A DNA stretch of 59,178 nt, the filler included, from Stramenopiles sp. TOSAG23-6 (lineage: Eukaryota), in the NCBI GenBank assembly GCA_900128565.1. It is 10 parts of 10 records of this genome, joined end to end, with 100 filler letters (N's around TTAATTAATTAA, not from the genome) between each part and the next. Parts side by side here need not be neighbours in the genome. Positions count along the whole stretch, not along the records: positions 29,672 to 35,495 come from LT636821.1; 9 more parts are not named here. One strand, written 5' to 3'. The notes under the pieces are model-generated. The model was not told where the DNA came from and made no database searches. It saw only the letters and a list, made by a program, of their open reading frames with translations. The first letter of the stretch is position 1. Every line of letters starts with the position of its first letter. Of this stretch, positions 1 through 59,178 are shown in pieces. The position numbers and the translations under genes were made by a program.

Positions 1-54
1 GTACGAAATTTTGTACCTAACGATTTTTTTTTGAAATATTTTTCCAAAATACAT

Positions 55-1038
55 GGTGTTGGTGTGTACATAAATTGTAGTCAACTGAATGATAAAAAAC
101 ATCAACTTGTGAAACCAAAAAACGTAAAAAAATTACGCACACTTTTTGAAGCAGATAAACGGTTTCATGTAAAATATCAACTCAATAATCCATATATTGC
201 CTTGATTTTGCCATTGTCAAATACAAAGATGAAAACAAATACAACAAAATCATCAACTTTGGGTGTATCGGATACTCGATTACAGCAGTCGCATCGTCAA
301 TTGTACTTATCTCAAATTGTTGAATTTTTAGAGGCAAATTTTCAAACAGATTGGGTCTTATTAAGCCTTCTAAGTCAAACCGATATTGGAATTCCTCAAT
401 GTAAAAGTCAGTATTCATTATATAAAATATTCATGGCTGATACTCGATTTGAAGTTGAAACTCGCAATGATCAAGATTATGTTCGACTTCGCTATATGTT
501 GTCAACAAAGCAGGCAACTACTTCGAATTCTTTGGAAGTTTCTGATTTTCCAACTTTATCAGCTGCATCCTCATGGTTCTCCTCTAATAGTGCTAATGAA
601 AAAGAAAATGAAGTTATGAATAAAAGAGTATCAAATTTCGTACCTAACAAATTACAAAATAGTTTTCTTGGAACAAAGATGTCCAAACAAACAAATGAAA
701 AAGAAATTGGACGTGCCAAAAAAACAATAAAGGAAACTACGACTTGCTGGGGTGTACAGCAGAAGGTGAGTAATCCATTATCTGATACCACTATGTCTAT
801 GAGTAATAGGGCAAATTCTTCAAATCATCCCAAGGTCGCACGTGATATAAAGTGGGAAATTCTTCATGGAAACAAAGATGGTAACGTGCAGTGTCACTAC
901 TGTAAGGAATGGAAATCAAAATCTATTGTATTACGTTGTGCATGTAAAGCTGTTCGATTTTGTCGCGGCGATTGTCAAAAATTAGGATGGGCGGATCATG
1001 CAGCGATGTGTAAAAAGATTCGACAAAAAAANCGTTAG
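55..1038 (+). CDS. 3' exon of a protein with a C-terminal MYND-type zinc finger (5' partial)
   Basis: CHYC..RCACKAVRFCRGDCQKLGWADHAAMC motif. Bases 1-54 are the 3' half of a family intron ending ..AAAATACAT. Confidence 0.65.
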   Translation, partial: GVGVYINCSQLNDKKHQLVKPKNVKKLRTLFEADKRFHVKYQLNNPYIALILPLSNTKMKTNTTKSSTLGVSDTRLQQSHRQLYLSQIVEFLEANFQTDWVLLSLLSQTDIGIPQCKSQYSLYKIFMADTRFEVETRNDQDYVRLRYMLSTKQATTSNSLEVSDFPTLSAASSWFSSNSANEKENEVMNKRVSNFVPNKLQNSFLGTKMSKQTNEKEIGRAKKTIKETTTCWGVQQKVSNPLSDTTMSMSNRANSSNHPKVARDIKWEILHGNKDGNVQCHYCKEWKSKSIVLRCACKAVRFCRGDCQKLGWADHAAMCKKIRQKXR

Positions 1039-1267
1039 GTATGAAATTTACTATGAAAAAATGATGTGTCGGATAATTATAATTGTAGGAATGTTGAGAG
1101 TATCCCCAAAATTGATAATACTAATGTAGTTTAATTTGGATTGTATCAAAATTAGTTTAAAAGTTGACAAAAATCCATTTTTCTTGTTTACATCATTGTC
1201 AATAAATCTTTGTAAGAGTAGACTATAAAATGAAAAGTATTTTGTCGTATTTGTTTTTATTATTCGG

Positions 1268-4200
1268 TTATTTTTTTCTCAATTTTTCCCATGGTTTAAA
1301 ATTTTGAATATTTTTACAAATTTTATCAAAGAGGTATTTTTTTTCTATTTTACTTCTATTAGGAGTACAATATACGTGGATGCAACCTAACATACTTAAA
1401 TATGCCAATCGCTCAGCTCTATTCCAATCCTCAGTGGGTTCTATTTGAATGGGTAAACGTTTTACATCTCCGTGCGGATAGCACCAATCTTTGAAGTCCG
1501 CACTCAATAAACAATTAGCGAAATCCCCACCTGTATCTAAAAAATGGTTTGGTTTCCTCCTAATTTCTTGATTTTGTTTACGATTATCTGCTTGTTGTTG
1601 CAACAGAAAACTAGTCGATGGTACCTCAATGACAAGGTAAGCGATTCGCATCCATTCGCCTATGAATCTGTGTCGCCAACCCCTTCGACAACACATAATT
1701 TGTAATAAGACTAATGCTCTTTCGTATGCAGGTGTAACATCAGTTGATTCAATATTCCGATCAAACACTGGCCAACATACTTCAAATTCTACAACACTAC
1801 ATTGCTTTCCCACAGCTCTTGAAAGTCGTAATCGCTGGATGTAATGTGAAAAAGTATGTTAAATTCGAAAATGGTCAAAATTATACTTGTTGTGAAATTT
1901 TCTAGAAAAAAAAAATTGATGATGAACACTTACATAGGTGATGGTATCAACATTCGTCTTCCATAACGCATAGTTTCGATAGCACGCAACGTCACTTCTT
2001 CAGGCCATTCTATATCCTTTCCATTATGGACAAGCATTGTCCCAGTGAGTGAAGAAATGATATCTCGAAGTTGAGGTAATACCGATTTTTCAAAAAGATT
2101 CCCAGCAAGAGCAAATCCAACTTCAGCCGGATCTACATGAGAGACTTCCATTCGCCTAAAATTTGCAGACATGACTTTGAGAATGTTTACTAACATACGA
2201 ATCCATTGATCCTCCAAAGACCTTTTTGTAGTTATACATTCATTACATATATCATTATTTAATCGCATTTGGACGGCTTTTGATAATTCTTTGCGAAAAC
2301 GGTTTATTAGATTTGCAAGGTATTCAAATACTTGTGTGGATACTTGGATCGCATATGGTGATTCTAAATCAAAAATGGATTCTTCCCATGATACGGTAGG
2401 TGGTGGTGGAGGTGATCGCATTTGCCGAAGGTAGACATCGGATAATTGTCCGAGGCATTCTAGAACTGATACTGCATAATCATAACTATTATTTGAGACA
2501 ATTGGTTGAATTCTTGGAATCGTGGCGATACCAACACTTCCGTATACATTGCGATACCAAACACTACGTTTACTTTCAAGTACCAATGCTGGATCTACCC
2601 AAACAGCATGCGCCATATCATTTGCACCTGGACAGTGTACCACAAGCTCCAATACTTCAACATCGATCACACTAATTGAGCATTGTTGCATTTGTTTTGC
2701 AAGACGAATAGGCTTTGACATCCATAGAGATTTTCCGTCTCCTTTAATTTCGAATGACACTTGAACACCAGCGCGTTTCAACTCGTCAGCTGATGCGGAG
2801 TCATTTAAAGCAACAGATGCAACAAATAAATCATATTTTGAATGAATGCAACATTTCATCCAGCTACGTCCTTGAGGAGGAGGATGCATTGATATACCCA
2901 ATTTACGATCTTTACCTTGCACTGTAATTATTGATGGTTTCGTCTTTTTCTTGCTCGTATCACGACAGCCGTCATCCAGGGAATTCCGAGTAAGATTAGA
3001 ATCTGCATCTAACATGTTCTCAAATACAATATCTGAACTTTCAACTTCTGTGGGATTTTCAAATGAACCACTAACGATGCTCATCGGATTGTCTTGACAT
3101 AGCTCACTATTTTGTACGATGTATCCTAATTGACCAGGTATTATTTTTTTTCCAACACCAAGAGAAACTTCGAGCATATCATTTTTTAAAATATCTGCAA
3201 GGAATCTAGGAGGGCTTGAGCCCATACATTCAACTTTTACCAGTCTCACAGATCTACCTGAAGAATAAAATGCAATAGCTGGAAAAACTTCTCCAAATTG
3301 ATTCATGTTTGAAAATGCGACCCCTTGTGCCTCACCATTGACTATATATTGTAACGTACCTTCGTCCATATCTAATTCACACCGTACTATATCTCCTTTA
3401 TACACTCGACGACATGTTCGATCTCTTGTGCCCCTATTGTACAAGTATCCGTTGTATGCTCTGTACATCCATAAATCTGGAGATCTTTCGTAGTTGTGGT
3501 TTGTTACAGGTTTTGTTGCAGCACCAAAACAAGTACATTGAGATGTAGTGTCTTCAGCGAGTTCAAATTCCCATGCTGCTTTGCCTGATGAAAATCCAAT
3601 ATCTAAAAGTATGGATGCATTGCTCCCCGTAGTACAATTTACAACTAATCCTCCTTCGGCAATAACTAAACCTGGATGGGATATAGACAAACTGTCGAAT
3701 ATAACATTGCTAGAAGACTTACCAACCGTTTCGCCAACCTCTTTTCTTTCATCTTCTTCTTTTACAGCATGACATCTCTTTTCAAAATCGACTCTTTCAA
3801 TTAATCGAGCAAGAAACATTTTATAATTTTCTTCTGCATGTGAAGGTAAAAAAAACATCCCAGGAAAATTTGTTGAAGAATTTAGATTTTGTCTATGGAT
3901 TCCCAAATTAGATTCTACAACGCTTAGCATATTTTGCAATGATCCACTAGCAAGAGCGAGCCATTGTAATACATTTAGACTTTTCCAGTAGAGATTGGGA
4001 TATTCTTTGAACGTTGCATCGATTTTTAAATCTCTTTTTGAATAGGATTTAGAAATTATACTTGAAAGCCACCGTTGTAAAATATTGAGACAGTCGAGAA
4101 CACCAAGGCTCCTTCTTTTCTTATGCTTACGCAACTGAACTCTCTCTATAGCATAATATCCTTCTTTATTGTTCTTATCGAAGCCTTCCATTCTCAGTCT

Positions 4201-5790
4201 CATTTTTTTCGCGTGAACAGAAAAAGGAAGAACATATCTTGATTCATCAAGCCTTGACGATGGAAGGGAGAGCAAAGTTACCCATTCGTTCTTCTCCTCT
4301 TCAGCAACATCTTCACTTATTGTTGATGGTACTGGTGAAACATCATTAGGCAAAGTTGGACTTCCATTGGCAAATAGGAGCGTATCAGAAGTCACTTCTC
4401 CACTATCACTGAGGTCTTCATTCAGCTCACAAACATCTTCAAGTCTCTCAGCAATACCATGAGTATACACGGTCGTTTCTGAAGAATCTACTACATGCAC
4501 AGATTCCCTCGTAACATCTTCGGCATGATGATCCGAAGCAAGAGGTGAAGTAGGAGTATTTCGAATTGTCCGCTGAACAGAAGATATTGGTCGAGCAGCT
4601 GAAATACGCATGCCAGTATTTGTTGAAGTTCTCACTGGTGTAACTGGCGTATCACTTTCTACATCGTTATCAGAAATTAGGCTGTCATCTAAATGCACAG
4701 ATAAATTTGAAGTATGAACGGCTAGTGTTTGATCTGATACACTTAAATCACTTATTCTTTCAGATAATCGGACCACTCCTTCATCATCCGCATTGCTAAC
4801 AGATTTTTGTTGAAGGTTACTATTATTGATTTCATTTTTACTATATTCAATATGAAGAGTAGCTGGCTTCCATCGTCCATGCCAATGTACCGAAATACTA
4901 CTGATTGCCACTCCATCATTATTCAAAATTGATTCCGAAACATTATTTTCTGACATTGTTGACACACTTTGGCCCTCACTATGGGTATCAATATCTACAT
5001 TTGCAGTATGGCTGTTCCTCGAACTCTTACTGGATGTCGAATTCCTGTTGTCTCTTTTAACAGGTATAATATTTGGTTTTGTTAGTAAAATACCCCAATA
5101 AGCATTTTCTGGCTGATAAATCGATCTCCAGTGACCATAATCTGATTGAAGCGCACGTTCTGGTCCATTTGAAGGACCAAAAGTCTCTGAAGAAAACGCA
5201 TCTGTTTCATCCGAATGAATCGCTTCATCTTCAGCTTGTCGCGGTGGGGCCCATTCAGAAAAGAGCTGCAATGGCTTAAGGCCGCGAAGCATATTCAATA
5301 AAACAGTTAATGCATGATCGATAGCCTTTGGATCCGTTTCTGCTAATGTTTTTCTGCACTCAGTTTCAGATGATTTGTCTTTGTTTTGATTTTTTCGGGT
5401 AGAAATCGATTTGGAAATATTATTACTGATACTATCTCCTACCTTTAGTGCATTAACAGCTTGGGGGTCAACAAGAGACGCGAAAAAGTATGTATTGTGA
5501 AAAAATATTTTTATTGATGAAATTTGTTAGGTACGAAATTTGGTACAAAAAAATAAATTTGAAATTGAAATGAAAACGTACATAGACCGACTTGTTTGAG
5601 TTGTTCGCTACCACAAGACTGTTTTATTTCAGTAGATTTTTCTGTATCTTCACTATTAGTCACGTTTGGAAAGGTATACTCACTGTTGTTATATTCATTT
5701 CTAGTAGGGTCAGCATCTTCGCTTCTTTGGCTAATGTGAGAAAAGTTATAACAGTCAATACTCTCTCTTGCCATGCGGCGTCTAGCGTAC
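1268..5790 (-). CDS. Large HERC/HECT-E3-like scaffold with SPRY and NPCBM domains (5' partial; exons 5790-5582, 5489-1934, 1838-1268)
   Basis: SPRY motifs (GKAAWEFEL, GDIVRCELDMDEGTLQYIVNG, FPAIAFY) and NPCBM motifs (VSFEIKGDGKSLW, HAVWVDPAL). The frame is continuous once introns 5490-5581 and 1839-1933 are removed. Confidence 0.6.
1839..1933 (-). other. Intron GT(AAGT)..AT, diverged copy
   Basis: Joins ORF 1930-5298 to ORF 1268-1813 as IPSP-I-QRLRL. The AG 4 nt downstream would cause a frameshift. Confidence 0.8.
5490..5581 (-). other. Family intron GT..AT
   Basis: Removal gives GL-Y-FFASLV, and the frame stays open into the 1122-aa ORF. Confidence 0.85.
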
Positions 5791-5886
5791 ATATATTGTG
5801 AAAAAATATTTTTTTTTGTAAAATTTGTTAGGTACGAAATTTNNNNNNNNNNNNNNNNNNNNNNNNNNNNNNNNNNNNNNNNNNNN

Positions 5887-5898
5887 TTAATTAATTAA
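5887..5898. other. Artificial contig linker TTAATTAATTAA within N runs (also 11829, 17763, 23691, 29616, 35540, 41462, 47383, 53303)
   Basis: An identical 12-mer with stops in all six frames, flanked by N runs, recurring about every 5.9 kb. Confidence 0.97.
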
Positions 5899-5964
5899 NN
5901 NNNNNNNNNNNNNNNNNNNNNNNNNNNNNNNNNNNNNNNNNNGAAATATTTTTCCAAAATGCAT

Positions 5965-8483
5965 TCGCTGATCAACCTGATACTGAGATGAGAGCAAAGG
6001 TGTGCAAACGTGCTACTCAATTGCTTGAGTTAGAAAGTATTTTGTTTCAATGTTGTGAAACATGTACGTCTTTTGTTTCTATTCTTGTTGGTAGTGGTAC
6101 AGCCACACAAAGTTCAAATATTTCTAGTAGAAAAATTAATAATGAAAATGAATCTAAAACGTCAAAAGATAAGACAACATCGAAACAAAAAGAAAAGAAA
6201 AAATTAAAACAGAAATTAAAGTTACAAAAGCTTGTAAAGAATGTTCAACAAACAATTAGAAGCTATATGCGCCCTTTAAATCCCGGAGTAGCATCGTTGC
6301 TGACATATCCAACTTTGCAATTAAAAGGCGTAGATCTAGATGGTCGAACTGATCAAGTAGAACAGTTGTCCTTGCCAGATGCTGCAATATATTGCATAGT
6401 AGAAGATATTTATGCAAAAATTCGTTTTGTTTTAAAAAATGTCGTTTCTTTACGTTTTACTAAAAAGCCATCCTCTAATCGAATGAATGTTTCACAAGGC
6501 ATGTATTTAGATGGACATACATGTATGTTTTTTTTTTTTCAATTTCGAATTTATTTTTTTTCATACGAAATTTCGTACAATACATATCAAAGCTTATTAG
6601 AGTTTTATATTGATAAAATTGGCGTATTTTCGGCGTTGCGAGGTCATGTGGACAGAATAACTACTAAAATAGACAATTTAACAAGTTCTGATCCTCCTTC
6701 ACTTGAGGAAGAGGCTGAAGATTCCAGTGATCAACAGATTCAACAAAGTTGGAAATTATTACAACTCATTTTACGTATTCTGGCTGATTTATGCTCTAGT
6801 AAAATTTTATCCGTTTCTCTACAAGGCAAAGCACTTCAAAATAGAATTATCGAATCATTCGCTCGGGATCGTCCTGTAGTTCAGCAGCCAATACTTGAAC
6901 GTTTTCATCATTCATTTCATTTTTTTTGTCCAATTTTGTTTTCATACGAAATTTTGTACCTAACAAATATTAAAAAAAAACATATTTTTCACAGAACTTG
7001 CAAGTTCTAGTTCAATAAGAACGAAATGTTTTGATCTCATCATTGAAGTAGCTCGTTGTGGCTCGTCTGTCTCCAAAATCGAGAATGTGATGCCAGCTGT
7101 CGATTTATTGGCAGCTATTGTTACTATTGAAGATCGGGACAACAAAAATGAAAAATTTTCACAAGACAAGGATGATGAAGAAGAAGAGCTGAGTATTCGA
7201 TTAAGTCGATTCTGTGGCATTTGTCTTGAACGTGATTGGTCTCGAGGAATCAAAGGATTTAGTTACAAAAGTGCCCATATATATCGAATTTTGCAATTTC
7301 TATTTGAATTCTCTCACGAACCATGTATGTTTTCATCATGAATGTAAAATTTTTGTTTTGTACTAAATTTTTTACCTAACAAGATATTTGAATTTTAAAA
7401 TATTTTTTATTATACATTGGAACAAATTCAATATTTTGCAACAACTGTATTAATGAAATTATTAGAAACTGATGGTCAGCGTGGTCCAGTAGAATCTCAC
7501 CCAACCCTAACTAAATCAACATTTCCAGTTTATTTCAAGGCAGTGCTAACATGTCTCATTCGAACATTTTCGAAAACAATGAAAAAACCGTGTACCTCAA
7601 CTGAAGCCCGGGTGTCGAAATTGAACCGCATTCGAAAAGTCATAGTGTGTTTCAAAGCTCTGGCGGAAATGACCAAAGTGATTGATAAAGCGACAGTTTT
7701 AGTCCCAATGTTACGCGCAGGTAAAGAATTACTTGAAGCAATTCATAAACCAAAAACCCAAGATTTTCTTAAAAGTTGTATGCATTTACACCACACAGAG
7801 CTAAATGATATATTGAAAAAATTACAATCAGTGACACGTCAAATGCATGTATTTTTTTTTGTACGAAATTTTGTACCTAACGATTTTTTTTTTAAATCAG
7901 GCATTTCATTTTTTTTTTCGTACCAAACATTTCGTAATCTAACAAATACTTTTGACCAATTTAGGATTTGACATATTTTTTGACTATACATAACATCTGC
8001 TCGTACGGCAAAACTCAAAAAAATGCAGCTATAAGTAGTTTAATACCTGCTTGTAAAAAGCTTTTAGAACAACATCTTTTCAACACACAATTAATAATGG
8101 AAGCATCCGGATGCCTCGATGCTTGTACATTTTCAAATTTGAATTTCGAATGTATTTGTTTTTTTTTTCGTAAAAACAATTTTATTCCTAACAAAAACTA
8201 TCAAACTTCGGAAATATATTTTTATAATACATGGTGGGTAGGTAATTTAAAAAAGCGAAATATCGATGGCACTGAAATCTCTGATGATGATGAAGCGGAT
8301 TCCTCTTCAGTCCAAGAAAGTTCTCAATTTAGTCGAAAATCTTCAGGTTGCTGGGGCGATGAAGAGGTCAAAAATACGAATTCTTCGGAAGGTGGGGGCG
8401 ATGGTAATGACAGTGATGAAACTGAAAGTAGTAGCAGTAGTAGCAGCAGTAGTGATAGCGATGATAGTGATTCTTCAGAGTAA
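5965..8483 (+). CDS. FANCI: Fanconi anaemia group I protein, C-terminal part (5' partial, five internal family introns)
   Basis: The spliced product contains LQSVTRQMH|NICSYGK and GCLDA|WWVGNLKKRNIDGTEI, matching the FANCI C-terminal ..AFWLGNLKNRDLQGEEI motif. It ends in an acidic tail. Confidence 0.8.
6523..6585 (+). other. Internally deleted family intron GT..AT (63 nt, lacks CCTAAC)
   Basis: ACAT|GTATGTTTT..TACGAAATTTCGTACAATACAT|ATC; in frame and stop-free. Confidence 0.6.
6897..6999 (+). other. Family intron with GA..TT ends, or slid GT..AG variant (6901-6994)
   Basis: An intron is needed here to bridge the frameshift between ORFs 5988 and 7087. Both boundary choices are in frame. Confidence 0.7.
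7325..7417 (+). other. Family intron GT..AT
   Basis: Contains an in-frame TGA; removal gives HEP-L-EQIQ. Confidence 0.85.
7849..7991 (+). other. Family intron GT..AT (143 nt)
   Basis: Removal gives TRQMH|NICSYGK. Confidence 0.85.
8125..8232 (+). other. Family intron GT..AT
   Basis: Removal gives the FANCI motif CLDA-W-WVGNLK. Confidence 0.85.
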
Positions 8484-8572
8484 AAAGAATTCATTTTTAT
8501 TTGTAAAAAAGTAATACTGTACAATTAATTTCCTACTTTTGCATTTTTTAGTAAATTAACTATGGTGTTTTT

Positions 8573-11500
8573 TTATTGAGATACGGATAATCCTGAAACG
8601 CTAATTGGGGTCAAAATCCGGCGAGAGGATTTTAATTTCGTACGCTTTGAAGTAAATGATCGGGCAGATAAATCGCCTCTCCTCAGTCTTTCCTTTCTTT
8701 GCATAACTTCTTTACTTTCTCGTAATTTTGCCATCCGTGGGGCATTTGATTTTAAGCAACGTTCTGCCAAAAGTTTACGTTGCTGAAGTTTAGAACTATA
8801 TAAATTATCACGGGCATTACGCTTGCTCCTTGATAATCTGGATTTTCTACTTGTGTTTAACAAGTTATTGATTTTATTATACTTTTGAACTTCGGCTATG
8901 AGCATTGAAAATTCATGGAAATCTACAGTTTTGGACTCATCTGTGTCGATTGCCCTAAATAAACGTTGTGCATCTCTGTCTTTAAAAATGCCACACATTC
9001 GCATTGCTTTACGAAACTCATCGAAATTCAGCTCTTTATCTTCTATTGAAAATTCTAGTTTTGTTGATTTCGAAGAAGATGCAGATTTCTCAACTTTCTT
9101 TCCTCCTCCATGTCTAGCCCGTAGAAGCAACCGTTTAAAAGCATTTCGTGTTGCTAGTCCATCAATGTCATTAATCTCCATCAAAGACGCAGCAATCTGT
9201 TTCTTTAGATTCATCAACTCCTCGTCCTCAAATGACATTGTATGTTTTCTTTCCATCTGCTTTTTACGTTCAATTCGTTTTTCATTCAATGCATCTTCCC
9301 AATTAGCAACTTTGTCTAATTCAGCCTCATTATGTTTTGTGAAATAATATTTCAAAAACTTAATTGTTAGATATACAAAATGTTTTGAAAACGAAAAACT
9401 AAATTTGAAATTCATGATGAAAACGTACGTAGTTATTATCATCGTCGTCAAATACGAGTGATGTAAATTTGTAATAATTAATGAAACCTGTGTTTTTGGT
9501 ATCCATATCGGCAAACAATTGAGTTACAATATTTTCGGGTAGCATTACACCACAATTTCGCATCACTAGCCGGAAAAGATCGATATCGACACATAGAGAC
9601 AAATTAATGTTTTTGAGATTTTGTCGTTGTACTTCTCTATCAATCGATTTAGATTTGGATCGAAAGAATTTAAACGCACCAAGCATTTGTTTTTTCTCGC
9701 TTCTACCTTCTTTGATACTATTACGAATAAGATTAAGTACATGGCCCTTACCACGTGTAGCACTACTTTTAAAATCTAGTCTTTGTGTCTGTCTATCTCG
9801 AATACCTTTGAGTATCTGTTTTCTTCTTCTAGAGTCAACTTTATTTCCACGAAGTTGCTCATCCCATGCTGTAGCACCAAACATCATTTCTCCTAGATCA
9901 CATGGGTGTATAACTCCAGTATTATTATAATCTATGTGTCGAAAACAAGCAGATGTTAAATTTTCTTCATAAATTCGAAGGCGTCGAAGTTCTGATTTAA
10001 AAGTGTTTAAATCTACAGTTTCGGTTCCATGAAATATAATGTAGAACTGTTTCAATGCCTTTGCATCTATTTCATCCCTCGAGATGTTATGATTACCAGC
10101 TTGGATCAAGTTGATCAAACATTTTTTTACACATGCAACAGGATCATTTCTATATTGCAAGATTGCGGCAGTTTTTGCTGCCTCAGTTTTTTTTCGATCT
10201 TGAATTTTCTGTTTTTCAAAATTAAACATTGCCACATCATTATCCAAATGAGAAACAACACGATCTCCGAAAATTCCTGATAGAAACTCCGAATAATCGA
10301 TTAAACCATTACCATCGTCATCTAGTTCATTAAATAATTGATTAACGATATTATTTTGAAGCATAACACCACACCGTCGAAGGCCCATTTCAAAATGCAC
10401 TTTATCAATCATATTGGAATTTTTAGATACTCCTGCATTACATTTAAAACCACGAAAAATTGACATCATCCCATTTGCCCCTCCTTTTGCTAGTTTTGAG
10501 ATCTTATTTCTCATAAGTTCACCAACTTGTTTTTTATTTGATTGAAACACTTTCTCACGTTGCCTTTGAAACATTTCAAGTTTATTGCGCTTTTCTGCTG
10601 CTTTTTCTCGGCCCCAATCTTTCGCCGTGAATTGGATCCACTTTTCTTTCCCAAAGCAAACAGCTATAAAATCGTGCCAGTTGATTTCCCCTGTTTTTTT
10701 TACATCTAGTTTTCTAAAACATTTCAATGCCATTTTAGCATCGTAAACACCAAGCTTTCGCACAGATGTTTGAAATTGGTCAAAATCTACGAAATCAAAT
10801 TTTGTATCTTCCACACTTAATGTATTTTTATAAATTGTTGGAGTACCAATTACGATTTGATCTGGCTTCCTCGGAATTGGTTTCTTTAATACGACACCCT
10901 CCCTTTTAGCGCGTTCACGTGATTGCTTTCTAAAAACTCTAGCTACATCGGAGACAGCATCTGGTTTTTGTTGCAATTTTCGTAGAACAGTTTCCTTGAC
11001 AGTTGCAACAGGATCATGTGTAAGCGCAATCAACTTATTCTGCCGTTTTTCTCTGTTATTTTGAAGAATTTTACCCTGCTGTACATTCCAATCAGTTGCT
11101 TGTAAGGCTTCATCTGACGCATCTTTACCAAATACACCAGAGATGAATTCATTATAATCAATCGTACCATTTCCATCTTCATCTAATTGACGGAACAATT
11201 GTGAAAGAATTGATTCTCCCATAATTATACCACATTTTCGTAAGCCCTTTTTAAATTGTGCAAAATCAATAGAACAATTACGCAAATCTGATTCACCTTT
11301 TTTTCTGAAAACATTGAATGCACTATACATTTGCGTTGCACCTCCTTGTGTCCGTTGGGTGATCTTCTCCCTCAAAACATTCATTATAGATGTATTTTGG
11401 AAAAATATTTAAATTGTTTTTTGTTAGGTACAAAATTTCGTACGAAAAAAAATTGCAATTTGAAAAGAAAAAAAATAAAACATACCCTCAGGATCTTTTA

Positions 11501-11682
11501 ATTTTGCATTTTGGATTCTATTATGATGAAATTTTTCGAGCTGTTTTCGTTTTTCATCTTGTGCTTCTTTAGTCATGTATTTTGAACTATCAATATTTGT
11601 TAAAACTTCAATACATTCTTCTGTGCCAAAAATTCCTGACGCAAACTCATTAAAATCAATAAAACCAGATCTATCAGTATCA
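8573..11682 (-). CDS. Multi-EF-hand calcium-binding protein (5' partial; exons 11682-11486, 11389-9429, 9331-8573)
   Basis: Repeated EF loops DTDRSGFIDFNEF, DEDGNGTIDYNEF, DDDGNGLIDYSEF, DTDESKTVDFHEF. Confidence 0.8.
9332..9428 (-). other. Family intron GT..AT
   Basis: Joins ORF 9399-11384 to ORF 8573-9514 (DNNY|NEAE). Confidence 0.85.
11390..11485 (-). other. Family intron GT..AT
   Basis: Removal gives KDPE-A-IMNVL. The upstream exon ends GG, so there is no direct repeat. Confidence 0.8.
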
Positions 11683-11782
11683 ATGTATTTTGGGAAAATA
11701 TTTCAAAAAAAAAACAAAAATTGTTAGGTACAAAATTTCGTATGAAAAATGAATTCGAAATTGAAAAAAAAATAAAACATAT
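11683..11782 (-). other. Family intron AT(ATGT)..AT at a contig end
   Basis: Typical body, but the first base is A rather than G. It lies 2 nt from an N gap. Confidence 0.6.
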
Positions 11783-11884
11783 ATNNNNNNNNNNNNNNNN
11801 NNNNNNNNNNNNNNNNNNNNNNNNNNNNTTAATTAATTAANNNNNNNNNNNNNNNNNNNNNNNNNNNNNNNNNNNNNNNNNNNN

Positions 11885-24118: not shown

Positions 24119-24489
24119 TTTCTCGCCTTTGTAATGGTTACTTTTGGTTCATACGTTCATTGGACTGACTGCGTTTTTTTGAATCTTTGATTGCGATTGA
24201 CTGACCGATCTGATCTGATGCTGATGGAGGCCGAAAAGTTCCGAATTACGAATAGCCCCTAGCTAGCCCTTAGACAAACCTGCCCTGATGTATGTAAATT
24301 ATTATATCGCAAAAATTCTGACTGTTAGATGTGCAGTCACTGACTCGATTCCCGCTTCTACAGTACCGAGGTTGGGTTAACTTTGACACGCTCTTCCTTT
24401 CGTTAGTGCAGTTAATTGTGTTGAATATAATACATAGTTAGAAATAGAGTTTAAGCCAGGGTTTAAGCATCCAGGTACCAAATAATATC

Positions 24490-26241
24490 ATGCTCTACCA
24501 ACTCTCGGTACTCTTGCCTTTCGCCTTTATTTTAACTGTGAATGGTAGTACTGTAGAGTCCGCGATTCTACCACAGATTGTAACTGCGTGTGTAGTCACA
24601 CCTTTTTCTGGGGCTGATGAAGCCACAGTTGATGTAATGTTTGATATTCTCGAAAACTTCGTTGGATCTGTCCACGTGCATGCACCTGGCCGGTCGGTGC
24701 TTGTATATGACTTGGGCATCCCGATGCAACTTGCTATGCGTATTCGCAATCTCTGGAAAGGGGTGATACTTAAACCTTTTCCTTTTGAAGACTATCCTCC
24801 ACACGTTCGTGACCTATCTAATTTCGCTTGGAAACCGATAGCAATGCATCTGGCACTTTTACAGTACCCCTCGATTATCTATTTAGATTCAGGTTTCGAA
24901 CTCGTTGGAACTCTATTTCAAATCGATGCATCAATTCAGTCGAAAGGTCACTGGTTTGTCGCTGAAGAAGGTGCAGAAGAAGGTTCACACAAAAACTGGC
25001 TTGAATTAACACATCCAAATACCATTACGGAGGTTCAAAAGATTACTAAAACCTCTAAAACCATTGGTAGTAGTGGTAGTAGTGGCGGGATTCTGTGCTC
25101 AGGAGGATTACAAGGATACGTCCGAGAATCACGTGTATGTTTTATATGAATTTCTAATTGATTTTTTTTTCATACGAAATTTTGTACGTAACGATTTTTT
25201 TTCGAAATATTTTTTCACAATACGTGCTGCCCGGGATGTGTTACACAACGCTTTTCTCTGTGCACAACGCATCGCCTGCATCGCCTGCATCGCACCAACT
25301 GGGTCAAATTTGAATAATCATCGATATGACCAATCAGTTCTTTCAGCATTGATTACAATACAAGGATTTGGAAACGATATTCATCAAAGAAAGTCTTCAG
25401 GTAATCCCGATACTCCAAATATCGAGGCTTTCTATAAACGGCGCGATGGATATCCAAAGCCATATAGTGATTCTTTACAACTTCGGAGATCTATGGCAAT
25501 AGTGGTCCCCTTTATAGCTAAGCAATGGGAACGAGTACGAGAAGCTTTGGATACTTTGTTTCAACCTGAATATCAATGCAGAAATGATCGGTATATATAT
25601 GATCAAAACCATTACTTGTTAGGGTTGAATGAAACAAACACAAGAGCCACAAGAGTAGATCTCGTAGATCTTGTACTATATAATGATCAAATAATACCAG
25701 AAAAGTTATATACAGAAATCCAAAGTTTTCTTTCAGACACACGACACAAATGGCGACAATGTTTCATAAATGTAATCATAACTCATTCTGGAATGACAAG
25801 TAAAGAAAGTATGTTTTTCTTTTTTTTTCTTTTTCAATTTCGAGTATTATTTTTCATATGAAATTTCGTACCTAATGAAAACAAAAACAAAATAAAATAT
25901 TTTTTCACAATTCATGTGTTTATCCAGAAGGAACTTGCAAACAATTCTCATCCATTTTTGACGTAAAGCGTCAAAACCCAAAACAAACTTTAAAAATACG
26001 TGTATGTTTTATCTTTTTTTTTTTTGTATGAATTGTTGTTTGTACGAAATTTCGTACCTAACAAATTTTAATTTTTTTTTTGAAATATTTTTCCAAAATA
26101 CAAGGTAAAGATGGAAGTATTTCATTATTTATCAATAGTTTAAATATATTTTGGGAAAGATATACACATTTCATGTATCTTGAACCAGATACTAGACCGG
26201 TAAAATCTTTTTGGTTAGATGCTATTATAAGGGAAACGTAT
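24490..26241 (+). CDS. Secreted DUF1647/glycosyltransferase-like protein (four exons seen, 3' truncated)
   Basis: Signal peptide; VLVYDLGI, FPFEDYPPHV, FAWKPI, IIYLDSG, NHRYDQSVLSAL; later FMYLEPDTRPV. Confidence 0.65.
25135..25225 (+). other. Family intron GT..GT
   Basis: CGT|GTATGT..CAATACGT|GCT; joins ORFs 24490 and 25064 (RESR|AARD). Confidence 0.8.
25809..25915 (+). other. Family intron GT..AT
   Basis: Removal gives SKE-S-VYPEGTC. Confidence 0.75.
26002..26103 (+). other. Family intron GT..AA (alternative GT..AG 26000-26104 is also in frame)
   Basis: Removal gives LKIR|GKDGS. Confidence 0.7.
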
Positions 26242-26316
26242 GTACGTTTTCTTTTTGTTTTTCGTACGAAATTTCGTATGAAAAAAAAATCAATTAGAAA
26301 TTCATATAAAACATAC

Positions 26317-26675
26317 ACATGAATTAATTCGTGAATTAAATTCCTATTTGTGTAGTCTTTCCCACCCATTTTAGGGATATAATTTTCACAAATAGTTATG
26401 CGGTGTTTCCGCGAGTCATAGTATGCACTACAGGGTGAAATACACGGGGCACAAGCAACTGAAACTATTGATGCACTGTGTTTTTCTTTCTGATTTTGAA
26501 TATCTTTGTCCTTTAAAGATATTTTATATACGTCGTCATCATCTTGTGACTCTATCCGTTCACCACATTTAAACCGAATAAGTGCTTTCAAAAGCACACT
26601 GATTCTCGAGTCATTTGAGGCATCCTCGACGCACTTTTTAAGATGTTCAACACAACGATTGTGATTGTCCATCAT
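26317..26675 (-). CDS. ATP23: Mitochondrial inner-membrane protease ATP23, first exon (3' truncated)
   Basis: ITICEN..NLIHELIH (HEXXH) with the Atp23-like Cys pattern. Confidence 0.75.
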
Positions 26676-26873
26676 AAGAATATTATTTAATGTAATATAC
26701 CATTATTACTTTTCTTTCAAAAAAAAATGTATTTATCAACTCAGCAGAACTTTGCTTCAGTACTATATAGAGCAAATTAGTATTCAGAAATACCTATAGC
26801 TAGTATAGTAGACGTAAGAATTCTTACCTTTCTAGCTTAGTTTTCGTAGGACTTTTCGTAGTCGTCCACAATT

Positions 26874-26908
26874 TGTGTGTTGTGTGTGTGTGTGTGTGTG
26901 TGTGTGTG
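26874..26908. repeat. (TG)n microsatellite
   Basis: Directly visible. Confidence 0.9.
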
Positions 26909-27068
26909 ACACGTGGTGGTGGAATTCGAAGAAATAAAATCGATCGAGCGTCAAGTTGAGATTTCGTGTTCGATCGCGAGAGTCANNNNNNNNNNNNNNN
27001 NNNNNNNNNNNNNNNNNNNNNNNNNNNNNNNNNNNNNNNNNNNNNNNNNNNNNNNNNNNNNNNNNNNN

Positions 27069-28122
27069 ATACACAGAAGCTGCTAGGGTAGTATGTGGAC
27101 AGAATGTCCTTCAACCAGAGTATGCAAGTTATCCTGCTCCAAAAGACTTTCTCTCCGCTTTTAAAAAAGGTTTCAAAGTTGTTGTGAATCCTGAAATAAA
27201 TTCTCACGAACATGTGGAGTTTGATTTGATAGGTATAAACCCTGCTATTGCAAATGCAATTCGCCGAATTATGCTGGCTGAAGTGGAAACGATGGCATTT
27301 GCAAAAGTTATATACCACAATAATACAGGTATTATGCAAGATGAAGTGTTGGCTCATAGAATTGGTCTAGTGCCAATTCGTATAAATCCTGACCTGTTTG
27401 CTGCAGTTCCTCAAGTAAACGAGTTCCAAGAAACGGAAGCGAATACTCTTGTCTTTAAACTTGATGTAACTTGTACACAGAATGATCTCAAGGCTGCCGC
27501 AATGAAGGCAGGTGGTGTCGATGATGGGGCGTCTCTTTATCATGCTGTGTATTCTGGAGATTTGAAGTGGGTGCCTCAAGGCTCACAACAGTCCAGGCTT
27601 GTTGGAAATAACAAACCTGAACTTGTCCATGATGATATTCTCTTAACAAAGCTTGCATTTGGTCAATCAATCAAGATGGAAGTACATGCACATAAAGGCA
27701 TGGGCAAAATTCATGCAAAATGGTCACCATCTGCGACAGCAACTTACAGAATGCTACCCGAAGTGATCATTACCAGCCCAATTGAAGGAGACTTAGCGCA
27801 TGAACTCATTAAACGGGATACGACCGGTGTTTTTGCTTTAGAAAAAGATACCAAAGCACAAGGTGGTGTTCGTGCTATCGTTAGTAATGTTCGTAATTGT
27901 ACAATGAGCCGCGAGTGCATTCGAGAAAATGACGAGCTAGCATCCAGAATAAAATTATCTAGAAAAAGTAACCACTTCATTTTCTCTGTTGAATCATCAG
28001 GGCAAATTCCTGCGAGAGAAATTTTTCTACGTGCATTACATGTTTTAAAAAATAAAGCTCTTTTAATAAGAAAGTCATTAGGAGCAATGCGAGGAGAGAT
28101 GCTTGTCGATATGGAGGAATAA
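27069..28122 (+). CDS. RPC40: RNA polymerase I/III shared subunit AC40 (5' end in an N gap)
   Basis: EFDLIGINPAIANAIRRIMLAEV, NNTGIMQDEVLAHRIGLVPI, GKIHAKWSP, CTMSRECIR, HFIFSVESSG. Confidence 0.95.
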
Positions 28123-28254
28123 AAGAGGATTGGTTTTTATTACAAAGAATTTTCAATGAAATAAAAATTATGATTTATTTTTTTTAAATTTTATAATGAT
28201 ATTTAATTTTTTTTTTAAAAATCATTCAGGTTTTATGGTTTTATAGTTTTATGG

Positions 28255-29001
28255 TTATGCAACAAAAAGGTTTTTCCATTGTTTTGATGAACATTTTATA
28301 CTATTTAAATCAACAATATCTAAATACTCAACTACAAGTATTGTTGGTATCTGTCCAATATGAGAAAAAAAAAAACGGAATTGTTGACCTTTGACAAGAT
28401 TATATTTCATCTTTGCTTTAGATGCTTCGAATTTTGCAATATATTTTGAAGAATATTTTTTGAATTGTTTTTTAGTTAGGTACAAAATTTCATAGTAAAA
28501 AAAAAAAAAGATAATAATGATGACATATGTCTTTAGTCGATTCTGTGCAATTTCAACAAGATTGTATGTATTTTGGAAAAATATTTGAAAAAAAAATCTA
28601 AAAAAAATTGTTAGGTACAAAATTTTTATAAAAAACCAAAAAAAAAAAATTGAAATTTGAAAAAAAAATAAAAACATACATAATTCCTGAAGATGTGATG
28701 TAGAATTTTCAACTCTTTGTTGAGCTTCTTTTGACAATTGAAACGCGAGATGGATTTTATTCCTTTCCATGCTAATGTGTTTCCGGGTATCCGTGATGAT
28801 TCTATTGTACTCTATTTGTTTTTTAGTATATTTTTTTCTGTTTTTCTCAAAATTAATATTATGTATATAATCAATATTATTTGATAATAATTGATTATTT
28901 GAATTTGATAATAATTGATTCTTAGGGTTAGGGTTAGGGTGAATACTCAAAGTATAATCTAAAAATTTAGAATTCCACCATAAAATGTCAAAACAAATCA
29001 A
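28255..29001 (-). CDS. Hypothetical protein (two in-frame family introns; start uncertain)
   Basis: The frame is open. The C-terminus, ILVVEYLDIVDLNSIKCSSKQWK, is F-box-like. Confidence 0.4.
   Translation of the reverse strand: MICFDILWWNSKFLDYTLSIHPNPNPKNQLLSNSNNQLLSNNIDYIHNINFEKNRKKYTKKQIEYNRIITDTRKHISMERNKIHLAFQLSKEAQQRVENSTSHLQELCMFLFFFQISIFFFWFFIKILYLTIFFRFFFQIFFQNTYNLVEIAQNRLKTYVIIIIFFFFYYEILYLTKKQFKKYSSKYIAKFEASKAKMKYNLVKGQQFRFFFSHIGQIPTILVVEYLDIVDLNSIKCSSKQWKNLFVA
28439..28528 (-). other. Family intron AT(ATGT)..AT
   Basis: AC|ATATGTCATC..AAAATATAT|T; removal gives RLK-T-AKFE. Confidence 0.65.
28566..28679 (-). other. Family intron GT..AT
   Basis: Typical body; removal gives QEL-Y-NLV. 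Confidence 0.8.
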
Positions 29002-29197
29002 TTCAATTCAAAATTCATTAGGTATACAATATCATATAATTATGTAGTTGGTGTATGTAGGACAAAATATGAATTTGTAATGTATGACAAAAAAATACTC
29101 GGAATTTTTTTTGTGTTTTTTTTCCTACAGAACAAAAATGTCAACAAAAAAAAAAAGAATAAATTCGAAATTCATAATAATAATAATGAAAACATAC

Positions 29198-29510
29198 AAG
29201 AGTGAGTATTATCAAATACTATATATACTGTCCCAGTATTTTGAACAACTATAATTCCACTCCCTTCATCTTCCCCAGTACGATTAAAAGGTACTAAAAC
29301 TTTAGTTCTAACTTTTGTACCAATAATTGAAACGTCTTTTGTAGGGTTAGGGTTAGGGTTAGTGATGTGTTGTTCAATACCAAAACCAACATCACCGCCT
29401 TGGGTTGAAAATTTCCATTCTAAAATTGATTGTTTTTTATCAACACACAAAGGAATTTTTAACTGTTTCCCTGCATAGATACAAACTGATTTAGATTGCC
29501 AATGAAGTGA
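29198..29510 (-). CDS. GOLD-domain exon (SEC14-like), partial
   Basis: LEWKFSTQGGDVGFGI..GTVYIVFDNTHS; followed by a family-type donor GTATGTTTT at 29197. Confidence 0.6.
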
Positions 29511-29715
29511 ATTTTGTTTTATATTTTTTGTATTTTTTGTATTTTTTATATTTTTTGTATTTTTTATATTTNNNNNNNNNNNNNNNNNNNNNNNNNNNNN
29601 NNNNNNNNNNNNNNNTTAATTAATTAANNNNNNNNNNNNNNNNNNNNNNNNNNNNNNNNNNNNNNNNNNNNACAAATTTAAGGGGTTTTTTTTGAAATAT
29701 TTTTCCAAAATACAC

Positions 29716-30182
29716 AATGCCGGTGAAATGGTGTCGCTCTGGTGGTTTGAAATCGTATCGTGCCAGATCTGATAATGATACTGGCAAACGCTTGGCAGTT
29801 GTATTTGAAAAATATCTTGTATGTTTTCAAAATTGAATGTAAACCTAATTTTTTCATTTTTTTCGTACCAAAATTTGTACCTAACAAAAAAATGAATGTA
29901 AAATATTTGTTCATAATACATAATATAGGCGCTGGTATCCGAAAACAAGTTGTCAAGGATATTCAAAACTCTTTATTATCATTAAAAGCTATTGATAAAA
30001 AGTGCAGAGAAGTGCAGATGTATTTTTTATTTTTTTTTAATTTCGAAATTATTTTTTTCATACAAAATTTTGTACCTAACGTTTTTTTTGAAATATTTTT
30101 CCAAAATACATGGGAGATACTGGGAGGTTTGTACATTCATATTTGGAACAGAGAGAACTTCAAAGAGAAAAAGATATTTTAA
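29716..30182 (+). CDS. 3' exons of an unknown protein (29716-29818, 29922-30019, 30112-30182)
   Basis: The frame is open after removing two family introns. Confidence 0.55.
29819..29921 (+). other. Family intron GT..AT
   Basis: Removal gives EKYL|NIGAG. Confidence 0.8.
30020..30111 (+). other. Family intron GT..AT
   Basis: ATGTATTTT..AAAATACAT forms a perfect 9-bp inverted repeat across the ends. Confidence 0.8.
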
Positions 30183-30517
30183 AGACAAAGATAAAAGTAG
30201 CAAAAATGCGAATGAGTAGAAATTACTAATTAGTAAATATATAAAACTATAATTTTTATTCTAGTGTAGTTATTATCGATAATCTAATGTGTAAAAAAAA
30301 TATGTATAGTAGTAGTTTTTCTCTTATATTATGTTACCCGGTAATGAATGCTTTTGGAGGAAACAAAATGAGAAAAAACTACCGACCACCGATCACTTTT
30401 TTGGTATCAACCACTGGCTCTTTCACTCTCACACACACACACACACTACGTTTTATTGTATGTACTATTAGGCTATTATTAGTTATATTTACGTACTATA
30501 TTATTGACTTTTTAGAA

Positions 30518-31810
30518 ATGAAAAGAGTAGTATGTACATTAATTATTTCATTATATATTTGTATTACATGTACTGCTATGAATATGAAAGATATGAATAT
30601 GAAAGATATAATTAATCTAGTGTATAATACACCTGATATCATCAACGACAACAAAGAGTTGAAGACAGACCCATTTCTTACCGCCGTTGCTTCAATGAAG
30701 AAACCAAAGTTATCAAATGATAATGATTACTCCATTATTGTACGTGGAATCTTTCGACGGAATTATAAACTAGGAATTAGAATATTAAAATGGAGGGATA
30801 AAAATGGTTTNCCTGTCTTTGGATCTGTAGAGCCCTTCCTGCGTCGTATTCATGAATATGCTAAGCAATCACTATTGACTGTCTGGCGTGCATATTGGAT
30901 TGAACAAATAGAACAGAAGTTTTATCCTGTTAAAGCCCTTTTGCCTGCATTAAGGGATGATTATGATATTATGATGGCTGCTATGCGGTTTAGAGGGCGT
31001 CCATATGATAACTCATGGGCTTTACAGTATGCTTCAAAAGANTTAAGGGGAAATCGTGAGATGGTATCGANTGCTGTACAACATAATGGTTATCAAATTC
31101 AATTTGCTTTAGATGAATTGAAGGCTGATCGTGAGATTGTGTTAACTGCTGTGCGAGAAAGCGGCGGCGCAATCATTTATGCTTCAGAGGAGTTAAAGGG
31201 AGATCGTGAGATTATATTGACTGCAGTGCGAACAAGTAGATATGCTTTGAAGGAAGCTTCAGTAGAGTTGAAGAATGACCGCGGGATTGTATTGACTGCA
31301 GTACAACATCATCCTAGTTCACTTGATTATGCTTCAGAACAGTTAAAGAATGATCAGGAGATTGTAATGACTGCAATACGACAAAACGGTTATATGCTTC
31401 AATACGCTTCAGAGGATTTGCAGGGAGACCGTGAGTTTGTATTAGGTGCAATAGAAGAACATTACATTGCCTTTCGATTCGCTTCAAATGCATTGAAACA
31501 TGATCGTGACTTTGTTTTAGCTGCTGTAATTCAAAATGGAAATGTACTCATGTATGTCTCNGAAGATTTCAAAAACGATCATGAAATTGTACTCACTGCT
31601 GTACGACGTAACGGTGAATCTTGGCTGTATGTTTCAAGGAACATTTGTTGGGATCAAGAAATTATCTTATCTGCAGCAAAGAACTTGACTATTCAATTGT
31701 CTGGATGTACCAAATGCGTAATTATTGGTATATATAAGTATACTTTTATATTTCAAGCTTTGGGTATAGTAGTATTACTTTTACTTTTGGATCAAATTCA
31801 TCATTATTAA
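30518..31810 (+). CDS. DUF4116 repeat protein with signal peptide and C-terminal hydrophobic segment
   Basis: About ten repeats of ALQYASEELKxDREIVLTAV. Confidence 0.85.
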   Translation: MKRVVCTLIISLYICITCTAMNMKDMNMKDIINLVYNTPDIINDNKELKTDPFLTAVASMKKPKLSNDNDYSIIVRGIFRRNYKLGIRILKWRDKNGXPVFGSVEPFLRRIHEYAKQSLLTVWRAYWIEQIEQKFYPVKALLPALRDDYDIMMAAMRFRGRPYDNSWALQYASKXLRGNREMVSXAVQHNGYQIQFALDELKADREIVLTAVRESGGAIIYASEELKGDREIILTAVRTSRYALKEASVELKNDRGIVLTAVQHHPSSLDYASEQLKNDQEIVMTAIRQNGYMLQYASEDLQGDREFVLGAIEEHYIAFRFASNALKHDRDFVLAAVIQNGNVLMYVXEDFKNDHEIVLTAVRRNGESWLYVSRNICWDQEIILSAAKNLTIQLSGCTKCVIIGIYKYTFIFQALGIVVLLLLLDQIHHY

Positions 31811-32046
31811 AATTTGTATCATTGCATACCACTCTATTTGATGATTTTTTTTTGTACTTGTGTAAAACGTTTTTTTTTATTTCAATTTTTTTTTTCTATA
31901 AAAAAATTAAAAGATTTCTTCTGTGTGATGATGATAATCAGCTCTTATGAAACTTTACTAATTAACATAAAATATGGTCAAATGTTGTTTTATAGTTGTA
32001 TACAAAGTTGATTGATAACGAAACATCATTTTCCATTTTCCATGAT

Positions 32047-33039
32047 TCAATACTCTCGTGGGTTGCAATTCAAGAAATCAGTATGGCTTAATTCCTTGTC
32101 ACCAACTGTAATAGTAGTATCGGATAACTGTTTAATGGTATAATATGAACTCGAGAATCCAAACTTCTTTGCAAAGTTATGATCGATGAATGTAACTTCC
32201 ATACCTTCGTGAAAAAAAACCTCCAGATACGTGAAAATTCCGTTTTTCCGTTCATCATTCTCTTCAATCTTCTTTTTCATTGTTTTCTTCAGTTCATCAT
32301 TCTCTTCAATCTTGTTTTTCATTATTTTCTTCAGTTCATCATTATCTTCAATCTTCATCTTCCTCGCTTCTCGCTCATTTTCGCACATCGCAACAAACTT
32401 GTCCATCATGAAATGCTTGGCCTCACAAATGATCATTGTAAGCTTTTCATTTGTCCAATTCTGCATGAAAGAAGGGAACTGATTGGGTTCTCTCAAATAG
32501 TATAAGATATCCGCAAAGTGTCGTCCATCTCGATCCACAAAAAAGAAGCCATCAGCAGCAGGAACATTCTCGTATTTTCCATCAAACATTGCTTCGAAGA
32601 ATCGACTTCCTTTCGAGATAGTTGGAATACATGTTTCAACTTTTGTTCCTCCAACATTGAGTCTGACATGTGTCGATTGTGCTTTGAATACCGTAGCCAT
32701 TGAATTCTTCTCTTCATTGAATGCATCTCTCTCTGCTTGGAGCTTTGCCTTCACTTCGGCCATTTCACACTTGAATATATCACTCACTGTTTCAAGAGTT
32801 GCCTTCATTTCAGCCATTTCAGTCTTAATTTTTTTCTTTGCATCAACCATTTCAGACTCAAACTTTGCCTTTGCATTGACCATTTCAGACTCAAACTCAC
32901 TTCTGTCTCTCTTTAGTTTCTTCTTGTGTGATTCTTCCTTGGTCGAGAGACCGGTCTTTAGAGCATTGAGTTCCTCCACAAGCGAGGTGATAGAATTCAC
33001 TGTGTCAGTCGTATTTTTAATTACTTTTTCAAAGTCCAT
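32047..33039 (-). CDS. KCTD-type BTB/POZ protein with coiled coil
   Basis: VRLNVGG..FFEAMFDG..FFVDRDGRHFADILYYLR. Confidence 0.85.
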   Translation of the reverse strand: MDFEKVIKNTTDTVNSITSLVEELNALKTGLSTKEESHKKKLKRDRSEFESEMVNAKAKFESEMVDAKKKIKTEMAEMKATLETVSDIFKCEMAEVKAKLQAERDAFNEEKNSMATVFKAQSTHVRLNVGGTKVETCIPTISKGSRFFEAMFDGKYENVPAADGFFFVDRDGRHFADILYYLREPNQFPSFMQNWTNEKLTMIICEAKHFMMDKFVAMCENEREARKMKIEDNDELKKIMKNKIEENDELKKTMKKKIEENDERKNGIFTYLEVFFHEGMEVTFIDHNFAKKFGFSSSYYTIKQLSDTTITVGDKELSHTDFLNCNPREY

Positions 33040-33553
33040 TTTTGTATATGAAATGTTTGATTTTTTGTAGTCTGTAAGAAAGGGGCAGATGAATGGATAT
33101 ATCGGAAATATACGAAGTTATATACGTCTTCTTAATTACACTGTAACGACGGTAATGCGTAGCTGAATTAGTTATCACGTTGTTACGTTGGATTTATCAA
33201 GGAGCTTTTTAGCACAAAACTGTAATAATCCAAAATCTGTCGAAATCAATTTCGGAGTGACCCGACTACCCAATGACGAAAATTTGGCAACACATCACAA
33301 CAACAAGACAAAAACAATTAAACATAGTTAAAATATAGTCAAATGATCGCAAATAATTCATATAGTTGTAGAAAAAGTTAATTCATCTTGGGGTGTTTAC
33401 ATTTTATAGACAACGATTTCAAGAAACAACGTCACATTTTGCTTTCCTTCTTTACTTGTCTCCAGGGAGCAAAAATGTCCGAGAGGAAGTAATAGTTAGG
33501 TACAAAAAAATGGTACGAAATCTCACAACAACGCGTACAACACAGGAATAAGC

Positions 33554-34258
33554 TCAAGAAGGCATGGTCACGTTGGTTTGTACTTCAGGCGCTGCAAAAT
33601 AATATGATTGTCTGTTTTGTTTCATAGCGGCCTCTACGATAGTAGTGGAGGCACGGAGAGCAGGTGCTGCCCACTGAAGTGCCATGCCGTCATTTTTTAC
33701 TGCAGATAAAACTGTATTATAATCAGCTCTCAGTTTTTCATCGGCAAACTGTAAGGCACGACCATCAGCATTGACTGCAATCTGAACGAATGCCTTAAGC
33801 CCTTTTAATCCAGATATGTCAGATACATGTTGGAGTGCTAGAGGGTTCTTCATGATGGCATACCGAGCCAATGAGTTATAAATTGGAGTGTTGTAACTTA
33901 AGTCAAGAGGAACGTGGCGAAGCAAAAATCCATCTTTTTTCACCAACTCAGCAAAGTTGGATCCCCAAGTTACTACACCGCCACTAAAGGGATCCTTAAT
34001 CTCTTCCCCAGAAGAGCTTAGCAAAACTTTATTCGTCGGTATTTGATATAATATTTTCCGTTTTTTAAGCGGTAATTGAAGTGTGGGTGACGGTTGGTGC
34101 ACTTGCCCTTCTTCGGGGGATTCATATACTGAGGAGGGTAGCTTTCTTGCTTGCTTTCTTGATTCCTTTAAAGATTGCAAAATTGGTGCTCTTCGGCGTA
34201 AGTCTGATGTAGATGCACGTATGACTGCAGCATAGCTGAGTAATAGAAATATTCTCAT
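33554..34258 (-). CDS. DUF4116 repeat protein
   Basis: DGRALQFADEKLRADYNTVLSAVKNDGMALQWA; signal-like start MRIFLLL. Confidence 0.7.
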   Translation of the reverse strand: MRIFLLLSYAAVIRASTSDLRRRAPILQSLKESRKQARKLPSSVYESPEEGQVHQPSPTLQLPLKKRKILYQIPTNKVLLSSSGEEIKDPFSGGVVTWGSNFAELVKKDGFLLRHVPLDLSYNTPIYNSLARYAIMKNPLALQHVSDISGLKGLKAFVQIAVNADGRALQFADEKLRADYNTVLSAVKNDGMALQWAAPALRASTTIVEAAMKQNRQSYYFAAPEVQTNVTMPS

Positions 34259-34554
34259 AGCTACCAGAATCAAACCAAAATAGGAAGAATGGGATAGCGG
34301 ATGGATGGCCAATGGATTTGCCATCATCATTTGCTACCGCTTCTCTTGGGATCAATTTGAAATTTTCTTTGGCAAAAACGGCAAAAACGGAAAGTCCCCG
34401 AAACATCAATCAAATCGAACGGAACGGTCATTTATTTGGAATCGATCAAAAAACTTTTGGAAAAAAAAAGGACTTAAAATAATTAAAATTCACCAATTAA
34501 GTTTCAATTCACAAAGTGGTTTTGTATTTGCTTTTCACCAGAAAAAAATCCAAA

Positions 34555-35420
34555 ATGGCGGCAGCTGTTGAATGTGTTGTCATTGGTGCAGGTGTTGTAG
34601 GTCTGGCGTGTGCTCGTCGTGCTGCTCGAAAGGGTATGGAAGTCGTTATATTAGATTCAGAGTCATTGATTGGTTCTGTAACTAGTGCACGGAACAGTGA
34701 AGTGATACACGCAGGAATATATTACCCTAAAGGGTCAAAAAAAGCTGATATGTGTGTTCGCGGTCGTAAAATGCTCTATAAATATTGTGACAGTCATGGA
34801 GTTCCTTATAAACGCTGTGGTAAACTGATAGTTGCTACTTCCATTGATGAACTATCTGTTCTTAAAGAGATTGAAAAAAAGGCTATAGATAATGGAGTCT
34901 TAGACTTACAGCAACTCACTAAAGAAGAAGCAATAGCCATGGAACCAGAACTGTATTGTGAAGGGGCATTGTGGTCACCCTCAACAGGTATTATAGACTC
35001 TCACTCACTAATGCTTTCCCTGTTAGGTGATGCCGAGGTAGCTGGTGCTTCGCTGGCACTCAACAGTCCTGTTATAGGTGGAAATATTACTTCAACAGGT
35101 GAAATTCTCATTCAAACGGGTGGTGAAGCTCCAATGGAATTATTATGTAAACATGTGATAAACTGTGCAGGTCTTTCTGCTCCCATGGTTGCTCGCGCAA
35201 TAGTAACAGGATCTGGATATAAACGAAAAAAGTCAGATGTTAACCCTGACCCTAATAATGCCAAGATTGAATTAGAAAGTTTAAACTTACCTCGTGCTTA
35301 TTTTGCAAAAGGTAACTATTATGTTTTACAAGGCAAAGCTCCATTTAGTAGATTAGTTTATCCAATACCTAACGAAGCAGGTCTTGGAGTTCATGCTACC
35401 ATCGATATGGCCGGCCAGAT
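34555..35420 (+). CDS. L2HGDH: L-2-hydroxyglutarate dehydrogenase (3' partial; a family intron begins at 35421)
   Basis: VIGAGVVGLA, TSARNSEVIHAGIYY, CGKLIVA, STGIIDSH, KGNYY, LVYPIP, GLGVHATID. Confidence 0.9.
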
Positions 35421-35429
35421 GTGCGTTTC

Positions 35430-35464
<35 letters not shown>

Positions 35465-35595
35465 TGAATTTTTTTTTTTTTTTCAAAAAAATTTTNNNNN
35501 NNNNNNNNNNNNNNNNNNNNNNNNNNNNNNNNNNNNNNNTTAATTAATTAANNNNNNNNNNNNNNNNNNNNNNNNNNNNNNNNNNNNNNNNNNNN

Positions 35596-36396
35596 GCAAA
35601 TGATAGTGTATACGTTGAAGGCGNGAAAGAAATAGATGAAACTAAACCCGCAGAGATTGCTGAAGAAGAATTCAAAAAGAAAAATGATATATCTTCGGTA
35701 CAAGGTACCGAGAATACTGAATTTGTGGATCAAGTGGAAGAAGCTGAAGTACGGATGGCTGAAGAACAGTTCGCGAAGCGACGGAGTAAAGACGTATTGA
35801 CAAAGAGGCACCCGATTTGTGTAGCAAAAGAGATCACAAAAATTGGCGCAAAAGCTGCCAGTGCTGTATCAGTAAAATCAATAGCTCTAGCAAAAGAAAG
35901 TGCAATAATTGGTAGAAGTGCTGCAGCTAAACTACAGATGACGCAAAAGCCATCGACAATAAGAAATTCTACAGAAGATGAATTTAAAGGCGATGAAGAA
36001 GGAGAGGCAGATGTATTGGATTTTAACTATGTAGATCATAAACAAGAAAAGTCCCCACAACTATATGATGAAGTACTCTCTAAATCTAAAAATGTATTGA
36101 AGGACTTCTACTGGAAAGAAATGGGTTGCACAGTAGCTGAATTCCGGAATGACGTACGCCTACTGATTAAGGATTCATTAAGTAATAGATGCAAAGACAT
36201 AGACAGTAAATCTAATATTGATACGAAAGAGATTGACGATCTTACTACATTTTGCTCATTATTTGAATATCACCGTGACTTGTCCCTAAGGAAGATTCAA
36301 CTGAGTAAGACTTGCAATGAGTTGAGGAGTACATCTAAGGTGGATATGACGAATGTAGACAACATCATTACTAAGATGCGAGAGATATTTGATTAA
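35596..36396 (+). CDS. Hypothetical protein, 3' part
   Basis: Open frame from the contig start; no family recognised. Confidence 0.45.
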   Translation, partial: ANDSVYVEGXKEIDETKPAEIAEEEFKKKNDISSVQGTENTEFVDQVEEAEVRMAEEQFAKRRSKDVLTKRHPICVAKEITKIGAKAASAVSVKSIALAKESAIIGRSAAAKLQMTQKPSTIRNSTEDEFKGDEEGEADVLDFNYVDHKQEKSPQLYDEVLSKSKNVLKDFYWKEMGCTVAEFRNDVRLLIKDSLSNRCKDIDSKSNIDTKEIDDLTTFCSLFEYHRDLSLRKIQLSKTCNELRSTSKVDMTNVDNIITKMREIFD

Positions 36397-36462
36397 TCCA
36401 AATTATATAAAAATAAAATACTGTTTTATTTGGAAAACAAGAAATTTCGAAAGTTTCTCCTT

Positions 36463-38052
36463 TTATGTCGATTCTATATATTGATCAAAATGCATTGCTT
36501 TTTGTAATTCGGGGCTATGATAATAATGTGCTTGTCTATATGAATACGTTAGATACTCAAATCTTTCATCGCTCCCTTTGGGTTTGTCAGGATGATGAAG
36601 TCGAGAAAGTTTGAAATACATTTTCCTTCGCTCTTTTTCTTCTTGTGGCCATCGATGAAAACTTGAGAGATCCGTCAAACTTTCCCATTCAAGTGATGTA
36701 CTATCACGCTCAGATGGTTCGAATTGAACATATATTATATCCTTACCAAAACAATCTTTTGCACCATCTTCGAGATTTGCTAAGCAACTTTCTTGCGAAT
36801 TGAGAAGAAGCCTTTTGATAAATCGCCCTGCCTGTTTAGTCACCATGACACCGGATACTTTTATTTTTTCCATTGCACATGTTGGAGAAAAAATATTTCT
36901 AAAAATTCGAGATTTGTTAGGTACAAAATTTCGTACGAGAAAATAAATAAATTTGAAATTCATGATGAAAACGTACTGATTGAGGGTATTCTCGAAAGGC
37001 CAATTATATCATTCATGATAACAACAACAATAGCTCCTGCTGCTTCAGCCATTTGGAATTTTTTAGCATAATCACACTCCCCACGAACGACTACAAGTGC
37101 ATTTCCTTTAACAGCCTCATTATGTATTGACAAAAAATATTTTTTTTAAATCGTTAGGTATAGAATTTCGTATGAAAAAAACAAATTCGAAATTGAAATG
37201 AAAACGTACATTTTCTATTGTAGAGCAAGCATCTAGGGGATTTGAAAGGACTGCAATGATAGGATCTAATGACAATGGACCATTTATAGCAGATTGAATA
37301 AAATCAAAGCTTCCCAATTTCGTATCATCATGAAAGATATGTAGAGATCCAGATTTTGAAGGACCGCTTTCATGTATTTTGGAAAAATATTTCAAAAAAA
37401 AATCGTTAGGTACAACATTTCGTACGAAAAATAAATTCGAAATTGAAAAAAAAATAAAACATACACGTTCTGTACAAGACTTCATTTCCTTCATTTGGAC
37501 AGTAAGTAGCCTTGGCTTTGATCCTGCTGATTTTAAAGCATTTGCCATTTCGGAGAGTGAATTTACAGACTTTCCATTGATTTTTTTAATTTTATCTTCA
37601 ATTTGAAATACACCTCGCAGTGGGGAATCGTTGTTAATACTTGAGATATTCAACTGATTATCAAGACTTATACCAAGGGAAACATCACCATCAAGTTTTA
37701 GGTTTGCTTTATCTGATTTTAACTTCCGAAAGTGAAAAACGTGCTCGGTTTTACTAGAATTAGCGATAAACTTTTCAAGTGATTCTAATGTTTTGAGTGG
37801 CGTGTCTTCAATTGAAGCAAGAGAATCTCCAACAACAACGTTCGCATAACGTTTGCTCTCGATCCGAGTCAAGTCATCAAAATCAGTTATGATCAAATCA
37901 CTGCTTAAAAGAAGTCCATGTCGAGACTTTGGCACAGAAATATCTATGTCACATAATAATTTTCCTGTTATATGGGGCAACGCAAAGTATACACAAAAGA
38001 GTATCTTTCGAAAGACTAACATTTTTACTGCAAAATCCTTATATCGTAGCAA
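36463..38052 (-). CDS. Protein with PDZ-like, PA (protease-associated) and C-terminal J-like (HPD) domains; exons 38052-37465, 37371-37210, 37121-36977, 36878-36463
   Basis: LGISL..SPLRG..DKIKKINGKSV (PDZ); PLDACS..ALVVVRGECDYAKK..AGA..VMVTKQAG (PA); YFKLSRLHHPDK..F (J). Confidence 0.65.
36879..36976 (-). other. Family intron GT..AT
   Basis: Phase-1 join inside the PA domain. Confidence 0.8.
37122..37209 (-). other. Family intron GT..AT
   Basis: Removal gives TIEN|NEAVKGNALVVVRG. Confidence 0.85.
37372..37464 (-). other. Family intron GT..AT
   Basis: In-frame copy; removal gives CTER|ESGP. Confidence 0.8.
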
Positions 38053-38272
38053 ATATCTTTGTTCAACGGTAGTACGCGTATTTATTGAGATTATTGACAG
38101 TTTCAGATTTCCAATTCACGAAAATTCACGAAATTCGTCAAAAACGAAGTACGAATTTTCAGTATTAATTTGACAGCAATAAAATTGATGTCAAAAAAAC
38201 TTTTTAAAGCAAAAAGCCAATCTTGAAAACCAAAGAAAAAAACAGTATTTAACTTTCTTCAAGCTCTAAACA

Positions 38273-39139
38273 ATGTCAAACGTTGGATCTCAAAAATTAA
38301 AGAGGTCTCATGATGATCTTCAACCTTTTATTGACCTAACGAATATCTCAGAAAAGTCAAAAAAGAAGCATAAGAAGACTTCTTCTGTCATTAACTTGTG
38401 TGACGATATCGTTGATACAAATACTCTCTCTAATAAAAAGGTCTCGTATGCTGGGAGCTTGGTGTATGAGGAGACCAAAGAAAACACTTTTCATTTAACT
38501 TGGGGTGATATGAAAGCTTTAATTGTAGAGGCTGGGGGAAAAACAACAGAAAACGTCTCCTCTAAGACTGACATCTTAATTATGGGTGACACGGAACGTA
38601 TGTGGTCGCTGAAAGTTGCTTTTAAATCCAAGTCAAGTTTCAAAGAAGCAACTGAAGCCCCATCACCAGATAAATGGCTCAATTCGAAGAAACGAATTAA
38701 CATTGAAAAATTCAAAAATGAAAAAGGTGGTAAACTGGAAATTATTCCATTTCTTGACTTTATCTCTAAATACAATCTAGAGAGTAAGGTTCAAGATGAA
38801 CTTCGATGGGCACATACGTTTTTATCATGAATTTTAAATTTATTATTTTTTTCATACGACATTTTGTACCTAACAATTGTTTTTCCTAAAAATATTTTTC
38901 AAAATACACGATATCTCGGTAAGAGCTCTTTCCAGACACCAGGTTGGCGTCGCTCCTCATCTTCACTTCTTTCAAAGAGTCTAATGTGGCATACGGGGCC
39001 AAAAGAAGGTCAATTTGTGAAAAATTATACTGAGATTGGTATGAAAGGACGCTTGAGATTAGAACGAGAGAAGTGCAACATAAATATTTTACAGGCTGCA
39101 ATGAATTATGCATCGAGTCTCGATACAAAAACAGCTTGA
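38273..39139 (+). CDS. BRCT-domain protein (exons 38273-38813, 38910-39139)
   Basis: LSNKKVSYAGSL..MKALIVEAGGKTTENVSSKTDILIMG, a ligase/RFC1-type BRCT. Confidence 0.7.
38814..38909 (+). other. Family intron AT..AC
   Basis: GCAC|ATACGTTTT..AAAATACAC|GAT; contains an in-frame TGA; removal gives RWA-R-YLGK. Confidence 0.8.
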
Positions 39140-39298
39140 ATATCGTTGAATATATGAATATATGGCATAATAATAATAATCGCAATGATTCAGAATAGTA
39201 AATTAATTAAATGACATAATAATAATAATAATAATCGCAATGATTCAGAATAGTAAATTAATCATTCAATAAAAGTTGAAACGTTATCATTAGCATCG

Positions 39299-41359
39299 TT
39301 ATTTATTTATCTTTTTCTGGATTGTAGGTAGTGTAGATAGTGTACTATTATTTTCTGTATTTCCAGCCTCTTCTTCGTTTGACACATCATCTTCATCATC
39401 TTCTTCTTCTGAGTCGTTATCTGATGATTCCGAGGAGAGATCCGCCGACATATCTGAAACAGAAGATGAACTTGAAGAGGACGAAGTCGACACTCTTAAA
39501 GTAGATAAAAGTCTAGATTTTGAAGATGCTACTAATGGTGATAGGGCGCTCTCAGAAGTCATCTTCACCGAATTAGCTGCATTTGGATTAAAATTACCTT
39601 CGGTATACGAAAAATCTGTACTAAATTTCGTCTGTCTGTCATCAAATAAACCAAACTTTTTATTGTGAGCACTGAAAGAGTCATGTTGACTCTTTGCATC
39701 GGTGGTTGTATTGTCAGATGACATATATATATTAGTATTCTTCAATTTAGCATCAATTTTATGGAATATAGGCATTGTTTTTATCGCATCTCTTAATTCA
39801 CTCGGATCGATAAAATTCTTATTTTCCATTTTTGAAGTATTTTGAATATTTGGAAGTCTCGTTTGGTATCGATGACATGAGCTCACCATCGGTGCCATAA
39901 CTATATGAACTCTATGTTTTCGAATGATTTTATTCACTTCTGTACGACTAAGCATATGAGCAGTACATATTTCATCCATGCATCGCGAACCATCACATGA
40001 AGCAACAACAGCAGCGACAGAAAGATTTGCTTTTCTTCCAGCATATTTAACTCGATTAGACTCCTCTTGAATGACCCTCTTAATATCACCATCACGAGCA
40101 CCTTGTGCCATTCCTAGTCGAAATCTTCTATATCCCCTGCGTGCACGATCTAAATTGTCTCTTTGAGCTGGCGTAAGTCTACTACTTAAAACTGTCATCG
40201 GTTCTCCAAGTGGTTTGGTACACTTTTTTGTGGTTTCAAAATTAACACTTTTATTTGATATTTTTGGTGTTCCAAATCTATCATTCTGATTCAATAAAAC
40301 TTCAGTTTTATTTGTATCACCAACAACAACATGTTTATCTATATTATTTGTAGAACTTTTAGAACCTCTGTTACGAGAAATTTCCGTCATTCCAGATACA
40401 CTATTTAAATGAATATTAGATATTTCTTCTGTTTCAGTTGGATCCAAAGATGTTTCGTTTTGTACATTCTGATCAACTACTTCATTCATGGATGATATTT
40501 TTGTATTATTTTGGTCACTGCTCAATCCTGCTTCAGTTGCTTCAGCAAGTGTAGCTATAGCAGCAACACCTACAGCATGTGGACATACAGGGATTTCGTG
40601 TATACGCTGCAAGATTCCATGCAAAACTCCAAATAAAATAAGTCTCCTCTCATTAACATTCAAGTCAAATTTGGGAGTGTTTATAAAAGGTTCATTTTCT
40701 CGATGTCCTGAAACAAAATCTGATGCAATAGTTGAATGAAAATGTCCACCAGTACCATTTTCATTTGACGTCTGTGGCCTGATGTGAATATAACGACGAC
40801 AAATTTGACCGACTCGAATATCGCCCGTGAAAAAACTATACAACTCAAAAACTTGGGCTGGTGTTGGAAGAGGGCGATTAGCATTTTTTGAAACAAATAA
40901 ACAACAATCTCGTTGAAAATTACTGTCTTCTTTTGGACCACCCATGTATTTTGGAAAAATATTTCAAAAAAAAAAAACTAAAATTTGTTAGGTAAAAAAT
41001 TTTTATAAAAAAAAAAATCGAATTTGAAAAAAAATAAAACATACATCATACAAGTACGACCTGGACATAAAATACCAATCCTTGGGGTGACAACATATAT
41101 ATTCGAATATTGAAATGCATCACGTATTTTGGGAAAATATTTCAAAAAAAAATCGTTAGGTACAAAATTTCGTATGAAAAAAAAATCGGATTTGAAAAAA
41201 AATAAAACATACACACATTGCGATAGTATCTAAATGCAATAACTGACTTAAAATACGTTTTACATATGATATATGCACACCAGATGATTCTGATATTTGT
41301 CGTACAATGCGTTTTCCATCTATATGAGGTAATAATTTTTGCAGTGTCAAGTCCGCATC
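39299..41359 (-). CDS. NPRL2: GATOR1 subunit NPRL2/Npr2 (5' partial; exons 41359-41213, 41121-41045, 40943-39299)
   Basis: DLTLQKLLPHIDG..VRQIS, C|DAFQYSNIY, NERRLILFGVLHGILQRIHEIP, DGSRCMDEIC. Confidence 0.85.
40944..41044 (-). other. Family intron GT..AT
   Basis: Phase-2 join into ORF 39299-40945. Confidence 0.85.
41122..41212 (-). other. Family intron GT..GT
   Basis: TGT|GTATGT..AAATACGT|GAT restores the DxFQYSNxY motif. Confidence 0.85.
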
Positions 41360-41517
41360 ATATATTTTGGAAAAATATTTCAAAAAAAATTTAAAAAAAT
41401 TTGTTAGGTACAAAATTNNNNNNNNNNNNNNNNNNNNNNNNNNNNNNNNNNNNNNNNNNNNTTAATTAATTAANNNNNNNNNNNNNNNNNNNNNNNNNNN
41501 NNNNNNNNNNNNNNNNN

Positions 41518-42001
41518 GATTNAATCTGCAGCTATTGCTGGTTTTCCAATGGCTATTGCATATTGTACATATGTGGGTTGGAATGGTTATAAAATAGATT
41601 ATGAAAAAGCATTTAAGATGTTTATGGATATTAGTGATTATAGTTATGCTCAATGTTATATTGGCTATTGTGTTCAATATGGTAATGGTGTTGAAGAAGA
41701 TAAAAAAGAAGCTTTAAAGTGGTATACTAAATCTGCAAATGCAGGTAATAGTGATGGACAATATGCTCTTGCTGAGTGCTATTTTGAGAGTGAAGGTGTT
41801 GCTCAAGACGACGAAGAAGGTTTCAAGTGGTATATGAAATCAGCAAATACAGGCAATTGCGCTGCACAATATAAGATTGGTGATTGCTATTATTCTGAGA
41901 GTGGTGTTGAATGCAACATAAAAGAAGCTAAAAAATGGTTTACTAAATCGGCTAAAGCTGGTTATTGCGCAGCACAAGAAGTGCTTGATCATTTTTTTTA
42001 A
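41518..42001 (+). CDS. Sel1-repeat protein, 3' part (paralog of the next gene)
   Basis: Sel1 repeats nearly identical to 43370-43851. Confidence 0.85.
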
Positions 42002-42345
42002 AATTTGTATATTGTATCAATTTATAGAGATTATTCTTGTTTCTGAAAAACTAATCATGAATACAATTACAAAGTTGTATTTCTAATTTTAATTTGATTT
42101 GAAATAATAAAAAATTGATTTTTGTTCATCATTTTTTGTTTTTCGTGTTTTTCTGGCAAGTTAGCTGCATTTGCAAATTGCAACCAGTCAGTGTACACAC
42201 GTGCACACACGTATACGTATACACGTCAGTGCCACGTCGTCAGCTGTCAAATTCAATTTTCGACAAGGCAAATTGTTTTCATTTCAACAAAATTTATTTT
42301 TCTATCAAACGATTGGCTCTTGCCCTACAAAATTATTTCGAGATA

Positions 42346-43851
42346 ATGACAAACAATGATGTGCCTGATAACTTGATGTGTCCAATTACACACGATGTAT
42401 ACGAATATCCGGTTTTTGCTGCTGACGGTCGTACATATGAACGAGCTGCAATCATGCAACACTTTCGTACAAAAAATACATCACCTTTAACAAACGAAGT
42501 GTTGCCTAATAAAAACCTTGTGACAAACTTTCGTTGTAAGTCCCAGTGTACTGAATGGAGAGAGCATCAAGCTAACCATACCGTTAATATAGATAGATTG
42601 TTATGGGAATGCTTTCAAGCAAAAAACCCTACACATATTACTCAAGCTATTACACAAATTATTGAGTTGGTCACAGAGTGTGATTCTTGCATCCTTCAAA
42701 TGTCACGTCTCAAAAAAGTGATACCTGTAGAAATGATTACAAATGAAGTTGAAGCTGCTATGGCTTCATTATACATTATATGTAAAGAAAAGAATAATAA
42801 AGTTTTTCAGGAAATTTCTAAAATAAAACAAATGAGAAAAGTCAACGAAGAATCTGTTGTTGTTTTAGAAGCCAAGATTAAAGATGAAGAAGAAGAAAAT
42901 AATACTAAACTAAAGATAGCAGAAGATGCAGTTGAAAAGGTAAAACAACGATTACCCGAAGCAGAGAAACAACTTGAGGCTGCAAAACAAAATATGGAAA
43001 AGATAAAGAGTGCTATTAAAGATGCAGAAAATGAATATAAAAAAATTGTTGAAGTTCAAAAGAAACAAACTGATCGTTTAAATGGTTTAAAAAAGTTGAC
43101 CAAAACATTTAAAGAAGAGGAGACAAGACTATCTGCTTCATTGGAATCATTTGAGGATATTGTTGTTGATGAGAATGTACCACCTGAAGTATCAAATAGT
43201 AGTAGTAGTATTGAAAAAAAACGAAAATCAAGTTCATCATCATCTAATAGGACAGTAAAATGTCAAAAGATTGAAACTAAAGGTGCACAGAATTTATTTG
43301 AACTTGGTTATGCAAAATACGAAGGTAATAACTTTCAGAAAATTGATACAGAGAATGGACGACTAATGATTGAATCTGCAGCTATTGCTGGTTTTCCAAT
43401 GGCTATTGCGTATTGTACATATGATGGTTGGAATGGTTATAAAATGGATTATGGAAAAGCATTTAAACTGTTTATGGATAATAGTGATTATAGTTATGCA
43501 CAATATTATATTGGGCATTGCTATTATACTGGGAATGGTGTTGCTCGAGACAGAAAAGAAGCATTGAAGTTGTATATTAAATCTGCTAATGCTGGTAATA
43601 GTGATGCACAATATAATCTTGGTTTTTCCTATTTTGAGGGTGATGGTATTGATCAAGACGAAAAAGAAGGTTTCAAGTGGTTTATGAAATCAGCTACTAC
43701 AGGCAATTCTTATTCACAATGTAGGGTTGGTAATTGTTATTTTGATGGTGATGGTGTTGAAGAAGATATTGAAGAAGCTAAAAAATGGTTTACTAAATCG
43801 GCTACAGCTGGTAACAAGGTAGCACAAAAAATGCTTGATGAAAGTTTTTAA
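42346..43851 (+). CDS. U-box + coiled-coil + Sel1-repeat protein
   Basis: LMCPITHDVYEYPVFAADGRTYERAAI..TSPLTNEVL (U-box); C-terminal Sel1 repeats. Confidence 0.88.
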   Translation: MTNNDVPDNLMCPITHDVYEYPVFAADGRTYERAAIMQHFRTKNTSPLTNEVLPNKNLVTNFRCKSQCTEWREHQANHTVNIDRLLWECFQAKNPTHITQAITQIIELVTECDSCILQMSRLKKVIPVEMITNEVEAAMASLYIICKEKNNKVFQEISKIKQMRKVNEESVVVLEAKIKDEEEENNTKLKIAEDAVEKVKQRLPEAEKQLEAAKQNMEKIKSAIKDAENEYKKIVEVQKKQTDRLNGLKKLTKTFKEEETRLSASLESFEDIVVDENVPPEVSNSSSSIEKKRKSSSSSSNRTVKCQKIETKGAQNLFELGYAKYEGNNFQKIDTENGRLMIESAAIAGFPMAIAYCTYDGWNGYKMDYGKAFKLFMDNSDYSYAQYYIGHCYYTGNGVARDRKEALKLYIKSANAGNSDAQYNLGFSYFEGDGIDQDEKEGFKWFMKSATTGNSYSQCRVGNCYFDGDGVEEDIEEAKKWFTKSATAGNKVAQKMLDESF

Positions 43852-44018
43852 AAGTTTATATATTGTATTCTTTTTAAGTAAGTAGATGAATAAAAGACTA
43901 TGATGTAGTAAATATATTGTGATTACATCAATATATTAAAATAAAATGTTAATTGTACAATTTGTACCATCGATATATATTTATTACATACATATCATAC
44001 AATGTCATACAATGGTAG

Positions 44019-44988
44019 TTATTTAGAAAAATAGATTGGAATTCCACTAATTGTCTTCGTTAATTTGTTACTATTTTTTCTATTATTTTTTTGAACTTTT
44101 GTATTTGTTAATAATGATAATGCAACACTATAAAGCCCTTGATGGACTATACCAAGGCGTTTTTTCTTTACTGACTCAAATATTAACTATATTGTTGAAC
44201 AATATTTTACATTTACAATTCGTTAAAAAATTGAAAAAAAAAAATTTACATTTTTAAAATTGAAAAAAAAAAATTTTAATTTTTAAAATTGAAAAAAAAA
44301 AAAAAAATGAAATTCATAATAAAAACAAACATGCCATTCATCAGGACATTCTTTGCTAGTCAAAGCAGCTAAAAATGAAGTAGCACTAGCAGTAGCAATA
44401 TCATCCATTTGAGTTGTCCAAACTTTATTTGAAAGTCTTTTTTTCCTTAATTTCGGTCCTTCGATTTATTGATGAAAAATATTTTCAATTTGTTTTTTGT
44501 TAGGTACAAAATTTACTATGAAAAAAAAAAAAATATTATTGTAACCCTAACCCTAACATACAGTTTCATTTTCTGAAAAAGTAAATTTCGCCATTCTTGT
44601 GGAATTTCTTTATCTTTTAAACATTTGTATAATTGTTTTCTTTGTACTTTAATTTCTGATTTGCTATTCATTCTTAATCGAGTTTCTTTTGCTCTTTGTA
44701 CTTCTTTTTTAATCCAAGTTAACTCGACATTTATTTTGGAAATATATTTCAAAAAAAAAATCGTTAGGTACAAAATTTCGTACGAAAAAAAAATCATACA
44801 AAAAAAATAAAACATACATATGAAATTTTTTGACTTTTTTTTTGATTCTTATTTTGTTTTTCTTCAAAATCATTCAAATTATGATCTTCATTATTAAGCA
44901 ATTTGGTATTATTTAAATGAATATCGTTAATCTTATTATTAAATGTTAACCATACTATACTTCTATACGCTAAATGTATATCTAAGTC
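44019..44988 (-). CDS. 3' exons of an unknown protein (44988-44818, 44728-44562, 44463-44331, 44186-44019)
   Basis: Phases are consistent and the frame is open across three family introns. Confidence 0.55.
44187..44330 (-). other. Family intron GT(TTGT)..AG
   Basis: Ends ..CAATATAG; removal gives DEWH|LIFES. Confidence 0.65.
44464..44561 (-). other. Family intron GT..AT containing (TTAGGG)2
   Basis: GTATGTTAGGGTTAGGGTTAC..AATAAAT. Confidence 0.7.
44729..44817 (-). other. Family intron GT..AT
   Basis: Removal gives KISY|VELTW. Confidence 0.75.
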
Positions 44989-45211
44989 ATATATTGTGGA
45001 AAAATATTTAAAAAAAAAAAATTGTAAAAAAATATTTAAAAAAAAAAAAAATTGTAAAAAAATTAAAAAAAAAAAAAATTTTTAGGAAAAAATTTTCGTA
45101 GAAAAAAATTTTTTTTTTTTTTTTTTTTGAAATTTAAAAAAAAAAATTGTTAGGTACAAAATTTCGTATGAAATTTTTTTTTTTTTTTTGAAATTCATAC
45201 TAAAAACGTAC
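44989..45211 (-). other. Double-length family intron, probably two collapsed copies
   Basis: 223 nt with two cores. The flanking exon phases are incompatible and would create TGA. Confidence 0.55.
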
Positions 45212-45403
45212 AATAACTTTGAAGTTTACAAATACAATATCGACCTCTTAAATAATTTCCACGTTGTTTTGATGCTCTCCAAATTGATTGTATTAATACA
45301 GTTTTTTCTTGTTTTATTTGCATAGTTTTTCGTACTTGATATCCACGAAAATATTTCTGAATATTATGAGCAGCGACATGACGACTTCTAACATGTTTTC
45401 TCC
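45212..45403 (-). CDS. IQ-motif exon
   Basis: AAHNIQKYFRGYQVRK, VLIQSIWR, CKLQSY. Confidence 0.65.
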
Positions 45404-45505
45404 ATGTATTGTGAAAAAAACACGAAATCATGAAAAATATCGTTAGGTACGAAATTTCGTATGAAAAAAAAATTTTAAATTAATAAATTCATGATGAAAA
45501 CGTAC
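45404..45505 (-). other. Family intron GT..AT
   Basis: Typical consensus copy. Confidence 0.8.
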
Positions 45506-45653
45506 ATGCTCCTTCACTTGCCCATAAAGTTGAATAATTTTCATCATCAATATTGATCCCAGTAGACATGGAACTACATCTAGATTTAGGTTCTAATGAA
45601 AATACAGTTGATCCATCACTTTGAAATCGTCTCCAACATTGTCTTCCGCGAAC

Positions 45654-45796
45654 ATATACTATAAAAAAATATTATTTTTTTTTTTTTGTTAGTAAAAAAA
45701 AAAAAAAAAAAAAAAAAGCTTTTATTTTTTTTTAGTTTTTTTTAGTTTTCTATGAAAATTTCATACCAAAAAAATAATAATAATAATAAAACATAC
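45654..45796 (-). other. Family intron GT..AT (143 nt)
   Basis: GTATGTTTT..AGTATAT; phase-0 join. Confidence 0.65.
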
Positions 45797-47227
45797 AGCA
45801 GCAACTGCGCGGACAGCACGACGAACGGTACTTTGTTCAATTTGACTCAACATGGCAAAATCAGTCGCAACGCCATTCCAACCTGATTTATGCTGAACTG
45901 TCGATGTGGAAGAGGCAAAATTGACAGTCGTACCCAAAACATTCGCATTCTTTCCCATTTGTTTCAGCTTATTTTGTGTTCTTTTTTGTATTTTTTGTAT
46001 TTTTTGGTTTTTTTGTATTTTTTGGTTTTTTTGGTCATCTTTATCAATTATTTCAACTTTTTCATGTTGATTTCCATATCTTGACCCTAAACCTAATCCT
46101 ACATTTGGATGTTTGGCTATAATATTGTCTAGTAAAGCACCACCAGCACGACCAATCACAAGATCTTGAAGAAAATCATCAAAAGCTTTCTTTATCTTGA
46201 CAGTATTGGACAAATCGTTAGGGTTAGGCTTCTCATTTGTATTTGTATTTGTATTAGGGTTTATCCTTCCTACGATCAGTGAATACACTTCCTTTTCTTC
46301 CCATTCAAGTGTTTTTGCTAATTCATGATTTTTTTGATTGTCATCAAAGATATGAACGCCGTCTGGAAGTGCTTCTACACCACCACATACAAGATTTGAA
46401 GATAATTGTGTTACCATTTGTCGCTCATTTTGACCTATGTATTTTGAAAAAATATTTGAAAAAAAAAAATTCAGAATTTGTTTTCTATGAAAATTTCGTA
46501 CGAAACCAAAAAAAAAAAAAATTAAAAAAAACATACATGGAGCCAGCTACTAAAATAACCGATGAAAATGTACTACCAATACGAGCTAATATACATTGTA
46601 ATTTTGAAAGCCATTCAAGTTCAGACTCAATATCATACTTTGTAGATTTATTTTTTTCATATCCAGTGTTTAAATGATTTGTAGATTTATTTTTTTCATA
46701 TCCAGTTTTGGCCTTACCCCATGTATTGTAGAAAAATATTTCAATTTTTTTTTTTTTAGTTTCAAAAAAAAAAAAAAAATTTTTGTTAGGTACAAAATTT
46801 CGTATGAAAAAAAAAACAATTGAAAAAAAATAAAACATACATGACTCCACTCGTCGAACTAAAGCATCAATAGGATGCATTAAGCGAAGCAAAACTGGTG
46901 TTAATTCAACAGTTAGTTTTGTATGTGAAGGAAGGGTACACATACACAAAGCTATTGGAAGAAGTAATCTTGTTACAAAAGATGTATTCTGAAAAAATAT
47001 TTCAAAAAAAAAATTTCCGTAAAAAAAAATAGTTAGGTACAAAAGTTCGTACGAAAATCAAAAAACCAAAAAAAAAAAAAATAAAAAATTTAAAAAAAAA
47101 TAAAGCATACATGTTTTTAGAATTTTGACGACAGGTAAACCATCTGATATATTATTTGGCGCACACAAAACTGCTTTTACTGCATCGGAACCTCGACTAA
47201 AAAGCCGCTGAACATAATCTATGAAAC
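45797..47227 (-). CDS. Internal exons of a large alpha-helical (possibly HERC-like) protein (47227-47111, 46981-46841, 46720-46537, 46436-45797)
   Basis: The frame is open across three family introns; the family assignment is weak. Confidence 0.5.
46437..46536 (-). other. Family intron GT..AT
   Basis: Removal gives VAGS-I-GQNER. Confidence 0.8.
46721..46840 (-). other. Family intron GT..AT
   Basis: Removal gives RVES-W-GKAK. Confidence 0.8.
46982..47110 (-). other. Family intron GT..AT
   Basis: Removal gives ILKT-S-FVTRL. Confidence 0.8.
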
Positions 47228-47493
47228 ATGTTTTTTGGAAAAATATTTCAAAATTTTTTTACAAAAAAAAAAATTTGTTAGGTACAAAATTTTTATAAAA
47301 AAATAAAAAAAATATTTACTAAAAAAAAAAAAAAAAAANNNNNNNNNNNNNNNNNNNNNNNNNNNNNNNNNNNNNNNNNNNNTTAATTAATTAANNNNNN
47401 NNNNNNNNNNNNNNNNNNNNNNNNNNNNNNNNNNNNNNGTACGAAATTTTGTACCTAACGAATTTTTTTTTGAAATATTTTTCCAAAATACAT

Positions 47494-48284
47494 TTTATCC
47501 AAGGACCTTGTCGAATATATAGTGTTCAATGAAAAATTTCTTGTGAATTCGCTTTGGGATGATGAAGATGACGGAGCTCATGAAGACTCTGTCATTGGTC
47601 TATGGATGTTTGCTATTGGCGTTAAAGTTGAGCATGAAAGTCGATTTAGTATGTATGTTTTTTTTTTTTTTTCAATTTTGAGTTTTTTTTTCGTACGAAA
47701 TTTTGTACCTAACAAATTAAAAAAAAAATTGAAATATTTTTCCAAAATACATATTAAGTTATTGTCGTTTTGAATCTATTGCATTATTTGATGTTCCAAT
47801 GAAATGCATGGAATCTGTGGTGTATCAAATGCAAAACAAAGATACGATGTGTGCGCCATGCATACGGTATCACACAATTGAAAAAGCTGATGTGGAATTA
47901 AAAAGTATTACAGCTCACAGTACTTCACTTAGTGTAACGACACCAAATTTACAAATGTTGCATATTCAAATTGGATTACTAAATACGCAAGGGACAATGT
48001 ATGCATTACTTTTAGATTTGAAATCTGCAACAGAAAAATTTTCTGCTGCTGCACTTGCATCACCAGAGACTGAATCAGTTGCACAAAATTTACGATTTGT
48101 TGAACTTTGGCTTCGAAAATTAGAAAACATCGAAAATGAAGAAACGAAACCTTCAATTTGTAGTGCAGTAGAATTCTGTGTTACAGCTGTGGTAAATGCA
48201 TTTGAGAATGCGATTGCAAGGCGTGCAAAACTCATTAGCGTTCCTCATTATCAGAAACTAGAAGACTTGGCTATTAAGTTTTGA
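47494..48284 (+). CDS. 3' exons of an unknown protein (47494-47652, 47753-48284)
   Basis: ORFs 47522 and 47799 are joined by intron 47653-47752. Confidence 0.55.
47653..47752 (+). other. Family intron GT..AT
   Basis: Removal gives RFS-I-LSYCRF, in frame with ORF 47799. Confidence 0.8.
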
Positions 48285-48344
48285 CATTATTATCGTCAAA
48301 ATAGATGAGTTTTGACATTATTATTGTCAAAATAGTTGAGTCGA

Positions 48345-48668
48345 TTAAACAGTGACTATTTTATTATGAATACGGCGCCAAGCACTAAATTTCCCCTTAA
48401 AACGCAATGTACCATCACCCCGAAGGCGTTCTGCATGAATATCAAAGTATTCTTGGAGTTTTTCTCTGGATTTTACGACATATGTCGCAACCATTTTCTT
48501 TTGAGGTGAGCTTTCTTCAACTTTAGGAATTTCCTCAACATTGGCAAGTTGAGCTGAGATAAAACCATCTATTGTTAGCATTTCCTTCATATGCGGAATA
48601 AGCCAGTCAGTATATTCTTTAACAATGTCTCTGTCTATAGACAAGTTAACCTCATAGATCACAGACAT
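48345..48668 (-). CDS. DUF4286 family protein
   Basis: VIYEVNLSID..WLIPHMKEMLTIDGF..LQEYFDIHAERLRGDG..RF. Confidence 0.75.
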   Translation of the reverse strand: MSVIYEVNLSIDRDIVKEYTDWLIPHMKEMLTIDGFISAQLANVEEIPKVEESSPQKKMVATYVVKSREKLQEYFDIHAERLRGDGTLRFKGKFSAWRRIHNKIVTV

Positions 48669-48895
48669 TGCAAAATGCACTTTGGTAATAGATAATTATT
48701 ATTACAAGGTACTTGAGAGTGTCCGTATCTACATTCATCATCAAAGTTGAGTCGAGTCAAAAAACGTCAAAAAATGAATTTGGAATTTAGGAGAGATTTT
48801 TTTCAGTTACACGACGTTACACAACTACTTTTACATAAAAAAGTGAAGCAAGTGTCTCTCACAGGTTGAGAAATTTATTATTTTAGCATTTCAAT

Positions 48896-50979
48896 ATGTC
48901 AGAAGAAGCCGAAACCGAAGTTATTGAAGAGTTTTTGTTGACTGACGATGAAGATGAAGAGTTTAATTATGATGATGTTCCAGATCATACGTTTAGCTCT
49001 GATGAAGACGATGATGAAGACCTCGAAACCGCATTAAGGTCACTGAACCGAGGTGAGAAGAAAAACTTTACTGATGATGACAGTGCATCAATACAAGTTC
49101 TATCAGAAACAGCTGTGAAACCATCAGTTGTCGACGATTTCATTCGCAATTTTTTAATTAAAATGGGCATGATGAGAGCTTTAGAAAGTTTTAATACAGA
49201 GTGGTATCAATTGCAAATGCGTAAAAATGTAAATAAAACGGATTTGGAAGATGTTCCTGATATTTATTTACAGAATCAAAAACTGAATAGGCAAATACAA
49301 GAAATGAGCAATGAAGTTTCTCAAATGAAAATTGTTGCTGATAAAGCCCAAGGAACGTGGGATAAGTTCAGAAAAGAACGCGACTTTCACCGCATGCATC
49401 ATGTACGTTTTCATTATAAATTTCATTTTTTTTTCATACGAAATTTTGTACCTAACGATTTTTTTTTAACCAAAAAAAAATAGTTTTTCACAATACATAA
49501 GCGAGTTGTACAGGAAAAGGATAAACTCGTCAAAAATATACGACGCTTAAAAAAACATTATGCTGGTTATGAACCTGCACTCAAATCAATACGTCAGAAA
49601 TACGAGCAAATAACTAAAGCTAAAATGTTGCTCACTCTTGAACGAGATCGACTTTTAGGTAAAAACAAAACTTTAGAGGAAGCTCTTTTGAATGTGACTC
49701 AAAATTCTGCGAAGGGCAAAAAACGCCAGGAGAATAAGAATAAAGGTCCTAAAAGTACTAGTAGAGCTACAAATGTAAAGAAAACGACAAAAAAAGCAAA
49801 AGATAGAAAAGGAAAAGTTGATTCACGAATCCCAACAAATCCTGTGAATAATCCGTATGTTAATATGGAATTCGATGCGAGTGATGCGGAAAATTTTTGC
49901 CTTCAAAAAACGTTTAAAGGCCACCTTAATCCTGTTGCTGCCATGGCGTTTCATCCAAAGAAACCTATTCTTGCAACTGTTAGTGATGATGAGACGTGGA
50001 AAATGTGGTCTGCTCCTAACGGTGAGTTAATAATGAGTGGCGAGGGTCATAAAGATTGGTTAGCCGGAGTCGATTTTCATCCAAGTGGCTCTCAGTTAGC
50101 AACTTGCTCTGGAGACAGTGATGTAAAATTATGGGATTTCGTTGCCGCTAGCTGCTCTCATACTTTCACAGAACATACACAAGCTGTGTGGGATGTGTCA
50201 TATCACCATGCAGGAGATTTTATTGCGTCATGTTCAATGGATCATACTTCGAAACTTTGGGATTTACACACACAAAAGTGTAGGCAAACATTTAGAGGTC
50301 ATGTATGTTTTATTTTTCATAGCATTTTTTTTAATCTACACTTTTTTTCATACGAAATTTTGTACCTAACGAATTTTTTACTAAAAAAAAAATATTTGTT
50401 CACAATACATGTAGATTCTGTGAATTCTATAATTTTCCAACCATTCACAAATAATATTTGTACTGCTAGTGGTGACAAAACTGTCTCAATTTGGGACATT
50501 CGATCTGGATTGTGTGTACAAACATTTTATGGGCATATGAATTCCTGTAATTCTGTTGCCTTTACATTAAACGGACAGACTATTGCGTCGTGTGTACGTT
50601 TTTATTTCAAATTTCGATTTTTTTTTTTTTTCGTATGAAATTTTGTACCTAACAAAATTTTAATTTTTTTTTCAAATATTTTTTCACAATATATGATGCA
50701 GATGGAATTGTCAAGTTTTGGGACATACGAACGATTCAACAAATTGGTGAAATGGACGCAGGACCACACCCTGCAAATAAAGTCGATTTTGATAGATCTG
50801 GTGAAATTCTTGCTGTGGCATCTGATGATGCGACTATTAAAATATTTGAGACAAAAACACTCAAATATGTAAAAGAATTACAAGGTCATGAAGACGCGGT
50901 CCAAGCAGTTCTTTTTGATCCAACAGGCAAATTTTTAGTTTCTGCTGGATCTGACTGTACTTTCCGTATCTGGTCCTAA
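48896..50979 (+). CDS. SPAG16: Flagellar central-pair WD40 protein PF20/SPAG16 (exons 48896-49402, 49499-50302, 50411-50593, 50695-50979)
   Basis: VVDDFIRNFLIKMGM..FNTEWY, KERDFHRMHH|KRVVQEK, and seven WD40 repeats. Confidence 0.92.
49403..49498 (+). other. Family intron GT..AT
   Basis: Restores RMHHKRVVQEK. Confidence 0.9.
50303..50410 (+). other. Family intron GT..AT
   Basis: Restores FRGHVDSVN. The AG 4 nt downstream would cause a frameshift. Confidence 0.9.
50594..50694 (+). other. Family intron GT..AT
   Basis: Restores IASCDADGIVKFWD. Confidence 0.9.
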
Positions 50980-51397
50980 AAGAGAAACCCTTACCCTATA
51001 CGCTGTACATTTTTGAAAAAGTATGAAATTTTCAATAAAATATAATAGTATTTTCAAATTAATTCATTTTATAAACATGAAAGGTTATTTATTAAGAAAA
51101 CACTACTCATTCACGACCCTTCTTTCGTTTGTCATTAACAACGGAGTAATAATTTCGGCGTAATTCCGTCTGACATAGCTAGCCTGATCATCTGGCAAGC
51201 TGTCGAAATATGGAGTATGAGGTACTAGTATATATATAATATATTCTGGTTCTTTTGTATCACTGACCGATTAACGGTTTATAAAAAAAGCTACCGTTAA
51301 AAAAGCGTTACAACTTTTTGTGCAAGAGAGAAATATAAAGACGGTACCCTGATTTAAAAGCATTCAAAATCACATAATTTGTGGTTATACGAATACC

Positions 51398-53258
51398 ATG
51401 AATGTAAATGAAACCCCGTTAGCTGTTATGCATAGGGCTCGAGAGTTACAGGGTTATGTACAGCATTTATTATTTGAAACGAACAGAGAGATCGCAAAGA
51501 GAAAAGGTAATTGCCCAGAACTAAAGAGAAAAAGCCAAATACTAGAAAGAGAACTAAAGGACTTAGTTCGAGAATATAATACATTCAAGGATTGTAAATT
51601 TGTGAAGAACATCACTAACGGTACGTTTGACGTAAATGATTTCTATAAAGAAAGTAAAATAATCGTTGACGAAAAAGGACAAGAAGGTCTGGTATCAGAC
51701 AATAACAATTTGAAAGTTGGTAATTTCCAAAAGACCATTGCTCTCACTCCCGAAAAGAAGCATTTTTTGACAAAAGAGCAAGAAACATCTCAAAGCATCA
51801 CTACTAGAAGCAAACACAAAGGGCATCCGTTGCACGAAATTACTGATGATTTTATTTCTGAACTCTTTAATAAAATCGATTCGAAACATTCTGGGACTTT
51901 GGACAAGAAAGGAATCAACAAATTGTTAACTAAACTCGGTGAAAATCTGAATAGTTTTTTTGGACTTAGACATAAAAAACTTGATGAAGCATTCTCCGAA
52001 ATGGACAAACTTAAGACAGGTAGAGTTACATTGTATAACTTTTTAGAGTGGCAACACCGCAACCATCCTACTGAGCCACATCATCTGATCCTTCAAAGCC
52101 GTTCCAATGCTAAAGAAAGGAAAACGTTGAGCAAGAAGGAGGTGAGTGACCTATTAAAGAGATCAGGCCATCCGACCACGGGTTTTTTTCATTTTGGTAC
52201 ATCTAAAAAGAAATTGAATGCAGCATATGAAGAAATGGACAAAGATAAAAATGGTAGTGTTACAATGGAAGAATTCATATCGTGGCAACAAAAGAAAGCT
52301 CATGCTGAAGTTCACGCGGATAAATCAATGAGCAAAGATGAGCACAAAGCCAAATATCAAAAAAGAAAATATGAGCTTCTTTGTCAAAAATACATTCCCA
52401 TTCAAACAACTGATAGTAAAAAGACAGTAGAAATAGATGCACACATCCANGAGCTTTTTTCAAAGCTTGATAAAAATAATACGGGTTATTTGAATGAAAA
52501 AGAAGTCGGTAAACTAACAAAACAAATGGGAGAGAAACTGACTTCAGTGTTTGGGCACAAGAAACTTGATACAGCATTTTATGAAATGGATGTTGATGGT
52601 ATATGCTTGGTCACAGTCAATCAGTTCTTGGATTGGCACCATCGTACATATCCTACGGAATTTCATCATTTACTTCTACGGATACAATATCTCTTTGAAA
52701 AAGTAGATGTTAATAACAAAGGTTGGTTGGATGAAACTGGTATCAAATCATTACTAAAACTAACTGGTCATAACCTTACCGGTAAGTTTCATTTCGGAAC
52801 TTCACAAAAACAATTAAATGAAGCTTTTGCTGAGATGGATAAAGATGGTAGTGGTCTCGTCGTGATCGACGAGTTCATAATCTGGCATCAAAATCATATA
52901 CCTGATAATACGGCTACAGATGTACAGAGTCTTTACAGAGCTCATAAACTTCGCCAAGAATTACAAACTGAAAAAGAATTTGTAGATACTTCTAGTATTG
53001 AAAATAAAGATGCCGAATTGAATGAAATGAAAGAAGAATATGCAAAATTGAAAGAGAAACATGCACTTTCACTTGGAAAACAAAAATCCACTCATAAAAT
53101 TGCATTAGAAAATATAGCTACACAGCACAAAGCTGAGATGAAGCGTTGTTTGGATGAAGCCAAAGGCAATAAAACAAATGCACTTGAAGCTTTGGCTCAA
53201 AATCATAGATCTGAAATACAACGTTTCGAAAATCAAATTCAACTACACAAAGAAGCGG
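51398..53258 (+). CDS. EF-hand repeat protein with an internal duplication and C-terminal coiled coil (3' partial)
   Basis: EMDKDKNGSVTMEEF, LDKNNTGYLNEKEV, EMDKDGSGLVVIDEF; two related blocks. Confidence 0.75.
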
Positions 53259-53360
53259 NNNNNNNNNNNNNNNNNNNNNNNNNNNNNNNNNNNNNNNNNN
53301 NNTTAATTAATTAANNNNNNNNNNNNNNNNNNNNNNNNNNNNNNNNNNNNNNNNNNNNCA

Positions 53361-56300
53361 AATAATCGTAATAATAATAAATCTTCANCGCGTAGTAGTT
53401 CATCTCGAGGTGGTTCAAATAGACATTATAGACGTGGCCGTTCACGTGAATGTATTATATTGGCAGCTTGTGGTGCAAATGAGACTCTTCCTGTGAATCC
53501 TGGTGTACCTGCAGATTTATTTACTTCCTGTCTAACTACTCCAATCAAGATGGCATTACATTGGTTTCTTAGTAGAAATCCTCTATCGATTGATATAGAT
53601 CCTAAATTAATAGATAAAATACCTGGAAGTCTTTCTGATCGAAAGACTCCTTTTGGTGAATTGAATTGGATATTTACATCAATTACTGATACAATTGCTT
53701 GGAATGTCTTACCATTACCTTTATTTCAGAGATTATTTCGTCAGGATTTATTATTAGCTTCTCTATTTAGAAACTTTTTATTAGCTGAACGTATTATGGG
53801 ATCTCTTCATTGTACTCCTGTATCAAGACCAAAATTACCATCTACGGCTGCTCATCATTTATGGCAATCATGGGATCTTGCAGTTGAACAATGTCTTGCT
53901 CAATTATCAGCACTATTATCACCGAGTCCTATGACTCATCGATCTCTACGTGGTAGCCTCAATACTCACTATTATAGACGTCGGTATAGTGTAGGATCAA
54001 ATCTTTCCATGTATAATGGAAGTTCTTCTCATCATCAAAAAAAAGATATGAATAAAAATATTAAAAATAATAAAGGATTCATTGATATAGAACCAAAACA
54101 AAAACATCAGAAAAAAATAAAATGTACAGAAGAGGAAAAAACATCAACAGCAGCTGGGCCACCCGTTGAAGTGTCTACCTCTAAAAATTTTGACAATGAA
54201 AACAGTAAAACATCTAGTGAATCCAATTCATCGACATTGAATAAACAAAAATCACGAAATAAGGAGTTGAAACTACAGAAAAATTCACTTCAAAATGATA
54301 ATAATAAAAGTGAACCTATCTCAAAAGCTGCAATGGCTGCTTTTAAACATTCATCCTTTTTTGAGGAACAACTGACTGCGTTTCAAGTTTGGCTACGGTT
54401 TGGTGATGTTCAGAATAAAGTTCCTGAACAATTACCCATTGTTTTACAAGTCCTTTTGTCTCAAGTTCATCGAGTTCGTGCTCTTCAACTACTTGCTGAA
54501 TTCTTAGATCTCGGTCGTTGGGCTGTTAATTTAGCACTTTCTGTAGGAATTCATCCATATGTATTGAAGTTATTATTAAGTCCTGCTGTTGAACTTAGAC
54601 CAATACTGGTTTTTATATGGGCTCGTATTATTGATCTTGATCTTAGTTGTCAGGATGATTTGCTCAAGAATGGTGGACATATGTATTTTGTATCACAACT
54701 TGCTCAAAATTCTAGACATTCAAGTATTAGTGGATATGATACAGGAACAGGTTTGTTGAGTGTACTTGGGGAGTAATGTATGGAAATTCGCCAAAAATGT
54801 CAATGGATGCTATTAGTATGATTTACGCCCAGAGGAAATGGATGGCAGCTTATGTTTTAGCTCTTTTAATGCATGATAACCACGTTGGTCAGAAACAATG
54901 TCTTGAAGCTCGTTTTCATTTAGTAGCTGGTGATAATTTAACATCGAATGATTCAATGTTGCGACAATGGCTTTGTCTTGCTCTTGCAAAGCAGTGGCAT
55001 AATTACGATGATGCTCGGTGGATAGCGACAAAAGATAATACTGTTGATAGACTTTTTCCGTTACTTGATGATGATGTACCTGAAGTAAGAGGTGCGGCTG
55101 CCCTGGCTGTAGGAGAATTGCTTGGTTGTAATCGACCTTTGAAGAAGTCTTTAGATAAATTGGGTGTTATTGATGATATAGTGGGAGATATTGATAATAT
55201 TGATATGGTGCGTGCAGATCTACTTCTTGTAACAAAACTTCTTCCTTTGTATAATGATTGTAGTCTAGTTCCTCGTAGAGAAATGTTGTTAGCAGTAGCT
55301 CGTCTAGTAGTTGATCCTCGGCATTCTCCATATATTCAAGTTGTAGCATTAGCTCTTGCAGAAGAAAAACGGAGACAACGAACAGAAATGCAACGTATTG
55401 CTATGGAAAGGAGTCGAAGACGAGTGACTGATGGTGAAAATTCAAGACGACCTTCAGAAGATGTTACTGATGGTTGGGGTCAACAAATTTTATCTCGATT
55501 ACAAGATGATATGGGATCAATGGCAGATACGGCAGCTGCTTATCTTGCAATATGGCAAGTCGTTCGTGATATGTACAGACGTGATCCTGCGCCATTAGTC
55601 CAACGTATCGCAGCCACTTTAGTAAAGCATGTAAATACTGAAATGGTTGAAAAAGGTACAAAATATGTAAGAGTAAGTGGTTCGGCTTCTGCTGATAATT
55701 TGGCTTTTTCTCCTCAAAGAGTTGAACAAAGTGGTAAAAATAAAAAAAAGGATGCATCTGTAAAGTCTGGTATGAAAAAAGTAATGAGTATGGATTTTAC
55801 TAAATTGAATCAGAAAAGAAAAGATGGAGAAACTGTGATGAATAAAATTCGTACCCAAAGTTTAGATAAAAGTCGTAAAATCAAAATTAAAATTGGTCAA
55901 AAGACTGTCGATAAAAGTCAGACAAGTGATGCAAGTACTCTTTCTGGTAATATGGATAATAGTAAACGTGGTAATATGGATAATAGTAATCATGGTAATG
56001 TGGATAATAGTAATGGTGGTAATAGTAATGGTGGTAATGTGGATAATAGTAATGGTGGTAATGTGAATAATCGTAGGAAACTACAAACACCAGCTGAAAT
56101 CGAAGCTGAATCAAATAGACAAATGGAAGTAAGACGCCAAGTAAAAACTACCTTACTTGAATTACGTCTTCGTTCTACTATATTTGAATGGAGTATGGCT
56201 CGATTTGGTAAATCACTTTTAACTCCAACTTCAAATGGAAGCGATCCTATCAGTCGCGAAGGTGCTGCTCTGCGCTATCGACGTCGTCGTCATGCAAAAG

Positions 56301-57313
56301 TAAGCTCAATGTGCAATGCTACACCAGAAATTAAGAAATTTGTTCAAAGTGCTATTCTTGATAATGAAAGTGAAATGAGTTCAGTTTTACTCTTTCATCC
56401 GTATGAAACTTGTTTAGTTGTTGCAAATGTTAAGGATGAAATTCGTTTGTGGAATTATGATGCGGGTGAAAAAATGGGTCAATTTAGTAATCAAAATCGT
56501 GGACCTAGTCGAGTGACATCATTATTATGGGTAAATCCTAATGATGATTCTTTACTGATGGTTGGTTCCGATGATGGAATGGTCAGATCATGGCATCATC
56601 CTTGTGGTGATATATCACTTGTTTCGGCATTTGCAGCTGTACCAGACTTGGTTCCTGGGAAACGTGGATCAGGTCTTGTTTTAGAATGGCAACAAGAACA
56701 TGGGATGCTTTTAGCTACAGGTAACTCTACATTATTGCGAATGTGGGATTTGGAAACAGAACGATGTGTATGCACTGTGCCTACTTTGACTGATAATTGT
56801 GTAACAAGTATGACATCATGGCCAAATGGTGCAACCATAGCAGCAAGCTGTGGCGATGGATCTATTCGGATTATTGATAAAAGATCTCCTAGCGAATGTG
56901 CAGTGACTGCAACTATGCGTGAACATAAACATTGGGTTGTAAATGTACATAAACAATTGGGATCTGACCAACATTTAATATCTGCATCTGTTGCAGGCGA
57001 TGTGAAACTGTGGGATATGAGACGATCAGCAACATCAATACAAACTATACGTGCCCATAAACCAGGTGCACCATGTACTGCCTTTATTTCTCATGATTAT
57101 GCTCCTGTTCTTGCAAGTGGATCACATAAACAATTTATACGAGTTTTTAAAACTGATGGGGAAACTATTAGTACAATTAGATATCATGATGGGTTTCTTG
57201 GTCAAAGAATTGGACCTGTTGCATGCCTAGCGTTTCATCCAAATGAAATGTTTCTTGCAGCAGGTGCCACTGATAGTATTATCAGCATATATTCTTCAAA
57301 TAAAAAGTCATGA
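53361..57313 (+). CDS. RPTOR: Raptor/KOG1 (5' partial; frame break near 54751-54776)
   Basis: [55 protein letters not shown] repeats, and C-terminal WD40 ending [17 protein letters not shown]. Confidence 0.95.
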
Positions 57314-57444
57314 TTTTATATTTTATTTTTATTAGTTTTTCATACGACAAAATAATGGTAGTATACACTATACAATCACAAAAAATACAAATAAAATAGA
57401 AAAACAATGAAAACATTAATATTTTTTTTAATTCCACAAAATTT

Positions 57445-59143
57445 TTAAAGGTCCAATTCATCCCAGTCAATTTCTTCTTCTTCTTCAGATTCTTGTACAA
57501 TTTGACTATCATCGGCTTCTGGAATATCATCAGCTACTGCAACTGTTGGACCTACTTCAGGACCATGTTGAATCCCTTCCTTTTCTCCATCTTTAACATT
57601 AGTTGCATCGCCTTGTTCTTTCAAATCTTGTTTCATAAAAAAACCTGTAACAGAAGGAAGTTGATCCAATCTATCGAGAGCTTGCTGTACCATATTACTA
57701 CTATCATCATTGACTACACCCTCCACTTTTGCTTCTTCTTCTTCACCTCTAGGTGGAGGAGTAAAAAAAGGTAATCGTCCACGTTGAAAATCATTAAGTA
57801 CTCTTTTTGCTACTGTAGGTAAATCAGCTTCGCCCCCTTTCAGTAATTTTCCACTTTTAATTGCAATTTGTGTCAAGAAATCTTCACAATTTTTCCATGA
57901 GGACAGTCCATAATATCGTTTCAAGTATATAGGCTTAACCCGGCGTAAAACACCATGTACGTATAATTCTGGGCAGTCCAAGCGCTCTGAGCGAACTACA
58001 CCTTTCAACACAATATCTTCTTCAGTATCTCCTGTGTCATACACTACTCCAGGACAGTCAATAAGATGAACTCGTTTCATTAGTGTAATATATTGCCATA
58101 CTTTAGTTTCGCCTGGAATAGGTGCAGCCTTACAGACTGACTTTTTCATTAACGCATTAATCACAGACGACTTGCCAGCATTAGGGTAACCAATAAAACC
58201 TACACTAATTTGTTGCTTTGATGAATGAAGAGCTGCAAACTGACGAAGTACTGAAATAAGAGCACCTTTACCAAACGGATTCATCATATTAGCATGAAAA
58301 ACAATCGTTGGATAATCTTTACTTAATTCCTGTGCCCAACGACGAGTCACCCAAGGTGGGACTAAATCACATTTATTCAACACTAAGATGAGATGTTTAT
58401 GACTCGCGTGTTTGCGTAGGTAATTTTCTACATGCTTTGAACGAGTTCCCACAGGGTTACGCGCATCGAGAACTTGAACAACTACATCAGCACAGTCTAA
58501 AACTTTATAAAGCTCTTTCCAGATACGATTACTTTGACCTGCGCCAAATATTATTTCCTTCTCGACCTTGATAACTTCCTCTTTCTCGATATTACTGTCA
58601 TTATTCGCCACGTATGAACCAGTTGAGGAACTTGCACGTTCGACAAGAGCTGCCAAATCAGTTGCACCTCCAGCAATCTTCGCACGCTTTCTGCGCTTAC
58701 GAGGTCCAAATACATCAGAAAAACTCTCTGTAGTCAACAAGTTCATCTGGCGAGTCTTTTTGGGATCTTGTAAAAGACTCATTGGTAGCTTGCGTGTACG
58801 AAGCACCACACTGTACGGGTCAGCAACTTTNAAATTGGTCAAGCTCAGTTGTTCCGATAGTACGAGTATTACCAAACCAACGACGATCTGGTGCTACTCG
58901 CGCAACACCATGGCTATTGATCACTTTGCCGCCAGATTGAGTCTTCATCATTAGCGTACCACTCACCATTTTCCCTTTTTTATCACGTTTGGCTTTACCT
59001 CCACGGTACATGTTTATACGATTAATTGTTTGCTTTGAACGCATGGATGTATCACCCTTTTTAACCTTACGATTGACATTTGATGATGATTGTGATGTCT
59101 TATTTGACAAACCGCGACGACCGCGACCTCCACCAGGTGCCAT
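57445..59143 (-). CDS. NOG2: Nucleolar GTPase NOG2/GNL2 (frame break at N 58831)
   Basis: [64 protein letters not shown]. Confidence 0.95.
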
Positions 59144-59178
59144 GATGTAAAATATCTATTAAGTTCACAAATAAATGA

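Follow-up and report, generated by a model that had tools for sequence, protein, structure and literature searches.

A repeated intron family with predominantly GT-AT borders in the genes of Stramenopiles sp. TOSAG23-6

In the present study, we analysed a stretch of 59,178 nucleotides from Stramenopiles sp. TOSAG23-6 (the window) and showed that its intact genes are interrupted by copies of one element family, that these copies stand in sense orientation, that their removal restores the reading frame, and that seven exact junctions (two from RNA, five from homology) do not lie at AG. The best reading, which we regard as likely, is a MITE-like foldback introner family in a marine MAST-3-type stramenopile, with a non-AG 3' site derived from a 2-nt target duplication and removal by the major spliceosome; it is inferred that the element arose from a transposon, that the spliceosome removes it and that the system extends across the genome. 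The MAST-3-type placement was made because a source names an identical protein, eukprot:GSMAST32.... The disappearance of GT-AG introns from the organism has not been shown.

The window does not represent a single locus; it consists of 10 contigs (~5.8 kb each) joined via N/stop linkers (N44-TTAATTAATTAA-N44). The claim of the preliminary description, made from the sequence alone, that one repeat family supplies the introns held, since an nhmmer profile built from 10 seed copies and run on the window matched 9/10 contigs (61 matches at E<=1, 46 at E<1e-3), all within positions 2-50,697 and none beyond 50,697. The family has ~90-130 nt per copy. For the curated set we retained 36 complete copies, fewer than the 41 counted in the preliminary description because degenerate and contig-end copies were excluded. 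These are spread over ~15 genes on 9 contigs with a median pairwise identity of 71%, and all 36 lie in sense relative to the interrupted ORF. The family meets the criterion for introners, namely many alike copies acting as introns of unrelated genes. In addition, ~10 of the 20 contig ends fall inside element copies, a pattern anticipated for any repeat that is abundant in a genome. A metagenome scan gave three chance matches only, and an Rfam search of the window gave no match and no snRNA.

When the segment from GTAYGT to ...AATACAT is cut out, the ORFs on either side are rejoined in frame for 35 of the 36 curated copies, the sole failure being a copy with unresolved boundaries (Table 1). When copies were delimited automatically, 28/31 passed the same test, against a chance expectation of 1/3. 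In the element register, the end pairs were GT-AT 29, GT-AG 2, GT-GT 2, GT-AA 1, AT-AT 1 and AT-AC 1. The 5' dinucleotides are thus GT 34 and AT 2, and the 3' dinucleotides AT 30, AG 2, GT 2, AC 1 and AA 1, counts close to the earlier tally, which held. The GT-AT dominance claimed earlier held in the window, but is not shown as a rule outside these 10 contigs. The claim of a 3' YAU was also right, because the copies agree on A-C-A-T at their 3' end (-4 A 35/36, -3 C 32/36, -2 A 34/36, -1 T 32/36). Once boundary sliding is permitted, A at -2 is retained in all copies; position -1 is mostly U, with G, C and A occurring too. At the 5' end (G1 34/36, T2 36/36, A3 34/36, Y4 36/36, G5 32/36, T6 34/36), the GT plus extended consensus expected of a U2-type intron is met. 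CTAAC was present in 28/36 copies, 31-65 nt (mostly 32-45) from the 3' end, with a T-run after it in the consensus. A branch motif upstream of a pyrimidine run, as in U2-type introns, is therefore met at the sequence level, the use of its adenosine as branch point being inferred. GTAYGT and CTAAC are the best-conserved blocks of the element. The AG 3' end that follows the branch point in U2-type introns is not met, as 30/36 copies end in AT.

Seven junctions are independently supported and none of them is at AG. Two contigs of a polyA metatranscriptome run (X8) lack stretches of 98 and 93 nt that are precisely those predicted, with nothing between the joined positions and 0-2 mismatches, which shows that the element is absent from RNA contigs at the exact non-AG boundaries of two junctions. 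Both come from assembled contigs and not raw reads, and intron-free alleles in DNA carried into the X8 library remain possible and cannot be formally excluded. In another RNA run (X9), one contig is unspliced from an AT-AC-ended intron into the exon. The inference of the preliminary description that the organism removes the introns is supported; the spliceosome and a changed 3' readout, which it had also proposed, are not shown.

Homology places five further junctions in the same register without indels, three in SPAG16, one in the SNF2 gene (H/RIGQ, the slash marking the junction) and one in NPRL2. The SPAG16 junctions were compared with the printed 38 of 60 aligned homologues. At junction 1, all 38 have HRMHHKRVVQEK without insertion, and the public gene model inserts FFTIH. 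At junction 2, 37/38 read GHVDSVN or GHVDSIN and one reads GHVDCVN, against GHVYSVN in the public model. D-[AS]-D-G directly follows junction 3 in 38/38, against SC-VHG in the public model. This model, in which canonical sites are forced, is wrong at 3/3 element junctions. In the SNF2 gene, exon 1 ends at residue 895 of RAD5 (6l8n_A) and exon 2 begins at 896; the exon ends fall on adjacent residues in the RAD5, 1z5z, ISW1 and CHD1 chains, and the Helicase_C profile stands at 107/110 at the exon end. At the second NPRL2 junction, the homologues have a 7-11-residue gap, a length difference. Hence the junctions named earlier in SPAG16 (RMHH/KRVVQEK and RGH/VDSVN), SNF2 (QAINRVH/RIGQ) and NPRL2 (C/DAFQYSN) held against homologues. 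The label FANCI failed, as the gene matches Pfam FancD2 and not FANCI; no homologues of this gene were found, so its junctions, A/WWVGNLK included, are without support from homology. GT-AT is the sole boundary option common to the six verified AT-ended junctions, and at no fewer than three verified junctions an AG downstream of the branch motif but ahead of the 3' end is passed over (36879-36976, where an AG lies 18 nt downstream of the branch A, 49403-49498 and 12860-12968). Use of an AG is still possible in the 29 copies for which no independent support exists.

As a separate observation, the public SPAG16 model contains two more small in-frame GT-AG 'introns', whose reality cannot be judged.

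In 21/36 copies the 5' flank and the intron finish with the same 2 nt, and 15/36 are without this repeat. The 5' flank is AT in 19/36 copies versus a background AT frequency of 0.098, and the pairing of flank with intron end exceeds shuffled pairing (P=0.003). Both GT-ended copies stand on GT flanks and the AC-ended copy on an AC flank. The evidence for target-site duplication consists of this 2-nt direct repeat and its covariation, with no empty site for comparison. Terminal inverted repeats (ATGTAT...ATACAT) are present, but short (~6 nt with the duplicated AT included). These extreme ends are paired in the minimum-energy fold of 20/36 copies and unpaired in 16/36, and fold energies are weak (mean z -0.76 vs shuffles).

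In the preferred reading, each copy would carry a yeast-like 5' splice site (GTAYGTTTT), the branch motif TTTGTACCTAAC followed by a T-run, and a conserved 3' block, ATATTTTTYCAMAATAC; a 2-nt direct repeat resembling a target-site duplication, usually AT, would flank the element. Removal at the RNA level would run from the G of GTAYGT through the end of the 3' repeat copy, taking out the element plus one repeat and restoring the original reading frame. Because removal would end at the 3' repeat copy, the 3' splice site would be ...ACAU/ and not AG, lying past the branch A at the distances given above, with intervening AGs ignored. The machine would be the major (U2-type) spliceosome, with a conventional first step and a loosely read site in the second; this inference rests on the conservation of GTAYGT and CTAAC and on the uniform sense orientation.

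Table 1. Curated copies of the element and uncurated relatives (window coordinates)
Feature	Position	Strand	Evidence
3' half of copy truncated by contig end	2-57	+	nhmmer
Uncurated relative	629-665	+	
Uncurated relative	1008-1061	-	
Degenerate relative, GTAAGT...TTACAT, between two minus-strand ORFs, uncurated	1835-1926	-	
GT-AT (AT-AC also readable)	5490-5581	-	Frame-compatible
Cut by contig end	5788-5842	-	nhmmer
FANCD2-like gene, short 63-nt copy, GT-AT, 6-nt direct repeat, no CTAAC	6523-6585	+	Pfam FancD2; frame-compatible
Divergent copy, end CACAG, GT-AG	6901-6994	+	Frame-compatible
GT-AT	7325-7417	+	Frame-compatible
Composite 143-nt copy, two core/branch-like motifs, GT-AT	7849-7991	+	Frame-compatible
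GT-AT (AT-AC impossible)	8125-8232	+	Frame-compatible
GT-AT, boundary unambiguous	9332-9428	-	Frame-compatible
GT-AT, boundary unambiguous	11390-11485	-	Frame-compatible
Cut by contig end	11683-11784	-	nhmmer
SNF2/RAD5-like gene, GT-AT, internal AG 30 nt from end bypassed	12860-12968	+	Homologues
Cut by contig end	17628-17701	-	nhmmer
133-nt copy, duplicated core, no CTAAC, GT-AT	20468-20600	-	Frame-compatible
ATACAG end, GT-AG	20749-20858	-	Frame-compatible
GTTCGT...ACAT	21448-21547	-	Frame-compatible
Uncurated relative	23470-23604	+	
GT-GT (GT-AC if shifted 2); 5' flank ACGT = intron end ACGT	25135-25225	+	Frame-compatible
GT-AT (AT-AC impossible)	25809-25915	+	Frame-compatible
GT-AA (TA-AG if shifted 1)	26002-26103	+	Frame-compatible
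Short copy, boundaries unresolved	26240-26316	-	Fails frame test, only one of 36
ATATGT...ATATAT (AT-AT)	28439-28528	-	Frame-compatible
GT-AT	28566-28679	-	Frame-compatible
Cut by contig end	29673-29716	+	nhmmer
GT-AT	29819-29921	+	Frame-compatible
GTATTT...ACAT	30020-30111	+	Frame-compatible
Removed from RNA, GT-AT (or TA-TG, AC-GT; AT-AC excluded)	36879-36976	-	X8 record 17, 36876 to 36975, 98 nt skipped
GT-AT	37122-37209	-	Frame-compatible
Removed from RNA, GT-AT (or TG-CA, TA-TG; AT-AC excluded)	37372-37464	-	X8 record 18, 37370 to 37464, 93 nt skipped
ATACGT...ATACAC (AT-AC); 5' flank CAC = intron end CAC	38814-38909	+	Frame-compatible; X9 record 27 unspliced from 38831
NPRL2 (junction 2), GT-AT, junction not homology-fixed	40944-41044	-	Frame-compatible; boundary options
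NPRL2, GT-GT (or GT-AC)	41122-41212	-	5/5 spanning homologues gapless across IAMC/DAFQYSN
Cut by contig end	41356-41417	-	nhmmer
GT-AT, TTAGGG x2 close to 5' end	44464-44561	-	Frame-compatible
GT-AT (...ATAAAT)	44729-44817	-	Frame-compatible
Uncurated relative	45109-45207	-	
GT-AT	45404-45505	-	Frame-compatible
GT-AT, no CTAAC	46437-46536	-	Frame-compatible
GT-AT, greatest branch-to-end distance (65 nt)	46721-46840	-	Frame-compatible
GTATGC...ACAT	46982-47110	-	Frame-compatible
Cut by contig end	47226-47303	-	nhmmer
Cut by contig end	47439-47493	+	nhmmer
GT-AT	47653-47752	+	Frame-compatible
SPAG16 intron 1, GT-AT, in-frame AG 15 nt upstream of end bypassed	49403-49498	+	38 printed homologues
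SPAG16 intron 2, GT-AT	50303-50410	+	Homologues vs public model
SPAG16 intron 3, GT-AT, AT-AC excluded	50594-50694	+	Homologues vs public model

A bolder reading, against which the balance tips slightly, is that a free-living group of eukaryotes, the MAST-3-type stramenopiles, has re-specified what its major spliceosome recognises as a 3' site. The A at -2 would be kept, the last base would be U by default and otherwise free, and the site would lie ~32-45 nt past the branch point with AGs ignored; nearly all introns of the genome would come from one MITE, its 2-nt target duplication having turned into the 3' site.

Among the rival explanations, a non-spliceosomal RNA machine that reads a hairpin of the intron ends survives best, though we consider it unlikely. 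Such a machine is the suspected agent of removal for the nonconventional introns of euglenids, and it has been considered for the introners of Amoebophrya. It is favoured by the paired ends in 20/36 minimum-energy folds, by short direct repeats overlapping the borders, by two cuts offset by 2 nt on the stem (our own reading of the folded sequences) and by borders that shift with the repeat in the GT-GT and AT-AC copies. Against it, conservation is highest in GTAYGT and CTAAC, 16/36 copies lack end pairing, fold z-scores are weak, and all copies are in sense, which a near-symmetric foldback would not require if the stem alone mattered.

It is very unlikely that these are AT-AC introns (U12-type or U2-type) with borders 2 nt to the left (AT/GTAYGT...AATAC/AT). 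This reading is open to 18/36 copies, whose 5' flank ends in AT, because the short direct repeat lets the boundaries slide, and in yeast an A at the start of the intron paired with a C at its end is known to be compensatory. However, 12 copies can be read as GT-AT and not as AT-AC, and the reading is ruled out at the two RNA-verified junctions and at SPAG16 junction 3, so that only a mixed system could survive. The U12 5' motif [AG]TATCC occurs in no copy. A U12-type intron was rejected as a candidate: [AG]TATCCTT was found in 0/36 (all copies read G/A-T-A/T-Y-G/T/A-T/C), and in the 28 copies with CTAAC the motif lies 31-65 nt from the 3' end, where U12 branch sites lie ~10-26 nt from it.

We likewise hold out very little hope for the explanation that splicing really uses canonical AGs close by, as the public gene model has it, and that the AT ends come from our delimiting. 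An in-frame, stop-free AG alternative exists in 23/36 copies, two copies (three with a 1-nt slide) end in AG, and the public SPAG16 model uses such sites. However, AG acceptors are rejected at 7/7 independently checked junctions, 13/36 copies are without a usable AG, and the family consensus is free of AG between the branch motif and the end. A last explanation is DNA-level excision of the ciliate IES type, which would give the same exact removal of element plus one repeat, or else spliced-looking contigs from element-free strains; the RNA evidence does consist of contigs from environmental libraries. This is very improbable given the invariable sense orientation, the presence of splice and branch motifs, the long ORFs under the standard code and the joined forms in a polyA RNA run. 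The sense orientation and the joined RNA forms do not fit the IES criterion (somatic absence, orientation-free, bounded by short repeats). No clean single-element deletion was seen in the part of the DNA-run joints that was inspected.

The AG at the 3' splice site is among the most constant eukaryotic signals, and a lineage with conventional 5' and branch sites paired with AU lets the true requirements of the second catalytic step be tested in nature. The pattern of a kept A at -2 and a relaxed -1 is directly testable with reporters and by comparison of second-step factors. A heterotrophic stramenopile would join the few cases in which a transposon burst goes with altered splice-site tolerance, here with one border that stayed canonical. 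Annotation software that insists on GT-AG splices these genes wrongly; if the SPAG16 errors are typical, the proteomes of this abundant marine grazer group would contain an error at nearly every intron. The repeats break assemblies too.

In the literature searched, we found no report of a GT-AT-ended introner system like this one, and the preliminary description had known of no GT-AT-dominated system. The present introns resemble AT-AC introns in the non-AG 3' end, the A at -2 and the formal AT-AC reading of half the copies, and differ in lacking the U12 5' motif, in the distant branch and in three verified junctions that exclude AT-AC. Like euglenid nonconventional and 'intermediate' introns, the latter mixing conventional and nonconventional features (PMC11282704, PMC4770533), they have non-AG borders, end pairing and repeats resembling target-site duplications. 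Euglenid nonconventional introns, however, have neither a GT 5' end nor a pyrimidine tract, and they form full-length circles through an unknown machine (PMC11282704), none of which is shown here. Their criterion (no GT, no pyrimidine tract, pairing of +4..+6 with -8..-6) is not met, given GT in 34/36 copies and the T-run. The introner elements of Amoebophrya (PMC7789003) are also repeated non-canonical introns of a marine protist, with end-pairing inverted repeats, 3-5 nt direct repeats over the borders similar to those seen here, and broken gene prediction. They have no dominant dinucleotide pair and their U1 snRNA was not found, whereas the present family has a conserved GT 5' end, a conserved CTAAC and an inverted repeat of no more than ~6 nt.

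The MITE-derived introns of Fritillaria borealis (PMC11282704) resemble the present family as we read it: they are transposon-derived, with terminal inverted repeats and target-site duplications, and have AC or AT at the 3' end with A at -2 and an unconstrained final base, and a spliceosome grown tolerant removes them. That host is an animal (a tunicate) and not a stramenopile, and its introns mostly begin with AG (AG-AC, AG-AT) in many combinations, whereas here GTAYGT and a textbook branch motif accompany one dominant pair. Finally, as in the introners of Micromonas, Aureococcus, Chrysochromulina, Florenciella and others (PMC9860276, PMC11282704), one multi-copy family provides introns of unrelated genes in an aquatic protist, and, as in those elements (PMC9860276), some splice signals are carried, another would come from the target-site duplication or insertion site, and terminal inverted repeats are short. 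A later survey of introners (PMC12130899) states that it dropped families with mainly unfamiliar splice sites unless there was transcript evidence. The introner families described in PMC9860276 use canonical borders, whereas in the present family the co-opted duplication would give a 3' end in AT instead of AG.

In the present study, we curated 36 complete copies of a repeated element that acts as an intron, and when the borders are placed according to the element alignment, the pairs are GT-AT in 29 copies, GT-AG and GT-GT in two copies each, and GT-AA, AT-AT and AT-AC in one copy each. The 5' positions were strongly conserved (G1 34, T2 36, A3 34, Y4 36, G5 32 and T6 34 of 36), as were the 3' positions (A at -4 in 35, C at -3 in 32, A at -2 in 34 and T at -1 in 32). 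The preliminary description had noted that essentially every intron here is a copy of one family with mostly GT...AT ends, and had read this as GT-AT introns replacing GT-AG introns in this organism; the observation was confirmed, its tally of the ends of 41 copies agrees well with our border counts, and its interpretation is supported in those parts that could be shown. All counts refer to the ten contigs (59 kb) only.

The orientation of the element was sense relative to the flanking open reading frames (ORFs) in all 36 complete copies. When the stretch that begins with the G of GTAYGT and closes with the T of the terminal ACAT was cut out, the longest flanking ORFs shared one frame in 35 of the 36 copies, and the sole failure was the copy at 26240-26316, whose borders are unresolved. 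With automatic first-pass delimiting, the frame was kept in 28 of 31 copies, where a third is expected by chance. The frame test by itself fixes only the length of an intron and not its register. In 21/36 copies the 5' exon and the intron end in the same two bases, and since this short repeat lets the borders slide, an AT-AC reading is also possible in 18/36.

The register was settled by independent evidence at seven junctions. Two of them rest on RNA, seen in environmental contigs that were assembled from a polyA metatranscriptome run: in one, 36876 is joined to 36975 with 98 nt absent, and in the other, 37370 is joined to 37464 with 93 nt absent, which within the slide range are the predicted introns 36879-36976 and 37372-37464 (0-2 mismatches). 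In this comparison, which covered the seventh contig only, no RNA contig was seen to bridge its four remaining complete introns (37122-37209, 38814-38909, 40944-41044 and 41122-41212), and this is uninformative. The other junctions were fixed by homologues. For SPAG16, 60 homologues were aligned and the counts refer to 38 of them: none has an insertion at junction 1 (HRMH|HKRVVQEK), 37 read GHVDS[VI]N and one GHVDCVN at junction 2 (GH|VDSVN), and all 38 continue with D-[AS]-D-G after junction 3 (SC|DADG). In the SNF2/RAD5-like gene, exon 1 ends on the residue that matches residue 895 of RAD5 (6l8n_A) and exon 2 opens on the match to residue 896, with the same adjacency in the 1z5z, ISW1 and CHD1 chains. 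In NPRL2, junction 1, which belongs to a GT-GT copy, was gap-free (IAMC|DAFQYSN) in 5/5 spanning homologues; the search of representative homologues fixed this junction but not junction 2, and the exons map to human NPRL2 among the solved structures too loosely to fix any junction. For the six verified junctions ending in AT, GT-AT is the only pair common to all sets of options. The junction motifs given earlier for SNF2, SPAG16 and NPRL2 therefore held by homologue comparison, and the gene name FANCI failed, because that gene matches the FancD2 family. Homologue searches with the FANCD2-like exon and the DUF1647-like gene were empty, which left eight junctions without a homology check, including those at 25135-25225 (GT-GT) and 26002-26103 (GT-AA).

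Searching the window with a profile of ten full copies gave 61 matches at E<=1, of which 46 had E<1e-3; they are confined to positions 2 to 50,697. Nine of the ten contigs carry the element, and the profile search found no copy in the tenth (53359-59178). About 10 of the 20 contig ends lie within a copy, as is expected when an assembly meets a high-copy repeat. The consensus runs from 5' GTAtGTTTt through a T-rich variable part, cgTACgAAATTTTGTACCTAAC and a T-run to 3' gAAATATTTTTtcAcAATACAT, and the pairwise identity among copies has a median of 71% (range 54-92%). The complete copies measure 63-143 nt, mostly no multiple of three, so they cannot simply be read through. The minus-strand copy at 20468-20600 is without CTAAC and has TACTTTCG / TACTTACG in its place, and its GT-AT cut is still frame-compatible. 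The 19-nt core of the element found three loci in the metagenome, all of them chance matches without the remaining element. Summed over contigs, depth on the element exceeded that on exons by a factor of hundreds to thousands, in the DNA metagenome as well as in RNA runs. Such depth gives no copy number; it serves only as a hint that the family is very large and that element RNA, whether unspliced, excised or due to carried-over DNA, is common.

Several properties bear on the origin of the family. The 5' exon end leans to CAT (C at -3 in 16, A at -2 in 24 and T at -1 in 28 of 36), and the 5' flank is AT in 19/36 copies, at a background AT frequency of 0.098. Furthermore, both GT-ended copies stand on GT flanks and the AC-ended copy on an AC flank, and a shuffle of the pairing reached the observed 21 flank/end matches with P=0.003. 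We infer that this matching is the signature of a target-site duplication of 2 nt, perhaps longer. The element proper, GTAY...ATAC, has a short terminal inverted repeat, and when the AT repeat is included, ATGTAT pairs with ATACAT. From sequence reading and reverse-strand profile matches, its centre is palindromic (GTACGAAATTTCGTAC) and its halves are alike in reverse complement. Such an architecture would give the picture of a foldback MITE. The extreme ends were paired in the minimum-energy fold of 20/36 copies, with weak stability (mean z = -0.76 against shuffles). Because the gain in stability over shuffled sequence is so small, a role of RNA structure was set aside.

In the mechanism that we propose, the element would bring a yeast-type 5' site and a branch site, the duplicated AT would serve as the 3' site, and excision of the element with one copy of the repeat would give back the sequence before insertion. 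Removal by the major spliceosome is inferred, without lariat, snRNA or splicing-factor data, because the two classic signals are the best-conserved blocks, the orientation is strictly sense and the T-run comes after the branch motif. Rfam and tRNA scans of the window returned nothing. In spliceosome structures, the A at -2 touches the branch adenosine and the last G touches the first G of the intron. An A at -2 is possible in every copy once sliding is allowed, and in this structural view the -2 contact would be kept and the last-base contact relaxed.

The main rival is excision guided by a hairpin and made without the spliceosome, as is suspected in euglenids; the element does have an inverted repeat at its ends, and the folds are weak and the spliceosomal signals conserved, and we regard it as unlikely. 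The use of AG acceptors is not excluded at the 29 copies without independent evidence, and it is also improbable there: 23/36 copies do have a usable AG acceptor, mostly at the cost of 3-45 nt of exon, and for 13/36 there is no in-frame, stop-free one with the same donor. Where hidden AG acceptors could be tested, they were contradicted. The branch A lies 31-65 nt (mostly 32-45 nt) from the 3' end in the 28 copies with CTAAC, 11 of which have an AG in between; an AG 18 nt past the branch A is skipped in intron 36879-36976 according to RNA, and the intervening AG is skipped in introns 49403-49498 and 12860-12968 according to homology. The AT-AC reading is likewise contradicted where testable, being impossible for either joined RNA contig. 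Excision at the DNA level is also contradicted where testable. As a limit on the reading as introns, one RNA contig from a non-polyA library passes from intron 38814-38909 over its 3' border into the exon without splicing.

The public SPAG16 protein model (P0001; gene 48896-50976) forces canonical sites and is wrong at 3/3 element introns, with FFTIH added, Y for D, and VH for DAD. This model also cuts two in-frame segments with GT...AG ends, 45 and 51 nt long (~49053-49097 and ~49745-49795), in variable regions; their reality is uncertain, and canonical introns may therefore coexist. Within 2.5 kb, the FANCD2-like gene carries six element introns. Among the genes that have none are, by Pfam, an RPC40/Rpb3-like RNA polymerase subunit, a NOG2-like GTPase and a FAD-dependent oxidoreductase. 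Other features were observed besides. Short telomere-like runs occur in two places: intron 44464-44561 holds two TTAGGG units in its 5' part (44540-44561, minus strand), and TTAGAG/TTAGGG variants (20240-20275, minus strand) follow directly on the stop codon of a gene whose end is at 20276. The ORF at 30245-31807 has nine tandem repeats of 75 nt (25 aa) at 30937-31611 (plus strand), which we expect to be of the same kind as DUF4116, matched by the neighbouring ORF 33557-34333 (minus strand). Repeats of 108 nt form two blocks of three (41644-41991 and 43494-43841, plus strand), the second within a U-box plus Sel1-repeat protein (42103-43848). The stop TAA of ORF 53361-54773 overlaps an ATG (TAATG; 54770-54776), from which the next long ORF, with HEAT plus WD40 repeats, runs to 57310; these may be two abutting genes or a single gene with a frameshift.

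Linkers of N44, the 12-mer TTAATTAATTAA and N44 are spaced ~5.92 kb apart, and the intervening pieces become steadily shorter, the first measuring 5842 bases and the last 5820. The window is therefore a chain of ten length-sorted contigs from a fragmented assembly and not a single locus, so genes on either side of a linker are not genomic neighbours. Its G+C is 24-38%. The best match of the SPAG16 exons was 'eukprot:GSMAST32.ASY1.ANO1.286.1 assembled CDS', with identical protein over the exons; the next matches had <=62% identity, and those with a named source were mostly stramenopiles (MAST-4, oomycetes, brown algae). From these matches, the host is inferred to be a MAST-3-type marine stramenopile. 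Seawater metagenomes also contain the window DNA, and seawater metatranscriptomes contain a small part of it.

Positions of linkers, genes and particular element regions along the joined contigs
Feature	Position	Strand	Remark
Linker	5843-5942		
Linker	11785-11884		
Linker	17719-17818		
Linker	23647-23746		
Linker	29572-29671		
Linker	35496-35595		
Linker	41418-41517		
Linker	47339-47438		
Linker	53259-53358		
FANCD2-like gene	5943-8480	+	Pfam FancD2, profile positions 799-980 and 1223-1342
Longer copy	7849-7991	+	resembles internal duplication or nested insertion of element core
Longer copy	20468-20600	-	resembles internal duplication or nested insertion of element core
Gene without element introns	27070-28119	+	Pfam
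Gene without element introns	34501-35493	+	Pfam
Gene without element introns	57448-58827	-	Pfam
High-depth element bin	36789-36982		
High-depth element bin	37371-37564		
High-depth element bin	40863-41417		

Transposon-derived introns are established, some with non-canonical borders (PMC11282704, PMC7789003, PMC9860276, PMC12130899). We found no report of GT-AT introns or MAST-3 introners in the open-access literature searched; supplements and subscription journals were outside its scope, and an earlier mention cannot be excluded. The main text of the MAST single-cell genomes paper contains neither 'splic' nor 'canonical', and a 2026 preprint on single-cell genomes of marine protists does not contain 'splic'. 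With the observation confirmed and the interpretation supported as far as its parts were shown, the present case is one of introners with non-canonical borders in a new form. It is highly relevant to how splice sites are recognised, and it has practical weight for annotating such genomes. Systems that combine transposon-derived introns and non-canonical borders are Fritillaria, Amoebophrya, Polarella and euglenids (PMC11282704, PMC7789003). The borders in Fritillaria are AG-AC and AG-AT (PMC11282704), and the Amoebophrya introners have no dominant pair, carry direct and inverted repeats, and U1 was not found (PMC7789003). In contrast to these known systems, a textbook 5' site and branch site are retained here, a single non-AG pair dominates, and the host is a heterotrophic stramenopile.

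What the first reader, a model, noticed from the sequence alone, without database searches (positions are those of the whole stretch)
30018..30111. Terminal inverted repeats plus a 2-bp direct repeat suggest a MITE/introner origin
Seen: the ends read AT|GTAT(G)TTTT ... AAAATAC-AT, a perfect 9-bp inverted repeat in this copy. The exon dinucleotide before the intron is AT in 22 of 41 copies and ends in T in 33 of 41. In four copies with a non-AT end, the end equals the upstream dinucleotide (GT/GT at 25135 and 41122, AC/AC at 38814, TT/TT at 6897). Inference: a GTA..TAC element inserts with a 2-bp target duplication, and the duplicated dinucleotide becomes the 3' splice site, giving scarless removal. 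Pairing of the ends could also bring the splice sites together in RNA.
Basis: partly seen in the sequence, partly recalled or inferred. Interest (0 to 1): 0.75.

Follow-up and report, generated by a model that had tools for sequence, protein, structure and literature searches.

The report
Mobile GT-AT introns, matching U1 RNA
In an uncultured marine protist, a short copied element has become the main kind of intron: a two-base duplication made at insertion supplies its unusual AT end, and the cell's U1 splicing RNA is altered so that it pairs with the element's start.

Summary
The flagged 94 bases are one copy of a ~100-nt intron family in a MAST-3 stramenopile. The 2-bp duplication holds: in 168 copies, 16 of 31 non-AT ends equal their own upstream dinucleotide (shuffle mean 1.9, maximum 8), none matches as an inverted repeat, and the excess stops at 2 bp. 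Removal from GT to AT restores the frame in 95 of 104 copies; RNA contigs show two exact joins, one excluding the AT-AC register. The inverted repeat is overstated: the 9 bp include the duplicated AT, this copy is the only 1 of 168 with 7 perfect bp, and 3-4 bp is typical. No transposase with these ends was found, so 'introner' is supported and 'MITE' is not shown. New here: the only U1 found, in a U5-U2-U1-U4 cluster, begins AAACGUACAUG, the complement of CAU|GUACGUUU. The scan noted these GT-AT introns before on other pieces of this genome; none of the notes I saw mentions this U1.

The parts
30018..30019 (+). Upstream exon dinucleotide AT: left copy of the 2-bp duplication; exon positions -2/-1 that the native U1 can pair with
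30020..30111 (+). Flagged copy of the intron family, 92 nt, GT...AT; lacks G+5
   Evidence: splicing of this copy inferred, not seen in RNA
30020..30026 (+). 5' arm GTATTTT (family consensus GTAYGTTTT, the donor site)
30059..30075 (+). Quasi-palindromic core (family consensus GTACGAAATTTTGTAC)
   Evidence: hairpin only weakly predicted, median pair probability 0.1
30076..30080 (+). Branch-point-like CTAAC (putative branch A at 30079), complementary to the unchanged U2 box
   Evidence: branch use inferred
30103..30109 (+). 3' arm AAAATAC
30110..30111 (+). Terminal AT: right copy of the duplication and inferred 3' splice dinucleotide
29819..29921 (+). Neighbouring copy in the same gene (TT upstream, AT end)
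30112..30229 (+). Downstream exon of the host gene if the flagged copy is removed (open to a TAA); gene of unknown family
   Evidence: read by hand; no Pfam hit for the overlapping ORFs
48896..50979 (+). SPAG16/PF20-like WD40 gene with three family introns; test gene
49403..49498 (+). Copy (AT/AT) whose removal is seen in RNA contigs of runs X1 and X3
50303..50410 (+). Copy (AT/AT); junction gap-free in 120 of 120 homologues; no bridging RNA contig among those listed
50594..50694 (+). Discordant copy (GT upstream, AT end); an RNA contig keeps exon G50592 and so excludes the AT-AC register
25135..25225 (+). Copy with GT/GT duplication
41122..41212 (-). Copy with GT/GT duplication
38814..38909 (+). 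Copy with AC/AC duplication; starts AT, not GT
6897..6999 (+). Copy with TT/TT duplication; starts GA; degenerate 3' arm
20749..20858 (-). Copy with AT upstream and AG end (discordant)
26002..26103 (+). Copy with GT upstream and AA end (discordant)
12860..12968 (+). Copy (AT/AT) in a SNF2-type helicase gene; removal restores RVH/RIGQ
47653..47752 (+). Copy (AT/AT); no bridging RNA contig among those listed

Best explanation
An introner family. A ~100-nt element (GTAYGTTTT ... core and CTAAC branch ... AAAATAC) was copied to thousands of sites. At insertion a staggered 2-nt cut, mostly at (C)AT(G), duplicated the target dinucleotide (shown statistically). The element brings the donor and branch point; the right-hand duplicate becomes the last two bases of the intron, so the major spliceosome removes GT...AT without a scar (shown by frame, homology and two RNA joins). 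Ends that began as GT or TT are tolerated and some later changed to AT (inferred). The single U1 found has three changes in its pairing arm that complement the element's donor and the left-hand duplicate in the exon (shown as sequence; use and direction of causation inferred). The acceptor is AG-independent and probably set by the branch point plus the element's conserved 3' arm (inferred). The mobilising enzyme is not identified: a cut-and-paste transposase acting in trans is my first guess (about 0.45), capture at a 2-nt-overhang break my second.
For: Frame kept open +-120 nt in 95 of 104 copies by GT..NN removal against 9-10 of 104 for the other two phases, 16 retained, 11 antisense. Joins restore ILADE/MGLGKT, DNAGG/MM, RVH/RIGQ. 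SPAG16 junctions gap-free in 117, 120 and 119 of 120 homologues. RNA joins at 49403-49498 (X1, X3) and 50594-50694 (X1, no mismatches). 16 of 31 non-AT ends equal the upstream dinucleotide; GT/GT 6 and TT/TT 7 with no GT/TT cross (Fisher 1.6e-5 and 2.8e-7); no excess at -3, -4, +1, +2. Concordance falls with divergence, 45, 42, 31 of 56. Variants at +4, +10 and 3' -8 are linked (P 3e-8 to 2e-11), giving two subfamilies of 95 and 73. Phases 46/25/30 equal background AT phases 45/26/29%. One paralogue lacks the intron. Cys before the GT/AT junction in 80 of 120 homologues, and stop codons in 2 of 42 discordant copies if the end dinucleotide were exonic, point to ends changing toward AT after insertion. 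Native U1 arm pairs better than the Rfam consensus arm in 162 of 168 copies, median -9.5 against -1.9 kcal/mol.
Against: No autonomous element found; only 2 transposase families were searched. Perfect terminal repeat 3-4 bp in most copies. 50 of 168 copies are discordant; nearest-neighbour identity peaks at 96% with none identical in a 4% sample of the genome, so no current activity is shown. Non-AT matches do not rise in the least diverged third (5, 6, 5 per tercile). No antisense-only copy and only about 3 of 166 outside coding-like sequence. No local hopping. RNA evidence is assembled contigs of depth 5-11 from one study for two introns, with no DNA run, so an intron-free allele is not excluded. 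Intron positions in relatives were not tested. The U1 scores 54.1 bits, under the Rfam cut-off of 69.5, and a second, canonical U1 could be missing from an incomplete assembly.
Confidence: 0.72

Rival explanations
1. Same introns and same 2-bp duplication, but not a transposase product: a copy of the intron (DNA, or reverse-transcribed RNA) is captured at double-strand breaks with 2-nt overhangs, such as Spo11-type breaks, or enters by a transcript-coupled route. This differs from the best explanation only in the mobilising step.
For: All frame-testable copies lie sense in genes, none antisense-only; terminal repeat minimal; no partner; target symmetric, C at -3 40% against 17% background and G at +1 47% against 26%. 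Spo11 leaves 2-nt 5' overhangs; yeast prefers C next to the overhang, mouse an AT centre (PMC11922745, passages).
Against: Sense bias is expected from selection alone, and unspliced copies would decay. TSDs occur as often in introner families without TIRs (PMC9860276, passages). The C and G are also what U1 G11 and an ordinary acceptor context favour. No reverse transcriptase or Spo11 was searched.
Confidence: 0.2
2. No duplication: both ATs are independent splice signals (exon CAT chosen by the altered U1, YAT in place of YAG), and the likeness of the introns comes from selection or gene conversion on old introns.
For: The U1 arm does complement exon CAT; CAT|GT..YAT|G mirrors the canonical CAG|GT..YAG|G; 102 of 118 concordant copies are AT/AT.
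Against: Cannot give the locus-specific GT/GT, TT/TT, AC/AC matches (16 against 1.9), the linked subfamily variants, phases that follow AT frequency or likeness along the whole length (up to 96%).
Confidence: 0.05
3. The introns are AT-AC type, cut two bases upstream (AT GTAT...TAC), by the minor spliceosome or a shifted register.
For: For AT/AT copies both registers give the same mRNA ('both' = 3).
Against: The RNA contig at the GT/AT copy keeps exon G50592; that register makes stop codons in 2 of 42 discordant copies and replaces a Cys kept in 80 of 120 homologues; the upstream AT is less conserved (112 of 168) than the end AT (137 of 168); U1 aligns in the GT register; no U6atac found.
Confidence: 0.02
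4. Pairing of the two ends in the RNA brings the splice sites together and fixes the acceptor, as proposed for euglenid and Amoebophrya introns.
For: The flagged copy folds with its ends paired; 7 bp with one bulge in 42 of 168 copies; an AG lies between branch point and end (or at the end) in 45 of 168 copies, so first-AG scanning does not explain the choice.
Against: Fold not clearly better than shuffles (z -1.67; other four copies -1.06 to +0.89); ends pair in only 42%; TT/TT and many degenerate ends cannot pair; the 5' arm is fully complementary to U1, which would compete.
Confidence: 0.12

Closest known systems
Introners that carry the donor and take the acceptor from a target-site duplication (Micromonas pusilla IE1, Chrysochromulina; PMC9860276 passages and supplement search; PMC11282704 main text)
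   Same: Repeated intron family, locus-specific duplication, scarless removal, donor carried by the element, aquatic host.
   Different: Duplication of 2 bp instead of 3-4; the co-opted acceptor is AT (also GT, TT), not AG; terminal repeat only 3-4 bp.
Non-canonical introns of Fritillaria borealis and F. pellucida (PMC13326754, abstract, sections 21 and 26 part 1)
   Same: YAY triplet upstream of the donor and YAY as the last three bases; 3' AT is the commonest end; MITE-like origin proposed; major spliceosome.
   Different: There the 5' ends are heterogeneous (AG/AC, AG/AT), both U1 versions have identical 5' ends, and U2AF is duplicated. Here the donor is a uniform GTAYGT, one family dominates, the U1 arm is changed, and one U2AF65 was found.
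Coevolved U1 snRNAs of Entamoeba (AACAAAC), Mastigamoeba (ACGUAC) and Physarum (ACAUAC) (bioRxiv 10.1101/2022.06.08.495308, abstract and passages)
   Same: U1 pairing arm changed to match an atypical donor; the ACGUAC core is the same as in Mastigamoeba, the extra 5' A as in Entamoeba.
   Different: Here a further change at U1 position 9 (C to A) reads the exon -1 base, which is the duplicated target; the donors belong to a mobile family. No such exon-side change appears in the passages I read.
Amoebophrya introner elements (PMC7789003, passages)
   Same: Repeated non-canonical introns with direct and inverted repeats in a marine protist.
   Different: There 8-20 nt inverted and 3-5 nt direct repeats, no clear splice signature, U1 not found; here a strong donor, branch motif and matching U1.
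ISL2EU DNA transposons (PMC4482050, passages)
   Same: 2-bp AT duplication.
   Different: ISL2EU targets A|AT|T, TIRs start GG, partner has THAP/DDE plus YqaJ, reported in animals; here the target is C|AT|G and ends start GT.

Membership tests
Introner | Family of similar introns at unrelated gene positions | tested here: met
   168 non-redundant copies in 907 kb, identity up to 96%, two subfamilies
Introner | Removed from mRNA | tested here: met
   95 of 104 by frame; 2 joins in RNA contigs; homology
Introner | Locus-specific target-site duplication | tested here: met
   16 of 31 against 1.9, confined to 2 bp
Introner | Recent gain: positions absent in relatives or polymorphic | tested here: inconclusive
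   One empty paralogous site among 168 junction queries; no relative's genome or DNA run available
MITE | Clear terminal inverted repeat (>=6 nt in PMC9860276; usually >=10, recalled) | tested here: not met
   Perfect 3-4 bp in 102 of 168, 7 bp in 1; 7 bp with one bulge in 42
MITE | Autonomous partner with the same ends | tested here: inconclusive
   Not at 2 DDE_Tnp_4 and 2 DDE_3 genes; other superfamilies not searched; no long element among orphan ends in the sampled sequence
MITE | Copies in both orientations and between genes | tested here: not met
   0 antisense-only; about 3 of 166 in non-coding-like flanks; one truncated copy beside a stop codon in L098
ISL2EU | AT duplication | tested here: met
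ISL2EU | A|AT|T target and GG-starting TIR | tested here: not met
   C and G flanks enriched, ends start GT
U2-type intron | GT donor, CTRAY branch, intact U2/U5/U6 | tested here: met
   GT in 151 of 168; CTAAC; U2 GUAGUA, U5 loop, U6 ACAGAGA intact
U2-type intron | AG acceptor | tested here: not met
   AG end in 4 of 168, AT in 137
U12-type intron | RTATCCT donor (recalled) and minor snRNAs | tested here: not met
   Donor GTAYGTTTT; no U6atac at E<=0.1; U11, U12, U4atac not searched
Fritillaria-type non-canonical introns | YAY upstream and YAY at the 3' end | tested here: met
   Y before AT in 69 of 101 AT-upstream copies; -3 is C or T
Fritillaria-type non-canonical introns | Duplicated, divergent U2AF subunits | tested here: inconclusive
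   One U2AF65; no U2AF35-like finger pair among 15 zf-CCCH matches, 5 loci translated; assembly incomplete
U1 snRNA (Rfam RF00003) | Full-length fold with Sm site, among the other snRNA genes | tested here: met
   Model positions 1-166, E 8e-12, 54.1 bits (below the 69.5 cut-off), between U2 and U4
U1 snRNA (Rfam RF00003) | Expressed and used at these donors | not testable with these tools

The most novel reading that the evidence does not exclude
A mobile element has taken over this lineage's splicing code: it supplies nearly all introns, the housekeeping U1 was rewritten to read both the element's donor and the exon-side copy of its insertion scar, and the acceptor is chosen without AG (passing over AGs after the branch point), perhaps without U2AF35.
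Probability: 0.35. Interest if true: 0.9.

Novelty: new variant of a known kind. Interest (0 to 1): 0.78.

Why it matters
It joins three things known separately (introners that borrow a splice site from their duplication, non-AG acceptors on a genome scale, and U1 compensation) in one compact system with a single intron family, so the order of events in spliceosome-intron coevolution becomes testable: sister MAST-3 genomes should show whether the U1 change or the element came first. A uniform GT-AT intron with a nearly standard Prp8, U2, U5 and U6 is a simple substrate for asking how a 3' splice site is chosen without AG. Practically, a public model of the test gene (P0121) is wrong at all three junctions, so gene sets of this plankton lineage need re-annotation.

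Tried and rejected
Terminal repeat extending through the AT: rejected, non-AT pairs are direct, 0 inverted. Longer duplication (CAT or ATG): no excess at -3 or +1. Covarying palindromic target: none. Altered U6 segment pairing with the intron's 5' or 3' arm: no better than the Rfam-like segment. Core hairpin: median pair probability 0.1. Local hopping: neighbours no more alike than distant copies, 123 near pairs. Transposase partners: the Plant_tran/DDE_Tnp_4 element on C2432 has GGCC ends and TAA flanks; C4153 and two DDE_3 genes show no GTA..TAC ends. A class of ordinary GT-AG introns: 5 candidates, the same level as the YAC control (5), mostly family-like; the search was crude. Core pattern in viral contigs: 0; in metagenome contigs: 1 locus, L112, whose flanks were not among the 40 of 1781 candidates scored in G000. 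U2-U1 spacing pattern in viral contigs: 5 hits, taken as chance and not opened. UHM query for U2AF35 found only itself. C13 against C14: near-identical, no presence/absence difference. RNA runs held only 6-8% of the sampled words; no listed contig bridged the copies at 47653 and 50303. My first two 3'-end matrices were contaminated by the subterminal AAATAT and were rebuilt. Rows dropped before the counts: of 316 core candidates 191 passed both end thresholds and 168 were non-redundant.

Full report
Setting. The window is ten contigs of about 5.8 kb joined by N linkers. They belong to a 21.1-Mb eukaryotic assembly in 6236 contigs. Its 18S rRNA holds the exact target of the MAST-3 probe printed in PMC4234645 (passages), so the host is very probably a MAST-3 stramenopile. 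I sampled 907 kb (window, parts of contigs C1-C30, other loci), about 4% of the assembly, biased to long contigs.

Observation. The copy has lost G+5, present in 159 of 168 copies, and is the only one of 168 with a 7-bp perfect repeat; 102 have 3-4 bp; with G+5 bulged 42 reach 7 bp. The four non-AT matches cited are present.

Anatomy. Copies are about 70-180 nt, median 99: GTAYGTTTT, a T-rich stretch, a quasi-palindromic core, CTAAC, then AAATATTTTTCCAAAATAC and two free bases; branch A to end 33-49 nt. I set both boundaries from internal positions only, so the two flanking dinucleotides were free variables. Density is 196 in 769 kb of long contigs and 38 in 58 kb of the window, which extrapolates to roughly 5,000-14,000 copies.

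They are introns cut GT..AT. Removing GT through the two free bases keeps a frame open for 120 nt on both sides in 95 of 104 copies; the other phases give 9 and 10, retention 16, the antisense join 11. Joins rebuild conserved motifs (motif identity recalled). The SPAG16-like gene aligns without gaps at its three junctions in 117, 120 and 119 of 120 homologues, while the public model P0121 is wrong at all three. Contigs of seawater metatranscriptomes skip 96 nt at 49403-49498 (runs X1 and X3, one study) and 101 nt at 50594-50694 (X1, 359 nt, no mismatch). The second copy has GT upstream and AT at its end; the contig keeps exon G50592, which excludes the AT-AC register and leaves GT..AT or a one-base shift. 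Limits: two of the four introns in that stretch, depth 5-11, no DNA run.

The duplication is real and 2 bp long. Among 168 copies, 31 end in something other than AT; 16 equal their own upstream dinucleotide, against 1.9 on average and at most 8 in 20,000 shuffles; none is the reverse complement; positions -3, -4, +1, +2 show no excess. GT/GT 6 and TT/TT 7 occur with no GT/TT cross, and 8 of 14 non-AT ends still match in the strict subset of 99. This is the locus-specific test used in PMC9860276 (passages). Concordance falls from 45 to 42 to 31 of 56 with divergence from the consensus, although the non-AT matches themselves stay at 5, 6, 5. Of 50 discordant copies 35 have a non-AT exon end and an AT intron end. 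Two would give stop codons if AT had been the exon sequence, and the SPAG16 GT sits in a Cys codon kept in 80 of 120 homologues, so some ends appear to have moved to AT after insertion.

Copied, not merely homogenised. Variants at +4, +10 and 3' -8 are linked (P 3e-8 to 2e-11), defining two subfamilies; nearest neighbours reach 96% but none is identical. Phases follow the background of AT dinucleotides. A kinase paralogue lacks the intron. I could not test positions in relatives.

MITE is not shown. Two DDE_Tnp_4 genes (one seen on four redundant contigs) and two DDE_3 genes exist, none with GTA..TAC ends; one is a Harbinger-like element with GGCC ends and TAA flanks. Other superfamilies were not searched. 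151 of 166 testable copies are sense-open, none antisense-only. ISL2EU shares the AT duplication but not target or ends (PMC4482050, passages). Capture at 2-nt-overhang breaks remains open (PMC11922745, passages).

The splicing machinery. Contig C1146 (duplicated as C6122) carries U5, U2, U1 and U4 in tandem. U2's branch box, U5's loop and U6's ACAGAGA (C3740) are standard. The U1, the only one found at E<=1 (41 of 253 candidates scored), begins AAACGUACAUG where the Rfam consensus has AUACUUACCUG. The three changes face intron +7, intron +4 and exon -1, and complement them in 99%, 97% (with G-U) and 87% of copies; the consensus arm does so in 1-4%. So the exon-side AT is both a duplication and a U1 site; AT/AT copies alone prove nothing, and the direction of causation is unknown. 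U1 compensation is described in Entamoeba, Mastigamoeba (same ACGUAC core) and Physarum (bioRxiv 10.1101/2022.06.08.495308, abstract and passages); I saw no exon-side change there. On the acceptor side, an AG lies after the branch point in 45 of 168 copies (4 of them at the end), so first-AG scanning is not the rule. One U2AF65 was found; no U2AF35-like gene among 15 zinc-finger matches, which is weak in an incomplete assembly. No U6atac. Prp8 is close to human, with 13 private changes at columns >=95% conserved against a median of 0 and 95th percentile of 9 in 119 homologues; their meaning is unknown.

End pairing. The flagged copy folds with its ends paired (z -1.67), one other of five partly so; 42% of copies reach three expected pairs. 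It may assist, but the same bases are the U1 and U6 site.

Prior art. Closest are acceptor-borrowing introners (PMC9860276; PMC11282704, parts 1-3 of 5 read, covering the main text), Fritillaria's YAY..YAY introns (PMC13326754, abstract and two sections) and Amoebophrya (PMC7789003, passages). Not found in print in this library: MAST-3 with genome, intron and spliceosom (0 papers); marine stramenopiles with introner terms (0); GT-AT intron terms (7 papers, listings only, none on a genome-wide class); U1 compensation with snRNA cluster terms (0); two searches listed no MAST paper. In the PMC9860276 supplement 'Stramenopiles' appeared only in the input table, but the file is cut when stored. Subscription papers are not searched, and the preprint's supplements are closed. 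Earlier notes of this scan report the GT-AT introns on many other pieces of this genome; none of those shown, nor a sequence look-up, mentions this U1.

Verdict. Introner with a 2-bp duplication that supplies a non-AG acceptor: supported. MITE and end pairing: not shown. The matching U1 raises the finding from a curiosity to a testable case of element-spliceosome coevolution. New variant of a known kind; interest 0.78.

Noticed in passing
L092:9-645 (G000:C1146): Tandem U5-U2-U1-U4 snRNA cluster; U1 has an altered pairing arm and also altered loops I and II.
   Followed up: yes
L094:953-1056 (-): U6 keeps ACAGAGA but reads GGAUAAUAU upstream instead of GGAACGAU; no extra pairing with the introns found.
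   Followed up: partly
window 26242-26316: Two 5' halves of the element fused head to head at the palindromic core, between convergent frames; recombination product or amplification chimera.
   Followed up: no
window 47439-50736, run X2: Summed contig depth up to 2,800-4,800 on element bins against 1-2.5 on exons in the library not labelled polyA; many copies as DNA or pre-mRNA, or stable excised introns.
   Followed up: no
17 of 168 copies, e.g. window 38814 and 6897: Non-GT starts (AT 8, GC 6, GA 2, GG 1); several still restore the frame, so the donor's first bases are also relaxed.
   Followed up: partly
L098 (G000:C2432): Complete Harbinger-like element (Plant_tran transposase plus convergent ORF, GGCC ends, TAA flanks) with a truncated copy of the intron core between its two genes.
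   Followed up: partly
L106 (G000:C84): Prp8 has a cluster of private changes near human residues 1246-1254 and at 1451; no family intron in the roughly 1,800 codons read.
   Followed up: partly
G000:C13 1-3200 and C18 26400-28500: Nine or more copies within 2-3 kb of single genes, while an 8,092-codon frame on C19 has one; strongly uneven density.
   Followed up: no
window 29347-29363 and inside the copy near 44511-44550 (-): Short TTAGGG runs between genes and inside introns.
   Followed up: no
G000:C2, C4, C27; C13/C14; C2432/2433/2439/2440: Contigs folded back on themselves or nearly identical to each other, and many contigs ending inside an element: assembly redundancy that inflates copy counts.
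   Followed up: partly
L112:2464-2565 (-): A family copy with CAT|GTATG...TAC AT|G in another public assembly; its flanks were not matched in G000.
   Followed up: partly
window 30245-31810 and 33554-34333: Two intronless DUF4116-repeat genes next to the flagged gene.
   Followed up: no
L030 (G000:C137): A second, lower-scoring small-subunit rRNA match, not opened (organelle or contaminant).
   Followed up: no
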